From Candidatus Rokuibacteriota bacterium (GTDB taxonomy: Bacteria > Methylomirabilota > Methylomirabilia > Rokubacteriales > CSP1-6), in assembly GCA_016184305.1 (NCBI GenBank), contig JACPCX010000117.1, positions 1 through 45,550 of the forward strand: DNA of 45,550 nt. Reading direction: 5' to 3'. Under the pieces are notes generated by a model that was not told the DNA's origin, did not search any database, and saw only the letters and a program-made list of their open reading frames with translations. Position 1 is the stretch's first letter, and each line of letters opens with the position of its first letter. The position numbers and the translations under genes were made by a program. Of this stretch, positions 1 to 45,550 are shown in pieces.

Positions 1-506
1 CGCGGCTCCGTGGCCAGCGCCCGCCCCAGCTCCACACGCTTCTGCACGCCGTAGGGACAGTCGGCCACCCGGCCCTTGCGCACCGCCTCGAGGTTGAGGA
101 ACTCGATGATCTCCTCGCAGCGGCGCCGGTGGCGAATCTCCTCTCCCCGCAGCCGCAGCACGGCGTTGAGGAAGTTCTTCTTGAAGTGCAGATGCCGGCC
201 CACCATGAGGTTGTCCAGCACGCTCATGTTGTGGAAGAGGCGCAGGTTCTGGAATGTCCGGGCGACGCCGAGGTGGGTGATGGCATCCGGGGAGCGTCCC
301 AGCAGGTTCTCCCCCCGGAACGAGATGGCGCCCGAGGTCGGCCGGTAGATGCCGGTGATGCAGTTGAAGAGCGATGTCTTCCCGGATCCGTTGGGCCCGA
401 TGACGGCCAGGGTCTCCCCTTCGTGGATCGCCATCCCCACCTCCTGGAGCGCCGTGATGCCCCCGAAGTGGAGGGAGAGATCCTTGACCTCGAGCAGGGC
501 CTCCAT
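1..506 (-). CDS. Branched-chain amino acid ABC transporter ATP-binding protein (LivG-like), runs off the window edge
   Basis: Manual translation: MEALLEVKDLSLHFGGITAL...VIGPNGSGKTSLFNCITGIYRPTSG...ARTFQNLRLF...PYGVQKRVELGRALA (Walker A, LivG-type motifs). Confidence 0.9.
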   Translation of the reverse strand, partial: MEALLEVKDLSLHFGGITALQEVGMAIHEGETLAVIGPNGSGKTSLFNCITGIYRPTSGAISFRGENLLGRSPDAITHLGVARTFQNLRLFHNMSVLDNLMVGRHLHFKKNFLNAVLRLRGEEIRHRRRCEEIIEFLNLEAVRKGRVADCPYGVQKRVELGRALATEP

Positions 507-556
507 CCTCAGAACCGCGGAGTCAAGAGAGGAGATCGTACTGGCTGCAAGCGAAT

Positions 557-583
557 GGGGGAGCGCCCGAGGGGCGCTCCCCC
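557..583 (-). terminator. Stem-loop downstream of the substrate-binding protein gene
   Basis: Perfect 12-bp inverted repeat GGGGGAGCGCCC-gag-GGGCGCTCCCCC; weak U-tract. Confidence 0.55.
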
Positions 584-613
584 GATGTTGCTGGTCAGTG
601 ACACACTCCTCGC

Positions 614-1810
614 CTAGAACTGGGGCGGGAAGGGCTGGTAGCCGGTGATGACCGTGAACGAGGCGTCGGCCGCCTTCTTCCCCTGCATCATGCGGATTGG
701 GTTCAGCCCGTGCCTGCGGTTCGGGCCCCAGGTGATCGGAGCCGTGAGTTTCTCCGGCGTCCAGTCCTTGATGCTCTCCATGGCCTCGATGAACCCGTCG
801 CGGGTCAGGTTCTTCCCCGCACGCTTCAGGCCCTCGACCGTGGCCATCATCGCCACCACCCCGGCCAGGGCAAAGCTCTCCCGCCCCTTCAGCTTCGGAT
901 CCTGCTTGAGCATGATGTCGATGACCCGGTCCGCCTCGGGCTCGCCCGGGACGGCCCCGGTCACGTTGTAATAGGCTCCTTCCCACAGCTCGCCCAGCAG
1001 CCGGAACATGACGTGCCTGTCACCGAGGGGGAACGAGGCGAAGATCTTTGGCCGGTACCCGGCCTTCGCCATCTCCTTGATGAGCCCGGCCCCGTGGGTC
1101 GCGGTGGAGTAGATGATGACGGCGTCGGCGCCGGACTCCTTGACCTTCAGCGCATGCGTGCTCAGCTCCCGATCGGAGACCTCGTAGGATACCTCCGCGG
1201 CCAGCGCCACCGAGCCGGCGAGCTTGGCGACGCCCCGCTTGACGCCGTCGAGCCCGCCTTTCCCGTAGTCGTCGTTCTGGTAGAAGATCGCCACCTTCTT
1301 GGCCCCCCCGAGCTTGGCGGCCTGGTGGACGAGGAAGTCGCCCTCATCGCCATAATCGGGGTAGACCATGAAGACGGTGCGGACCTTCTCCCTGGGCTGC
1401 TTGGCGAAGACCTGCGGATTGCCGTAGGGCCAGATGGTGGGCAGCTTGGCGTCGGCGATATTGTCCTTGTTGGCGTTCAGCACGGCCGTCCCGAGCAGCC
1501 CGACCAGCGCGAAAACCGAGTCCTTCAACTCGTTCACGTTGGCGACGGCGCGGCCCGGGTTATAGCCGTCGTCCTTCAAGACGACCTTGATCTTGCGGCC
1601 GTGGACCCCGCCTTGCTCGTTGACGTACTTGGCCCATGCCTCCGCCCCGAGGGCCGTCGTCCCCCACGCCGCCGCAGGCCCTGACAGCGGGGTCGTCATG
1701 CCGAGGGTCACCTCGGCGTCGGTTACGCCGGGCGCCTTGGACTGGGCCGTTGCCGGCGTCACCGCCAGCGCGACCACGAGCGTTGCCGCTCCGAGAATTC
1801 CGAGTTTCAT
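614..1810 (-). CDS. ABC transporter substrate-binding protein (LivJ/LivK-like)
   Basis: Signal peptide MKLGILGAATLVVALAVTPATAQ; PLSGPAAAWG, NEQGGVHGRKI, DDGYNP motifs; AGGAGG RBS upstream. Confidence 0.9.
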   Translation of the reverse strand: MKLGILGAATLVVALAVTPATAQSKAPGVTDAEVTLGMTTPLSGPAAAWGTTALGAEAWAKYVNEQGGVHGRKIKVVLKDDGYNPGRAVANVNELKDSVFALVGLLGTAVLNANKDNIADAKLPTIWPYGNPQVFAKQPREKVRTVFMVYPDYGDEGDFLVHQAAKLGGAKKVAIFYQNDDYGKGGLDGVKRGVAKLAGSVALAAEVSYEVSDRELSTHALKVKESGADAVIIYSTATHGAGLIKEMAKAGYRPKIFASFPLGDRHVMFRLLGELWEGAYYNVTGAVPGEPEADRVIDIMLKQDPKLKGRESFALAGVVAMMATVEGLKRAGKNLTRDGFIEAMESIKDWTPEKLTAPITWGPNRRHGLNPIRMMQGKKAADASFTVITGYQPFPPQF

Positions 1811-1855
1811 GGGTGTGCCTCCTCCTGCGGGTTGTCCTCCTGAAAAAGTGAGCCG

Positions 1856-1884
1856 AGTATAGGAATGGGTCCCTGCAAAGTCAA
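1856..1884 (-). promoter_or_regulatory. sigma70-type promoter of the SBP gene
   Basis: TTGACT-17 bp-TATACT on the minus strand. Confidence 0.7.
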
Positions 1885-3098
1885 CGGCTTTGCCCCTCGC
1901 GGGGTTCCGCCCCGCCTGCCCGATGCCCCTTCCGGGGCGCCCGGGGGCTCGTGAGCAGGCTCGCCGGACGGACGGTCTCGTCCCCGAACCGCCCGGCCAG
2001 CTTATCGAGTGCGCGGGCGAGGCGCTCGCGTCGCACCGCGTCAGGGGCCAGAAGGGAAAGCTGCCCCTGCCCGGGTGGCCCGAGCCCGGACACCGAGATC
2101 CCGATGAGCCGCACCGGCTGGGCGAGATCCACGCGCTCGAGGAGCGCGCTCGCCTCGCGATAGATCGACAGCCCATCCTGGGTCGGTTCCGTGGTGTGGG
2201 CCCGGGTGTGGGTCGAGAAGTCCGCGAAGCGGATCTTGAGCGTCACCACCCGCCCCGCATACCCCTCGGCCCGGAGCTCGCGGGCCACACGCTCGGCCTG
2301 CTGGCGGAGCGTGACGTGCAGCAGCCCCCGGTCGAGATGGTCGGCGTCGAAGGTCTCCTCGGCACCCATGGACCTGGGCGGGGCGAAGGGCTGCACGGGC
2401 CGGTCGTCGCACCCACGCGCCAGCTCGGCGAGCATGGCGCCGCCCGCTCCGAAGCGTGCCGCGAGCCGGTCTGCCGGTACCTCGGCGAGCTGGCCGATCG
2501 TCCGGATCCCCATGGCCTCGAGCGCCCGCTCGGTCACGCGTCCGACGCCCCAGAGGCGGGAAATCGGGAGCGGGGCCAGGAACTCGGCCTCGTGGCCGGG
2601 ATGGACCACCACGAGTCCGTCGGGCTTGCGCAGGTCGGAGGCCACCTTGGCCACGAACTTGTTCGACGCCACCCCCACCGACGCCGTCAGGCAGATCTCC
2701 TCCCTGATCCGCCGCCTGATCTCCGCGGCGATGGCCTCGCCGGGCCCGAAGAGCCCGCGGCTCGCCGTCACGTCAAGAAAGGCCTCGTCGATGGAGAGCG
2801 GCTCGAAGAGCGGCGTGAAATCGGCCAGGATCGCCATGATCTCGCCCGAGACGCGGGCGTACTTGTCACGGTGCACGGGCAGGAAGGCGGCCTCGGGACA
2901 CAGGCGGGCCGCGCGCCCGATCGGCATGGCCGAGTGCACCCCGAAGCGGCGCGCCTCGTAGGAGGCGGCCGAGACCACCCCCCGTCCTCCGGGCGAGGCG
3001 CCCACGATGACGGGCCGCCCCAGGAGCTCGGGGCGGTCGCGCTGCTCGACGGACGCATAGAACGCGTCCATGTCCACGTGGAGGATCGTCCGGATCAC
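1881..3098 (-). CDS. dinB: DNA polymerase IV
   Basis: ILHVDMDAFYASVE, ASYEAR, SIDEAFLD, KVASDLRKPDG motifs; start GTG 3098 (alternative 3116). Confidence 0.95.
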   Translation of the reverse strand: MIRTILHVDMDAFYASVEQRDRPELLGRPVIVGASPGGRGVVSAASYEARRFGVHSAMPIGRAARLCPEAAFLPVHRDKYARVSGEIMAILADFTPLFEPLSIDEAFLDVTASRGLFGPGEAIAAEIRRRIREEICLTASVGVASNKFVAKVASDLRKPDGLVVVHPGHEAEFLAPLPISRLWGVGRVTERALEAMGIRTIGQLAEVPADRLAARFGAGGAMLAELARGCDDRPVQPFAPPRSMGAEETFDADHLDRGLLHVTLRQQAERVARELRAEGYAGRVVTLKIRFADFSTHTRAHTTEPTQDGLSIYREASALLERVDLAQPVRLIGISVSGLGPPGQGQLSLLAPDAVRRERLARALDKLAGRFGDETVRPASLLTSPRAPRKGHRAGGAEPREGQSR

Positions 3099-3123
3099 GC
3101 GCGAAGATCCGGCCACGGATGGG

Positions 3124-3693
3124 CTACTGCGGGGCGCCCCCGAGACCCAGGCGGGGAGCAGCGGCCGTGAGGGCCTGGATCACGAAGGCGAGATGCTCTT
3201 CCAGCGGGATCCCCAGCTCCTCAGCGCCGCGATACACATCAGCCCGGTTCACGGTCCTGGCGAAGCCCTTGTCCTTGAGCTTCTTCACCACCGAGCCGAC
3301 CTCGAGGCCGTGGATGCTCCTCCCGGGCCGCACCAGCGCGCACGCCGTCACGAAGCCCGCAGGCTCGTCGCAGGCGTAGAGCGCCCGATCCAGCAGGGAG
3401 ATGCGGGGGCATCCGGAGTAGTCGGCGTGGCCGAGGATGGCGTACACGACGGGCTCGGGCACTCCGCGCGCCTGGAGGATCTCGGCCCCTTTCATCGGGT
3501 GATGGGGCGCCGCCGGATGCACCTCGTAATCGAAGTCGTGCAGCATCCCCGCCAGGCCCCACGTTTCCGGGTCGCCGTCGTAGCGGGCCGCGTAGGCGCG
3601 CATCGCGGCCTCCACGGCGAGGGCATGCTTGCGCAGGTTGTCGGATCTGGTGAACTCGGTGAGGAGCCCCCAGGCGCCGTCCCGATCGATCAC
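3124..3693 (-). CDS. HD-domain (HDIG-type) metal-dependent phosphohydrolase
   Basis: KHALAVEAAM...GMLHDFDYE...ACDE...KKLKDKGFARTVNR; probable GTG start overlapping the upstream stop. Confidence 0.85.
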   Translation of the reverse strand: MIDRDGAWGLLTEFTRSDNLRKHALAVEAAMRAYAARYDGDPETWGLAGMLHDFDYEVHPAAPHHPMKGAEILQARGVPEPVVYAILGHADYSGCPRISLLDRALYACDEPAGFVTACALVRPGRSIHGLEVGSVVKKLKDKGFARTVNRADVYRGAEELGIPLEEHLAFVIQALTAAAPRLGLGGAPQ

Positions 3694-3875
3694 GGGGCCC
3701 GGCGGGCGCCCTGCCGGATGCGCCACTTGTCGATGGACTTCTTGGAGAAGAGCCACTGGCCCTCGTGGTGGAGCGACGGGATCTTGCGCTCGGCGGCCAT
3801 GCGCACCACGGTCTGCTCGTCCATGGCCAGGTACTTGGAAGCTTCCTTCGCGGTCATTGCGTCCTTGGGAACCAC
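3690..3875 (-). CDS. Small helix-turn-helix DNA-binding protein (excisionase/HTH_17-like)
   Basis: MTAKEASKYL...TVVRMAAERKIP...GQWLFSKKSIDKW pattern; AGGAG RBS. Confidence 0.8.
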   Translation of the reverse strand: MVPKDAMTAKEASKYLAMDEQTVVRMAAERKIPSLHHEGQWLFSKKSIDKWRIRQGARRAP

Positions 3876-3924
3876 TCCTGTCGCTCCTCCTCTGCGGCGC
3901 TGCCGGCGTCCCGCGCCGTGCGCG

Positions 3925-4596
3925 TCAGTGCTCCCCGGGCGTGGGGGCCTTCAGGCCCTGCTTGAGCTCCTCCACCTCCACCTCGAGGGCGTGGATGCGG
4001 TCGAGCAGGTTCTCCACGGTGCGGGCCAGCGGATCCGGGAGATCCACCTGATCGAGGTCGATCTGGCCTTTCACGCGCTGGCCGTTGCGGTATGTTACCC
4101 GTCCCGGCACGCCGACGACAACCGAGTTCTCCGGCACCTCGCGGACGACCACCGACCCCGCCCCGATCCGGCTGCCGGCGCCGATCGTGAAGGCCCCGAG
4201 GATCTTGGCCCCCGCGCCCACCACGACGTTGTCCCCCAGCGTCGGGTGGCGCTTCTCGCGCTTGAGGCTCGTGCCGCCGAGCGTCACCCCCTGGAGCAGC
4301 GTCACGTTCTCGCCGATCTCCGCCGTCTCGCCGATGACCACGCCCATCCCATGGTCGATGAAGAGCCCGTCGCCGAGCCGAGCGGCCGGATGGATCTCGA
4401 CGCCGGTCACGAAGCGGCTGAGATGGGACACAAAGCGCGCCACGGTGCGCCAGCTCCGCTGCCACAACCGGTGGGCGAGGCGATGGTGCCAGATGGCGTG
4501 CACCCCCGGATAGCAGAGCAGGACCTCCAGCGCGGAGCGCGCCGCCGGGTCCCGCTCGAGCACCGTTCGAATGTCGCGCCTCATCCGCTCAAACAT
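3925..4596 (-). CDS. cysE: Serine O-acetyltransferase
   Basis: [40 protein letters not shown] motifs. Confidence 0.95.
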
Positions 4597-4611
4597 GTCC
4601 CGCTCCCGCGT

Positions 4612-4989
4612 TCATGATCTCGCCTTCCGCCTGAGGGCATCCCGCGCCGCCGCCCGGATGGCGGCCGACACCACCTCGGCCGCGTGGACCCGGTCCTCGG
4701 GCAGCCCGCCCACGGCCGACTCGACCCGCGCGCTGCTCAGCTCCACGAGCGCCGCCAGCGGCGATCCCGTGATCAGCTCGGTACCGGCGCTCGAGGCCGC
4801 GATGGTGGGCCCGCAGCCGTACGTCTGAAAGCGCGCCTCGACCACCTGGCCGCCCCGCACCCGCAGGTACACGCGCGCCAGGTCCATGCACTCCGGGTAC
4901 TCCCCCTCGCCCACCCCGTCGGGCTCCCACATCATGCCCGCGTTCCGCGGATTCCGGAAGTGGTCGATGAGCGTCTCGCTGTAGCGCAC
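4612..4989 (-). CDS. IscU/NifU-N-like scaffold paralog (third Cys replaced by Ala)
   Basis: (M)RYSETLIDHFRNPRNAG...ECMD...FQTYGCGPTIAASS...LPEDRVHAA; GTG start overlaps the nifS stop (TAGTG). Confidence 0.85.
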   Translation of the reverse strand: MRYSETLIDHFRNPRNAGMMWEPDGVGEGEYPECMDLARVYLRVRGGQVVEARFQTYGCGPTIAASSAGTELITGSPLAALVELSSARVESAVGGLPEDRVHAAEVVSAAIRAAARDALRRKARS

Positions 4990-6143
4990 TAGACCCCCGC
5001 AGGCGACAGACTCCGCAGCTTGGCGACCAGCGGCACGACCGACTCGATCACGTAGTCGATGTCCTCGGCCGTCGTGCTGCGCCCGAGGGAGCAGCGGACG
5101 GACCCCATGGCCCAGTCCACGGGGATCCCCATCGCCACGAGCACGTAGGACGGCTCCACGTTGCCGGAGGTGCATGCCGAGCCCGCCGACACGCCGATCC
5201 CCTTGAGGTCGAGCCCGAGGACGATGGACTCGGACTCCACGTGGCGGAAGCACATGTTGCACGTCCCCGGGAGCCGCTCGGTCGGGTGCCCGTTGAGGCG
5301 CGTCTCGGGCAGCGCCGCGCCGATGCCCTCCCACAGGCGGTTCCGCAGCGCGGTGAGGCGTGGGGACTCGGCCGCCATGTCGCGGCCTCGGATCTCCACC
5401 GCTCGGCCGAGTCCCACGATGCCCGGCACGTTCTCCGTGCCCGCGCGCCGGCGGCGCTCGTGCTCGCCGCCGTGCTGGATGGAGAGCATCTTCGTCCCCT
5501 TCCGGATGTACAGCCCCGCGACCCCCTTGGGGCCGTAGATCTTGTGGCCCGAGAAGGACAGGAGATCGATGCCGAACGCGTTGACGTCGACGGGCACCTT
5601 CCCGAACGTCTGGACCGCGTCCACGTGGAACGGGATTCCGCGCTCGCGCGTCAGCCGTCCGATGGCCGCCACCGGCTGGATCGTCCCGACCTCGGAGTTG
5701 GCGTGCATGATGGACACGAGGATCGTGTCCGGCCGGAGCGCGCGCCTCACGTCGTCCGGATCCACCATCCCCTCGCCGTCCACCGGGAGATAGGTCGCGG
5801 CGAAGCCCTGCGTCTCGAGCGCCTGGCAGGTCCGGAGCACGGCGTGGTGCTCGATCGCGGAGGTGATGAGATGCCCGCGCCCGCGGGCCGCCGCGACGCC
5901 CTTGATGGCGAGGTTATCCGACTCGGTGCCGCCCGACGTGAAGACGATCTCGTCCGGGCTCACCCGGAGGACGCCGGCCACGCGCTCGCGGGCCATGTCC
6001 ACCCCCTCCCGGGCCTCGCGGCCGAACGCGTGAACGCTCGACGGGTTCCCGAAGCGCTCGCCGAAGTACGGCAGCATGGCCTCCACCACCTCCGGGTGCA
6101 CCGGAGTCGAGGCATTGTGATCGAGATAGACTCGGCGGTTCAT
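4989..6143 (-). CDS. nifS: Cysteine desulfurase (group I NifS/IscS type), second copy
   Basis: YLDHNASTP, FTSGGTESDN, SGHKIYGPKG (PLP Lys), SAGSACTS (catalytic Cys). Confidence 0.92.
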   Translation of the reverse strand: MNRRVYLDHNASTPVHPEVVEAMLPYFGERFGNPSSVHAFGREAREGVDMARERVAGVLRVSPDEIVFTSGGTESDNLAIKGVAAARGRGHLITSAIEHHAVLRTCQALETQGFAATYLPVDGEGMVDPDDVRRALRPDTILVSIMHANSEVGTIQPVAAIGRLTRERGIPFHVDAVQTFGKVPVDVNAFGIDLLSFSGHKIYGPKGVAGLYIRKGTKMLSIQHGGEHERRRRAGTENVPGIVGLGRAVEIRGRDMAAESPRLTALRNRLWEGIGAALPETRLNGHPTERLPGTCNMCFRHVESESIVLGLDLKGIGVSAGSACTSGNVEPSYVLVAMGIPVDWAMGSVRCSLGRSTTAEDIDYVIESVVPLVAKLRSLSPAGV

Positions 6144-6171
6144 TGACGCTCCTCTCTCACGATGTTACGCT
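6143..6171 (+). promoter_or_regulatory. sigma70 promoter for the dsrE-like operon, overlapping the nifS start codon and RBS
   Basis: TTGACG(6143-6148)-17 bp-TACGCT(6166-6171) with extended -10 TG; ATG 9 nt after the -10. Confidence 0.65.
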
Positions 6172-6180
6172 GCCCTCGCC

Positions 6181-6498
6181 ATGGACCTCGCCGGTCGCAG
6201 ATTCGGCCTCATGCTGTCGACGGATCCGGCCCACCCGAACCTCCAGACGGCCATCGGGCTGTCTTCCGCGGCCCTCACGCGCGGGGCCGACGTGTACCTG
6301 TACCTCATCGATGACGGCGTCGCCGCCGTCGAGGACCCACGCGTCCAGGAACTGGCGGAGCGCGGGGCCAAGCTCTTCGTATGCGCCTACGGCTGCCAGA
6401 AGCGCCGTCTGCCGCTCTCCGAGCGCGCCACCAACTGCGGCCTCGTGGTGCTCACCGACGTCATCAACGGCACCGAGCGCTTCCTGGCCCTCAATTAG
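6181..6498 (+). CDS. DsrE/TusD-like sulfur relay protein
   Basis: VYLYLIDDGV...KLFVCAYGCQKR; DsrE-like pattern with active-site Cys. Confidence 0.8.
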   Translation: MDLAGRRFGLMLSTDPAHPNLQTAIGLSSAALTRGADVYLYLIDDGVAAVEDPRVQELAERGAKLFVCAYGCQKRRLPLSERATNCGLVVLTDVINGTERFLALN

Positions 6499-6502
6499 CC
6501 TC

Positions 6503-6859
6503 GTGGCCGGCGACCACTCCGTTCTCGTCATCATCTCGGACGATCCCCGCGTGTCCCACCGCGCCAACGAGGCCATGCGCATCGCGCTGGGCATCGTGGC
6601 CGGGGAGAACGAGGTGACCATCGTCCTCACGAACGGCGCGGTCCATCTGCTCGACGACGACACCGACGATCTCGTGGATGGCGACGACATCGCCCGGTAT
6701 CGCGCCTCGCTCCGGAAGCTCGACATCCCGTTCCACGTGGACGACCGCGCCATCCCGAAGGGGTCGGAGTGGAACGGGGAGGGGCACCGCATCATCCCGG
6801 CGACACCGGACGCCATCGCGAGGCTCATGTCCTCCGCGGAGCGGTTCATCGTCTTCTGA
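6503..6859 (+). CDS. DsrF/TusC-like protein
   Basis: VLVIISDDPRVSHRANEAMRIALGI...AERFIVF; GTG start 4 nt after the dsrE-like stop; no Cys. Confidence 0.7.
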   Translation: MAGDHSVLVIISDDPRVSHRANEAMRIALGIVAGENEVTIVLTNGAVHLLDDDTDDLVDGDDIARYRASLRKLDIPFHVDDRAIPKGSEWNGEGHRIIPATPDAIARLMSSAERFIVF

Positions 6860-7029
6860 TGCCCCACTACCTCCACCTGCTGAAGGCCGACTCCGGACCG
6901 CTGGCGGCGCCCGTGATGGAGAGCGCCGGGCGCGAGCCCGAGTCCGTCATGAAGCTGGGCGACACGCCCGCTGATTACTCCCGCCTCCTCGACCTGATCT
7001 TCGCATCCGACCGGGTTGTCGTCTGGTAG
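6859..7029 (+). CDS. DsrH/TusB-like small protein
   Basis: MPHYLHLLK...DYSRLLDLIFASDRVVVW; C-terminus typical of DsrH; TGATG coupling. Confidence 0.65.
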   Translation: MPHYLHLLKADSGPLAAPVMESAGREPESVMKLGDTPADYSRLLDLIFASDRVVVW

Positions 7030-7036
7030 GCCCAGG

Positions 7037-7237
7037 TCACCGATCCCGAGCCTCCTCGACCCACTTCATCTGTATCGCCTCCAGGATCCCCTCGTTGGAG
7101 CCCTTGGGGTCATCGCTGAACCCTGGGAGATCCACGACCCACCGATGCAGGTCGGTGAACCGGACCGTCAGGGGGTCGGTGTCGGGAAACTTCTCCGACA
7201 GCGCGATGGCGATATCCTCGGCGTCCGTCCAGTTCAT
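7037..7237 (-). CDS. iscX: Fe-S assembly protein IscX
   Basis: MNWTDAEDIAIAL...DPLTVRFTDLHRWV...SNEGILEAIQMKW. Confidence 0.93.
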   Translation of the reverse strand: MNWTDAEDIAIALSEKFPDTDPLTVRFTDLHRWVVDLPGFSDDPKGSNEGILEAIQMKWVEEARDR

Positions 7238-7316
7238 GGCTCGCTCACGCTCGCCGCCTCGCTCCGCTCGGGGGATCTCCATATTTCGCTCGCCTCGCCT
7301 CCGGCTGCGGCTCGCC
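7238..7316 (-). repeat. Repeat family B, 79-bp intergenic copy (GGCGAGCC...GCGAGCC)
   Basis: Shares GCGAGCCGCAGCCGGAGGCGAGGCGAGCG core and GGCGAGCGTGAGCGAGCC end with other copies at 30485, 32841, 33444, 35718. Confidence 0.85.
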
Positions 7317-7318
7317 AA

Positions 7319-7645
7319 TCACTTTGGAATCTCCAGCACGACGTTGCCCCGGACGACGGCCTGGCACCCGAGGCGCGAGTGGAGCGTGAGCCCCTCGGCC
7401 GTGTCGAGCCGGTCCTCCTCATCCGCCTCCATGGGGGACAGGTTGCCCTCCCCCTCGCGGACGATCACGTGGCAGGTGGTGCAGGCGCAAGCGCCCCCGC
7501 AATTGTGCTCCAGGTGGATATTGTTCGCCAGCGCGATGTCGAGGATCGAGCCCGGGCGGCCGTGGTCGGCCAGCGGGTACCTCTCCTCGTCCACCTCGAC
7601 GGTCACGTGCAGCGGCAGGAAGGTCACCTTGTGCGTCGCCATCAT
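7319..7645 (-). CDS. fdx: ISC [2Fe-2S] ferredoxin
   Basis: EHNCGGACACTTCHV...SRLGCQ. Confidence 0.93.
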   Translation of the reverse strand: MMATHKVTFLPLHVTVEVDEERYPLADHGRPGSILDIALANNIHLEHNCGGACACTTCHVIVREGEGNLSPMEADEEDRLDTAEGLTLHSRLGCQAVVRGNVVLEIPK

Positions 7646-9468
7646 TTGGACTCCAGGATCTGGTCGGCCCGCCTCGAGGCGAGCGCTCCCTTGAGCGCCG
7701 CGTCCATCATCGCCTCGGCGAGCCGCTCGGTGGCCTTGTTGAGCTCGATGGTACGCTCGCGGATCGCATCCCGGTCCTGACCGTCCCGGACCTCCCGGAG
7801 GGCCCGGAGCGCCTGCTGGATCTGCCCCAGGTCGCCCGGGCTCACGAGCCGCGCGCCCTGCGCCAGGGCCCGGTCGACATGGGTCATCACGGTGTCGGCC
7901 TCGGTCCGTGTTTCGATCAGCAGGCGGGCGTTGACGTCCTCCTCGGCGTGGGCGAAGGACTCCTCGACCATCCGAGCCACCTCGTCCTCCGTGAGGCCAT
8001 AGGTGGGCCGCACCTCGATGGATGCCTCCTTGCCGGTCCTGATCTCCCGGGCGTGGACCTGCAGGATCCCGTTGGCGTCGATCAGGAAGGTCACCTCGAT
8101 CTTGGGCATGCCGGCCGGCATGGGGTCGATGCCCGAGAGATCGAAGCGCGCCAGGGATCGGTTGTCCCGCGCCAGCTCGCGCTCCCCCTGCAGCACGTGC
8201 AGGTCCACCGCCGTCTGGCCGTCCACCGAGGTCGTGAAGATCTCCTTGGCCATGGTGGGAATGGTCGTGTTGCGCGCGATGAGCACGCTGACGACGCCAC
8301 CGAGGGTCTCGATGCCCAGTGACAGCGGCGCCACGTCCAGCAGCAGCATGCCGGTGATCCCGCCTGCCAGGATCTGCGCCTGGACCGCCGCGCCCAACGC
8401 CACCACCTCGTCGGGGTTGAGCTGGCTGTGCGGCACCTTGCCGAACAGCTCCTGCACGCGGCGCCGCACGAGCGGCACCCGCGTCGAGCCGCCCACGAGC
8501 ACCACCTCATCGATCCGGTCCGGCGTGAGCCCGGCGTCCTTGAGCGCCATGCGGCAGGGCCCGAGGGTGGCCTCGACGAGAGGGCCGATCAGCTTCTCGA
8601 CCTCCGCCCGCGTCAGCTCCCGGTGGTAGGTGAACCCCTCGAAGGGGATCGTGAGGAGGCTCCGGTCGTCGAAGGAGAGGCGGCACTTCGCCGCCTCGGC
8701 CCCGAGCCTCAGCTCCTGGCGCGCCTCCGGGTCTTGCGACAGGTCCACCCCGTGGGTCTCGCGGATATCGGCCAGCAGCCACTCCACCATCACGCGGTCG
8801 AAGTCGTCGCCGCCCAGGTGCGTGTTCCCGTTGGTGGCCAGCACCTCGAAGACCCCGTCCTTGACGCTCAGGATCGAGATGTCGAAGGTCCCTCCGCCCA
8901 GGTCGTAGACCGCGATGGTCCCCTGGGCGAGCTTCTGCAGCCCGTACGCCAGGGAGGCCGCCGTCGGCTCGTTCACGATCCGGAGAACGTCGAGGCCGGC
9001 GATCCGGCCGGCGTCCTTGGTCGCCTGCCGCTGGCTGTCATTGAAGTACGCGGGGACGGTGATGACCGCCTGCTCCAGGGGCTCCCCGAAGAAGGCCTCC
9101 GCGCGCTGCTTGAGGGCTCGCAGGACGTGGGCCGACACCTCGGGGGGCGTCACCGCGCTGTCGCCCACCTTGATGCGCACCACGTCGGCGCTCGCGAGGA
9201 ACTCGAAGGGGCAGTGGCAGAGCTCGTCCTTGATGTCGTCGTACCCTCGGCCCATGAAGCGCTTGACGGAGTAGATCGTCCGCGCGGGGTTCCGGACCAG
9301 CTGGCGACGGGCGGGCTCACCCACCAGGATCCCGTCCGGGGTATAGCCGACGATGGACGGCAGGAGGGCCCGGCCCTCGACATCGCGGATCACCCTGGGG
9401 ACGCCACCCGCGACGTACGCCACCAGGCTATTGGTCGTCCCCAGGTCAATGCCGACGATGCGAGACAT
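7642..9468 (-). CDS. hscA: Hsp70 chaperone HscA
   Basis: GIDLGTTNS, TVPAYFND, DLGGGTFD Hsp70 motifs; position between hscB and fdx. Confidence 0.92.
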   Translation of the reverse strand: MSRIVGIDLGTTNSLVAYVAGGVPRVIRDVEGRALLPSIVGYTPDGILVGEPARRQLVRNPARTIYSVKRFMGRGYDDIKDELCHCPFEFLASADVVRIKVGDSAVTPPEVSAHVLRALKQRAEAFFGEPLEQAVITVPAYFNDSQRQATKDAGRIAGLDVLRIVNEPTAASLAYGLQKLAQGTIAVYDLGGGTFDISILSVKDGVFEVLATNGNTHLGGDDFDRVMVEWLLADIRETHGVDLSQDPEARQELRLGAEAAKCRLSFDDRSLLTIPFEGFTYHRELTRAEVEKLIGPLVEATLGPCRMALKDAGLTPDRIDEVVLVGGSTRVPLVRRRVQELFGKVPHSQLNPDEVVALGAAVQAQILAGGITGMLLLDVAPLSLGIETLGGVVSVLIARNTTIPTMAKEIFTTSVDGQTAVDLHVLQGERELARDNRSLARFDLSGIDPMPAGMPKIEVTFLIDANGILQVHAREIRTGKEASIEVRPTYGLTEDEVARMVEESFAHAEEDVNARLLIETRTEADTVMTHVDRALAQGARLVSPGDLGQIQQALRALREVRDGQDRDAIRERTIELNKATERLAEAMMDAALKGALASRRADQILESK

Positions 9469-10042
9469 GCCTCTCCTCTCCCTCCCCGAGCGCGTCGCTC
9501 AAGTCATCGATCACGGTGCGCAGGTAGGCCCGGGCGGCGAGCCGCTGCTTGAACCACTCGATCAGCGCCGTGCGGTCTCCCGGCCCGCCCACGACAGCGT
9601 CCCACTCAGCGGCCCGGGCCGCGATGGCGTCCTCCTCGGCGAGCTGACGGGCCCTGAGCCGCTCGCGCTCCTCGCTGAGCCTCTGGCGGGAGACCTCATC
9701 CAGCCCTCCAGCCTTCGCCTCCTGGAGGGCTTCCTGCACCTCCATGATCTCCTCGAGGAGGTCCACCGGCGCCCTGGGCCTCGCGTCCGCCCCTTCCCGG
9801 GTCTCGCCACCGTCCTCCAGCACGATGAGGTACTCGACCCGACTGACCGGATCCCGCAGCGCCCGGTAGGCGCGATTGAGGAGGGCGGAGGCGGACAGGG
9901 CCTTGGCCTGATCCTCCTCGGACGCGCCCTGGTGGAAGTCCGGATGGTGGACGCGCGAGAGCTCGTAGAACCGGCGGCGGAGCTCCTCCGGGTCCAGCTG
10001 GAGCTTCCGCGGAAGCCCGAACACCGCGAAGTAGTCGTTCAT
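9446..10042 (-). CDS. hscB: Co-chaperone HscB
   Basis: MNDYFAVFGLPR...HHPDF (J-domain HPD)...LNRAYRALRDP. Confidence 0.92.
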   Translation of the reverse strand: MNDYFAVFGLPRKLQLDPEELRRRFYELSRVHHPDFHQGASEEDQAKALSASALLNRAYRALRDPVSRVEYLIVLEDGGETREGADARPRAPVDLLEEIMEVQEALQEAKAGGLDEVSRQRLSEERERLRARQLAEEDAIAARAAEWDAVVGGPGDRTALIEWFKQRLAARAYLRTVIDDLSDALGEGEERHVSHRRH

Positions 10043-10050
10043 GTCCTCAC

Positions 10051-10081
10051 AAAATGAGAACGGGCCCGCCGGGGCCCGTTC
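10051..10081 (-). terminator. Intrinsic terminator-like hairpin between iscA and hscB
   Basis: GAACGGGCCC-cggc-GGGCCCGTTC followed by TCATTTT on the minus strand. Confidence 0.6.
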
Positions 10082-10140
10082 CTGTTCTCCTGCTGCTGCC
10101 GGTCGGTGTCGTGCCCGACGGTTACGACACGGCCGCGCCC

Positions 10141-10467
10141 CTACGCCGAGAACGACGTTCCGCAGCCGCAGCTCGACTTGGCGTTGGGGTTGACGAAGGT
10201 GAAGCCGCCGGTCAGCCCCTCGGTGACGTAGTCGAGCGTGATCCCATTCAGGTAGAGATAGCTCTTGGCGTCGCAGAGCACCTGGACCCCGTCGATGTCG
10301 AACGTCTTGTCGTGGGGTCCCACCTCCGTGTCGAACTCCAGCGAGTACGACAGTCCGGAGCACCCTCCGCCCTTGACGCCCACGCGCAGATAGACGTTCT
10401 CGAGCTGCTGCGCCTGCATGAGCTGCTTCACCTGCTTGGCCGCCTTCTCCGTCAGTGCCAGTGCCAT
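10141..10467 (-). CDS. iscA: A-type Fe-S carrier IscA
   Basis: GGGCSG and NPNAKSSCGCGTSF. Confidence 0.95.
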   Translation of the reverse strand: MALALTEKAAKQVKQLMQAQQLENVYLRVGVKGGGCSGLSYSLEFDTEVGPHDKTFDIDGVQVLCDAKSYLYLNGITLDYVTEGLTGGFTFVNPNAKSSCGCGTSFSA

Positions 10468-10507
10468 GGGAAATCGTGCCTCCTTGCGAGCGTGAATGCG
10501 TCCGGTG

Positions 10508-10924
10508 TCAGGACGCGCCGGTTCGGGCTTCGGCTGCCGCGTTCGCCCACTTCTCCTTGTAGTCCTGGAGCGCCGCCTTGATGGCGTCCTCGGCCAGGAC
10601 GGAGCAGTGGATCTTCACGGGCGGCAGCTTGAGCTCGTTGACGATGTCCGTGTTCTTGATCTTCGCGGCCTCCTCCACCGTGCGCCCCTTCAGCCACTCG
10701 GTGGCCAGGCTGGACGAGGCGATGGCGCTGCCGCACCCGAAGGTCTTGAACTTGGCGTCCTCGATGAGCCCCGTCTGCACGTTCACCTTGATCTGGAGCT
10801 TCATGACGTCGCCGCACTCCGGCGCCCCCACGAGCCCCGTCCCCACGCCAGGGGTGCCCTTGCCGAAGGACCCCACGTTCCGGGGGTTGCTGTAGTGGTC
10901 GATGACCTTATCGCTGTATGGCAT
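10508..10924 (-). CDS. iscU: Fe-S scaffold IscU
   Basis: GAPECGDVM, FGCGSAIASSS, LPPVKIHCS. Confidence 0.96.
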   Translation of the reverse strand: MPYSDKVIDHYSNPRNVGSFGKGTPGVGTGLVGAPECGDVMKLQIKVNVQTGLIEDAKFKTFGCGSAIASSSLATEWLKGRTVEEAAKIKNTDIVNELKLPPVKIHCSVLAEDAIKAALQDYKEKWANAAAEARTGAS

Positions 10925-10957
10925 GCCGATGTGCCTCCTGTGACGTCGGTGGCGCCC

Positions 10958-12184
10958 CTACTCCGCTTTCCAGTGCATGGACTTCAGGTTGATCCCTTCC
11001 TTCGCCATCTCGTAGAGCGGCGACATCTCCCGGAGCCGCTGGATCGCCTCGACGGCCCGCTGCGCCACGAAGTCCACCTCTTCCTCGCTGGTGAAGCGGT
11101 GGAGCCCGAAGCGGATCGAGGAGTGCGCCAGCTCGGCGTCCACCCCGAGGGCGGAGATGACGTACGAGGGCTCGAGCGTCGCCGAGGTGCAGGCGGAGCC
11201 CGAGGCCAGGGCCGCTTCCTTGTTGAGCCCCATCAGCACCGACTCGCCTTCCACATAGGAGAACGAGATGTTCAGGTTGTGCGGAAGCCGTTTCTCGGGG
11301 TGGCCGTTGAGGTACGCCTCCTCCACCTTGGAGAGGATCTGGTCCTGGAGACGGTCCCGGAGCGCCGTGAGCCGCTGGCTCTCCTCTGGCATGAGCTCCC
11401 GGCACAGCTCGGCCGCCCGGCCGAAGCCTACCGCGAGCGGCACCGGCACCGTGCCCGACCGCATGCCGCGCTCATGCCCGCCGCCGTCGATCATGGGAGA
11501 GATCCGGACCCTGGGGTTCTTCCGTCGGACGTACAGCGCCCCGATCCCCTTGGGGCCGTAGATCAGGTGCGCCGTGCAGGACAGAAGATCCACCCCTATC
11601 GCCTCCACGTCCACGGGGATCTTGCCGACCGCCTGGGTCGCATCGGTGTGGAAGACGATGCCCTTCTCCTTCGCCAGCCGGCCGATCTCGGCGATGGGCT
11701 GGATCGTGCCGATCTCGTTGTTGGCGAACATCACCGAGACCAGGATGGTCTTCGGGGTGAGCGCGCTCCGGATCGCCTCCACGTCCACGAGGCCGTCGGT
11801 GCCCACCTTGACGTAGGTGACCTCGAATCCCTGCCGCTCGAGCCGCTTGCAGACGTCCAGCCCGGCGCGCTGCTCGATCACGGTGGTGACGATGTGGTTG
11901 CCCTTCTCCCGGTACATCTCGGCCACGCCCTTGAGCGCCAGGTTGATCGACTCGGTGCCGCCGGAGGTGAAGACGAGCTCCTTCGGATCCCGGGCCCCGA
12001 TGAGCCTGGCGATCTGCTCCCGGGCCCGGTCCAGCCCGGCCTCCGCTTCCCAGCCGAACGGGTGGTTCCGGCTCGCCGGGTGGCCGAACTTCTCGGTGAA
12101 GTAGGGGATCATCGCGTCCAGCACGCGGGGATCCACCGGAGTCGTGGACTGGCTGTCCATGAAGATCGGCAGCTTCGGCGTCAT
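10958..12184 (-). CDS. iscS: Cysteine desulfurase IscS (PLP-lysine position appears substituted)
   Basis: FTSGGTESIN, RSGT, ASGSACTSATLEPSYV, LREMSPLYEM; start 12184 or 12193. Confidence 0.9.
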   Translation of the reverse strand: MTPKLPIFMDSQSTTPVDPRVLDAMIPYFTEKFGHPASRNHPFGWEAEAGLDRAREQIARLIGARDPKELVFTSGGTESINLALKGVAEMYREKGNHIVTTVIEQRAGLDVCKRLERQGFEVTYVKVGTDGLVDVEAIRSALTPKTILVSVMFANNEIGTIQPIAEIGRLAKEKGIVFHTDATQAVGKIPVDVEAIGVDLLSCTAHLIYGPKGIGALYVRRKNPRVRISPMIDGGGHERGMRSGTVPVPLAVGFGRAAELCRELMPEESQRLTALRDRLQDQILSKVEEAYLNGHPEKRLPHNLNISFSYVEGESVLMGLNKEAALASGSACTSATLEPSYVISALGVDAELAHSSIRFGLHRFTSEEEVDFVAQRAVEAIQRLREMSPLYEMAKEGINLKSMHWKAE

Positions 12185-12205
12185 CGGAGTCATCTCCTGT
12201 CTCGT

Positions 12206-12643
12206 CTATGTCGTCGTGCTCAGCGCAGCGACCGGAAGGATCGGATCGGCGCCCAGCTCGGCGAGCGTCATGGTGTCCAGGAGGTGGCTGATGCTCGCCT
12301 GGATCTTCTCCACAGGGCGTCGCAGGTTGCAGCGCACGTACTGCGGGCAATCATCCGCCGTCACGCAACCGACGATCTCGACCGGCCCCTCGAGAGCCCT
12401 GATCACCTGCCCGACCGTGATGTGGTTCGGGTCCCGGCCCAGCAGATAGCCCCCCTTGGGGCCGTTGTGGCTCACGATCAGCTTCCGCTTCGCCAGGCGC
12501 TGGAGGATCTTGGCCAGGAGCTCGGGTGGAATCTTGAACTCCTCGGCGATCCGCTTGGTGCTGACGGCTTCCTCATCGGCCCGGGCGGCGATGTAGTGGA
12601 TGGCCATCAGCCCGTAATCCGCCTTCTTGGTGAAGCGAAGCAT
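12206..12643 (-). CDS. iscR: Rrf2-family regulator IscR
   Basis: GPKGGY wing; C-x5-C-x5-C; first gene of the isc operon. Confidence 0.88.
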   Translation of the reverse strand: MLRFTKKADYGLMAIHYIAARADEEAVSTKRIAEEFKIPPELLAKILQRLAKRKLIVSHNGPKGGYLLGRDPNHITVGQVIRALEGPVEIVGCVTADDCPQYVRCNLRRPVEKIQASISHLLDTMTLAELGADPILPVAALSTTT

Positions 12644-12666
12644 GTTCTCTCCTGCCCTCTGTCAGT

Positions 12667-12731
12667 ATCCGACCTTTTAGATCCCCGACTCTTCTAGTCG
12701 GATTCTCCCGCGCTCATGGGCCCCCTGTCAA
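12667..12731 (-). promoter_or_regulatory. iscR promoter with IscR type-1-like operator
   Basis: TTGACA(12726-12731)-18 bp-GAGAAT; palindrome CCGACT-cttct-AGTCGG (GACT-N5-AGTC) plus an adjacent imperfect CCGACC-tttta-GATC site. Confidence 0.7.
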
Positions 12732-12758
12732 GCCTCATCTTTCCGGCTGGTTGCCGGG

Positions 12759-13745
12759 TTAACTCCATGCCTCCCTGAGACGCCGGGCGGCCTCCTCGGG
12801 GGGGGTTTCGTTGACGTAGATTCCCCCCACTCGGGTCAGCCGTTCGGGCTGCGGGGTCACCTCGATATGCCAGTGGTAGTCATCGGCCACCGTCGCCCAC
12901 TCCCCCGGCAGCACCTTGGCGTTCCGGTTGGGGGCGGTGTTGAGGGTCATCTCGAAGGACGGGTCCCCGAGCACCCGTGCGAGCGTCCGGAAGTAGCCCC
13001 CCAGCAGCGAAGCCAGGTCAGCGACGCTCTCGGGCATCAGGGCCTCCTCATAGGAGCAGGCGTGCTGGCGCGGCAGGATCCACGCCTCGTGGGGGGCGCG
13101 GGCCGCGTAAGGCACCAGCGCCACGAAGTGGGGCGTCTCCCAGATCACGCGAGCTTCGTCGGCGGTCTCCTGGCGAATGATGTCGCAGTAGACGCACCGC
13201 CGCTTGTACTGGAAGTACTCGCGGGCCTCGGTGAGCTTGCGCCGGACCTCGTCGAAGATGATCGGGATGGCGATCAAGCGGGAATACGGATGGGTGATGC
13301 GGGAGCCGGGCTGCCGGTGGCGCCTGGTGATGAGGATGTCACGGATGGCGAGGTCCCGCTTGAGATCCCGGATCCGCTCCGCATACATCCAGAGAACCTG
13401 CTCCCACTGCGCCCTGGGCATGGTGGCAGGCGTGTCCTCGTGGCGCGGGCTCTCGACGATCAGCTCCGTGGCGCCGCGTGGGGAGATCTTGTCGTACATG
13501 CCGACGCCTTCGCGCGCCAGGTCGAGCTCGATGCGGAAGTACGGGTCGGCCTCGGGTATCACGCGCACCGACCAGCCCAGGCCGTCCGAGGCTCCGTCGT
13601 CCTTGCGGTAGGCGCTGATCTCGGGCGGCGTCAGCCCCTCGTTCCCGGGACAGAAGGGGCATGCCTGACCGACGGGTGGAGAGCCGCCCGAAGGACGCAC
13701 GAGCACCCACTGCCCGCGAGTCGGATCCTTCCTCAAATCGCTCAT
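12759..13745 (-). CDS. GalT-like (HIT superfamily) protein with degenerate active site
   Basis: MSDLRKDP, CPFCPGNE, VRVIP, ELIVESPRH, CVYCD, YHWHIE; the HPHxQ motif reads HPYSR. Confidence 0.85.
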   Translation of the reverse strand: MSDLRKDPTRGQWVLVRPSGGSPPVGQACPFCPGNEGLTPPEISAYRKDDGASDGLGWSVRVIPEADPYFRIELDLAREGVGMYDKISPRGATELIVESPRHEDTPATMPRAQWEQVLWMYAERIRDLKRDLAIRDILITRRHRQPGSRITHPYSRLIAIPIIFDEVRRKLTEAREYFQYKRRCVYCDIIRQETADEARVIWETPHFVALVPYAARAPHEAWILPRQHACSYEEALMPESVADLASLLGGYFRTLARVLGDPSFEMTLNTAPNRNAKVLPGEWATVADDYHWHIEVTPQPERLTRVGGIYVNETPPEEAARRLREAWS

Positions 13746-13755
13746 GACCTCCGCC

Positions 13756-13784
13756 ACCTTAGAGAACCCCCACCGGCAAGTCAA
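13756..13784 (-). promoter_or_regulatory. sigma70 promoter of the galT-like gene
   Basis: TTGACT-17 bp-TAAGGT. Confidence 0.55.
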
Positions 13785-13859
13785 GGATGCGGACGTCCAA
13801 ACGGGATCCGCCGAAGCCCAAGCCGGTTTCCATGTATCTTAAGAGCCGAGGAGGAGCCA

Positions 13860-14099
13860 ATGGCCGACCCTGCCGTGGTGGTGTACTCGAGCCCGACCTG
13901 AGTCCCCTGCCGTCAGGCGAAAGAGTTTCTTTCGTCTCAGGGCGTGGCGTTCCGGGATGTCAACGTGATGGAGGACGCGGACGCGCGGCAGGACCTGATC
14001 CGGCTCACGGGACAGATGGCCGTGCCGGTGATCCTGGTGGGAGAGCAGGTGGTGCGCGGCTTCGACAAGCCGCGGCTCAGGGCGCTCCTCGGGATCTAG
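13860..14099 (+). CDS. Glutaredoxin/NrdH-like selenoprotein (UxxC), missed by the ORF track
   Basis: GAGGAG RBS; MADPAVVVYSSPT-U(TGA 13899-13901)-VPCRQAKEFLSSQGVAFRDVNVMEDADARQDLIRLTGQMAVPVILVGEQVVRGFDKPRLRALLGI*; SECIS-like hairpin downstream. Confidence 0.9.
13905..13942 (+). promoter_or_regulatory. Candidate bacterial SECIS of the glutaredoxin
   Basis: Upper stem AGGCGAAAGA/UCUUUCGUCU with GUU loop 23 nt after UGA; lower stem CCCUG/CAGGG. Confidence 0.75.
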
Positions 14100-14106
14100 C
14101 GCTCGC

Positions 14107-15359
14107 TCAGTTGCCCTTCTCGTCGCCTCGCGGGCATCCACCTTCTCGTAGACCAGCGCGAGGTTGTAGAGGGCCCCCGTGTGGCGGGCGTCCTGCTCCA
14201 CCACCTTGCGGTACTCGGTGATGGCGTCCTGGTAGAGGCCCTTGTCCTCGTACACCTCGGCCAGCCCCATCCGCGCGTCGACGTAGCCCGGGTCGAGCTC
14301 GATGGCCTTCTTGTAGGCGGTCACCGACTCGTAGTAGAGCCCCTTCTCGGCGTAGTAGATCTTCCCCAGGCTCACGTGCACCTTGGGATTCAGCGGGTTG
14401 TGCTGAAGCGCCTTCTGATACGCGCTCACCGCGCCGTCCACGTCCGCCTTCGCCGCCCGCGCGTCGCCGAGGCCCACGTGGGCCTCGGCGAAGAACGGGC
14501 GCAGCTCGATGGCCTTGGCATAGGCCTCCACCGCCTGATCGAAGAGCCGCCGCGGGGCCGTCAGGAAGAGATCGCCCAGCGACTTGAAGGGCTCGGGGAA
14601 GGTCGGGTCCTGCTGGGTCGAGGCCCGGAACTGCGCGGCGGCCTTCCAGCGATTGCCGAGGGCCTGGTGGACCAGGCCCAGCGAGTACTGGGCCACCACG
14701 AACTGGGCATCGGTCTCGAGGGCACGGGCCAGGAGCTCGACGGCTGCTTCGTTGCCCTCCTGGGTGGCGCGGGCCGCGGCCAGCTGCGCCCGCACATACG
14801 CCTCCCAGGCGCGCGGGGAGGCGGTGGGAGCCGCGGTCTTCTGCAGGCGCGCCGCCTCGGCATCGGTCACCGGAACCTTGAGGGCCCGCGCATAGGCGAG
14901 CGGCAGGGCACGGAGCCGATCGGGCAGCATCCCCTCGGCCACGGGCTGCGCCTCCAGCGCCAACCGCTCGGCCCTTTCCCCCCTCAGCTCGATGAGTCGC
15001 GGTTGGATGGAGAGGTCACCGGACACGCGGCGCACCTCGCCATACAGCGTCACGTCGGCGCGAAGGGTGCGCGCCGCCAGGAGCGCCGCCTGCTCGTCCC
15101 AGGCCTCCGGCTGCGGGAGCTGTCGGAGGCGCTGCCTGTCGATCTGGACGAGGGCCGGGAGGGTGACCAGCGCCAGGCTCAGCGACTGGGCCACGCTCTC
15201 CCCCAGCCACTGCTCCTCCCGCCCCAGATCCACCGCGACGAACGGAAGGATGAGGACGGTGCGCGACTTGGCCAGCGCCGGGGCGGCGCCCGCCAGCAGC
15301 ATCGCCGCCACTGCCACTGCGAGGATGCCCGCGCTAGACCGCATCTCGTGGGCTTGCAT
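14107..15359 (-). CDS. TPR-repeat protein with N-terminal TolB_N/CsgG-like region; 3' end apparently frameshifted
   Basis: Signal peptide; several TPRs (AVEAYAKAIELRP, AYQKALQHNP, AYKKAIELDP); probable native end ...DEKGN-TGA (14107-14109) is out of frame, so the ORF reads on to 13839. Confidence 0.75.
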
Positions 15360-18300
15360 GTCCCGGCCCTCCTCGCCCCAGACCCCTGAGGCGAGCGAGA
15401 GCGCGGACCAGGAGGCCCGGCCCCACCCGCCTCAGGGCGATCTCGGGAATGAGCATCACGGCCACCAGTCCCACCAGCCAGGGCCACAGGTCCAGCGTCA
15501 GGCGCGAGCGACGCCGCTGCTGGGCGAAGGCGTCGCGCGGCTGGGCCAGTGCGCTGCCGCCGGTAATCTCCGACAGCTCCCGGAGCATGGTCTCATCCAC
15601 CCCGAGGTCCCTGAACTCCTGCGCATACGGTACCACCAGCCCCGCGAGCTGCGAGCCGACCATCTGCTCCCCGCGGCGCTGCGCCATGCCCACGAGGTAC
15701 ACGCCCTCCTGAGACGCCGGGAAGCGACCACGGTAACGCCCAGGCCCCACCTGCTCGAGCTCCACCACGGTGCGCTGCCTGTCGGGCGACACCACGCCCA
15801 CCTGGGAGTCCAGGAAGTTGATGAACTCGCCCTTCGGGTCGACGGCGTCCACCACCACCTCGCCCCGCTCGTCCATCCGCGCCACCGACGCCACCGTGTC
15901 GCTGCGCGTTCCCGAGCGTAGCGTCCAGCGGGTGAGCTGGGCCCAGAACTTGTTGAAGCCTGACCACCTGAGCCAGAGCACCCCCCACTTGGCCTTGGCA
16001 TCCGAGGTGAAGGCCACGGTCCGCCCGAGCCCGTAGCGCCACGTGGCCAGGAGCGGGTCTTCCTGGTGGGTCATGAGCACCATCTCGGCGGTGCCCTTCA
16101 GCGTCGTCGCCACGTAGCCGCCGAGCGGAGGCGCCTCCTTCCAGTTGATGTCCTGGATGGCCTCGTGCGCCGGGCTCGCCAGCGTGGCCCTGAAGGGCTG
16201 CTCGACCAGCGACGACTTGGAAGCGAGCTGGGTCTCGAGGGTGAAGATGCGCGGGATCGTCGCGTCGTCCTCCGTGTAGTAGAAGCGCCCGCGCCCCCAC
16301 TTGGCGATGTCGAACATCAGCTGCACGTCGGCATCCTTGCCGATGGCGACCGTGGACACCGTGATCTTGTCCTTGGCCATGCGACGGATGAGCCCGGCAA
16401 AGTCGCCGCGCGTCATCTGGCCGTCGGAGAGGAAGATCACGTGCTTGAGGAGCGCCGACCGGTCGAAGAGCACCTGGTAGGACTCCTTGAGCGCGGGATA
16501 GCCGTCCGTCCCGCCGCCGGCCTTGATGGTCGCGATGGCGTTGTGGATCGCCTGCTTGTCCCGGGCCGGGCGCATGGGCGAGTCCCAGACGAACTCGGTG
16601 TCCCAGCTCATGATCCCGACCTCGTTGCGCTCGTCCAGCAGGTCTGCCACCAGGTGCGCGGCCTCCTTGGCGATGTCGAGCTTGGTGACCTTGCTGTCGG
16701 TGGTCATGGCCATCGAACCGGAGCGGTCGATGGAGAGCACCACCGCGAGGCTCGGGATCTCGATCTTCTGCTTCACCTCCATGGTCACCGGCAGCGCTTC
16801 CTCGATGGGCGTGCGGTAGTAGCCGCCGAGCCCGAAGCTCTCCTCGCCTCCGAGCATCATCAGCCCGCCACCCTGGTCACGAACGTAGTCGCGGATGCTC
16901 TCCATCTGCTTCTTGGCGAGCTTGAGGGAGGAGACATTGGAGAGGATCACCCCGTCGTACTTCTGCAAGGCCGCCACGTCCTTGGGGATGCGATCCGGCT
17001 CCACCAGCTCCACGTCCACGTGCTGGGCACGCAGAGCGGCAGCCAGGGCCTGCGCCTGGCTCCGGTCCTTCTCCGCCATCAGCACGAGCGGGCGGCCGCG
17101 CACCACGATGGTGCCCACGGCTCGGTTGTTCTCCTCGATCGTGTCACCTTCCACCTCGATGGCGGCCTGGTACACGTGGATCCCGCTGTGCTCCAGGGAC
17201 TGCCGGTACGTGTACACATTCTTGCCGGCCGAGAGACGGACCACCTGCGAGCCCAGGAACTCCCCGTTGCGGAACAGTGACAGCCGCCCCTGAGTGTCGG
17301 CCTGGCTCCAGGTGACGACCTTCGCCTGGAAGGGTTCCCCGAACTTCACCTCCTGCGGCAGCACCATGGACTCGACCACGACCTCCTGCGAGAAGGTCAA
17401 CGGGGCCGGCACATAGTAGACGTCGGCGCCGGCATCCTTGGCCGCCTGGGCCACCGCGAGCGCGTTGCCCGCGTTCTGCCGCCCGTCGGTGAGGAGGACA
17501 AAGCGGTTCGCCTGGCCCGGTGGGGCCGTGGCGAGCGCGAGCTGCAGCGCCTGCGCCAGGTTGGTGCCCCGGCCCGGCACGCGCACCTGGGGCCGCTCCA
17601 GCTTGTAGGAGGCGCGCAGCGGCTGATCCACCACGGCCTCCTCCCCGAAGACGATGAGCCCGGTCTGGTCCCTCTGCTGCATGGCGGTGGCGGCCTGGGC
17701 GGCGAAGCGATAGGCCTTCTCGCGGGCGGCGAGGCTCACGCTGTCGGAGACGTCCAGGAGGAAGAGCACGTTCAGCTGGTCCACCCACCGTGGGATGACG
17801 GGCCGTGCCAGCGCCAGGAGCAGGACGGCCATGAGCACGCAGCGCAGGCCGAGAGCCCAGCGGTCCCCGACGCCGTGCGGGAGACGGAGCCTGCCGGCCG
17901 TCTGGCGGCGCCAGTACAGGACGCCCTCGGCCGCGAACAGCAGGAGGGCCAGCAGCACGAAGTACGGCCACAGCTCCCGCACGACGGGAACCGGAGCCGT
18001 TTCGGGACGGGCTCCCTCGACGAAGGCCGGTACCGGCTTGGGCGCGAGGTCGGACTCCTCGGCGTTCATCAGATTGACGGCGACCCGCGTCTCCCCCCGC
18101 GAGGTCACCACGCGGTAGACGCCCACCTCGTCCGTCTCCGTGAAGCTCGCGACGCCCCGGGTGACCTGCGCCTGGCTGCTCCGCCCCGAGGGGGTCATGA
18201 CCGTGGCGGTAGTGACGCCGTGCTCCACGGGCAAGAGGATCGGCTGACCGGCCTGGAGCTGCAGGCTCGACTGGTCGAGTCCGGCCGGGTGCAGCCAGCG

Positions 18301-19731
18301 CAGGCTCTTCGAGAGCATGAGCGGGAAGGCCACGCGGAGGGGGAAGTCGGACTTGAACAGGTCGAATCCGAAGAAGACGGCCTTGCGCTCCCGCTCCTCG
18401 AGGAGATAGATGAGCGGCCCGCCCACCGCCTCCACGAGAGTCTTCCCGGCCGCCAGGGGACGGACCCGCAGCGCCTCCTCGATCGTGACCTTGGCGAAGT
18501 CGATCTGGCGCATGATCGGGTGCGACCGGTCCCAGTCCATGATGACCGGCGCCTCGAGGCGCCCCAGCACCTCGAGCGGCACGTCGGGCGGCGCGGCGTT
18601 GACGAGCACGAAGCGCCCGTTGCCGATCCGGGGCGGGCTCGCGCTGTCCACCACCACGACGTCGAACCCGTCCATGCCGCCCTGGTACTCCTCCGGGGTC
18701 CGCGTCTCGAGCGTCACCTGCGGGTCGGTGCGGAGCACTTTCTCGAGGAAGAGGTTGCCGGGGCTCACCAGCAGCACCGCGATCGCCCGCGGCGGCGGGA
18801 TCACCGCATGGGCCACGTTGTCGACGTCGAGATCGTCCGCCACGCCGATGCGGGCCCGCACCACGCCCCCGCCCGGGTGACTGAACGGCAGCACCAGCGC
18901 GCGTCTCACCTGCGGCTCGAGGGTGAGAGACTTCTCGGCGATGGGCTCGTCGTCGAGGGTGAGCGTCAGGGCGAAGGTCTGCGCCTCCCCGGAGAAGTTC
19001 ACCACCGAGAGGAAGGCCTGGGAGTCGAATGCCCCGAAGTAGTTCCGGCGCACCGCCAGGTTGGTGATGGCGACATTGCGCCCGCGCTGCCCCACCCCCA
19101 CCCATCGGACCCTGACGTCGTCCCCCTGCCCCCCGACTGCGGCGGGGTGGGCGCCGTCGGTGAAGACGTGGATCTCCGCGCGGGCATCCGGACCCACCAG
19201 CGCGCGGGCGGTCCGGATCCCGTCGCCCAGCCGGTTGGGCAGGTCCCTCGCCTGCATTCCCCGGATCGCCGAGACCACGCGGTCGCGGTCGCGCGTGAAC
19301 GGCACGAGGACCTTCGGCTGGATGCCCGACGCGATCACCATCACCTCGGCGCCCTCGCCGAGAAGTCCAACCAGCCCCAGGGCCTGGCGCTGGGCCACGA
19401 CGAAGCGCGATGGGCTCACGTCGCTGGCCTTCATGGAGGCGGATGTGTCCACGACCACCACGATCTTCTTCGCGCCGTAGCCCATCACGGTGACGGCCGG
19501 CCGGGCCAGGGCCACCGCGAGAGCCAGGAGCGCCAGGATCTGGAGCAGCAACAGCGGGTCACGCTGGAGTCGCTGGAAGAAGGCCGAGGCCTCACGGTCC
19601 CGCAGGGCGGGGTCCCACAGCAGGAGGCTCGAGACAGCCTGCTGCCTCCGCCTGACTTTCAGGAAATAGAGGAGCAGCAGCGGCACGGCGAGCGTCGCCA
19701 GCAGAAGGGAGAGCGGGCTCAGGAAGCTCAT
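15334..19731 (-). CDS. Large membrane protein: BatA-like N-terminus, multiple vWA domains, glutamine-amidotransferase-like domain
   Basis: MIDAS motifs DTSASM, DVSDSV, DRSGSM; LMMLGGEESFGLGGY...EEALPV. Confidence 0.85.
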   Translation of the reverse strand: MSFLSPLSLLLATLAVPLLLLYFLKVRRRQQAVSSLLLWDPALRDREASAFFQRLQRDPLLLLQILALLALAVALARPAVTVMGYGAKKIVVVVDTSASMKASDVSPSRFVVAQRQALGLVGLLGEGAEVMVIASGIQPKVLVPFTRDRDRVVSAIRGMQARDLPNRLGDGIRTARALVGPDARAEIHVFTDGAHPAAVGGQGDDVRVRWVGVGQRGRNVAITNLAVRRNYFGAFDSQAFLSVVNFSGEAQTFALTLTLDDEPIAEKSLTLEPQVRRALVLPFSHPGGGVVRARIGVADDLDVDNVAHAVIPPPRAIAVLLVSPGNLFLEKVLRTDPQVTLETRTPEEYQGGMDGFDVVVVDSASPPRIGNGRFVLVNAAPPDVPLEVLGRLEAPVIMDWDRSHPIMRQIDFAKVTIEEALRVRPLAAGKTLVEAVGGPLIYLLEERERKAVFFGFDLFKSDFPLRVAFPLMLSKSLRWLHPAGLDQSSLQLQAGQPILLPVEHGVTTATVMTPSGRSSQAQVTRGVASFTETDEVGVYRVVTSRGETRVAVNLMNAEESDLAPKPVPAFVEGARPETAPVPVVRELWPYFVLLALLLFAAEGVLYWRRQTAGRLRLPHGVGDRWALGLRCVLMAVLLLALARPVIPRWVDQLNVLFLLDVSDSVSLAAREKAYRFAAQAATAMQQRDQTGLIVFGEEAVVDQPLRASYKLERPQVRVPGRGTNLAQALQLALATAPPGQANRFVLLTDGRQNAGNALAVAQAAKDAGADVYYVPAPLTFSQEVVVESMVLPQEVKFGEPFQAKVVTWSQADTQGRLSLFRNGEFLGSQVVRLSAGKNVYTYRQSLEHSGIHVYQAAIEVEGDTIEENNRAVGTIVVRGRPLVLMAEKDRSQAQALAAALRAQHVDVELVEPDRIPKDVAALQKYDGVILSNVSSLKLAKKQMESIRDYVRDQGGGLMMLGGEESFGLGGYYRTPIEEALPVTMEVKQKIEIPSLAVVLSIDRSGSMAMTTDSKVTKLDIAKEAAHLVADLLDERNEVGIMSWDTEFVWDSPMRPARDKQAIHNAIATIKAGGGTDGYPALKESYQVLFDRSALLKHVIFLSDGQMTRGDFAGLIRRMAKDKITVSTVAIGKDADVQLMFDIAKWGRGRFYYTEDDATIPRIFTLETQLASKSSLVEQPFRATLASPAHEAIQDINWKEAPPLGGYVATTLKGTAEMVLMTHQEDPLLATWRYGLGRTVAFTSDAKAKWGVLWLRWSGFNKFWAQLTRWTLRSGTRSDTVASVARMDERGEVVVDAVDPKGEFINFLDSQVGVVSPDRQRTVVELEQVGPGRYRGRFPASQEGVYLVGMAQRRGEQMVGSQLAGLVVPYAQEFRDLGVDETMLRELSEITGGSALAQPRDAFAQQRRRSRLTLDLWPWLVGLVAVMLIPEIALRRVGPGLLVRALARLRGLGRGGPGHASPRDAV

Positions 19732-20621
19732 GCGAGCAGGAATCCCTTGAGCTGCCTCAGCATGAACTCCTCCACCGGCGTGTCCGTGACCACCCGGTGG
19801 TAGCTGATCTCGTTAGCCCGGCAGAAGCCCTCGGCACACTCGAGGAAATCATGCAGCCGCTGCCGGTACGCGCGCAGGGCTTCCCCGTCCAGGGTGAGGT
19901 CGCGCTCCTCGCCCGTCTCTGAATCCAGCAGGCGCAGGTCCCCGCCGAAGGTGGGGCTCATCTCCTCCGCCCCGAGCAGGTGGATGACGTGGACGTCGAA
20001 GCGCCGCTCGATCAGCGCCTTGAGGCCCCGCTCGTAGCCGCCCGGGACCAGCAGATCCGAGACCAGCACCGCCAGCCCGGCCTCCCGGGCCCGGAGCGCG
20101 TACGTCGCGAGGCTCTCATTGAGCGAGGTGGCGCCGCCGGAACGGAGACGGCCGAGGAAGTCCATCAGCGGGATGGCCTGGGTGCGGCCGCGTGCTGGCG
20201 CCCACCCCTCGGCAAGCCGGTCGCGGAGGGCCCCCACGCCCACACGCTCGTGATTGACGAGCCCCACGAAGCCGAGCGCAGCGGCCAGGCGCGCCGCGTA
20301 GGCGAGCTTGGAGGGCTCGCCGAATCCCATGGAGGCGGAGGCATCGAGGAGGAGGTGCAGACACAGATCCTCCTCGTCCACGAACAGCTTGACGTACAGC
20401 CGGTCGAGCCGGCCGTAGATGTTCCAGTCCACGTAGCGGAGATCGTCGCCCCGGCCGTATGGGCGGTAGTCGGAGAACTCGACGCTGATGCCCTTGCGCG
20501 GGCTGCGCCGCTCGCCCTTCACCCGGCCGCGGAAGGAGCGCCTCGAGAGGAGGGTGAGCCGCTCCAGCTGAACCAGGAAGTCCGTCGAGAGCAGCTCGTG
20601 CCCTCTGGCCGCCGTTGCCAC
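19728..20621 (-). CDS. DUF58 family protein
   Basis: GISVEFSDYRPY..GDDLRYVDWN..RLYVKLF; LLDASASM. Confidence 0.92.
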   Translation of the reverse strand: MATAARGHELLSTDFLVQLERLTLLSRRSFRGRVKGERRSPRKGISVEFSDYRPYGRGDDLRYVDWNIYGRLDRLYVKLFVDEEDLCLHLLLDASASMGFGEPSKLAYAARLAAALGFVGLVNHERVGVGALRDRLAEGWAPARGRTQAIPLMDFLGRLRSGGATSLNESLATYALRAREAGLAVLVSDLLVPGGYERGLKALIERRFDVHVIHLLGAEEMSPTFGGDLRLLDSETGEERDLTLDGEALRAYRQRLHDFLECAEGFCRANEISYHRVVTDTPVEEFMLRQLKGFLLA

Positions 20622-20625
20622 GAGG

Positions 20626-22095
20626 CTATTTCTCGTCGAGCGACTGGAAGTACTGCTTGACCTGGGTCTGGAAGTCCCGGGGCACCTGCTCCCGGGCGAT
20701 GGCTTCCTCCATCATCTTGCGGTACTGCCCGACCACGCCGAGGTATTGCAGGCGGGAGGACATGTGTGCGCCCCGCCCGAGCAAGTTGGTGTCGAACCCT
20801 TCCTTGCGCCCCTGGCGAGACTCGCCCTCGACACCGACGTCGAACGGGTTGGCCCGCAGCCGCTGGGTGGGATCCCCCTTGCGGCTCGGGCTCTTCCCCT
20901 TGCCCGGATAGAACCCCTCGCCGCCCTCGGGGAAGTCGCCCTCGTCGCCCGGGCCTCCCTGGCCTTGCCCGCGATCCCGCTGGGCGCCACGTCGATCGCT
21001 CTCTCGCCCGCCACGAAGCCCCTTGCCGTCCCGCCCCTTCTCCTCGACGGACCGCATCTTGGACAGCGCGCGCTCCATGGCCTCCATGGCCTTGTCGGTC
21101 TGCCCTTGCTCGAGCGCCTCCATCCCCTCGCCGATATCCCCGTTCCACGGGTTCCCCGCTCCGCCCTTGCGCCCGAGCCGCTCCATCTCGTTCAGGAGCT
21201 CGCGCAGCTTCTCGGGCGAGACCTGGTCGGGGCGCAAACCCCCGCGAAGGGCCTTGGCCCGCTGGAACACGACCTTGTGCTGGCTCTGGGTGAAGTCCCG
21301 CTGGAGATCCGGCAGTCGGTCCACCTGCTCGAGCATGCGGATACGCTCGTCGCCCTTCTTGAGGAACGAGTTGAAGTCGGGGCTCTTGCTTCCGAGGGAG
21401 GTGTCCTTGAAGACCGCCGTCAGGTCCCCGGGCTGGCTCTGCCCGCCGGCGCCCTGCCGAGGCACGAGGTTGCGCTCCTGCAGGTCGGCGCGCGGGAACG
21501 CCTCCCGCTTGGCGGCCCGGGGACGCTCATCGGCCTCGAGCCGGCCGTACCGGTCCTGGGCCTTCTCCTGCTCCTCCTCCGTCTTGGCGGAGAAGTTCGG
21601 CAGGCCCCCCGCCGGCAGGGGGATGGGTGGGGCCAGGGCGAGAATCAGTCCCAGCACCAGGGGCACCGGGATGAGCTTCGCCTCTCGCGGGAGAAGCCGG
21701 GGAATGATGCGCCGCCCCTGGTGCCCCTCGGCGCGGGCGGTCGTGTCGGCCACGAGTGCCTCCACCAGGGGGGTGCGGTCGGGGCGCTCCGCCCACTCGA
21801 GACAGGTGGCCACGCGATCCTGAAAACCGAAGCCCCGGTCGGCGAGCCGCGCCGCCTCCGTCTCGGGCACGCGCTTGAGCGCCCCCACGACGGCTCCGAC
21901 GCCGGCACCCAGCAGGAGGAGTCCACCGGCGGCCGCCAGGGCGACGGACCCGAGGGCCTCCCTCAGGACAAGGGGCACCGCCGCCACGGCGGCCGCCACG
22001 AACAGCCCGCGCACGGCGAAGAACTCCGCCCGGCGCAGCCGCACCTCGCGCGTGACGTCCCGGACCAACCGGTGGAGGACACTCGGATCGGGCAT
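20626..22095 (-). CDS. Membrane-anchored hypothetical protein of the MoxR operon
   Basis: N-terminal TM segments, charged Gly-rich region, C-terminal EQVP...VKQYFQSL. Confidence 0.75.
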   Translation of the reverse strand: MPDPSVLHRLVRDVTREVRLRRAEFFAVRGLFVAAAVAAVPLVLREALGSVALAAAGGLLLLGAGVGAVVGALKRVPETEAARLADRGFGFQDRVATCLEWAERPDRTPLVEALVADTTARAEGHQGRRIIPRLLPREAKLIPVPLVLGLILALAPPIPLPAGGLPNFSAKTEEEQEKAQDRYGRLEADERPRAAKREAFPRADLQERNLVPRQGAGGQSQPGDLTAVFKDTSLGSKSPDFNSFLKKGDERIRMLEQVDRLPDLQRDFTQSQHKVVFQRAKALRGGLRPDQVSPEKLRELLNEMERLGRKGGAGNPWNGDIGEGMEALEQGQTDKAMEAMERALSKMRSVEEKGRDGKGLRGGRESDRRGAQRDRGQGQGGPGDEGDFPEGGEGFYPGKGKSPSRKGDPTQRLRANPFDVGVEGESRQGRKEGFDTNLLGRGAHMSSRLQYLGVVGQYRKMMEEAIAREQVPRDFQTQVKQYFQSLDEK

Positions 22096-22113
22096 TGCCC
22101 CTCCTCCCCCGGG

Positions 22114-23151
<1,038 letters not shown>

Positions 23152-23201
23152 TCGGGCTCCTTTCCCGTCAACTCATGTCGCCGCGGGGCGCGAGTTCGCT
23201 C

Positions 23202-23230
23202 ATCATATGTGTCATTCCCCCACCCGTCAA
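23202..23230 (-). promoter_or_regulatory. sigma70 promoter of the moxR operon
   Basis: TTGACG-17 bp-TATGAT. Confidence 0.7.
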
Positions 23231-23244
23231 CTCGAAGGGGAACA

Positions 23245-24306
23245 TCACGCGCCGCGCACGACTCCCGAGAGCCGCCCGTAGAGTTCGAGGTAGCCCTCCA
23301 GCTCGCGCGCGGGGCCGAAGCGTTCCCCGACGCGCTCGCGGGCGGTCTCGCCGAGGCGCAGGCGCAGGGCCGGATCCGCGATGAGCCGCTCCAGCTGCTC
23401 GGCGAAATCCGCCGGCCCGGAGAAGTGCAGCCCGGTGACGCCGGCCTGGACCAGCGAGCGGTTGCCCTCGATGTCCGCGGCGAGCACGGCACGCCCCAGA
23501 GCCATCGCCTCGAGCACCGAGTTGGCCATGCCCCCCTCGGAGATGGAGCAGTTGAGCACGACATCCGCGCCCTCCAGCAGGCGCCGGATGCGGTGGTGAG
23601 GCACGGCTCCGAGGTAGCGCGCCCAGGGCCGATCGCGGAGAGCGCTCAGCAGCGCGTCGCCCTCTCCAGGATCGAGGATGGGGCCGACGTACCGGAGCTC
23701 GAGGCCCGGGTAGCGCGGCACGATGTCGTCCAGCGGGACCAGCGGAAAGAGCGGGCGCTTCACCATCCGGATACCGGCGGGGAACAGCAGCACCGGTCCC
23801 GCCGCCGGCGAGGGCACCACGCCATGGCCGTCCGCCGATTCGGGGCGGGCCTGCTCTTCCTCGAAGAAGGCGCTTTGCGGCACCACGCGAAGCCGCGGCG
23901 CGAGGCCGGGCAGCGCCTCCCTGATACGCGAGACCATGGACTCATGGAACATGCTGATGCAGGCCGCCCCTTCGAGCGCGTCGCGGACCACGTGGGCCCG
24001 CGCGGGGTCGAAGAGATCATGGTTGGCGTCCGTGCCGGTGATGGTCAGCAGCAGCGGAACGCCCGCCCGGCGCGCCAGCCGGAGCGCCAGCGGTCCGACA
24101 CGGTAGGCGTGGAAGGCATGGATGAGCGTGGGCGCGAACGCGAGGACCTCCCGCTCGATCCTCGACTCTGGAGCCGCCGACACATCCCAGACCCGCAGGT
24201 CCACGCCGCGGCTCCTGAGTCCGCGAGCGATGCGCTCCACGGTGATGGCGTTGCCCCGCACCGAGGGAAAGGCAAATGGAGTCAGGAGAGCCACCCGCGG
24301 CGCCAT
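23245..24306 (-). CDS. GT-B (family 4-like) glycosyltransferase, SenB/GLT1D1-like
   Basis: LLTP...RGNAIT, HAFHA, TGTD, VVPQS, GIRMVKRP, SISEGGMANSVLEAM, DIEGN. Confidence 0.8.
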   Translation of the reverse strand: MAPRVALLTPFAFPSVRGNAITVERIARGLRSRGVDLRVWDVSAAPESRIEREVLAFAPTLIHAFHAYRVGPLALRLARRAGVPLLLTITGTDANHDLFDPARAHVVRDALEGAACISMFHESMVSRIREALPGLAPRLRVVPQSAFFEEEQARPESADGHGVVPSPAAGPVLLFPAGIRMVKRPLFPLVPLDDIVPRYPGLELRYVGPILDPGEGDALLSALRDRPWARYLGAVPHHRIRRLLEGADVVLNCSISEGGMANSVLEAMALGRAVLAADIEGNRSLVQAGVTGLHFSGPADFAEQLERLIADPALRLRLGETARERVGERFGPARELEGYLELYGRLSGVVRGA

Positions 24307-24314
24307 GGCCGCCA

Positions 24315-24343
24315 AGCCTACACGCGGGTCCGGGCGAAGGCAA
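24315..24343 (-). promoter_or_regulatory. Probable leaderless promoter of the glycosyltransferase
   Basis: TTGCCT-17 bp-TAGGCT, 8 nt before ATG, no RBS. Confidence 0.55.
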
Positions 24344-24530
24344 TCGCCCGCTCGCCTGCGGCGGCGGTTGGCCCTCCCCCGCGCGCGGTCGTGCCGGGCC
24401 ATGCTGCACCCATCGCGCCCCTGCCGCCCTCTAAAGGACGACTGGAGATTCCTGGCGGCTGTGGTACCGTTTGTCCGGGTGCCAGCCGCTCACGGGTCCC
24501 TCGACGAGGGGCGGCCCACGGAGAACGTGA

Positions 24531-24782
24531 ATGGACGAGCAATCGTCGGATCTGGAGTGTCGCGGCTGCGTCGATCTGCTGGCCGACTACGTGGACGGGA
24601 CCCTCGCGACGTCTCAGGCCGAGCTGCTCGAGTGGCACCTCGAGGGATGCGCGCCATGCGTCGCCTTCGTGAACACGTACAAGGGAACCGTTGACGCCGC
24701 GAAGCGACTGCGCGAGACGAGGATCCCTCCCGAGCTCCACCGCAAGCTCGTCGCGTTCCTTCAACGCTCCGCCCACACGTAA
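24531..24782 (+). CDS. zf-HC2 (anti-sigma-like) small protein
   Basis: C...LLADYVDG...HLEGCAPC (HxxxCxxC). Confidence 0.85.
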   Translation: MDEQSSDLECRGCVDLLADYVDGTLATSQAELLEWHLEGCAPCVAFVNTYKGTVDAAKRLRETRIPPELHRKLVAFLQRSAHT

Positions 24783-24789
24783 GCCCTCT

Positions 24790-24922
24790 CTAGCAGGCCG
24801 CTGAAAAAGGCCCATCTGCTGCGTTGGCGCCCTCGGCCGCACGCTCAACGTACAGAGAGTACGCCTCGCGTGCGGCCGTCGGGCGCCGCCTTGCATCTGG
24901 ACCTTTTTGAGCGGCCTGCGGG
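24790..24922 (-). mobile_element. MITE-like element family A, copy 1 (no nested insert)
   Basis: Terminal inverted repeats GCAGGCCGCT(G/C)AAAAAGG...CCTTTTT(G/C)AGCGGCCTGC; homologous to 30416 and 35628 copies. Confidence 0.85.
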
Positions 24923-25672
24923 CTCGAGGAAGAGGCTGATGGCGACGTGGATTCGCTGCCCCAGCCCTCCCGCTCCCACCAGCCCGAGAATCGCCGCCGC
25001 CCGGATATTGACCTCCCACCGGTACAGCGCGTAGGACACGAGCTGCGGGGCGGCCTGGGGAAGCATGCCGTAGAGGAGGATGCGCAGCCGGCTGGCCCCG
25101 GTGGACTGCAGTGCCTCCAGCGGCCGTGGGTCCACGTCCTCCAGCACTTCGCCGAAGAGCTTGCCCAGCACGCCTGCCGTGTGGAAGCCCAGCGCCAGCG
25201 CGCCCGGGAAGGGGCCGAGCCCGACCATGAACACGAAGATGACGGCCCAGAGCAGCTCGGGAATGGTGCGCAGGAGTCTGAGGAGCGCCTTGCCGGCCAC
25301 GCAGACGCCGACGCGGAGCATGAGCGAAGCCCGCGACAGCGTGTGGCCCTCGTACAGGATGCCCTGGTAGAGGAGGGTACGCGTGGTCAGCAGCGACAGG
25401 GGCAGCGCGAGGCAGATCGCGAGGAGCGAGCCCAGGAACGAGATGGCGAAGGTCTCGACGGCTCCCACGGCTGCCTCCCGCAGGGTCGCGGGCGACAGAT
25501 CTGGGGGGAAGAGCCGGACGACGTAGGCCGCCATCTGCCGGAGGGCCTCCCCCCCCAGGAGACTGCCGAGATCAACCCCGGTGCCTCGGTACGACCATGC
25601 GATGAGGATCGTGAACCCCGCGAGGGTGAGCCATGCGGTGCGGATTTGACCCCGGGGAGGTGCTGGGATCAT
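24845..25672 (-). CDS. PhnE-like ABC permease 2; C-terminus replaced by MITE sequence
   Basis: LRTIPEL, GLGPFPG, LYRWEVNIRAAAILGLVGAGGLG; homology stops at ISLFLE where the MITE begins. Confidence 0.8.
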   Translation of the reverse strand: MIPAPPRGQIRTAWLTLAGFTILIAWSYRGTGVDLGSLLGGEALRQMAAYVVRLFPPDLSPATLREAAVGAVETFAISFLGSLLAICLALPLSLLTTRTLLYQGILYEGHTLSRASLMLRVGVCVAGKALLRLLRTIPELLWAVIFVFMVGLGPFPGALALGFHTAGVLGKLFGEVLEDVDPRPLEALQSTGASRLRILLYGMLPQAAPQLVSYALYRWEVNIRAAAILGLVGAGGLGQRIHVAISLFLEPAGRSKRSRCKAAPDGRTRGVLSVR

Positions 25673-26538
25673 CGGATGATCCGGGCGCGGAGACGGCCGC
25701 TCACGAAGTCCACGCAGCCCACGACCACGAAGAGAATTCCGAGCAGCGTCGCGACCTCGTCGAACTGGAACATGCGCATCGACAGGTCGATCTGCTGGCC
25801 GAGCCCCCCCGCGCCGACGAACCCGAGGATCGCCGAGGCGCGGATGGCGCACTCCCACCGGTACAGCGTGTAGGACACGAAGGCCGGCAGGGCCTGGGGC
25901 ACGAGACCGTAGAGGACGATCCCGGGTCGCGAGGCGCCGCCCGCGTGGAGCGCCTCGAGCGGCCGCGGATTGGCGCCCTCGAGGATCTCCGAGTAGACCT
26001 TGCCGAGCATCCCCCCGTAGGCGACCCCGATGGCGAGGACGCCGGGGAAGGGCCCCAGCCCCACGGCGCGCACGAAGACGAGCGCCCAGACGTATTCCGG
26101 GATGGCGCGGAAGATGGAGAGGAGCCCGCGGGCCGCCGCGTAGGGGACGAAGCCGCCGAGCCAGCGCCCGAACCGGCTCCGCCGCTCGTGGAGCACGCCG
26201 CTCCAGGTGAGCGACGACGTCGCGAGCAGGCCCAGCGGCAGGCCGATGAGCACGGCGATCACCATCCCCATGACCGAGATCTGGACGGTCTCGAGCACCG
26301 GCCGGAGCATGAGGCCGAGGAACTGGGGAGAGACCTGAGGCGGGACGCTCCCCCGAAGGAAGCGCAGCACGTTGCCCAGCGCATCGCCCTCGAGGAAGCG
26401 TCGCGGGTCTGCCTGGGCCACGTGGAGCGAGCCCACGAAGGCGATCAGGAGGGCACCCGTCAGGAGGTACGGGAACGCGGACTTACGTGCTGAAACCGGG
26501 AAGCGGTCGGCAGGCGCCACCGAATGGGCCCTGGCCAT
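25669..26538 (-). CDS. PhnE-like ABC permease 1
   Basis: FRAIPEYVWA, GMLGKVYSE, LYRWECAIRASAILGFVGAGGLG. Confidence 0.88.
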   Translation of the reverse strand: MARAHSVAPADRFPVSARKSAFPYLLTGALLIAFVGSLHVAQADPRRFLEGDALGNVLRFLRGSVPPQVSPQFLGLMLRPVLETVQISVMGMVIAVLIGLPLGLLATSSLTWSGVLHERRSRFGRWLGGFVPYAAARGLLSIFRAIPEYVWALVFVRAVGLGPFPGVLAIGVAYGGMLGKVYSEILEGANPRPLEALHAGGASRPGIVLYGLVPQALPAFVSYTLYRWECAIRASAILGFVGAGGLGQQIDLSMRMFQFDEVATLLGILFVVVGCVDFVSGRLRARIIR

Positions 26539-27307
26539 GACGCGGCGGCTCCCGAGGGGCCGCCTCGTCCTGGTCTCCGGCGTACAGCCCCTCGAGGAGC
26601 GCACGGGTGACCTTGTCAGGTGAGAGGTCGAAGTGGACCCGGCCGTCCCGGACCCCGACGATGCGGGGGAAGTAGGCGAGCGCGAGGTCAACGCTGTGGA
26701 GATTCATCAGGAGCGTCTTCCGCGACCCCGTCGACAGCTCCGTGAGGAGGGCCACGATCCCGGACGCGAGCGAGGGGTCCACCGACGATACCGGCTCGTC
26801 GGCGAGGATGATGTCGGGGTTCTGGATCAGCAGGCGCGCGATGGCCACCCGCTGCTGCTGGCCGCCTGACAGCTCGTCGGTGCGGGCATAGAGCTTCTCG
26901 GGGATCCCCACCCGTGCAAGCGCCCGACCGGCCCCGTTCGCGTCCTGTGGGCGGAGGAAGGAGTAGAGCGCAACCGCCGTTGACCAGCGACCCAGATGGC
27001 CCGCAAGCACGTTGTGCACCACCTTGAGCCGGCCCACCAGATTGTGCTGCTGATAGATCGTCCCGATCCGCATCCGCGCCTGGCGGAGCTCGACATCCGA
27101 CAGCCGCGTCACGTCGATCCCGTCGAGCCTCACGATCCCCGAGGTGGGGAGCAGGGTCAGGTTCATGATCCGGAAGAGCGTGGTCTTGCCGGCCCCGCTC
27201 GGACCGACGACGGCGACCTGCTCACCGGGCCCCACGGTCAGCGTGAGGCCGTCGAGGCCCGCGGTGCCGTCGTTGAACACCTTGCGCAGGTCGAGAAGCT
27301 CGTACAT
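26483..27307 (-). CDS. PhnC-like ABC ATP-binding protein
   Basis: [33 protein letters not shown]. Confidence 0.92.
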
Positions 27308-28186
27308 CTACTTGAGCAACCCAGCCGCGATGGCGGCCTCCTCGGTCCCCTTCCAGTCCGTGTCCTTGGCCTTGATGTACTTCTTCGTCCGGTGCAGATC
27401 GAGCAGCTTCTTGTGCTCGGGGTTCCGGTAGTCGAGCTTGAGGAACGCCGCCGTGATCCGGTCCAGGAGCCCCTGGTCCAGCTCCCCCCGCGCGGTCCAC
27501 ACGTAGTCCACGTAGGGCGGCGTCGTGTAGAACACCGCCACCTTGGACCGATCGACCTTCTGCTGCTGGACCAGCTTGTCCCAGACGAGGAAGTTCAGGG
27601 CGCCAGCGTCCACCTTCCCCGACTCGACCCAGAGCGCCGTGGCGTCATGGGCCCCGGAGAACGCCACCTGCTTCAGGTCCTTCTCGGGAGTGATCCGCGC
27701 CTGCAAGAGGAAGTACCGCGGCATCAGGTGGCCCGAGGTGGACGAGACCGAGCCAAAGGCGAATGTCTTGCCCCGAAGATCCTCCAGGCCCTTGATGCCG
27801 GAGCCGGGGCGCGCAACAAAGACCGACTTGAACTTAGCATCCTCCTGCCGCAGCACGAGCCGCCGCGCCGTGCCGTTGGTCCGCCGCACGGCCTGGACGG
27901 ACGTGAAGCCACCGTACCACACCATATCGAGCTTCTTCGCGGCCAGCCCCTCGACCGTGGCCGCGTAGTCCACCACCGGCGTGAACTGGACCTTCATGCG
28001 AAGCTCCCGCGAGAGGTACTCGGCAAACGGGGCGTAGATCCGCAGCAGCTCGCTGGGGTTCTCATCGGGGATGGCGGAGACCCTGAGGATCTCCGGCGTG
28101 TCGCCCCGGGCCGGCCCCACCGCGGCCGACGTCACCAGCAGGAGCAGAAGCGCCGTGCCCAGTTCCGCGCGCAGGCGTGTGATCAC
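27308..28186 (-). CDS. PhnD-like substrate-binding protein, selD-associated (putative selenium oxyanion) clade
   Basis: LRVSAIPDENP, DYAATVE, WYGGFT, STSGHLMP, SGAHDAT, YVDYVW; directly downstream of selD. Confidence 0.85.
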   Translation of the reverse strand: MITRLRAELGTALLLLLVTSAAVGPARGDTPEILRVSAIPDENPSELLRIYAPFAEYLSRELRMKVQFTPVVDYAATVEGLAAKKLDMVWYGGFTSVQAVRRTNGTARRLVLRQEDAKFKSVFVARPGSGIKGLEDLRGKTFAFGSVSSTSGHLMPRYFLLQARITPEKDLKQVAFSGAHDATALWVESGKVDAGALNFLVWDKLVQQQKVDRSKVAVFYTTPPYVDYVWTARGELDQGLLDRITAAFLKLDYRNPEHKKLLDLHRTKKYIKAKDTDWKGTEEAAIAAGLLK

Positions 28187-28307
28187 GAAATCCCCCTCAC
28201 GAGCGTCGTGGATGACGCCCGTTGAGATGCCCACTCACGCGATCGGGATTCGATACTCGGTCACATTGGCGGGAGCGATAGGCGGGGCGGACTTGAATCG
28301 AGGACGC

Positions 28308-29387
28308 CTATGCGTGGACGGCGATCTTCGCCTCTTCGGTCACCTCGCCGATCTCCCAGCATGGCTCCCCACGCCGAGCGAAGCCCTCGATCACGGCGCT
28401 CCGGCGCTCTCGAGGAACCGAGAAGAGGAGTCCCCCGGAGGTCTCGGCCTCGAAGAGGAGTCCAACGAGCGCCTCCGGCACCGAGGGATCGATGGCGAGC
28501 CGTCCACTCTCGCCGAGGGTGTGCTCCACGTGGCGCCGGTTGCGCTTCATGCCGCCGCTCCAGTGCCCCTTCTCGGCCAGGACCAGGGCGCCCGGGAGCA
28601 GCGGCAGGTCCTTCGCGCGCAGCGCGATGCCGGCACCGGAGGCCTCCACCATCTCGGCGGCGTGGCCGAGAAGGCCGAAGCCGGTGATGTCGGTGGCCCC
28701 GCGCACGCCCACCTCCTGCGCCACCTCCGAGGCCGCGCGGTTCAGCCGGAGCATGCTCTCGATGGCCTCGTCGAGCACCGCGGGATCGCAGGCATCCGCC
28801 TTCGCGGCGGTCGCGATCACGCCGGTCCCCAGGGGCTTGGAGAGAAACAGGCACTCGCCGGCGCGCAGCCCCCCCTTGATGAAGATCCTCGAGGGGTGCA
28901 CCCGCCCGGTGACGCACAGCCCGTACTTCGGCTCGGCATCCACCACGGTGTGGCCGCCCGCGATGACGCCACCGGCCTCGCGCACCTTGTCCGCTCCCCC
29001 GCGGAAGATGGCCGCGATGGTGTCCTGCGGGAGCTCCCGGGGGAAACCTGCCACGTTGAGGGCGAAGAGCACCTGCCCGCCCATGGCGTAGACGTCCGAC
29101 ATGGAGTTGGCCGCCGCGATGGCGCCGTAGAGGTACGGGTCGTCGACGATGGGCGGGAAGAAGTCCACGGTCTCCACCACCGCAACCTCGTCGCTGATGC
29201 GGTAGACCGCGGCGTCGTCGCTGTGCCCAAGCCCCACGAGGAGGTCGGGGGGCTCCTCCTGCTTGAGCCCCCCCAGCACGTCCCGGAGATCCCCGGGACC
29301 CATCTTGGAGGCTCAGCCAGCGCAGGCGGCATAGCTGGTGAGGCGGATCTCCTTCCCGCTGCGCGGCGCTGGCATCGGCGTGTCCAT
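28308..29387 (-). CDS. selD: Selenophosphate synthetase (selenide, water dikinase), itself a selenoprotein
   Basis: IRLTSYAACAG-U(TGA 29313-29315)-ASKMGPG in frame; DDAAVY, TVDFFPPIVDDP, SDVYAMGG, GGHT, TDITGFGLLGH, ETSGGLL. Confidence 0.95.
29280..29299 (-). promoter_or_regulatory. Candidate SECIS of selD
   Basis: GUCCCGGG-GAUC-UCCGGGAC hairpin starting 13 nt after UGA; loop starts with G, 21 nt from UGA. Confidence 0.7.
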
Positions 29388-29437
29388 GGTCTCCCTCGGC
29401 CTCGTGATGTTTGGATGCCGAGAGCGCGGGGAACGGT

Positions 29438-30340
29438 TCAGTCGCGCTCGGCCGACTCGGCATCCAGGAAGACCCGGAAGGCCTCGGCCAGCGGGGACCG
29501 GCTGCGGTCCCTGTGGGTCACCACGTGGAATGCGCGGGTCACGCTCAGGTCCTTCACGCGGAGACCCCAGAGGAGGCCGTGCCGGCACTCCTCCTCCACG
29601 GCGCGCCTGGAGAGGACCGAGATGCCGACGCCCGCCTTGACAGCTTGCTTGATGGCCTGCGTCGAGCCCATCTCCCCCACGATCCGGAAGGCATCGAGAC
29701 GCAGATCGGCGGCGGCGAGCGCCGCTTCCAGCGCCGCGCGCGTCCCCGACCCTCGCTCGCGGATCAGGAGGGGCTCGGCCCTGAGCTCCTCGAGGGTCAC
29801 CTGGGTGCGGCCGTGCCACGCATGGCCGGCAGGCACCACGACGACCTCCTCGTCGGGCATCAGCTCTCGGTACTCCACCGCCCGGTGGGGCAGGCGGGCG
29901 CCGACGACGCCGAGCTCGGCCTTCCCCTCTACCACCCAGCCCACGACGGCCTGGCTGTCGCCGATCAGGAGCGTGATGGAGATCTCGGGGTACTTGTCCT
30001 TGAAGCGGCCGATGAGGGGCGGCAGGACGTACTCGCCGGGGATCGTGCTCGCGCCGATGAGCAACCCGCCGCTCATCTTCCCCTGGAAGCTGTCCAGCGC
30101 CTGGCGCGCCTCACGCTGGAGTGCGAGCATGCGGCTCGCGTAGGAGACCAGCAGCTCTCCGGCGCGCGTCACCGCGGCCCCGCGTCCGAGGCGATCGAGC
30201 AGCCGCACTCCGAGCTCGTCCTCCAGCGTGCGGATGTGCTCCGACACCGTGGGCTGCGTGAGATGCAGGGCCTCGGCCGCCCTCGAGAACGAACCGAGCT
30301 CGGCGACCTTGACGAAGATCTCGAGCTGGCGGAGGTCCAT
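29438..30340 (-). CDS. LysR-family regulator (selenium-metabolism-associated type)
   Basis: MDLRQLE...SFSRAAEALHLTQPTVSEHI; GASTIPGEY; RERGSGTR; immediately upstream of selD. Confidence 0.88.
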   Translation of the reverse strand: MDLRQLEIFVKVAELGSFSRAAEALHLTQPTVSEHIRTLEDELGVRLLDRLGRGAAVTRAGELLVSYASRMLALQREARQALDSFQGKMSGGLLIGASTIPGEYVLPPLIGRFKDKYPEISITLLIGDSQAVVGWVVEGKAELGVVGARLPHRAVEYRELMPDEEVVVVPAGHAWHGRTQVTLEELRAEPLLIRERGSGTRAALEAALAAADLRLDAFRIVGEMGSTQAIKQAVKAGVGISVLSRRAVEEECRHGLLWGLRVKDLSVTRAFHVVTHRDRSRSPLAEAFRVFLDAESAERD

Positions 30341-30350
30341 GACGGAACTC

Positions 30351-30379
30351 AGTATAGGGGCCGCTCCGACCACTGTCCA
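30351..30379 (-). promoter_or_regulatory. Near-leaderless promoter of lysR-selD
   Basis: TGGACA-17 bp-TATACT, 10 nt before ATG. Confidence 0.65.
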
Positions 30380-30415
30380 GCCGGAGCGCGGGGACAAGCA
30401 CGAGGCCCGAGGTCC

Positions 30416-30606
30416 CCCGCAGGCCGCTCAAACAGGTCCAGATGCAAGCGGCGAGGGAGGCGACGGGCGAGGCGTACTTCGCTTGGCGAGCCGAGCCGGA
30501 GGCGAGGTGAGCGGATCCGGAGATCCGGGCGAGCGTGAGCGAGCCACGTTGAGCGAGGAGCGACCGAGCCAACGCCGCAGATGGGCCTGTTTGAGCGGCC
30601 TGCTAG
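30416..30606 (+). mobile_element. MITE-like family A copy 2 with nested family B (30485-30545)
   Basis: GCAGGCCGCTCAAACAGG...CCTGTTTGAGCGGCCTGC-TAG; terminal CTAG coincides with the lpdA stop. Confidence 0.85.
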
Positions 30607-31988
30607 CGCAACAGGCTCTCGGCGGCCTCCATGAGGCCCTCGGATAGCGTGGGATGCGCGTGGATGGTCGCGGCGACATCCTCGGCCAGGAGCGCGTTCT
30701 CGACGGCCAGCGCGCCTTCCGCGATCAGCTCTCCGGCGCCGGGCCCGACGATCCCGACGCCGAGGACCCGGCCCGAGGTCGGGTCGATCACGAGCTTCGT
30801 CAGTCCGTCCGAGCGGCCCAGCGTGGCGGCCCGGCCCGAGGCTGCCCACGCGAACTTCCCGATGCGCACCTCGCGCCCGGCCGCCTGGGCCTCATGCTCG
30901 GTCAGGCCGCACCACGCCACCTCGGGATCCGTGAAGACGACCGCCGGCACGGCTCGATTGTCGAAGGCCGCCGGGCGCCCCGCGATGGCCTCGGCCGCGA
31001 CCTTGCCCTGGCGCATGGCGCGGTGGGCCAGCATGGGCTCGCCCGTGACATCCCCCACGGCATAGATCCGCGGGTCTTCCGTCCGGCAGCGGTCGTCGAC
31101 GGGAATCACCCCGCGCGCGTCCGGGCGAACGCGCGTGGCTTCGAGCCCCAGCCCGTCGCTCTGCGCCCGGCGCCCCACGGCCATCAGCACGCGGTCGAAC
31201 ACCATGGCGGCCCGGCCCTCGATGCGCGCCTCGACGACGGCTCCGCTGTCCACGAGGCCGGCCACGCGCGCTCCCAGGTGGACCTCGGCGAACAGCTTCT
31301 CCACACGGCGGGCCAGCGGCTGGACCAGATCGCGATCGACTCCAGGCAGGAGCCCGTCCATCATCTCCACCACGGTAACCCGGCTGCCGAGGGCGGCGTA
31401 CACCGCGCCCAGCTCGAGGCCGATGTACCCGCCGCCGATCACGAGGAGTCGTTCGGGGACATCAGGCAGCTCCACCGCCGCCGTGGAGTCCATGATGCGT
31501 TCGCTGCGCGCCGCGAGGCCCGGAAGCATGGCGGGCCGCGACCCGGTGGCGACGATGGCGTGGGCGAAGCGGATCTTCTGCGGCTCGTCCCCCTCGACCC
31601 TGAGTCCGCGCGAGCTCTCGAACACGGCGCGCCCGCCGACCACGTCCACGCCCTTGCCTTTCGCCACGGCCGCCAGCCCCCGCGCGAGCCGCCCCACGAC
31701 CCGCTCCGTCTTCCATGTGCGCAGGGCATCCAGCGCGATCCGTGGCTCGCCGAAGTCCACCCCGAGCTCCCGCGCGCGCTCGGCCTCCGAGATCAGTCCC
31801 GCGACGTGCAGCAGCGCCTTGGACGGGATGCAGCCCTCGTGCAGGCAGACACCGCCGAGCCGCTTGCCGGCATCCACGACGACGGCCTCGAGCCCCAGCT
31901 CCGCGGCGCGGAAGGCCGCCGAGTACCCGCCCGGCCCCCCGCCGACCACGGCCATGTCCACCTCGCGCACGAGATCGCCCATGACCAT
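30603..31988 (-). CDS. lpdA: Dihydrolipoamide dehydrogenase
   Basis: GGGPGGY, GGVCLHEGCIPSK, GGGYIGLE, IHAHPTLSE; start 31988 or 31982. Confidence 0.95.
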   Translation of the reverse strand: MVMGDLVREVDMAVVGGGPGGYSAAFRAAELGLEAVVVDAGKRLGGVCLHEGCIPSKALLHVAGLISEAERARELGVDFGEPRIALDALRTWKTERVVGRLARGLAAVAKGKGVDVVGGRAVFESSRGLRVEGDEPQKIRFAHAIVATGSRPAMLPGLAARSERIMDSTAAVELPDVPERLLVIGGGYIGLELGAVYAALGSRVTVVEMMDGLLPGVDRDLVQPLARRVEKLFAEVHLGARVAGLVDSGAVVEARIEGRAAMVFDRVLMAVGRRAQSDGLGLEATRVRPDARGVIPVDDRCRTEDPRIYAVGDVTGEPMLAHRAMRQGKVAAEAIAGRPAAFDNRAVPAVVFTDPEVAWCGLTEHEAQAAGREVRIGKFAWAASGRAATLGRSDGLTKLVIDPTSGRVLGVGIVGPGAGELIAEGALAVENALLAEDVAATIHAHPTLSEGLMEAAESLLR

Positions 31989-32049
31989 TGAGCAGAGGAC
32001 TCCTCGCGCGGTTACCCGGGGAGACGACGCAGCATCACGGCGCGCCGCA

Positions 32050-33429
32050 TCACAGCCCCAGCAGCAGCTGGTCGGGGTGCTCGAGGCGCCGCACGATCTC
32101 CGAGGCGAAGCGGGCACCGTCGGCGCCGTCGGCCACGCGGTGGTCGAAGGTGAGCGACAGCGGCAGCATGAGGCGCGGGACGATCTGGCCCTCGCGCACG
32201 ACGGCCTCCTCCCGCGCCCGCGCCACTCCGAGAATCGCGGCCTCGGGATAGTTGATGATGGGGATGGCACCGGTCCCGCCCAGGGCGCCGATATTGCTGA
32301 TGGTGAAGGTGCCGCCGCGCAGGTCCTCGATGGTGGCCTTGCCGTCGCGCACGCGCTGGGCCAGGGCGCCCAGCTCGCGGGCGATCTCCATCACGGGCTT
32401 CCGGTCCACGTCGCGCAGCACGGGAACGATCAGCCCGCGCTCGGTGGCCACCGCCACGCCCAGATGGTGGTAGCGCTTCAGGATCAGCTCGCCGGCCGCC
32501 GCGTCGAGGCTCGCGTTGAACTGCGGATGCGCCCGGAGCGCCAGCGCCGTCGCCTCGATGAGGAAGCTTGTGAGGGTGAGCGTCACGCCTTGCTCACGAG
32601 CGGCCTCCAGGTTCCGGCGAATGAGAGCGTCGAGCTCCGTGATGTCCGCGCGATCGAAGTGGGTGACATGCGGGACCTGGGTGGCGGACAGCGTCATGCG
32701 GTCGGCGATGGTGCGCCTCAGATGCGAGAGCGGGGCGCGCTCCACCGGCCCCCACCGCTCGAAGGCCGGCAGCGGCGGGGGCTCGAGGCCGACCGTGGCG
32801 AGCGGCTTCGCCGCGGGGCGCGCGGGGGCGGGCGAGGGTCCGCCTCCGGCTGCGGCTCGCTCCCTCGCTCCGCTCGGGGATTCTCCATCTCCGCTCGCCT
32901 CGCCTCCGGCTGCGGCTCGCTCCCTCGCTCCGCTCGGGGATTCTCCATCTCCGCTCGCCTCGCCTCCGGCTGCGGCTCGCACATCCACTTCGGTGACGCG
33001 GCCCGCGGCGCCGGTGCCTCGCACGCCACGGAGATCCACGCCCAGCTCGCGGGCGAGGCGCCTCGTCGCAGGTGTCGCGGGAACGGGTGCCCCATCGTGC
33101 GCGGGCGCGGCCGCAGCTTCGCGGGTCGCCGCACCCGTGGGCCCGAGCCCCGGGGCCGGCGGCGCCTGAGCGGGGCGGCCAGCCACCTCGTCCGCGTCGG
33201 CGAAGGTGACGAGGACCTCGCCGACCCTGACCGTCTGGCCCGGCCGCACGTGGATCTTCTCGATCCGGCCCGCCATCGGCGAGGGAATCTCGACCTGCGC
33301 CTTGTCGGTCTCGACCTCCAGGAACGGGGCGTCCTCGCGGATCAGGTCACCCTCGGCGACCAGCACCGTGACGATCTCGGCCTCGGTGAGGCCCTCTCCC
33401 AGATCGGGCAGCACGAATCGCCGCGCCAT
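32050..33429 (-). CDS. pdhC: 2-oxoacid dehydrogenase E2 (dihydrolipoamide acyltransferase)
   Basis: LPDLGEG...ETDKA lipoyl domain; ATPATRRLARELGVDL; DHRVADG. Confidence 0.92.
   Translation of the reverse strand: MARRFVLPDLGEGLTEAEIVTVLVAEGDLIREDAPFLEVETDKAQVEIPSPMAGRIEKIHVRPGQTVRVGEVLVTFADADEVAGRPAQAPPAPGLGPTGAATREAAAAPAHDGAPVPATPATRRLARELGVDLRGVRGTGAAGRVTEVDVRAAAGGEASGDGESPSGARERAAAGGEASGDGESPSGARERAAAGGGPSPAPARPAAKPLATVGLEPPPLPAFERWGPVERAPLSHLRRTIADRMTLSATQVPHVTHFDRADITELDALIRRNLEAAREQGVTLTLTSFLIEATALALRAHPQFNASLDAAAGELILKRYHHLGVAVATERGLIVPVLRDVDRKPVMEIARELGALAQRVRDGKATIEDLRGGTFTISNIGALGGTGAIPIINYPEAAILGVARAREEAVVREGQIVPRLMLPLSLTFDHRVADGADGARFASEIVRRLEHPDQLLLGL
32841..32980 (-). repeat. 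Perfect 60-bp tandem repeat (2.33 units) of family B inside pdhC
   Basis: 32841-32900 equals 32901-32960, plus a 20-bp partial unit; encodes RAAAGGEASGDGESPSGARE twice. Confidence 0.95.
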
Positions 33430-33443
33430 GGTCTTGTCCTTAT

Positions 33444-33474
33444 CCGCTCGCCTCGCCTGCGGCTGCGGCTCGCC
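33444..33474 (-). repeat. Short family B copy between pdhB and pdhC
   Basis: GGCGAGCCGCAGCCGCAGGCGAGGCGAGCGG. Confidence 0.8.
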
Positions 33475-33476
33475 CT

Positions 33477-34457
33477 TCAATAGGCCAGCGTCTCGCGGCA
33501 GGCGGCCGCGACGCGCGCCGCGTCCGGGATGTGCACCCACTCGCGGGCGAAGCCCACGAAGGGAACGTCGTAGGCCGTCACGCGGCGCACCGGCGCCTCC
33601 AGGGACAGGAAGGCCCCCTCCATGATGCTGGCGGCGATCTCGGCCCCGGGGCCGAAGCTCCTCGAAGCCTCATGCACGACCACCGCGCGGCCGGTTTTCT
33701 GGACGGAGGCACTGAGGGTCTCGCGGTCGAGCGGCGAGACGGTGAGGAGGTCGATGACCTCCACCTCGACGCCATCCTCCTCCCGCAGCACCCCGGCGGC
33801 CTCGCGCGCGACGCGCAGCATGGCTCCGTAGGCGATGAGCGTGAGGTCCCGTCCCTCCCGGTCGATCCGGGCGCGCCCGATGGGCATGGTCTCGATCTCG
33901 TCCGGCACCTCTTCCTTGGCGGCGTGGTAGAGCGCCTTGGACTCGAAGAAGATGACGGGATCCGGGTCGCGGATAGCGCTGGCCAGGAGCGCGCGCGCAG
34001 TGCGCGGCCCCGAGGGGATCACCATCTTGAGACCGGGAATGTGGGCGTAGAACTGCTCCTCGCTCTCGGTGTGATGTTCGAGGGCCCGCACCCCGCCGCC
34101 ATAGGGCATCCGCAGCACCATCTGGCAGTGGAAGCGCCCCTGGGAGCGCGCCCGGTAGCGGGCCGCGTGGTTCTCGATCTGGTGGAAGCACTGGAAGGCG
34201 AAGCCCGAGAACTGGATCTCGCAGATCGGCTTGAGCCCGTACAGCGCCATGCCCACCGCGGTCCCGATGATCGCGGCCTCCGCCAGCGGGCTGTCGATCA
34301 CGCGGGTGCCTCCGAACTGACGGTGGAGATCCTCCGTGACGCGGAAGACGCCGCCGTCCACCCCCACGTCCTCGCCGATGATCACCACCCCGTCGTCGCG
34401 CTCCATCTCCTGGAGCAGGGCGAGGTTCAGCGCCTTGACCATGTTCAGCTTGCCCAT
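33477..34457 (-). CDS. pdhB: 2-oxoacid dehydrogenase E1 beta
   Basis: GEDVGVDGGVFRVT, DSPLAE, EIQFSGF, EHHTES. Confidence 0.93.
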   Translation of the reverse strand: MGKLNMVKALNLALLQEMERDDGVVIIGEDVGVDGGVFRVTEDLHRQFGGTRVIDSPLAEAAIIGTAVGMALYGLKPICEIQFSGFAFQCFHQIENHAARYRARSQGRFHCQMVLRMPYGGGVRALEHHTESEEQFYAHIPGLKMVIPSGPRTARALLASAIRDPDPVIFFESKALYHAAKEEVPDEIETMPIGRARIDREGRDLTLIAYGAMLRVAREAAGVLREEDGVEVEVIDLLTVSPLDRETLSASVQKTGRAVVVHEASRSFGPGAEIAASIMEGAFLSLEAPVRRVTAYDVPFVGFAREWVHIPDAARVAAACRETLAY

Positions 34458-35590
34458 CGGCTCGTCTTCCTCTGGCCGCGCATGGGCGTCGGCAGCGGGC
34501 GCTCCTCGTCCACCGGGCGCGGCGGATCGGCGCCCAGCCGCTCGCGGAGCTCGGCGCGCTCCGCCTCCAGGTGTGCCGGCCGCTCCGCGAAGACGTGATC
34601 GAAGATGGTCAGGGGATCGGCTTCCGCCATCGTCTCGAAGCGCTCCACGGCCCGGGCGATCTCCGCGTCCACCTGCGCCTCGAGGCCATCGTCCAGCAGG
34701 TTCTTCTTCTCGAGGTAGGCGCGCGCCCGGGGGAGCGGGTCCTTCCGCTCCCACGCCTTCACTTCCTCGTCGGAGCGGTAGCGCGTGGGATCGTCGGCGG
34801 TGGTGTGCACGCCCAGCCGGTAGGTCACGCACTCGATGAGCGTGGGGCCCTCCCCGTCGCGCGCCCGCGCCACGGCCTCGCGGCTCGCCGCGTACACCGC
34901 CAGGAGGTCGTTGCCGTCCACCTGGATGCCGGGGAAGCCGTAGCCGAGAGCCTTCTGTGCCAGCGTGGCCGAGTGCGTCTGCTTCTTCAGCGGCAGGGAG
35001 ATCGCCCACTGGTTGTTCTGGACGACGAACACGGCGGGCACGTGCCAGACCCCCGCGAAGTTCAGCGCCTCGTGGAAGTCCCCCTCTGAGGTCGCCCCGT
35101 CCCCGCAATAGGCCATGACGACCACGTCGTCGCCGCGATACTGGGCGGCATAGGCAAGCCCCACCGCATGAGGGAGCTGGGTGGCCACGGGGATCGTGAT
35201 CGGCAGGTCGTGCTGGTCCGGCGCGGGCTGGCCGCCCTCGAGCCGCCCGGCGAAGAGGCAGAGCAGCTTCTCGATGGGCCAGCCCCGCCAGAGCATGGCC
35301 GCCGTCTCGCGGAAGGACGGGACCATCCAGTCCGTGTTGCGGAGGGCGAAGATGCTCCCGATCTGCGCCGCCTCCTGCCCCTTGATCGGGGCGAAGGTGC
35401 CGATCCGGCCCTGGCGCTGAAGCCGGACCATCCGCTCGTCGAGGCGGCGGCCCAGCACCATGGCACGGTACAGGCGCTTGAGGTCATCCGGCGGGATGTC
35501 GGGCTCGAGGGCCGTGTCGAGATTGCCCTCGCTATCGAGGATGGACAGGTACTCGATCGTGAACCGGGGCTCGATCGGCGTCCTCGGCAT
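34445..35590 (-). CDS. pdhA: Pyruvate dehydrogenase E1 alpha
   Basis: LQRQGRIG, GDGATSEGDFHE...NN (TPP motif), HTTADDPTRYR. Confidence 0.92.
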   Translation of the reverse strand: MPRTPIEPRFTIEYLSILDSEGNLDTALEPDIPPDDLKRLYRAMVLGRRLDERMVRLQRQGRIGTFAPIKGQEAAQIGSIFALRNTDWMVPSFRETAAMLWRGWPIEKLLCLFAGRLEGGQPAPDQHDLPITIPVATQLPHAVGLAYAAQYRGDDVVVMAYCGDGATSEGDFHEALNFAGVWHVPAVFVVQNNQWAISLPLKKQTHSATLAQKALGYGFPGIQVDGNDLLAVYAASREAVARARDGEGPTLIECVTYRLGVHTTADDPTRYRSDEEVKAWERKDPLPRARAYLEKKNLLDDGLEAQVDAEIARAVERFETMAEADPLTIFDHVFAERPAHLEAERAELRERLGADPPRPVDEERPLPTPMRGQRKTSRWAS

Positions 35591-35627
35591 GGCGTTGCCC
35601 CTGTCTCAGCGCCGGCGCGCGATGCCC

Positions 35628-35842
35628 CTAGCAGGCTGCTGAAAAACCCGCAGGCTGCTCAAAAAGGTCCAGATGCGAGGCGGCGCCCGACGGCCGCACG
35701 CGAGACGTACTCCGCTTGGCGAGCCGAGCCGGAGGCGAGGCGAGCGGACCCGGAGATCCGGGCGAGCGTGAGCGAGCCACGTTGAGCGTGCGGCTGAGGA
35801 CGCCGTACCTCCGCAGATGGGCCTTTTTCAGCGGCCTGCTAG
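35628..35842 (+). mobile_element. MITE-like family A copy 3, doubled left end, nested family B (35718-35778)
   Basis: CTAG-CAGGCTGCTGAAAAA-ccc-GCAGGCTGCTCAAAAAGG...CCTTTTTCAGCGGCCTG-CTAG; CTAG at both ends. Confidence 0.88.
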
Positions 35843-36051
35843 TGGCAGCTGCATCCACCGCCCCCACAACAGCCGCCGGCGGACGGCCCCGCCGAGCCGG
35901 CGAGCCGGCTCTCCGTCTTGGCGCCGAAGAGCGAGAGGAGACGCATCACCTGCGGGCTGCCGCATGACGGGCAGGCCACGACCGCGCGCGCGTCCACCAG
36001 CTTCTCGAACTCGCTCTCGCAAGCCCGGCACCGGTACTCGTAGATGGGCAC
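35839..36051 (-). CDS. FmdB-family zinc-ribbon protein
   Basis: MPIYEYRCRAC...CPSCGS; Cys/Gly-rich tail. Confidence 0.9.
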   Translation of the reverse strand: MPIYEYRCRACESEFEKLVDARAVVACPSCGSPQVMRLLSLFGAKTESRLAGSAGPSAGGCCGGGGCSCH

Positions 36052-36054
36052 CTC

Positions 36055-36255
36055 TTACTCCCCTCCGCGCTGGACGTAGCTCTTGACGAACTCCTCGGCG
36101 TTCTCCTCGAGGATGTCGTCGATCTCGCCCAGGAGACTGTCCAGATCTTCCTTGATCTTCTTGCCCTTCTTGGCGAGCTCCGCGCTGCCTGCCGCGGCGT
36201 CGTCGCCCTCCGGGGGCTTGGTGGGCCTCGTCTCCTTCTTCTTCTGCTCAGCCAT
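36055..36255 (-). CDS. pup: Prokaryotic ubiquitin-like protein Pup
   Basis: LDSLLGEIDDILEENAEEFVKSYVQRGGE; disordered N-terminus; GGAGG RBS. Confidence 0.92.
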   Translation of the reverse strand: MAEQKKKETRPTKPPEGDDAAAGSAELAKKGKKIKEDLDSLLGEIDDILEENAEEFVKSYVQRGGE

Positions 36256-36301
36256 GGGACCGTTCACCTCCTGGCCTCCCGGAAGAGGCCGGCACCGGGG
36301 C

Positions 36302-36853
36302 CTAGACCGTGGGGAGCACGATCCCCTGCTGGCCCTGGTATTTCCCCTGCCGGTCGGCGTACGACGTCTGGCAGGCTTCGTCAGACTCGAAGAAGAGGAC
36401 CTGGGCGATACCCTCGTTGGCGTAGATCTTGGCGGGAAGCGGCGTGGTGTTGCTGATCTCCAGCGTCACGAACCCCTCCCACTCGGGCTCGAAGGGCGTC
36501 ACGTTGGTGATGATGCCGCAGCGAGCGTACGTGGACTTCCCCACGCTGATCGTGAGCACGTTGCGCGGGATCTTGAAGTACTCGACCGACCGCCCCAGGG
36601 CGAAGGAGTTCGGGGGGATGATGCACACCTCGCCCTGAAAATCCACGAAGGAGCGCGGGTCGAACGCCTTGGGATCCACGATGGTGTTGTTGATGTTGGT
36701 GAAGATCTTGAACTCGTCCGAGATCCGCAGGTCGTACCCGTACGAGGACACGCCGTACGAGATCATGCCCGCGCGGACCTGCCTGTCCCCGAATGGCTTG
36801 ATCATGTCGTGCTCGAGGGCCATCCGCGTGATCCACCGATCACTCTTGATCAA
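36302..36853 (-). CDS. dcd: dCTP deaminase
   Basis: [37 protein letters not shown]; upstream TTGACT-18 bp-TACCAT. Confidence 0.95.
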
Positions 36854-36916
36854 CGATCGGCCCTCCGCTCCGTGCTCATGGGTGGATGGTACTCACGCCT
36901 CGGAGGAGGAGTCAAG

Positions 36917-37819
36917 TTACGAGACCCGATCCCACACGGCGCCGGCCGTGTCGACGGGCAGGACCAGCGCCCGTCCCTCGACGCCTGCCCTGCGCAGCGC
37001 CCCCTCCATCGCCTCCGCGACACGCCCGGGCGAGTCGGTCACCGCCGCCAGGAGCGACGGACCGGCACCGCTCAGCACGCATCCGAGTGCCCCCGCCTCC
37101 AGGCCCGCAGCGACGGTACCCGGAAGCCACGGGAAGAGCGGCCACCGGTACGGCTGGTGCAGCCGATCCTCCATGGCGACCGGGAGCAGATCGCTCCGCC
37201 CGGCACCGAGCGCTGCCAGAAACAGGCTCACGCGCTGGAGATTGAACACGGCATCCGCTCGCGACACGCGGTCGGGCAGTACCGCGCGAGCCTCGCGCGT
37301 GGACCCCTCCGTCTCGGGAACGAGCACCACCCAGTGGATGTTCCCGGGGACGGGCACCGAGGCAGCGGCGACGCGATCGCCGGCCCAGCAGGAGACCGTG
37401 AGCCCGCCCAGCAGCGCCGCCGTCACGTTGTCGGGGTGCCCCTCGGCGCGCGCGGCCAGGGAGAGGAGGGCCTCCCGGTCCAGCGGGGCGCCGCAGAGCG
37501 CATTGCCCCCCACAAGCCCGCCCACCCAGGCCGCGGCGCTCGAGCCGAGACCGCGGCTCGGTGGGATCCGATTCACGCAGTGAAGCTGCACGCCTTTCCA
37601 GGGGCGCCCCGCAGCCTCGAACGCCATGCGGGCTCCGCGCACGACCACGTTGTCGCCGCCCGTCTCGATGCGGCCCGCCCCCTCGCCCTCGATGGACACC
37701 GACACCCCGTCGGACTCCTCGAAGGTCATCTCGTTGTGAAGCGCCAGGGCGAGGCCCAGGACGTCGAAGCCCGGGCCCAGGTTGGCGGAGGTGGCGGGGA
37801 CGCGGATCCGGACGCGCAT
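36917..37819 (-). CDS. thrB: Homoserine kinase
   Basis: VPATSANLGPGFD, PPSRGLGSS, EGHPDN, LSGAGP. Confidence 0.95.
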   Translation of the reverse strand: MRVRIRVPATSANLGPGFDVLGLALALHNEMTFEESDGVSVSIEGEGAGRIETGGDNVVVRGARMAFEAAGRPWKGVQLHCVNRIPPSRGLGSSAAAWVGGLVGGNALCGAPLDREALLSLAARAEGHPDNVTAALLGGLTVSCWAGDRVAAASVPVPGNIHWVVLVPETEGSTREARAVLPDRVSRADAVFNLQRVSLFLAALGAGRSDLLPVAMEDRLHQPYRWPLFPWLPGTVAAGLEAGALGCVLSGAGPSLLAAVTDSPGRVAEAMEGALRRAGVEGRALVLPVDTAGAVWDRVS

Positions 37820-38556
37820 CAGAGGCGCTTGAGGAGCCACTCGGGGGTGAGGCCGATGGCCCAGGCGTTCAGCACGACATAGTAGTTGCTGGCGACCAGG
37901 ACACCGACGGCGATGAGCAGGACGCCGGCCACGCGCTCCACGACGGGGAGCAGCGGGCGGTAGCGCTTGAAGAACTTGAGGAAGGCGCCGAGCCCGAGCG
38001 AGAAGAGGAGGAATGGCAACCCGAGTCCCGCGGAGTACGCCAGGAGGAGCCCCACACCCTCGCTCACGGTCTTTTCGTTGCTCGCCAGCGTGAGGATCGA
38101 GCCGAGGATGGGGCCCACGCATGGCGTCCAGCCGATGGCAAAGGTGAGCCCGACGGCGAAGGACCCGAGGAGCCCGGCCGGCTTGCTCTGGATCTGGAAC
38201 TGATGCGTCCGGCCGAGCGCCCCCAGCCTCAGGATCCCGGCGATGTACAGGCCGAAGATCACGATCAGGCTCCCGCCCGCGATGCGGATCCAGTCGCGGT
38301 AGTCGAGGAGGAACTGCCCGGCGGCGCTGAACGAAGCCCCCAGGCTCACGAACACCGCGGTGAAGCCCACGATGAAGGCCAGCGAGTGGAGCATGACCCG
38401 CGTCCGCGCAGCGGCCGTCACCTCCCCGGCGAGACGGTCCACGGACATGCCGGTGATGAAGGACAGGTAGGAGGGGAACAGCGGCAGGACACAGGGGGAC
38501 AGGAAGGAGAAAAGCCCAGCGGTGAACGCGACAATGACGCCCAGGGACTCAGGCAC
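37819..38556 (-). CDS. ccdA: Cytochrome c biogenesis protein CcdA
   Basis: SFLSPCVLP and GWTPCVGP. Confidence 0.93.
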   Translation of the reverse strand: MPESLGVIVAFTAGLFSFLSPCVLPLFPSYLSFITGMSVDRLAGEVTAAARTRVMLHSLAFIVGFTAVFVSLGASFSAAGQFLLDYRDWIRIAGGSLIVIFGLYIAGILRLGALGRTHQFQIQSKPAGLLGSFAVGLTFAIGWTPCVGPILGSILTLASNEKTVSEGVGLLLAYSAGLGLPFLLFSLGLGAFLKFFKRYRPLLPVVERVAGVLLIAVGVLVASNYYVVLNAWAIGLTPEWLLKRL

Positions 38557-38566
38557 TTGGAACTTC

Positions 38567-39106
38567 CTATCTCAGCATGGACTCAAAGAGCGACTGCGCC
38601 GCCTTGCCATCCCACTCCCGCGGCCCCAGGGCGATCAGCGACAGGTTCCCCTGGCGGTCGATAATCATGGTGGAGGGCAGCGCCCGGACCCCATAGAGCC
38701 CCGCCACCGCCCCCTTCCGGTCGAGCCCGATCGGAAAGGTGAGCGCGTGCTGCTTCACGAAGGGGTCGACCACCGAGGCCCCTTCGGAGTCCATCGAGAT
38801 CGCCAGGACCACGAGCCCCTGCGCCTTGTACTTCCGGTAGAGACGCTCCATGGCCGGCATCTCCTCCTTGCAGGGAGGACACCAGGTCGCCCAGAAGTTG
38901 AGGAACACGACCTTGCCCCGGAAGTCCGACAGCTTCACCGAGCCCCCGTCCGGGGCGGAGGTCTCGAAATCCTTCGTCTGCTGCACGCGCTGGAGCTTGA
39001 TGAGATCGAGCGCCTTCACCGGATCCTGCGCGCCCACGGGTCCCCCCAGCGAGACGACAACAAGGAGGGCCAGGACAAGGATCGCGGCAACGGCGCGGCC
39101 TGACAT
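38567..39106 (-). CDS. TlpA/ResA-like thiol-disulfide oxidoreductase
   Basis: Signal anchor; NFWATWCPPCKEEMP; TATACT 6 nt before ATG (leaderless). Confidence 0.92.
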   Translation of the reverse strand: MSGRAVAAILVLALLVVVSLGGPVGAQDPVKALDLIKLQRVQQTKDFETSAPDGGSVKLSDFRGKVVFLNFWATWCPPCKEEMPAMERLYRKYKAQGLVVLAISMDSEGASVVDPFVKQHALTFPIGLDRKGAVAGLYGVRALPSTMIIDRQGNLSLIALGPREWDGKAAQSLFESMLR

Positions 39107-39175
39107 GACCGCAGTATATCGCGGGCCGCTCAAGGGGCCATGGGGGTGCCGTCTGTGATAGGGTTCAGACCATCG

Positions 39176-40381
39176 ATGCCCCTCACCATCCTCGCCGACG
39201 ACCTCACGGGTGCCTGCGACTCGGGCGCCCTCTTCGCGGGCCGCGGCCGCGTGGGCCTCTTCGTGGAGCCCGCCTCGCCCGGCCCTGAGTGGGCGGTCGC
39301 TGTCGTGGACACCGAGAGCCGCACCCGCCCGCCAGCAGAAGCCGCCGAGGGGGTGCGACTGGCCGCCAGCCGGATCACTGAACGCCTGCGCGAGGGACGC
39401 GTCTTCAAGAAGATCGATTCCACCATGCGGGGCGCGGTAGGGCCGGAGGTGGAGGCCCTCCTCGTTGCCGCCCAGGCCAGGACCGCGCTCGTCTGCCCCG
39501 CCTTCCCGGCCGAGGGCCGCACGGTCGTCGGCGGCATCCTGCGCGTCCACGGCATCCCCGCTCACGAATCCGCGGTGGGACGCGACCCCGACTACCCCGC
39601 CCCGACCTCCGACCTCCTCGAGATCCTGCAGAAACAGGTCCCCCGCCCCGTGGCCCATCTCCCGCTCGAGGTGGTCCGCGGCGGGGACGACGGACTCCGC
39701 CGCGCCGTCGAGCGGACCACGGCGCCCCTGGTGGTCGCCGATGCCGAGCGCGACGCCGATCTCGACGCGCTGGTCCGGGCCGGCATTGGCCTGCCCGGGA
39801 TTCTCCTCGCCGGCTCGGCGGGATTGGCCCGCCGGCTCGCGACCGCGCTCGGGCACGCGAGCGACCCCGTGCCCCTGCCGGCGAGGCGGGGCTGGCTCAT
39901 CGTCTCGGGCAGCCTCCATCCCGCGACGGGCGCTCAGATCGAGGCCCTGACCGCGGCCGGGTTGCGAGGTATCTGGGTCGAGGCGGGCGGTGCGCCGCCC
40001 GATCCAGCCGACGTCGTCGCCGCGCTCGCGGCTCACGCGCCGGCCTTCATCGCCGCGAAAGAGCCCGCGGCGTCGCCGGGCCCACGCGAGCGCGCCGGCA
40101 TGGCCGAGCGGCTGGCCCGCGTCGCGGCAGGAGTGCTGGCGGCCGCCACACCCGATCTCGTCTGCGCCACCGGGGGCGAGACGGCGCTGGCCCTGGTGCG
40201 CGCCCTCGCCGCCACTCGGCTGGAGCTCCTCGGGAGCCCCGGGCCCGGGCTCGCCCTCGCCGAGGTCATGCGTCACAACCCTGTGGGTCTGCATGGGCCG
40301 GGGCTCTTCCTCCTCACCAAGGCCGGCGGCTTCGGCCCGCCCGACCTGTTCATGACTCTCATCAGAGGAACCCCGCGATGA
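39176..40381 (+). CDS. Four-carbon acid sugar kinase (DUF1537 family)
   Basis: ILADDLTGACD, FKKIDSTMRG, CPAFP..GR, ATGGETA, TKAGGFG. Confidence 0.92.
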   Translation: MPLTILADDLTGACDSGALFAGRGRVGLFVEPASPGPEWAVAVVDTESRTRPPAEAAEGVRLAASRITERLREGRVFKKIDSTMRGAVGPEVEALLVAAQARTALVCPAFPAEGRTVVGGILRVHGIPAHESAVGRDPDYPAPTSDLLEILQKQVPRPVAHLPLEVVRGGDDGLRRAVERTTAPLVVADAERDADLDALVRAGIGLPGILLAGSAGLARRLATALGHASDPVPLPARRGWLIVSGSLHPATGAQIEALTAAGLRGIWVEAGGAPPDPADVVAALAAHAPAFIAAKEPAASPGPRERAGMAERLARVAAGVLAAATPDLVCATGGETALALVRALAATRLELLGSPGPGLALAEVMRHNPVGLHGPGLFLLTKAGGFGPPDLFMTLIRGTPR

Positions 40382-41511
40382 GCGCAGCTCTTCCCCTGCT
40401 CGGCATCACCATGGGCGATCCGGCCGGCGTCGGCCCGGAGATCACGGCCAAGGCGCTCGCCCACCCGCCCGTCGCCTCGGCGTGCCGGGCCGTCGTGATC
40501 GGCGACGGCGCCACCATGCAGGCGACTGTCGATCTCCTCCACTCCTCGCTCCGGCTCCACGCGGTCGGGTCCGTCACCGAGTGCGCCTTCGCCCCCGGCA
40601 TGATCGAGTGCCTCGATCTCCGGAACGTGGACCCCGCCACGCTCCCCAAGGGCGCGGTGAGCCCCGAGGCGGGACGGGCCGCCTACGCCTACATCGAGAC
40701 GGCGGTGACGCTCTGCCAGGCCGGTCAGCTCGACGGCATCGTCACCGCGCCCATCAACAAGGAGGCGCTGGCGGCGGCGGGGCGGGAGCACACCGGGCAC
40801 ACGGAGATCCTCGCCCGGCTGTCCGGGACCCGGAACTTCGCCATGCTGTTGATGGGGCCGGACCTCCGGGTGATCCACGTCACGACCCACGTGGCGCTCA
40901 GGCGGGTGCCGGACCTCGTGACGCGTGACCGCGTGCTGCGCGTCGTGCGCCTCGCCCAGCAGACCATGACGAGCCTCGGGGTGGGCCGGCCCCGGATCGC
41001 GGTCTGCGGGCTCAACCCGCATGCGGGCGAGGACGGTCTCTTCGGCGACGAGGAGCAGCGGGAGATCATCCCCGCCATCGAGGCCGCGCGCCGCGAGGGG
41101 CTCGACGTCCACGGGCCGCTGCCGGCGGACACGCTCTTCTCCCGCGCGCGGGGCGGCGAGTTCGACATCGTCGTCGCCATGTACCACGACCAGGGGCATG
41201 TGCCGGTGAAGACGCTGGGCTTCACCTACGACCAGAAAACCGGCACCTGGACGGGATTGTCCGGCGTCAACGTGACGGTGGGGCTGCCGTTCCTCCGGGT
41301 GTCGGTGGATCACGGCACGGCCTTCGACCGCGCCTGGAAGGGCATCGCGAACCCCGAGAGCATGATCGAGGCGATCACCGTGGCCGCTCGCTTCCTGGCG
41401 AGCGGGACCGGAGAGAAACCCTCACACGCCGCCCGACTTCTCCCGCGATCCGGCCGACCGACTGATCGGCGCCACCGCCCGGGCCGAGGGTCTTCCGCTG
41501 GTCACCCGTGA
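40378..41511 (+). CDS. pdxA: 4-hydroxythreonine-4-phosphate dehydrogenase family (PdxA/PdxA2), aberrant C-terminal extension
   Basis: TMGDPAGVGPE, TAPINK, GHTE, NPHAGE, MYHDQG, SVDHGTAFD. Confidence 0.92.
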   Translation: MSAALPLLGITMGDPAGVGPEITAKALAHPPVASACRAVVIGDGATMQATVDLLHSSLRLHAVGSVTECAFAPGMIECLDLRNVDPATLPKGAVSPEAGRAAYAYIETAVTLCQAGQLDGIVTAPINKEALAAAGREHTGHTEILARLSGTRNFAMLLMGPDLRVIHVTTHVALRRVPDLVTRDRVLRVVRLAQQTMTSLGVGRPRIAVCGLNPHAGEDGLFGDEEQREIIPAIEAARREGLDVHGPLPADTLFSRARGGEFDIVVAMYHDQGHVPVKTLGFTYDQKTGTWTGLSGVNVTVGLPFLRVSVDHGTAFDRAWKGIANPESMIEAITVAARFLASGTGEKPSHAARLLPRSGRPTDRRHRPGRGSSAGHP

Positions 41512-41554
41512 CCGGCAGATCCAAGCCAGTCCCCTCCTGAAAACCATCTGGTGA
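41429..41554 (+). pseudogene. C-terminal remnant of a VapC/PIN toxin
   Basis: Manual translation PPDFSRDPADRLIGATARAEGLPLVTRDRQIQASPLLKTIW*; no N-terminus. Confidence 0.75.
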
Positions 41555-41599
41555 GGGCGCTGCCGGAGCGCCTTGACACGCCGTGCGGTCCTGCTCAGA

Positions 41600-42440
41600 A
41601 GAAGCCTGCAGATGTACAACAGCACCAGCGCCAGCACGACGAAGATCGTCGAGACGGCGTTGATGGCGGGATCGAAGTTGTACTCCGTGCAGTTGAAGAT
41701 CCGGAACGGCAGCGTCGCCCGCCAGAAGGTCTGGAGCGGCGTCGCCCCGAGGTTCTGGACCGCGCGCTCGAGGTGCGGGTCGAGGTTGCGCACGCTGATC
41801 GAGACGAGCCGCACCGTGTAGGGGAGCGTCACGATGAGGTGGCCCACCACCAGGCCCGACAGCGAGTTGATCAGCCCCAGCGCGCCAGGGACAGGTCGTA
41901 GTGGATCGAGAGCTGGGGGTCCATCCAGGCCAGGCTCCGCCGGAACAGGTCGAGCGACGGGATCACGAAGACCACCACCACGAGCGCGAGCGCCGGGGCC
42001 AGCAGGCCGGCCGCCGCCAGGCGCGGCCGCCAGAGCCGGGTCACGCGACGGTCTCCTCCAGGCGCGCCCGCGAGCCCGGGAGCACGATGGTGTCCTCCGG
42101 CGACCACGCCACCACGACCGGGTCGCCGTCGCGGAACGAGGGGACCGCGCTCGGGATCTGCTCGACGACCCGCAGGCCGGAGTCGTCGGCCAGCCGCCCC
42201 TCGTACTCGGCGTTCGTCCCCAGGGAGACGGTGTAGGCGATCCGGCCGGACACCGCGTTGATCCGGTCGGGCGGCGCCGTCCGGTGGAGGGTCGCGCTCT
42301 CGGCCCGGAGCACGACCGAGACCGCCGCGCCGGCGTCGAGCGTCCCCTCGTACGTCGCCTGGATGGTGTGCGGCCCGACCCGGACCACGAGCGCGCCGCC
42401 CTGGCGCCCGGCGACCTCGCCGAAGAGGTAGAGGGCCTCA
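41600..42440 (-). pseudogene. Deleted PotABC-like ABC transporter remnants (ATPase TOBE end, permease 1 start, permease 2 pieces)
   Basis: TOBE-like ...DGDPVVVAWSPEDTIVL; LLAPALALVVVVFVIP; GHLIVTLPYTVR...LERAVQNLGA...TLP|FRIFN...DPAINAVST; boundaries approximate. Confidence 0.75.
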
Positions 42441-42624
42441 CGCGGCCCCATGCAGCGGGTATCCAGGACCCCCTGAAAGACCCCAGCGTCGTCGAGTCGC
42501 CGGCCCCGGAGCCCTCCCGGGAGCCGACACCGCCCGGCTCTGATCCGGCTCCTGCGGCGATCCTGCTCTCGGGACAGGGGCGTCGTCAAGGGCCGCGGGA
42601 GCGGCGCAGACGGCTGCCCTGGCG

Positions 42625-42789
42625 TCAGTCGCCGCCGTCCTCCAATTCAGGCTCGTCGGGCGCTCCACAAATCTGGATGTGGCACAAGAGCAGCGTCCTG
42701 ACGGTGTGCTCCGAGGATGACATGATCGCCTGGTCGCAGCGAGGGCACCGGAGTACCTCCCAATTTGGCGGCTTCGGCTCAGGAGTCAT
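42625..42789 (-). CDS. Small hypothetical protein with possible C2HC zinc site
   Basis: CPRC...CHIQIC; GAGGGA upstream of ATG. Confidence 0.35.
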   Translation of the reverse strand: MTPEPKPPNWEVLRCPRCDQAIMSSSEHTVRTLLLCHIQICGAPDEPELEDGGD

Positions 42790-42974
42790 GGGCGTCCCTC
42801 GCCACGACGGCCGGTCTCGCGACCCCCTCGGCCGCGAGGATCGGTTGCTGTGCACAGTCTGTGGTCATAGGGGCTCCTCGTGTCTTGCCATCGAAGCATC
42901 CAGCCATAGCAGCTAAGCACCGTCGCGCGGCGCGGTGGCTGCTTTGTCTCAACGTTCCAGCAGAAACCATCCTG

Positions 42975-43133
42975 CCGCCCCACGGTCCGAGCCGAGTGCG
43001 CGGCGTGCGCGCGCCAGTTCTCGGTGTACCGGGCGGCCAGCACCGTGTCGTGGATCACGAGCAAGTTCTCGGCGTGCTTCTGTTCTGCCGCCGTCGTGAA
43101 GTTGAAGGAGCCCGTGATGGCGGTCTCCCCATG
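42975..43133 (-). pseudogene. C-terminal remnant of a PLD-family (Nuc-like) nuclease
   Basis: GETAITGSFNFTTAAEQKHAENLLVIHD..LAARYTENW..H; HxK part absent. Confidence 0.75.
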
Positions 43134-43265
43134 TTCCCGCGTGAATGATTGCCGAACTCGCACGCCGGGCTGTACATGAGGGCGAGATCGGTGTATCTGT
43201 TCACCCAGGTCAGCCCGCGGCCAGGTCACACGCGTGGCCGTCGCGGCGGCCGAGGGAGACCCAGG

Positions 43266-44153
43266 GTGCGCTACGAAGGGCTCGTCTACCGCCCCCCGAG
43301 CGAGGCGGGGTCGCTGATCATCCAGGCGACCTTGGCATGTCCGCACAACAAGTGCGCGTTCTGCGGGATGTACAAGGGCCGGACGTTCCGGGTGCGTCCG
43401 CTGGAAGCGATCGTCGAGGACCTGGATATCGCCCTCGACGCATACGGGCCGCACCGCGTTCGCACGATGTTCCTGGCCGACGGCAATACGGCCGTCCTGC
43501 CCGCGGACAAGTTGATCGCCATCGGCGAAGCGGCCCGGGCCCGCTTCCCGCAGCTGCAGCGCATCACGATGTACGGGTCGGCGAAGTTCCTCGCGCGGAA
43601 GAGCCTCGAGCAGTGGCGCGCGGTGGTAGCAGCGGGCATCACCCGCATCCACTCGGGCCTGGAGTCGGGCGACGCGGCGACGCTGCGCGCGATCAACAAG
43701 GGGGTGACGCCGGAAGGCGCGGTCGAGGCCTACCGTCACGTCATGGCCGCCGGGATCGAGCTGTCCGTCTACCTCATGGTGGGCGTGGCGGGTACGGAAG
43801 GCTGGCGGGAACACGCGCTGGGCAGCGCCCGGGTCCTCACCCAGGCGCCCCCGACATTCGTCCGCTTGCGGACCTTCGTGCCGCAGCCCGGCACGCCGTG
43901 GCACGACCGGTGGCGCGACGGACACCTCACCTTGCTGTCGGCGCACCAGGCCCTCCAGGAAACCCGCCTGCTGATCGAGCACCTCGACGGCCCCACGACC
44001 CTGCTCTCCGACCATGTCTCGAACTTCCTCGACGTTCGCGGACGGATCCCCGAGGACCGGCGGGCGATGCTGGCGCAGATCGACGAGGCCCTGCAGTGGC
44101 CCGCCACGGCATTTCGACCTCCCACGGAGCGGCTGGTCGGGCTGGGGTTGTGA
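43266..44153 (+). CDS. Radical SAM protein
   Basis: (M)RYEGLVYRPPSEA.SLIIQAT..CPHNKCAFC (CxxxCxxC), FLADGN, GLESG, SDHVSN. Confidence 0.92.
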   Translation: MRYEGLVYRPPSEAGSLIIQATLACPHNKCAFCGMYKGRTFRVRPLEAIVEDLDIALDAYGPHRVRTMFLADGNTAVLPADKLIAIGEAARARFPQLQRITMYGSAKFLARKSLEQWRAVVAAGITRIHSGLESGDAATLRAINKGVTPEGAVEAYRHVMAAGIELSVYLMVGVAGTEGWREHALGSARVLTQAPPTFVRLRTFVPQPGTPWHDRWRDGHLTLLSAHQALQETRLLIEHLDGPTTLLSDHVSNFLDVRGRIPEDRRAMLAQIDEALQWPATAFRPPTERLVGLGL

Positions 44154-44329
44154 GCGGGCGAGATCCTCCAGCGCGCGGGCCACCGCTCGCGGTGCTGCGA
44201 ACCGATGGCCAGTTCGCCCCACGCTCCTCGGCAGGGACACGGGGCCCGGGGACGAGGGACAAGCAGGAGAGGTGACGGCCCGGGGCCCGAGGCCGCCGCC
44301 GAGGTTGTCGCCCTCAGCGAACTCCCGTC

Positions 44330-44423
44330 CCGCGGCGGCGGTGTCGCCCTGCTGGTGGTGGACGATGCCTCAGCAGTAGGTGGGCCCGCCGACGGCGACG
44401 TAGTCGAGGCCGAACTGTGCCAT
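44330..44423 (-). pseudogene. Fragment of a CCG-domain Fe-S protein with in-frame TGA
   Basis: MAQFGLDYVAVGGPTYC*GIVHHQQGDTAAA resembles a YCCG motif region. Confidence 0.5.
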
Positions 44424-44568
44424 CGGCTCCTGGAGCGGCCGGCGTCCGAGTCGGGGAGGTGACGTCACGGTGATGGGGGCCACGGACAGGGCGGCGGCAG
44501 GCTCTGTCGTCGGCGAACGCTGAGTCCGTCGAAGCGATCGACGGGGCCGGCGACTGTTCCACGGACGC

Positions 44569-45498
44569 TCAGGCGAAATGCGGCATGACCTCGGTCGCCA
44601 GCAGCTCCAGGGTTTCCGGGTCGTTCTTGTAGATCCCCGTGATGAAGAGCTGCACCCCGACGTCGCGACAGCGGCCGACCAGGTCGACCGCCTGCGGCAC
44701 GGTGACCGCGAAGCCGCGGAACGGGTCGGGCGCGTTCAGCCGCTCGCGCTTGGCCTTCAGCGCGAGCTCGTCCCGGGCAAGCAGCACGCTGGTCAGGCTC
44801 GTCCGTTCGATCTCGTCGTACGTCCGGCCCTCCCGCTCGCAGTGCCGCCGGAGCACGTCGAGCTTTCGCGCCACCGTGTCGGGATCGCCGAAGACGTTGC
44901 AGGCGTTCCCGACCCGGGCGACGGCTCGCAGCGTCAACTGCTCACCGCCGCCGCCGATCAGGATCGGCGGGTGGGGCTCCTGCACGGGCTTCGGCTCCAG
45001 GATGGCGTCCCGGACGTGAAAGTACTCCCCGTGAAACGTCGCCCGCTTCTCTTGCCACATCGTCCTGATCAGCCTGACGGCCTCTTCCATCATCCGGATG
45101 CGGACCGCGGGCCGCGGAGGGAACTCCCAGCCGTATTGCCGGTACTCCGGCTCATGCCAGCCCGCGCCGATTCCGAGCGTGAGCCGCCCGCGACTGACGA
45201 GATCGACGCCGGCGGCGATCTTGGCCAGGTGGGCCGGGTTGCGGTAGGCCACCGACGAGACCAGCGTCGCGAGACGGATCAGGCTCGTCACCGCCGCCAG
45301 CGCGGAAAGCACGGTCCAGCCCTCCATGAACGGCTCGTCCTCCGCGCCCACCCCCGGGATCTGGATCAGGTGGTCCATCACCGAGAACCACGCGAAGCCG
45401 TGAGCCTCAGCCCACTGCGCCTTGCGCGTCACGCCGGTGAAGATGTCGCGAGCATCGGGACCGAACTGCCATGAGGGATTGTGGATGCCGAATCTCAT
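44569..45498 (-). CDS. LLM-class (luciferase-like, possibly F420-dependent) oxidoreductase
   Basis: VMDHL, EGWTVLSALAA, YRNPAHLAK, LGIGAGW, PPILIGGGGE. Confidence 0.92.
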   Translation of the reverse strand: MRFGIHNPSWQFGPDARDIFTGVTRKAQWAEAHGFAWFSVMDHLIQIPGVGAEDEPFMEGWTVLSALAAVTSLIRLATLVSSVAYRNPAHLAKIAAGVDLVSRGRLTLGIGAGWHEPEYRQYGWEFPPRPAVRIRMMEEAVRLIRTMWQEKRATFHGEYFHVRDAILEPKPVQEPHPPILIGGGGEQLTLRAVARVGNACNVFGDPDTVARKLDVLRRHCEREGRTYDEIERTSLTSVLLARDELALKAKRERLNAPDPFRGFAVTVPQAVDLVGRCRDVGVQLFITGIYKNDPETLELLATEVMPHFA

Positions 45499-45550
45499 CG
45501 TGCCTCCCGGGAGCTGTCGTTGGGGCGCATCCCAGACTCTACACCCACGC

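Follow-up and report, generated by a model that had tools for sequence, protein, structure and literature searches.

The window analyzed here, a 45,550-nucleotide stretch from a Candidatus Rokuibacteriota bacterium, carries five loci of a short repeat that we call B. These loci had been reported in a first-pass annotation as sharing a purine-rich core, and all of them exist: the 20-nucleotide core AGCCGGAGGCGAGGCGAGCG gives six matches at the five loci when two or fewer mismatches are allowed, and none in each of 100 shuffles. One locus on the minus strand (7238..7316; 79 nt; nhmmer E = 2e-8) is a free copy consisting of a 60-nt unit plus a second 3′ module. It fills the whole gap between the stop codon of a ferredoxin gene (7319–7321) and the ATG of iscX (7235–7237), and these flanking genes carry the Pfam domains Fer2 and Fe-S_assembly. 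The sequence reads TGATT[B]ATG, in agreement with the earlier description of this copy as ATT[B]ATG placed before iscX. An array of 2.3 units of 60 nt, also on the minus strand (32841..32980), lies in frame in the linker of an E2 acyltransferase gene, and its units are 100% identical. A third minus-strand copy (33437..33474; 38 nt; E = 7e-4) is cut down to the 5′ module and begins 2 nt after the TGA stop codon of the upstream ORF, ahead of the E2 start at 33429.

The remaining two copies are capped 61-nt forms on the plus strand (30485..30545, E = 8e-17, and 35718..35778, E = 3e-15), each nested at the apex of a copy of a MITE that we call MITE A. Thus, the five loci cannot be read as five independent events, since two are passengers in one MITE subfamily and the copy at 33437–33474 is a truncated unit. 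The filled MITE A at 30416..30606 (plus strand) is an inner-arm variant whose terminal CTAG contains the TAG stop codon of a minus-strand dihydrolipoyl-dehydrogenase-like gene, with Pyr_redox domains assigned by Pfam to positions 30606–31505 of that strand. The filled copy at 35628..35842 (plus strand; 215 nt) forms a long hairpin with CTAG at either end, and its predicted DNA fold of −66.8 kcal/mol (z = −5.81) is not equaled in stability by any of 200 shuffles. A further MITE A at 24790..24921 (minus strand) lacks both B and its outermost left-end segment, and its “empty” apex GAGGCGTACTCTCTGTACGTTGAGCG reads GTACTCTCTGT^ACGTTGAGCG.

The B unit is approximately 60 nt long (57–63 nt), is G/A-rich (purine fraction of 0.67–0.72 on the sense strand), and is present in one to at least three copies. 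A conserved 5′ module, GGCGAGCCGCAGCCGGAGGCGAGGCGAGCGGA, is followed by a variable center, frequently ATGGAGATCCCC, and then by one of two kinds of 3′ module, either CGAGCGGAGCGAGG or the “cap” GCGAGCGTGAGCGAGCC. When copies are aligned, the center and the 3′ module are seen to differ in both sequence and length. Capped copies start with GGCGAGCC and end with GAGCGAGCC (GCGAGCC), and their termini are therefore direct rather than inverted, exactly as first described. Terminal inverted repeats were not found in B, whereas its carrier MITE A does have them. All six reading frames of the 60-nt unit are free of stop codons. Six folds, representing both strands of three copies, revealed no significant secondary structure (z from −0.95 to +1.71), and a search of the entire window at Rfam gathering thresholds returned no matches.

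Across the genome, an nhmmer model of B identifies 79 matches at E < 1, although counts of this kind are lower bounds because the genome is a metagenome-assembled one (239 contigs, 88.8% complete) and the contigs of relatives break at B repeats. Of 251 genomes in the phylum, 103 carry the 5′ module, and these represent 26 of 68 genera. An exact 30-nt segment of B was recovered from 37 stretches; the titles of 33 name Rokubacteria or Methylomirabilota, and no stretch is mycobacterial. A narrow look at the literature on Rokubacteria intergenic repeats, judged by title and abstract, gave no published description of B among the matches listed. Free copies have no adjoining MITE arms, which makes B a family in its own right rather than a piece of a MITE. 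A 66-nt repeat in the guaA spacer of the same genome was also considered; it gives no match to the B model and belongs to a different sequence family.

Free copies of B, whether single or tandem, follow immediately on the 3′ side of a gene’s stop codon and share that gene’s orientation. An ORF running in the same direction as B (90–500 codons, GC3 of 0.80–0.99) ends within 20 nt of it at 14 of 26 free non-MITE loci; the locus C38:3275 was taken out of this count, which then fell from 15 to 14, after Pfam overturned its assignment. Similar ORF ends accompany 12 of the 19 free loci sampled in the relative G003, where a stop codon is visible 0–10 nt upstream of B at 18 of the 19. Orientation was judged from Pfam-validated flanking genes, because calls made from the best GC3 frame or from GC1-GC2 were unreliable and misassigned E2, MutL/MiaA, and TsaB. 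By this measure, 21 of 23 informative loci have B sense to the genes around it (three further loci have no Pfam match), the two antisense loci being C38:3275 and C168:14706. MITE-nested copies show no sense bias, and their flanks, which served as a control, are sense in just 11 of 30 cases. At 9 of 18 evaluable loci, the stop codon of an ORF that spans the array overlaps the downstream start (−4 or −1), as compared with 5 in the two wrong frames together. Clear examples of these overlaps are at sucC (ATGA at both ends) and at C168:15651 (ATGA and TGATG). Tandem periods of 61 and 62 nt also occur, and so the array-spanning ORF is not always held in one phase.

Some copies reside in frame within genes, as seen for the E2 linker, the C terminus of a TsaB-like protein, and a mutL-miaA fusion in which candidate start codons for MiaA are found only inside B. 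In E2, the array encodes RAAAGGEASGDGESPSGARE repeats in the linker that separates the E3-binding and catalytic domains (Pfam domains at residues 116–151 and 229–457). The relative G001 carries this array, whereas G002, G003, G006, and G008 instead have a native Ala/Pro linker. Contigs from other studies pass from unique E2 sequence into the array. Among the contigs of four studies, none spans the array and no join between pieces leaves out a single 60-nt unit, which makes them uninformative on copy number within a population.

Copy number was compared at gene junctions between this genome (G000) and its congeneric relatives G001 to G003, with G006 and G008 providing empty sites, and it differs at all five junctions compared among the congeneric genomes. 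Between the ferredoxin gene and iscX there is one unit in G000 and in G001, approximately 1.5 in G003 (fused into the ferredoxin ORF), at least three in G002, and none in G006 or G008. The genomes compared carry 2, 3, 1, 0, and 0 units upstream of sucC, and at the tsaB-rimI junction they hold 3, 1, or 2 units. Both the E2-linker array and B at a kdsA-kdsD-like junction are present in two of six genomes. The spacer orthologous to the one with 33437..33474 lacks this 5′ module in G001 (23 nt), G002 (6 nt), and G008 (3 nt).

The first-pass annotation had proposed that B enters at TT^A targets. However, TT is found ahead of just 13 of 40 array starts (in this genome, 8 of the 21 evaluable starts of free arrays at GGCGAG; in G003, 5 of 19), which is far above the ~2% expected from base composition but leaves 27 starts without it, including the G001 ortholog of the isc copy, where TAG runs directly into GGCGAG. 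The base that follows B varies between copies and is not generally A, and the bases separating the stop codon from B vary as well. B has a sharp left end that sits close against the stop codon even where at least 30 nt remain before the next start (C123 and C36). The right ends, in contrast, are ragged: some units are truncated, some arrays stop partway through the last unit, and the 3′ module comes in two kinds. Raggedness counts against a transposon with defined ends by the annotation’s own standard, which had joined ragged ends with a lack of empty orthologous sites as the observation that would speak against such an element; the ends are ragged on the right, yet empty orthologous sites do exist. 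The earlier interpretation is partly borne out: B is its own family with free copies, but the transposon-like reading of it does not hold.

Absence of target-site duplication, which had also been claimed, holds in every comparison of empty and filled sites (fdx-iscX, sucC, C168:15651, E2, MITE A, and MITE C). At the gene junctions, B replaces the native spacer rather than splitting it. Several junctions resemble B itself. A native spacer, CGGGAGGCG, is identical at eight of nine positions to CCGGAGGCG of B, the ends of the ferredoxin and MutL genes bear GGAGATCC, to which the B center is fused in G003 and G000, and both junctions of the E2-linker array fall in B-like Ala codons. Weak enrichment is seen for GAGATCC: 2 of 26 arrays have it in the 60 nt upstream, where ~0.4 would be expected.

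In MITE A, the 61-nt B occupies one fixed position at the apex, with 25 copies filled and 20 empty (25 of 46 paired copies). Both filled copies in the window read ...CGCTT[B]ACGTTGAGCG, consistent with the CTT previously noted to precede B. The B-less copy reported as an empty site is likewise real, but the clean T^A insertion deduced from it is not, because the 5–6 nt to the left of B are CCGCTT-like in every filled MITE and CTCTGT-like in every empty one, a difference that a simple insertion between T and A does not produce. The presence of B combines with the right-arm variants in all four ways (filled 10/15, empty 15/5, as counted by eye on the alignment). The apex is found in only 3 of 23 genera (31 relatives), and both filled and empty states occur in two genera. 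A restriction of the filled MITE to one genus was entertained and then refuted by 13 nested copies in G006, recognized by their right-junction pattern. MITE-borne copies of B are passengers that multiply with the MITE, and a second, unrelated MITE family carries B at two other positions. The data fit both gain of B by the MITE and loss of B from it. A search for an autonomous partner of MITE A yielded 51 left ends, none pairing with a right end at the length of an insertion sequence.

These findings suggest that B adds a further family to an already known class of repeats and does not reveal a novel mode of mobility. It is probably a lineage-specific interspersed minisatellite of Rokubacteria that behaves like the interspersed repetitive units of mycobacteria (MIRUs), a reading favored by the tandem changes in copy number, the replacement of native spacers, and the location of junctions in B-like stretches. 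Arrays would enlarge and contract through slippage or unequal recombination, and new sites could be seeded where short B-like stretches allow recombination or template switching. Candidates for such stretches include the Shine–Dalgarno (SD)-like GGAGGCG, GAGATCC at gene ends, runs of Ala codons, and CGTTGAGCG in the MITE, and seeding of this type would not need a dedicated transposase. Sense copies might persist because they are harmless to an operon, being G-rich and unstructured, with SD-like GGAGG or GAGG, frequent ATG, and open frames. Antisense copies would place a C-rich, Rho-attracting, anti-SD stretch in the mRNA and may be removed for this reason. Several observations sit poorly with this proposal. 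The resemblances at junctions are few, and GCGAG-like strings are abundant in a genome this rich in GC, which weakens the case for seeding. Unaided recombination does not predict the sharp left end at the stop codon, and the layout of overlapping stop and start codons at just half of the evaluable loci and the existence of two antisense loci also count against it.

The element originally envisaged, an autonomous one that enters at TT^A without duplication and is moved in trans by an HUH enzyme (RAYT/TnpA) or through an RNA copy, would account for the empty orthologous sites, for the excess of TT at array starts, and for the joint absence of target duplications and inverted termini. Occupancy of the same MITE apex position in two genera, with differing left junctions, could even reflect repeated site-specific entry. 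Nevertheless, we regard it as very unlikely, given that most starts lack TT, the base after B varies, right ends are ragged, and native spacers are replaced rather than interrupted. Enzymes of the sorts suggested as linked partners are encoded in the genome, which has one RAYT-like Y1_Tnp gene (C13), two RVT_1 genes (C113 and C58), and two IS110 genes, but none adjoins B. The Y1_Tnp gene lies between unrelated 20-nt inverted repeats of its own, GGGGTCAGGTCTTGCAATCC, on a contig with no B match, and B offers an HUH enzyme no hairpin, which argues against HUH/REP-type spread. Likewise, the B copy nearest to either RVT_1 gene is 12 kb away, and none was found on the IS110 contigs. Still harder to credit is the idea that B originated as an inner part of MITE A and that free copies are fragments of decayed MITEs. 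Although 35 of the 79 matches are MITE-borne and some free copies, C10:21263 and the C76 units, share the capped 61-nt build of the nested form, free copies have no MITE arms beside them and hold the fuller unit, the 5′ module occurs in 26 of 68 genera and the MITE apex in 3 of 23, and the unrelated MITE family carries B as well.

Selection of B for a job in cis is also doubtful, albeit with more to recommend it. The repeat might act as a translation-coupling or initiation cassette (SD-like GGAGG or GAGG, an ATG, and an open frame) or as a site for an RNA-binding protein, for which its four GGA motifs are a candidate. Selection beyond mere tolerance would explain both place and orientation, including the strong sense bias and the position directly after stop codons, and the ATGA/TGATG overlaps with downstream starts, the MiaA start candidates confined to B, and a precedent in MIRUs (PMC12548453) point the same way. 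Against this, the junctions of close relatives work without B through 3–13-nt spacers or overlapping stop and start codons, copy number ranges freely from zero to at least three, the overlap layout is missing at half of the evaluable loci, and the center and 3′ module vary. We also find it unlikely, and slightly more so, that some transcription- or translation-linked process directs B, sense-oriented, to positions just 3′ of stop codons, and that the lineage reuses it as a ready-made part. Such a process would be exemplified by RNA-templated or R-loop-primed copying from SD-like GGAGG stretches. If this were true, B would be a portable SD-plus-ATG, ORF-neutral bridge that rewires operon junctions, lengthens linkers (E2), and fuses neighbors (MutL-MiaA), and as an apical C-rich loop it could make the hairpin MITE a 3′-end signal.

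The nearest analogue of B, and the basis of the minisatellite reading that we prefer, is the MIRU, as described in PMC12548453, which cites Supply et al. (1997, Mol Microbiol 26:991). As far as that description extends, both repeats are short units, single or tandem, that form no hairpin, lie at gene junctions of operons and point the same way as their neighbors, provide an open frame able to overlap the neighboring stop and start codons, vary in copy number among relatives, and have no known mover. The likeness is one of kind; the two occur in different phyla and are probably unrelated in sequence. B also differs in being tied to the stop codon upstream and not to the start downstream; moreover, it shows the stop-start overlap at just 9 of 18 loci and is additionally found within proteins, in frame, and as a MITE passenger.

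Other bacterial repeats share individual traits with B. REP, BIME, and REPIN sequences are extragenic, often lie just past stop codons within transcription units, and form mosaics with other repeat modules; REPs are imperfect palindromes tied to a flanked RAYT gene. B similarly combines with modules of MITE A and MITE C, which have the common motif GAGGCGTAC...GTACGTTGAGCG, but B does not fold and the one RAYT-like gene of this genome is surrounded by other repeats. Rickettsia palindromic elements, of ~100–150 nt, are found in frame in protein genes, and B copies are likewise tolerated in ORFs, where they add peptide to the E2 linker, the TsaB-like C terminus, and the MutL-MiaA bridge. Unlike those elements, B is non-palindromic, tandem, and chiefly intercistronic. 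Pneumococcal BOX elements are modular, with a variable number of boxB modules, and form hairpins. With BOX and with minisatellites or VNTRs, B has in common a modular build and a number of tandem units that shifts between close relatives; it departs from them in its dozens of dispersed loci and strong sense bias, and from BOX in forming no hairpin.

Rokubacteria are abundant, uncultured inhabitants of soil and groundwater that are known only from assemblies. B is relevant to how such assemblies are made and annotated, since its dozens of junction copies break contigs, as in G001, G002, and G003, whose assemblies stop at such sites, and lengthen or fuse predicted genes. Its arrays are natural VNTR markers for strain typing, and the family offers a second, independent lineage in which to pursue the questions posed by MIRUs, namely how a repeat without transposase features reaches new junctions and why its sense orientation is so strong. 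The in-frame copies show repeat DNA turning into a protein linker.

The repeat B is best understood as a new family of MIRU-type (mycobacterial interspersed repetitive unit) junction repeat. The genome under study, G000, is a 3.2-Mb metagenome-assembled genome (MAG) of 239 contigs with 70% G+C and 88.8% completeness, and the window is its contig C18. The five B loci reported in the first-pass annotation are real. A search with a 20-nt core allowing ≤2 mismatches recovered six matches there and none in each of 100 shuffles. A profile made from 35 full copies yielded 79 matches in G000 at E<1. Approximately 35 of these represent a 61-nt “capped” form that always resides at the apex of the hairpin element MITE A, and the remainder collapse to 32 loci, six in a second element, MITE C, and 26 free.

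Each B unit is composed of a 5′ module (GGCGAGCCGCAGCCGGAGGCGAGGCGAGCGGA), a variable center that is frequently ATGGAGATCCCC, and a 3′ module (CGAGCGGAGCGAGG) or, alternatively, the cap GCGAGCGTGAGCGAGCC. Purines make up 67 to 72% of the sense strand, whose G/C ratio is 1.6 to 1.9. The 60-nt unit carries no stop codon in any of its six frames; the cap contributes one TGA. Neither strand exhibits a stable fold beyond that of shuffles (six folds, z −0.95 to +1.71), and no Rfam family matches the window. The direct termini described previously can be seen, but they are merely the phase of a tandem unit. Many arrays terminate in a partial unit (for example GGCGAGCCGCAGCC), after which native sequence begins.

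At 15 of the 26 free loci in G000, a co-oriented long ORF with high GC3 ends ≤20 nt from the array, although one of these ORFs (C38:3275) is a shadow frame according to Pfam. Rapid assignment of orientation by GC3 or GC1-GC2 proved unreliable, and such calls are excluded from the results. Orientation was instead assessed by subjecting the longest open stretch per strand per flank to Pfam searches (92 stretches, 23 loci). Matches fell solely on the B-sense strand at 18 of the 23 loci, solely on the opposite strand at two (C38:3275, and C168:14706, which is flanked by pyrG-like and kdsA-like genes), on both strands at none, and were lacking at three. With three window loci added (Fer2/iscX and the acyltransferase gene E2), B is sense at 21 of 23 loci. 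When 22 MITE-borne copies, 18 of them informative, were subjected to the same test, 11 flanks scored as sense and 19 as antisense, and thus the bias is a property of free copies rather than of the sequence or the method.

A sample of 20 loci from the 98% complete relative G003, one of them MITE-borne, gave a stop codon 0 to 10 nt upstream of B at 18 of the 19 non-MITE loci; 12 of these 19 loci pass the ORF criterion. The bases between the stop and GGCGAG differ among loci (TT, TG, TC, T, CC, none or longer). The constant TT proposed to precede B does not hold, as only eight of the 21 starts that could be evaluated in G000, and five of 19 in G003, have it.

Orthologous junctions were compared among G000 and five relatives (G001, G002, G003, G006 and G008); those named below as unscored were not compared, unresolved or at a contig break. 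Between fdx and iscX, G000 carries one unit, G001 one (reading TAG/GGCGAG), G002 at least three, and G003 about 1.5 that are joined via native GGAGATCCCC to the ferredoxin frame and end in ATGA on iscX, while B is absent from G006 (an unrelated 42-nt spacer) and G008 (a GTGA stop/start overlap). Upstream of sucC there are two units in G000, three in G001, one in G003, and none in G002 (another spacer) or G006 (a 7-nt spacer), with G008 unscored. The tsaB-rimI junction holds three, one and two units in G000, G001 and G002 (G003, G006 and G008 unscored). Between the kdsA-like and SIS-CBS genes, G000 and G001 each have one, G006 and G008 have none, and G002 and G003 instead have a 13-nt spacer, CGGGAGGCGCCTG. 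The E2 linker contains 2.3 units in G000, at least 2.3 in G001 (contig end), and none in the other four genomes. At mutL-miaA, TAG is followed in G003 by a 52-nt variant in 2.3 units, and G006 has a GTGA overlap without B (G001, G002 and G008 unscored). As originally proposed, target duplication is absent at every compared orthologous site, and the native spacer is replaced rather than split.

Two upstream genes, ferredoxin (3′ end at 7322–7345 in the window) and mutL, end in the B center string GGAGATCC(C), and fusions occur exactly there; the 3′ ends of both genes in relatives were likewise examined. The G008 ferredoxin end, GTGGAGATCCCCGAGTGA, agrees with the B center over GGAGATCCCC(C)GAG. 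This likeness could reflect chance, a target preference or the origin of B.

B can also be read as protein. The E2 array, translated as RAAAGGEASGDGESPSGARE × 2.3, starts directly after the E3-binding domain (residues 116–151) and stops far short of the catalytic domain (229–457), and the TsaB-like protein is lengthened through three units in the same frame. Contigs from three other studies leave unique E2 sequence and enter the array, by 45 to 71 nt from its low-coordinate side and by only 27 to 28 nt from the opposite side; none spans it fully. In G000, an array on the minus strand (C30:6531–6708) bridges mutL and miaA in one 847-codon frame with no intervening stop. MutL of G000 lacks its last codons relative to G003 and G006, and the earliest MiaA start candidates fall within B.

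MIRU insertions fall at start codons, with an overlap of −4, as described in a passage of the review PMC12548453 (its reference 77, Supply et al. 1997). The layouts upstream of sucC, with ATGA at both the upstream stop and the downstream start, and at C168:15651, with ATGA and TGATG, are clearly MIRU-like. By a crude count, the stop of the array-wide open frame overlaps the downstream start at nine of 18 evaluable loci, compared with five for both wrong frames together (binomial p about 0.02), which supports coupling at B loci but does not prove it.

MITE A is bounded by CTAG on either side, has long inverted arms (DNA fold z −5.8), and measures ~150 nt empty and ~215 nt filled. IS630-type elements insert at TA within CTAG, and the MITE A ends look like such an insertion. 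None of 51 left ends in the G000 assembly belongs to an autonomous copy of IS length; separately tallied, 26 are filled, 19 empty, five without a right end and one far away. Among 46 paired copies, 25 carry B, 20 lack it and one retains only its last 24 nt. The empty apex is a small perfect hairpin, GTACTCTCTGT abutting ACGTTGAGCG, and the filled apex reads GTACTCCGCTT[B]ACGTTGAGCG. Filled right-junction patterns number 30, 51, 21, 4 and 13 in G000, G001, G002, G003 and G006 (no entry for G009), and empty-apex patterns 24, 36, 44, 12, 73 and, in G009, 2. Nested copies in G006 and part of G003 have the free-type 5′ module and different left-junction bases, and nesting is either old or recurrent. 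The wider distribution of B favors, without proving, its entry into the MITE. A by-eye count on the alignment found all four combinations of B presence and right-arm variant (filled 10/15, empty 15/5), which points to exchange between MITE copies. In window copies 30416–30606 and 35628–35842, the right-hand CTAG gives a minus-strand gene its TAG stop.

MITE C is ~150 nt long and has the termini GTGCCGGGCCAA...TTGGCCCGGCAC, often CTAG; its apex motif, GAGGCGTAC...GTACGTTGAGCG, is also found in MITE A. B is missing from some MITE C copies and present once or twice in others, at two further positions, a module mosaic resembling that of BIMEs. The copies in G000 at C193:16415–16690, C197:24355–24630 and C94:7600–7800 carry B, and those at C141:10944, C132:4096, C103:3109, C98:1898 and C10:12526 are empty.

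Although the sequence observation on B in the first-pass annotation was right, the HUH/REP-type or RNA-mediated spread it proposed is unsupported. B lies near none of the mobility genes of G000 (one Y1_Tnp+HTH, two plain RVT_1 and two IS110 genes). The RAYT-like Y1_Tnp+HTH protein (299 aa; C13:34758–35081, L027:961–1860) is encoded by a gene bracketed exactly by its own 20-nt inverted repeat, GGGGTCAGGTCTTGCAATCC. The spacer upstream of guaA (C168:38700–38990) is filled by a 66-nt tandem family, CGAAGAGGCCCAACCGCAACCCG..., that is distinct from B; G000 therefore has at least two unrelated junction-repeat families.

A search for the B 5′ module with ≤2 mismatches, for which the reversed pattern gave one match in all 251 genomes, found it in 12 of 31 relatives, 103 of 251 phylum genomes (101 of 249 without the unpublished G105 and G234), 99 of 158 genomes of the window's own family, and 0 of 68 across eight other families of the class. 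The exact 30-nt core occurs in 37 public stretches, 33 of them titled Candidatus Rokubacteria/Methylomirabilota, three in one Verrucomicrobiia-labeled MAG and one in a Nitrosocosmicus-labeled MAG. The last four reflect either mis-binning or mis-labeling, or transfer. Of the corresponding records L126, L129, L132 and L128, those of the Verrucomicrobiia-labeled MAG are long contigs (128–402 kb), and the Nitrosocosmicus-labeled MAG contributes one contig; the 30-mer is in part arranged in arrays with a 42-nt period. Other genera have a shorter type of B-family unit, in which the same 5′ module recurs with a 44- to 47-nt period (module plus CTGTGAACGTGGCGGT) in arrays that reach seven units; it is located at G008:C6:124477–124769 (L001) and also in G100, G104, G107, G118, G121 and G129.

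Follow-up and report, generated by a model that had tools for sequence, protein, structure and literature searches.

A predicted selenium acquisition and activation operon and an adjoining SenB/BshA-related glycosyltransferase gene in a Rokubacteria genome

In a Rokubacteria genome from soil or groundwater, genes for a selenophosphate synthetase, a PhnD-like transporter and a glycosyltransferase (GT) lie close together, raising the question of whether selenium is imported and activated here for transfer to a sugar. The window, which is the whole stretch of DNA analysed, is 45,550 nt long. A sequence-only reading of it had named co-oriented lysR, selD (UGA-recoded), a PhnD/C/E/E-like transporter and then a GT-B enzyme, and all were present. 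The order on the minus strand was lysR, selD, PhnD/C/E/E-type ABC importer and GT4 glycosyltransferase, with an antisense zf-HC2 gene before the last, and the locus would consist of two adjoining transcription units. Features of unit 1 were as follows.

30351..30379, minus strand: sigma-70-like promoter, TGGACA-17-TATACT, directly ahead of the lysR start (10/12 matches)
29438..30340, minus strand: lysR, selenium-metabolism-associated clade (LysR_Se); NF040786, 315.4 bits, cut-off 250
28308..29387, minus strand: selD, selenophosphate synthetase with selenocysteine at codon 25; TIGR00476, 328 bits
29259..29320, minus strand: SECIS-like hairpin starting at the UGA (-38.7 kcal/mol, z -3.71)
24794..28207: importer cassette, 3.4 kb, an indel compared with the nearest relative
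27308..28186, minus strand: periplasmic substrate-binding protein, selD-associated PhnD-like clade; TIGR04553, 330.6 bits, cut-off 250
26483..27307, minus strand: PhnC-like ABC ATPase; TIGR02315, 246.8 bits, under the cut-off of 266.1
about 25669..26538 (start codon not settled), minus strand: permease 1, PhnE-like; TIGR01097, 228.2 bits, cut-off 216.7
24845..25672, minus strand: permease 2, PhnE-like; TIGR01097, 216.3 bits, just below the cut-off of 216.7

The site ahead of lysR was the sole promoter-like site in 24700-30700 (shuffle mean 0.2), its TATACT box was kept among close relatives, and no terminator-like site was found in the same interval. Because of this single promoter-like site and the lack of terminator-like sites throughout, the stretch from the promoter at 30379 to 24845 was read as one unit, which would comprise lysR_Se, selD(Sec) and the genes for the binding protein, the ATPase and two permeases. 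The lysR start, ATG 30340, was chosen from the conserved upstream region. The selD frame was open through a single in-frame TGA at 29315-29313 (motif AACAG-U-ASK), and none of 200 shuffles folded as well as the SECIS-like hairpin. The binding-protein gene has a GTG start and a GAGGGGGA ribosome-binding site, and the ATG of permease 2 overlaps the stop codon of permease 1.

LysR, SelD and the binding protein each passed a curated model, which bears out the proposed LysR-regulated selenium import and selenophosphate module; for the binding protein this was the "putative selenate" model TIGR04553, as the earlier reading had suggested checking. Judged from sequence, unit 1 represents an already known kind of operon for acquiring and activating selenium. 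Both LysR and the binding protein adjoin selD, as do the LysR_Se/HrsM clade and the TIGR04553 'putative selenate ABC transporter' so far as the account of Lin et al. 2015 (PMC5322559) sets them out, and no substantial difference from those systems was seen apart from the importer being a mobile 3.4-kb cassette within an otherwise conserved locus, which is new here. According to published comparative work on its clade, LysR_Se would tune expression, and the Sec-containing SelD would, like its family, convert selenide to selenophosphate.

The importer is not a constant component of the locus. It was found in 10/58 related loci and was missing in the nearest relative, in which 17 bp replace the cassette stretch between flanks of 96–98% identity; the importer is an optional accessory cassette, gained or lost among relatives. 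We infer that it would import a small selenium oxyanion, with selenite as the probable best fit, since the nearest solved relatives of the binding protein bind trigonal three-oxygen ligands. These relatives are picocyanobacterial PhnD1 proteins (7S6G, 203 bits; 5LQ5, 194 bits), described in PMC10284923, as far as that account goes, as binding phosphite best, followed by phosphate and methylphosphonate. This preference, the optional nature of the cassette and the status of TIGR04553 as a mere 'hypothetical equivalog' favour a phosphite, phosphate or phosphonate transporter whose place after selD is incidental. Such a role, which concerns the importer only, appears distinctly unlikely for several reasons. 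The binding protein passed TIGR04553 and did not reach the PhnD equivalog cut-off (TIGR03431, 168 bits, cut-off 261). The cassette was inserted precisely at the junction of selD with the following gene, carries neither a promoter-like nor a terminator-like site, and also occurs after LysR_Se in Methylomirabilales. The scan of window ORFs turned up neither a phosphite dehydrogenase nor a C-P lyase, nor any other family of phosphonate catabolism. In a subset of the sen clusters outlined in bioRxiv 10.1101/2022.04.13.486033, a putative selenate transporter gene likewise lies alongside, a feature shared with the window locus.

No senA, egtB, selA, selB, selU, yqeB or yqeC was found among the window ORFs scanned, as had been stated, and a search of the whole genome (88.8% complete) likewise did not find SenA, EgtB or OvsA-type enzymes. 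Both YqeB (345 bits, cut-off 220) and YqeC (157.5 bits, cut-off 73) have genes in this genome, the window SelD is itself a selenoprotein, and SelA was above cut-off in 51/61 genomes of the order; therefore, selD needs no new fate for selenophosphate, and the 'undescribed fate' suggested earlier can be dispensed with. Selenophosphate would feed known consumers, namely selenoprotein synthesis and the YqeB/YqeC selenium-cofactor route.

The GT gene starts 541 bp past the end of the last permease gene and, probably monocistronic, would form unit 2, divergent from a gene for an RsrA-like, redox-sensing zinc-finger protein. Its features were as follows.

24531..24782, plus strand: zf-HC2 protein, 83 aa, soluble, RsrA-like anti-sigma; PF13490, E 1.9e-9
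24313..24318, minus strand: -10-like box TAGGCT, 9 nt ahead of the GT start codon, leaving little or no leader
23245..24303, minus strand: GT4 (GT-B) glycosyltransferase, SenB/BshA-related, NF038229-like; NF038229, 338 bits, cut-off 400
23202..23230, minus strand: promoter-like site TTGACG-17-TATGAT, located past the GT stop and ahead of the MoxR start (10/12 matches, shuffle mean 0.1)

The caveat of a separate GT promoter and of an antisense gene lying between GT and the transporter proved justified: the -10-like box reads TAGGCT, TATGCT or TATCCT at the corresponding position of the 8 relatives shown. The zf-HC2 gene, convergent with permease 2, was found in 55/58 related loci; its product has C10, C13 and H36-x3-C40-x2-C43, and scored 26 bits on TIGR03988 (below the cut-off of 62.5). 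Downstream, MoxR followed GT in 47/47 of the related loci whose flank on that side reached 4.5 kb or more, at a median gap of about 315 bp. On this evidence, and given that close relatives of the GT carry merely generic glycosyltransferase names in the sources, GT could belong with the MoxR-hyp489-DUF58-VWA-TPR (Bat-like) operon or with general envelope glycosylation, its adjacency to selD being an accident of Rokubacteria gene order. We regard this as highly unlikely because a promoter-like site separates the GT stop from MoxR, 2.2–6.8 kb lie between the two genes in eight relatives, the family never adjoins MoxR or DUF58 outside Rokubacteria-type loci, and an active-site signature conserved in all contexts implies one chemistry unrelated to MoxR.

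GT as SenB was ruled out by the SenB profile TIGR04348 (96.3 bits, cut-off 300). Overall, the earlier interpretation was partly supported: its regulated selenium import and activation module stands, and the need for an undescribed fate of selenophosphate does not. NF038229, 'GPMC system family 4 glycosyltransferase' (NCBIfam), was the best-scoring family both for the window GT and for each of the 18 GTs of the family that were scanned, at 247–399 bits, all under the cut-off of 400; no paper using the term 'GPMC system' was found in the literature searched. SenB, the only selenosugar synthase known so far, came second among NCBIfam families (96 bits, against 57 for the one below it) and gave the best single-sequence PDB match (8k5u, E 5.7e-12). 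With an AlphaFold2 model (pLDDT 90.5), Foldseek ranked GlgM, MshA and BshA at or above SenB, and the GT-family profile placed BshA (5d00, its best PDB match) above SenB, 85 vs 76 bits. For a joint tree, 0/201 genomes yielded a SenB sequence. GT is assigned to an uncharacterised family, sister to SenB.

The GT residues matching functional residues of SenB were G16, N17, T20, H64, R67, T88, T90, D91, R178, K181, E255 and E264. In HMMER alignments to RsSenB, H64, R67, T88, T90 and D91 corresponded to SenB H58, R61, T83, T85 and D86, and R178, V180, K181, E255 and E264 to R155, V157, K158, E231 and E239; N17 and T20 were matched to N20 and T23 by the G-N-x-x-T motif only, not by the printed alignment. 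As outlined in PMC10891094 and PMC10702425, the selenophosphate pocket of SenB consists of N20, H58, R61, T83, T85 and R155, and one of these accounts gives K158 as the residue cleaving the Se-P bond. GT thus keeps aligned counterparts of 5/6 pocket residues and the catalytic lysine. In the same printed alignment, the positions of H58, R61 and T83 are occupied in BshA by Y, P and H. The signature was kept in all 47 family members tabulated, barring 11 scattered single substitutions outside position 67 and the poorly aligned row of locus L115; position 67 itself varies within the family.

The proposed linkage of GT with selD recurs in relatives and so withstood the refutation test set by the earlier reading, with SelD upstream on the same strand in 40/42 Rokubacteria loci having at least 6 kb of upstream flank. 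The interval between the two genes differs from relative to relative: it may be empty, hold the importer, or encode a TAT transglutaminase-like protein, in some cases together with a TlpA-like thioredoxin. Rokubacteria co-occurrence is uninformative because SelD is near-universal there (matched in 58/61 genomes of the order, mostly with one TGA), and the synteny could be plain vertical inheritance. The family also lies near selenium genes in other, unrelated lineages; it neighbours either selD or the selenium LysR together with the importer in Rokubacteria, Methylomirabilales, one Bacillota and one deltaproteobacterial genome. In six Methylomirabilales-type loci (L091, L097, L098, L103, L115, L123), GT ends 3–58 bp before, or slightly overlaps, LysR; both LysRs scanned passed the LysR_Se model (299–311 bits), and in L103 the next genes encode a TIGR04553 binding protein (339 bits) and PhnC/E. 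One string held YdjC-GT-selD(Sec) in a deltaproteobacterial MAG (L105) and selD-GT-deacetylase in a Bacillota genome (L172), and in another Bacillota genome SelD was 2.9 kb from GT. Outside Methylomirabilota, SelD was within the fetched flanks in 3/26 loci (about 0.1 estimated by chance), and it was in none of 10 Geobacterales- or Desulfuromonadales-type loci. SelD was above cut-off in 28/32 GT-bearing genomes. In one Bacillota class it was present in 23/26 GT-positive genomes vs 139/210 overall, and in 11/11 with a GT score of at least 244 bits; in a Planctomycetota class the counts were 14/14 and 30/34 overall.

The usual partner of the family was a sugar de-N-acetylase, either YdjC-type (L095, L105, L106, L110, L118, L119, L120, L121, L127, L173, L174) or PF01522-like (L113, L116, L169-L172, L176). 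BshA/BshB (bacillithiol) and MshA/MshB (mycothiol) likewise pair a GT4 enzyme bearing H..., xGTD and R-x-V-K motifs with a de-N-acetylase, and mycothiol genes are under RsrA/SigR control. GT may accordingly be selenium-free, passing GlcNAc on to a small acceptor that carries a phosphate or carboxylate. Once the de-N-acetylase has freed the amine, ligases and methyltransferases would assemble a low-molecular-weight thiol or a different glucosamine conjugate; proximity to selD would reflect shared redox/chalcogen housekeeping or inherited gene order. Besides the profile and Foldseek rankings and the deacetylase pairing, this BshA/MshA-type role is favoured by the RsrA-like divergent gene, by the GT strings of L119 and L120, where a CoA-disulfide-reductase-like flavoprotein (325 bits, cut-off 579) stands together with an ATP-grasp::methyltransferase fusion, and by three SelD-negative Bacillota genomes (best 58–78 bits) that keep the GT-deacetylase pair, with N at the H58 position; TlpA-like thioredoxin is a further redox-type neighbour. 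It nevertheless seems somewhat unlikely, as it leaves unexplained selD in the same string in two unrelated phyla and the Methylomirabilales adjacency to LysR_Se and a selenium importer, the H58, R61 and T83 counterparts are kept in the GT family and missing in BshA, and no dedicated cysteine ligase was found near GT or near the MT-YdjC pair in the window genome. The window GT also differs in scoring 35.6 bits on BshA (cut-off 273.7) and 36.4 on MshA (cut-off 462.5), the deacetylases are not of the LmbE type, and BshC and MshC were not seen.

A putative selenosugar role of GT is credible, if tentative, and the two-unit explanation with a SenB-like GT is held with the same reserve. Against the selenosugar role stand the two curated cut-offs missed (SenB 96/300, NF038229 338/400 bits), the conserved -10 box together with the convergent gene separating GT from unit 1, the varying selD-GT interval, the 23/26 family loci outside Methylomirabilota without selD within 10 kb, the three SelD-negative genomes, and the ranking of BshA (profile) and of GlgM, MshA and BshA (Foldseek) relative to SenB; the Thr/Arg/His/Asn pocket could bind any small phosphate or carboxylate. 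In the senB/senC cassette of sen/ovs clusters (Variovorax paradoxus, Halomonas), as sketched in bioRxiv 10.1101/2022.04.13.486033 and PMC11030361, a SelD-family synthetase likewise adjoins a GT-B enzyme, with which the window GT shares pocket residues and the catalytic lysine. The window locus differs in that its GT is of a different family and probably a separate transcription unit, SenA, EgtB and OvsA-type enzymes were not found in the genome, its SelD is the Sec-containing housekeeping enzyme of an organism that decodes Sec, and the de-N-acetylase partner is absent from sen and ovs. In its most likely single reading, GT would work like SenB, converting selenophosphate and a UDP-sugar, probably UDP-GlcNAc, to a 1-seleno-sugar. 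The partner genes for a methyltransferase and a YdjC-type de-N-acetylase are adjacent on contig C8 of the window genome, and their products would then tailor the GT product; if true, this would be a SenA-independent amino-selenosugar route.

The source assembly was metagenome-assembled and comprises 239 contigs (3.2 Mb, completeness 88.8%), of which contig C18 constitutes the window (45,550 bp). The G+C content of the window is about 70% and the minus strand holds nearly all of its genes. At least half of the sampled window words were contained in groundwater and soil metagenome DNA runs; groundwater or soil is a possible habitat of the source organism. The region between 30379 and 23245 was mapped as follows.

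Features of the selenium-related region
30379-30351, minus: promoter-like site TGGACA-17-TATACT (consensus scan)
29438-30340, minus: lysR (NF040786, 315.4 bits; cut-off 250)
28308-29387, minus: selD (TIGR00476, 328 bits)
29315-29313, minus: single in-frame TGA of selD, motif AACAG-U-ASK
27308-28186, minus: binding protein gene (TIGR04553, 330.6 bits; cut-off 250)
26483-27307, minus: PhnC-like ATPase
about 25669-26538 and 24845-25672, minus: two PhnE-like permeases
24531-24782, plus (opposite strand): zf-HC2 zinc-finger gene, 83 aa
23245-24303, minus: GT4 glycosyltransferase (GT)

On this map, the gene content described in the sequence-only reading (lysR, a UGA-containing selD, an importer, an antisense gene and a GT) was correct in every item.

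The LysR protein belongs to LysR_Sec_metab, as it exceeded the NF040786 cut-off and has a selenium gene as neighbour, with lysR ending 50 bp before selD; a LysR clade adjoining selD is known from comparative genomics, as described in a section of PMC5322559. SelD scored above the TIGR00476 cut-off and is of the selenoprotein form, with Sec in the N-terminal glycine-rich loop and a SECIS-like hairpin 3' of the UGA (-38.7 kcal/mol, z -3.7; 0 of 200 shuffles folded equally well). Between 24700 and 30700, one promoter-like site and no terminator-like sites were detected, which fits a single lysR-to-permease transcript as far as a consensus scan, and not a measurement, can indicate. The binding protein gene starts 121 bp 3' of the selD stop codon. 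Its product had been proposed to belong to the selD-associated clade TIGR04553 and was placed there by the HMM search (330.6 bits), while its score against the PhnD equivalog TIGR03431 was 168 bits, below the cut-off of 261.1. This clade is named 'putative selenate' binding protein at NCBI, and a putative selenate transporter adjoins a subset of sen clusters according to a portion of 10.1101/2022.04.13.486033. The closest solved relatives were picocyanobacterial PhnD1 proteins (7S6G, 203 bits; 5LQ5, 194 bits), which, in the relevant passages of PMC10284923, bind phosphite best and phosphate also, and require a trigonal set of three oxygens. By analogy, we infer that the geometry of selenite would also suit a three-oxygen site of this type in the putative importer protein.

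In L021, the nearest related locus, 17 bp replaces window positions 24794-28207, and the flanks on both sides are 96-98% identical at the DNA level. Any gene of this 3.4-kb stretch was found in only 10 of the 58 Rokubacteria-type loci. The importer is thus an accessory cassette, a new detail of an otherwise known type of unit, and the unit from lysR to the permeases represents an ordinary and well-annotated selenium locus type, of interest for its cassette polymorphism. Although of less weight than the GT described below, the cassette indicates that a putative selenium importer is portable, and the near-identical genomes with and without it form a clean natural pair for binding and uptake studies. 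In 12 further loci examined, other genes lay between selD and the zinc-finger gene; all 8 proteins scanned by Pfam there were TAT-signal transglutaminase-like (L022, L023, L029, L032, L041, L043, L047 and L076; TAT-signal match weak, in two cases), and a ResA/TlpA-like thioredoxin was present in 3 loci (L023, L047 and also L048). On the other side of the unit, a small CxxC zinc-ribbon ORF lies directly 5' of lysR (250 bp before it) in other Rokubacteria (L023, L025, L043 and L066), with a Gly/Cys-rich C-terminal tail (...CCGGGGCGCH) and, in L023 and L043, the N-terminus MPIYEYRC; dihydrolipoamide dehydrogenase takes its place in the window and its closest relatives.

It had been suggested that the locus lacks senA and may feed selenophosphate into a selenosugar with an undescribed fate. 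The genome-wide search agreed with the first part: no SenA (best 20.9 bits, cut-off 420) and no EgtB (best 36 bits, cut-off 360) was detected in the 88.8% complete source genome. As no SenA-, EgtB- or OvsA-type selenoxide synthase was detected in the cluster or in this incomplete genome, the locus does not qualify as a member of the sen/ovs systems. No SenB was detected in the source genome besides the GT itself, which was the best TIGR04348 match genome-wide and fell under the cut-off. SelA and SelU were not found in the source assembly, SelB did not exceed its cut-off there (best 107.7 bits, cut-off 242), and tRNA-Sec was absent among the 25 tRNAs that were ARAGORN's whole yield from it, a number so low that the assembly is clearly incomplete. 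Other contigs of the genome encoded YqeB (345.3 bits against a cut-off of 220) and YqeC (157.5 bits against 73). The UGA of selD is read via selA, selB and tRNA-Sec, so that production of SelD itself needs the Sec machinery. Among 61 genomes of the order, including the source genome and one flagged as unpublished (G032), SelA exceeded its cut-off in 51 (51/60 without G032) and SelD was present in 58 (57/60), nearly always with one TGA. Because of YqeB and YqeC, the Sec requirement of SelD and the frequency of SelA in the order, an undescribed fate of selenophosphate is not required. Six genomes of the order (G016, G028, G040, G043, G049 and G052) had a second SelD-like match, absent from the window, without TGA and within long open frames of 752-1214 aa, possibly an oxidoreductase::SelD-type fusion.

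Identification of the GT as SenB was not upheld, since the score against the SenB equivalog TIGR04348 was 96.3 bits (cut-off 300). The best family was NF038229, 'GPMC system GT4', for which the cut-off was narrowly missed (338 bits, cut-off 400) in a full-length alignment (1-336/338); the scores for BshA (TIGR03999, 35.6 bits, cut-off 273.7) and MshA (TIGR03449, 36.4 bits, cut-off 462.5) were also below the cut-offs. Close relatives carry generic names only, and the family comprises 268 clusters at 50% identity with E ≤ 1e-30. The literature search yielded no paper on this family and none using the term 'GPMC system'; preprint supplementary tables of selD-overlapping genes, which could bear on novelty, lay outside that search. 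No true SenB sequence turned up among 201 genomes from the class to which a Pseudomonadota MAG belongs or among 14 control genomes, and none in the source genome exceeded the cut-off.

The AlphaFold2 model of the GT was confident (pLDDT 90.5), and its top Foldseek matches were GlgM, MshA, BshA and SenB, GT4 members that all act on small anionic acceptors. Among them, SenB ranked first in identity (24-25%) and in target-normalised TM-score (0.79-0.84). With the single GT sequence as query, RsSenB was the best PDB match; with the family profile, BshA (85 bits) was slightly above SenB (76 bits), and the N-terminal 120 residues gave no useful match to PDB sequences. The selenophosphate pocket of SenB is formed by N20, H58, R61, T83, T85 and R155 in the parts of PMC10891094 and PMC10702425 that describe it, and one of these two assigns K158 to Se-P cleavage. 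In the printed alignments, SenB H58 and R61 correspond to GT H64 and R67, T83, T85 and D86 to T88, T90 and D91, R155, V157 and K158 to R178, V180 and K181, and E231 and E239 to E255 and E264. SenB G19-N20-x-x-T23 and GT G16-N17-x-x-T20 match by motif only, and the sugar-binding EGG motif of E231 has a one-residue insertion in the GT (EGGMAN vs EGGAHV). The GT carries counterparts of the SenB pocket residues, of the catalytic K158 and of E231 and E239, with N17 and T20 placed by motif. BshA differs in the same alignment, having Y, P and H at the positions of SenB H58, R61 and T83. A selenium-free small-molecule role with BshA/MshA-like chemistry, with which the family-profile match to BshA would agree and from which these three residues depart, is a real rival reading, though on the unlikely side.

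The 47 family members compared, which represent at least seven phyla, share the signature, and this suggests one common chemistry. The exceptions were 11 scattered single substitutions outside position 67 and the poorly aligned row of L115; position 67 itself is variable, being R or K in many members and other residues elsewhere. A tree of the 47 GTs mostly followed taxonomy, and the three members with selD near fell in three separate places, giving no sign of selenium-linked members as one clade.

Related loci were searched with a profile from a 12-sequence alignment, the 118-sequence alignment being too diverse. Rokubacteria-type loci share a conserved backbone, lysR-selD ... zinc-finger (antisense)-GT-MoxR-hyp489-DUF58. 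Of the 42 loci whose upstream flank spanned 6 kb or more, 40 had SelD upstream of the GT in the same orientation (exceptions, L051 and L073), so that the proposed link between GT and selD survived comparison with relatives. The zinc-finger gene was present in 55 of 58 loci, and MoxR followed the GT in 47 of the 47 with enough flank. A MoxR-linked or envelope role of the GT, to which the constancy of MoxR is pertinent, is improbable. GT-selD synteny within Rokubacteria could be plain inheritance, and the neighbourhoods outside them are more telling. In six Methylomirabilales-type loci (L091, L097, L098, L103, L115 and L123), the end of the GT either precedes a LysR gene by 3 to 58 bp or overlaps it slightly; in L112, where the GT is represented by its 3' part alone, the distance to LysR is about 57 bp. 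Both LysR proteins scanned passed the LysR_Se model (L098 and L103; 299 and 311 bits), and in L103 and L112 a binding protein comes next (TIGR04553, 339 bits in L103), followed by PhnC and PhnE. The gene string YdjC-GT-selD(Sec)-NapC-like cytochrome was found in a deltaproteobacterial MAG (L105), and selD-GT-PF01522-like deacetylase in a member of Bacillota (L172, G200); in another (L114, G077), selD, the GT and a LysR_Se-like gene just under the cut-off (228 bits) occur within 7 kb. Looser links were seen in an Acidobacteria locus (SelD 8 kb off on the opposite strand) and two Planctomycetota genomes (15-16 kb). By strict count, 3 of the 26 loci from outside Methylomirabilota had SelD within the flanks fetched, compared with an estimated chance expectation of about 0.1; no selenium genes were seen in the flanks of the remaining 23, among them every Geobacterales- and Desulfuromonadales-type locus. 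An FGE-sulfatase protein 3' of the GT in L117 was rejected as a sen/ovs analogue, with only 35-40 bits for SenA/EgtB and closer similarity to PvdO and GldK.

Outside the Rokubacteria order, SelD exceeded the cut-off in 28 of 32 GT-bearing genomes, and the four without it are MAGs of 1.0-1.7 Mb. One Planctomycetota class had SelD in 14/14 GT-positive genomes and was dropped as support because 30 of its 34 genomes have SelD anyway. In one Bacillota class, GT matches (E ≤ 1e-60) occurred in 26 and SelD in 139 of 210 genomes; SelD was present in 23 of the 26, including 11/11 with a GT score of 244 bits or more. In the three without it (G252, G253 and G258; SelD-model best 58-78 bits), a GT-deacetylase pair is kept, and their GTs have Asn at the position of SenB H58. 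Since the relatives are not independent and the genomes are mostly MAGs, this co-occurrence is supportive, not decisive. Taken together, pocket, neighbours and distribution point to selenium for this uncharacterised, SenB-like GT4 family. We tentatively regard the GT as a putative selenosugar synthase, which would form a C-Se bond from selenophosphate and a UDP-sugar; the probability left by this and the two alternatives goes to some other role.

The commonest neighbour across the family was a sugar de-N-acetylase, of the YdjC/HpnK type in L095, L105, L106, L110, L118-L121, L127, L173 and L174, and PF01522-like in Bacillota (L113, L116, L169-L172 and L176). A HemK/PrmA-type methyltransferase was also present in L118-L120 and L127; the L119 and L120 versions are fusions with an ATP-grasp ligase, and a CoA-disulfide-reductase-like flavoprotein precedes them. 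Given these partners, the GT most likely makes a GlcNAc-type conjugate for subsequent deacetylation and tailoring. YdjC occurred in 58 of the 61 genomes of the order (57/60 without G032), and a methyltransferase adjoined it in 6 of the 9 loci that were checked. The source genome has a methyltransferase-YdjC pair on contig C8, in a conserved cluster (L168, 622-5505) of gamma-glutamyltranspeptidase, a 150-aa unknown protein, HemK2-like methyltransferase, YdjC deacetylase and ROK kinase; this YdjC and methyltransferase resemble the GT-family partners of other phyla. The string in L113 and L116 (AMP-binding enzyme, UbiA prenyltransferase, GT, deacetylase, flavin-reductase-like protein, CoxG) is unlike both the selenium-linked and the YdjC-linked contexts.

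To our knowledge, there are only two small-molecule selenium routes, those to selenoneine and ovoselenol, with SenB first and a SenA- or OvsA-type enzyme last. Use of selenophosphate by the GT family would make it a second kind of selenosugar synthase. It is doubtful, though conceivable, that the GT and its partners form a widespread SenA-independent pathway from selenophosphate to a tailored amino-selenosugar. Such a pathway would employ a de-N-acetylase of YdjC or PF01522 type, in many cases also a methyltransferase and, for certain phyla, the ATP-grasp ligase and the flavoprotein; in Rokubacteria it would be split, with the GT by lysR-selD under an RsrA-like redox sensor and the methyltransferase-YdjC pair on another contig. 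Its product might be a low-molecular-weight selenol, analogous to bacillithiol or mycothiol but with selenium. Alternatively, the product might be the bacterial version of the selenosugars excreted by mammals in methylated and deacetylated form. If true, this pathway would be the third, with de-N-acetylation and methylation downstream, in soil, groundwater and sediment bacteria of the phyla sampled. The selenosugar claim is directly testable with a handful of recombinant proteins.

The GT has a -10-like box of its own, 9 nt 5' of the start codon and conserved in the relatives printed, and a promoter-like site follows its stop codon; the gene is therefore probably monocistronic. A LysR box common to the regions upstream of lysR and between the zinc-finger gene and the GT was sought in 8 loci, in which only separate -10-like boxes were seen, and the printed upstream regions of these loci gave no evidence for co-regulation of lysR and the GT. 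Two sub-threshold Rfam matches, ASdes (24.1 bits, gathering 40) and sul1 (23.8 bits, gathering 36.2), were taken as chance. In the divergent 83-aa protein, C10 and C13 are followed by an H36-x3-C40-x2-C43 motif, which is the RsrA pattern of redox-sensing anti-sigma factors.

A tight Bat-like operon (13839-23151, minus) lies directly 3' of the GT, and its MoxR, hyp489 and DUF58 genes are kept there across Rokubacteria loci.

Features of the Bat-like operon
22114-23151, minus: MoxR AAA+ ATPase
20626-22095, minus: hyp489, 489 aa, no family match
19728-20621, minus: DUF58
15334-19812, minus: protein of about 1490 aa with VWA domains and an N-terminal double-transmembrane domain
13839-15431, minus: TPR protein

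Further along the window, an Fe-S assembly region (3925-12661, minus) encodes an Rrf2/IscR-like regulator, IscS, IscU, IscA and HscA, together with a NifS-type cysteine desulfurase (4989-6164) and CysE (3925-4611, minus). NifS- and IscS-type enzymes are able to pass selenium to SelD; the genes of these types lie 17-23 kb from selD. At 37819-40405 (minus), a 612-aa frame with a C-terminal AhpC/TSA-redoxin domain adjoins a DsbD-type transmembrane protein, forming a further thiol-redox pair.
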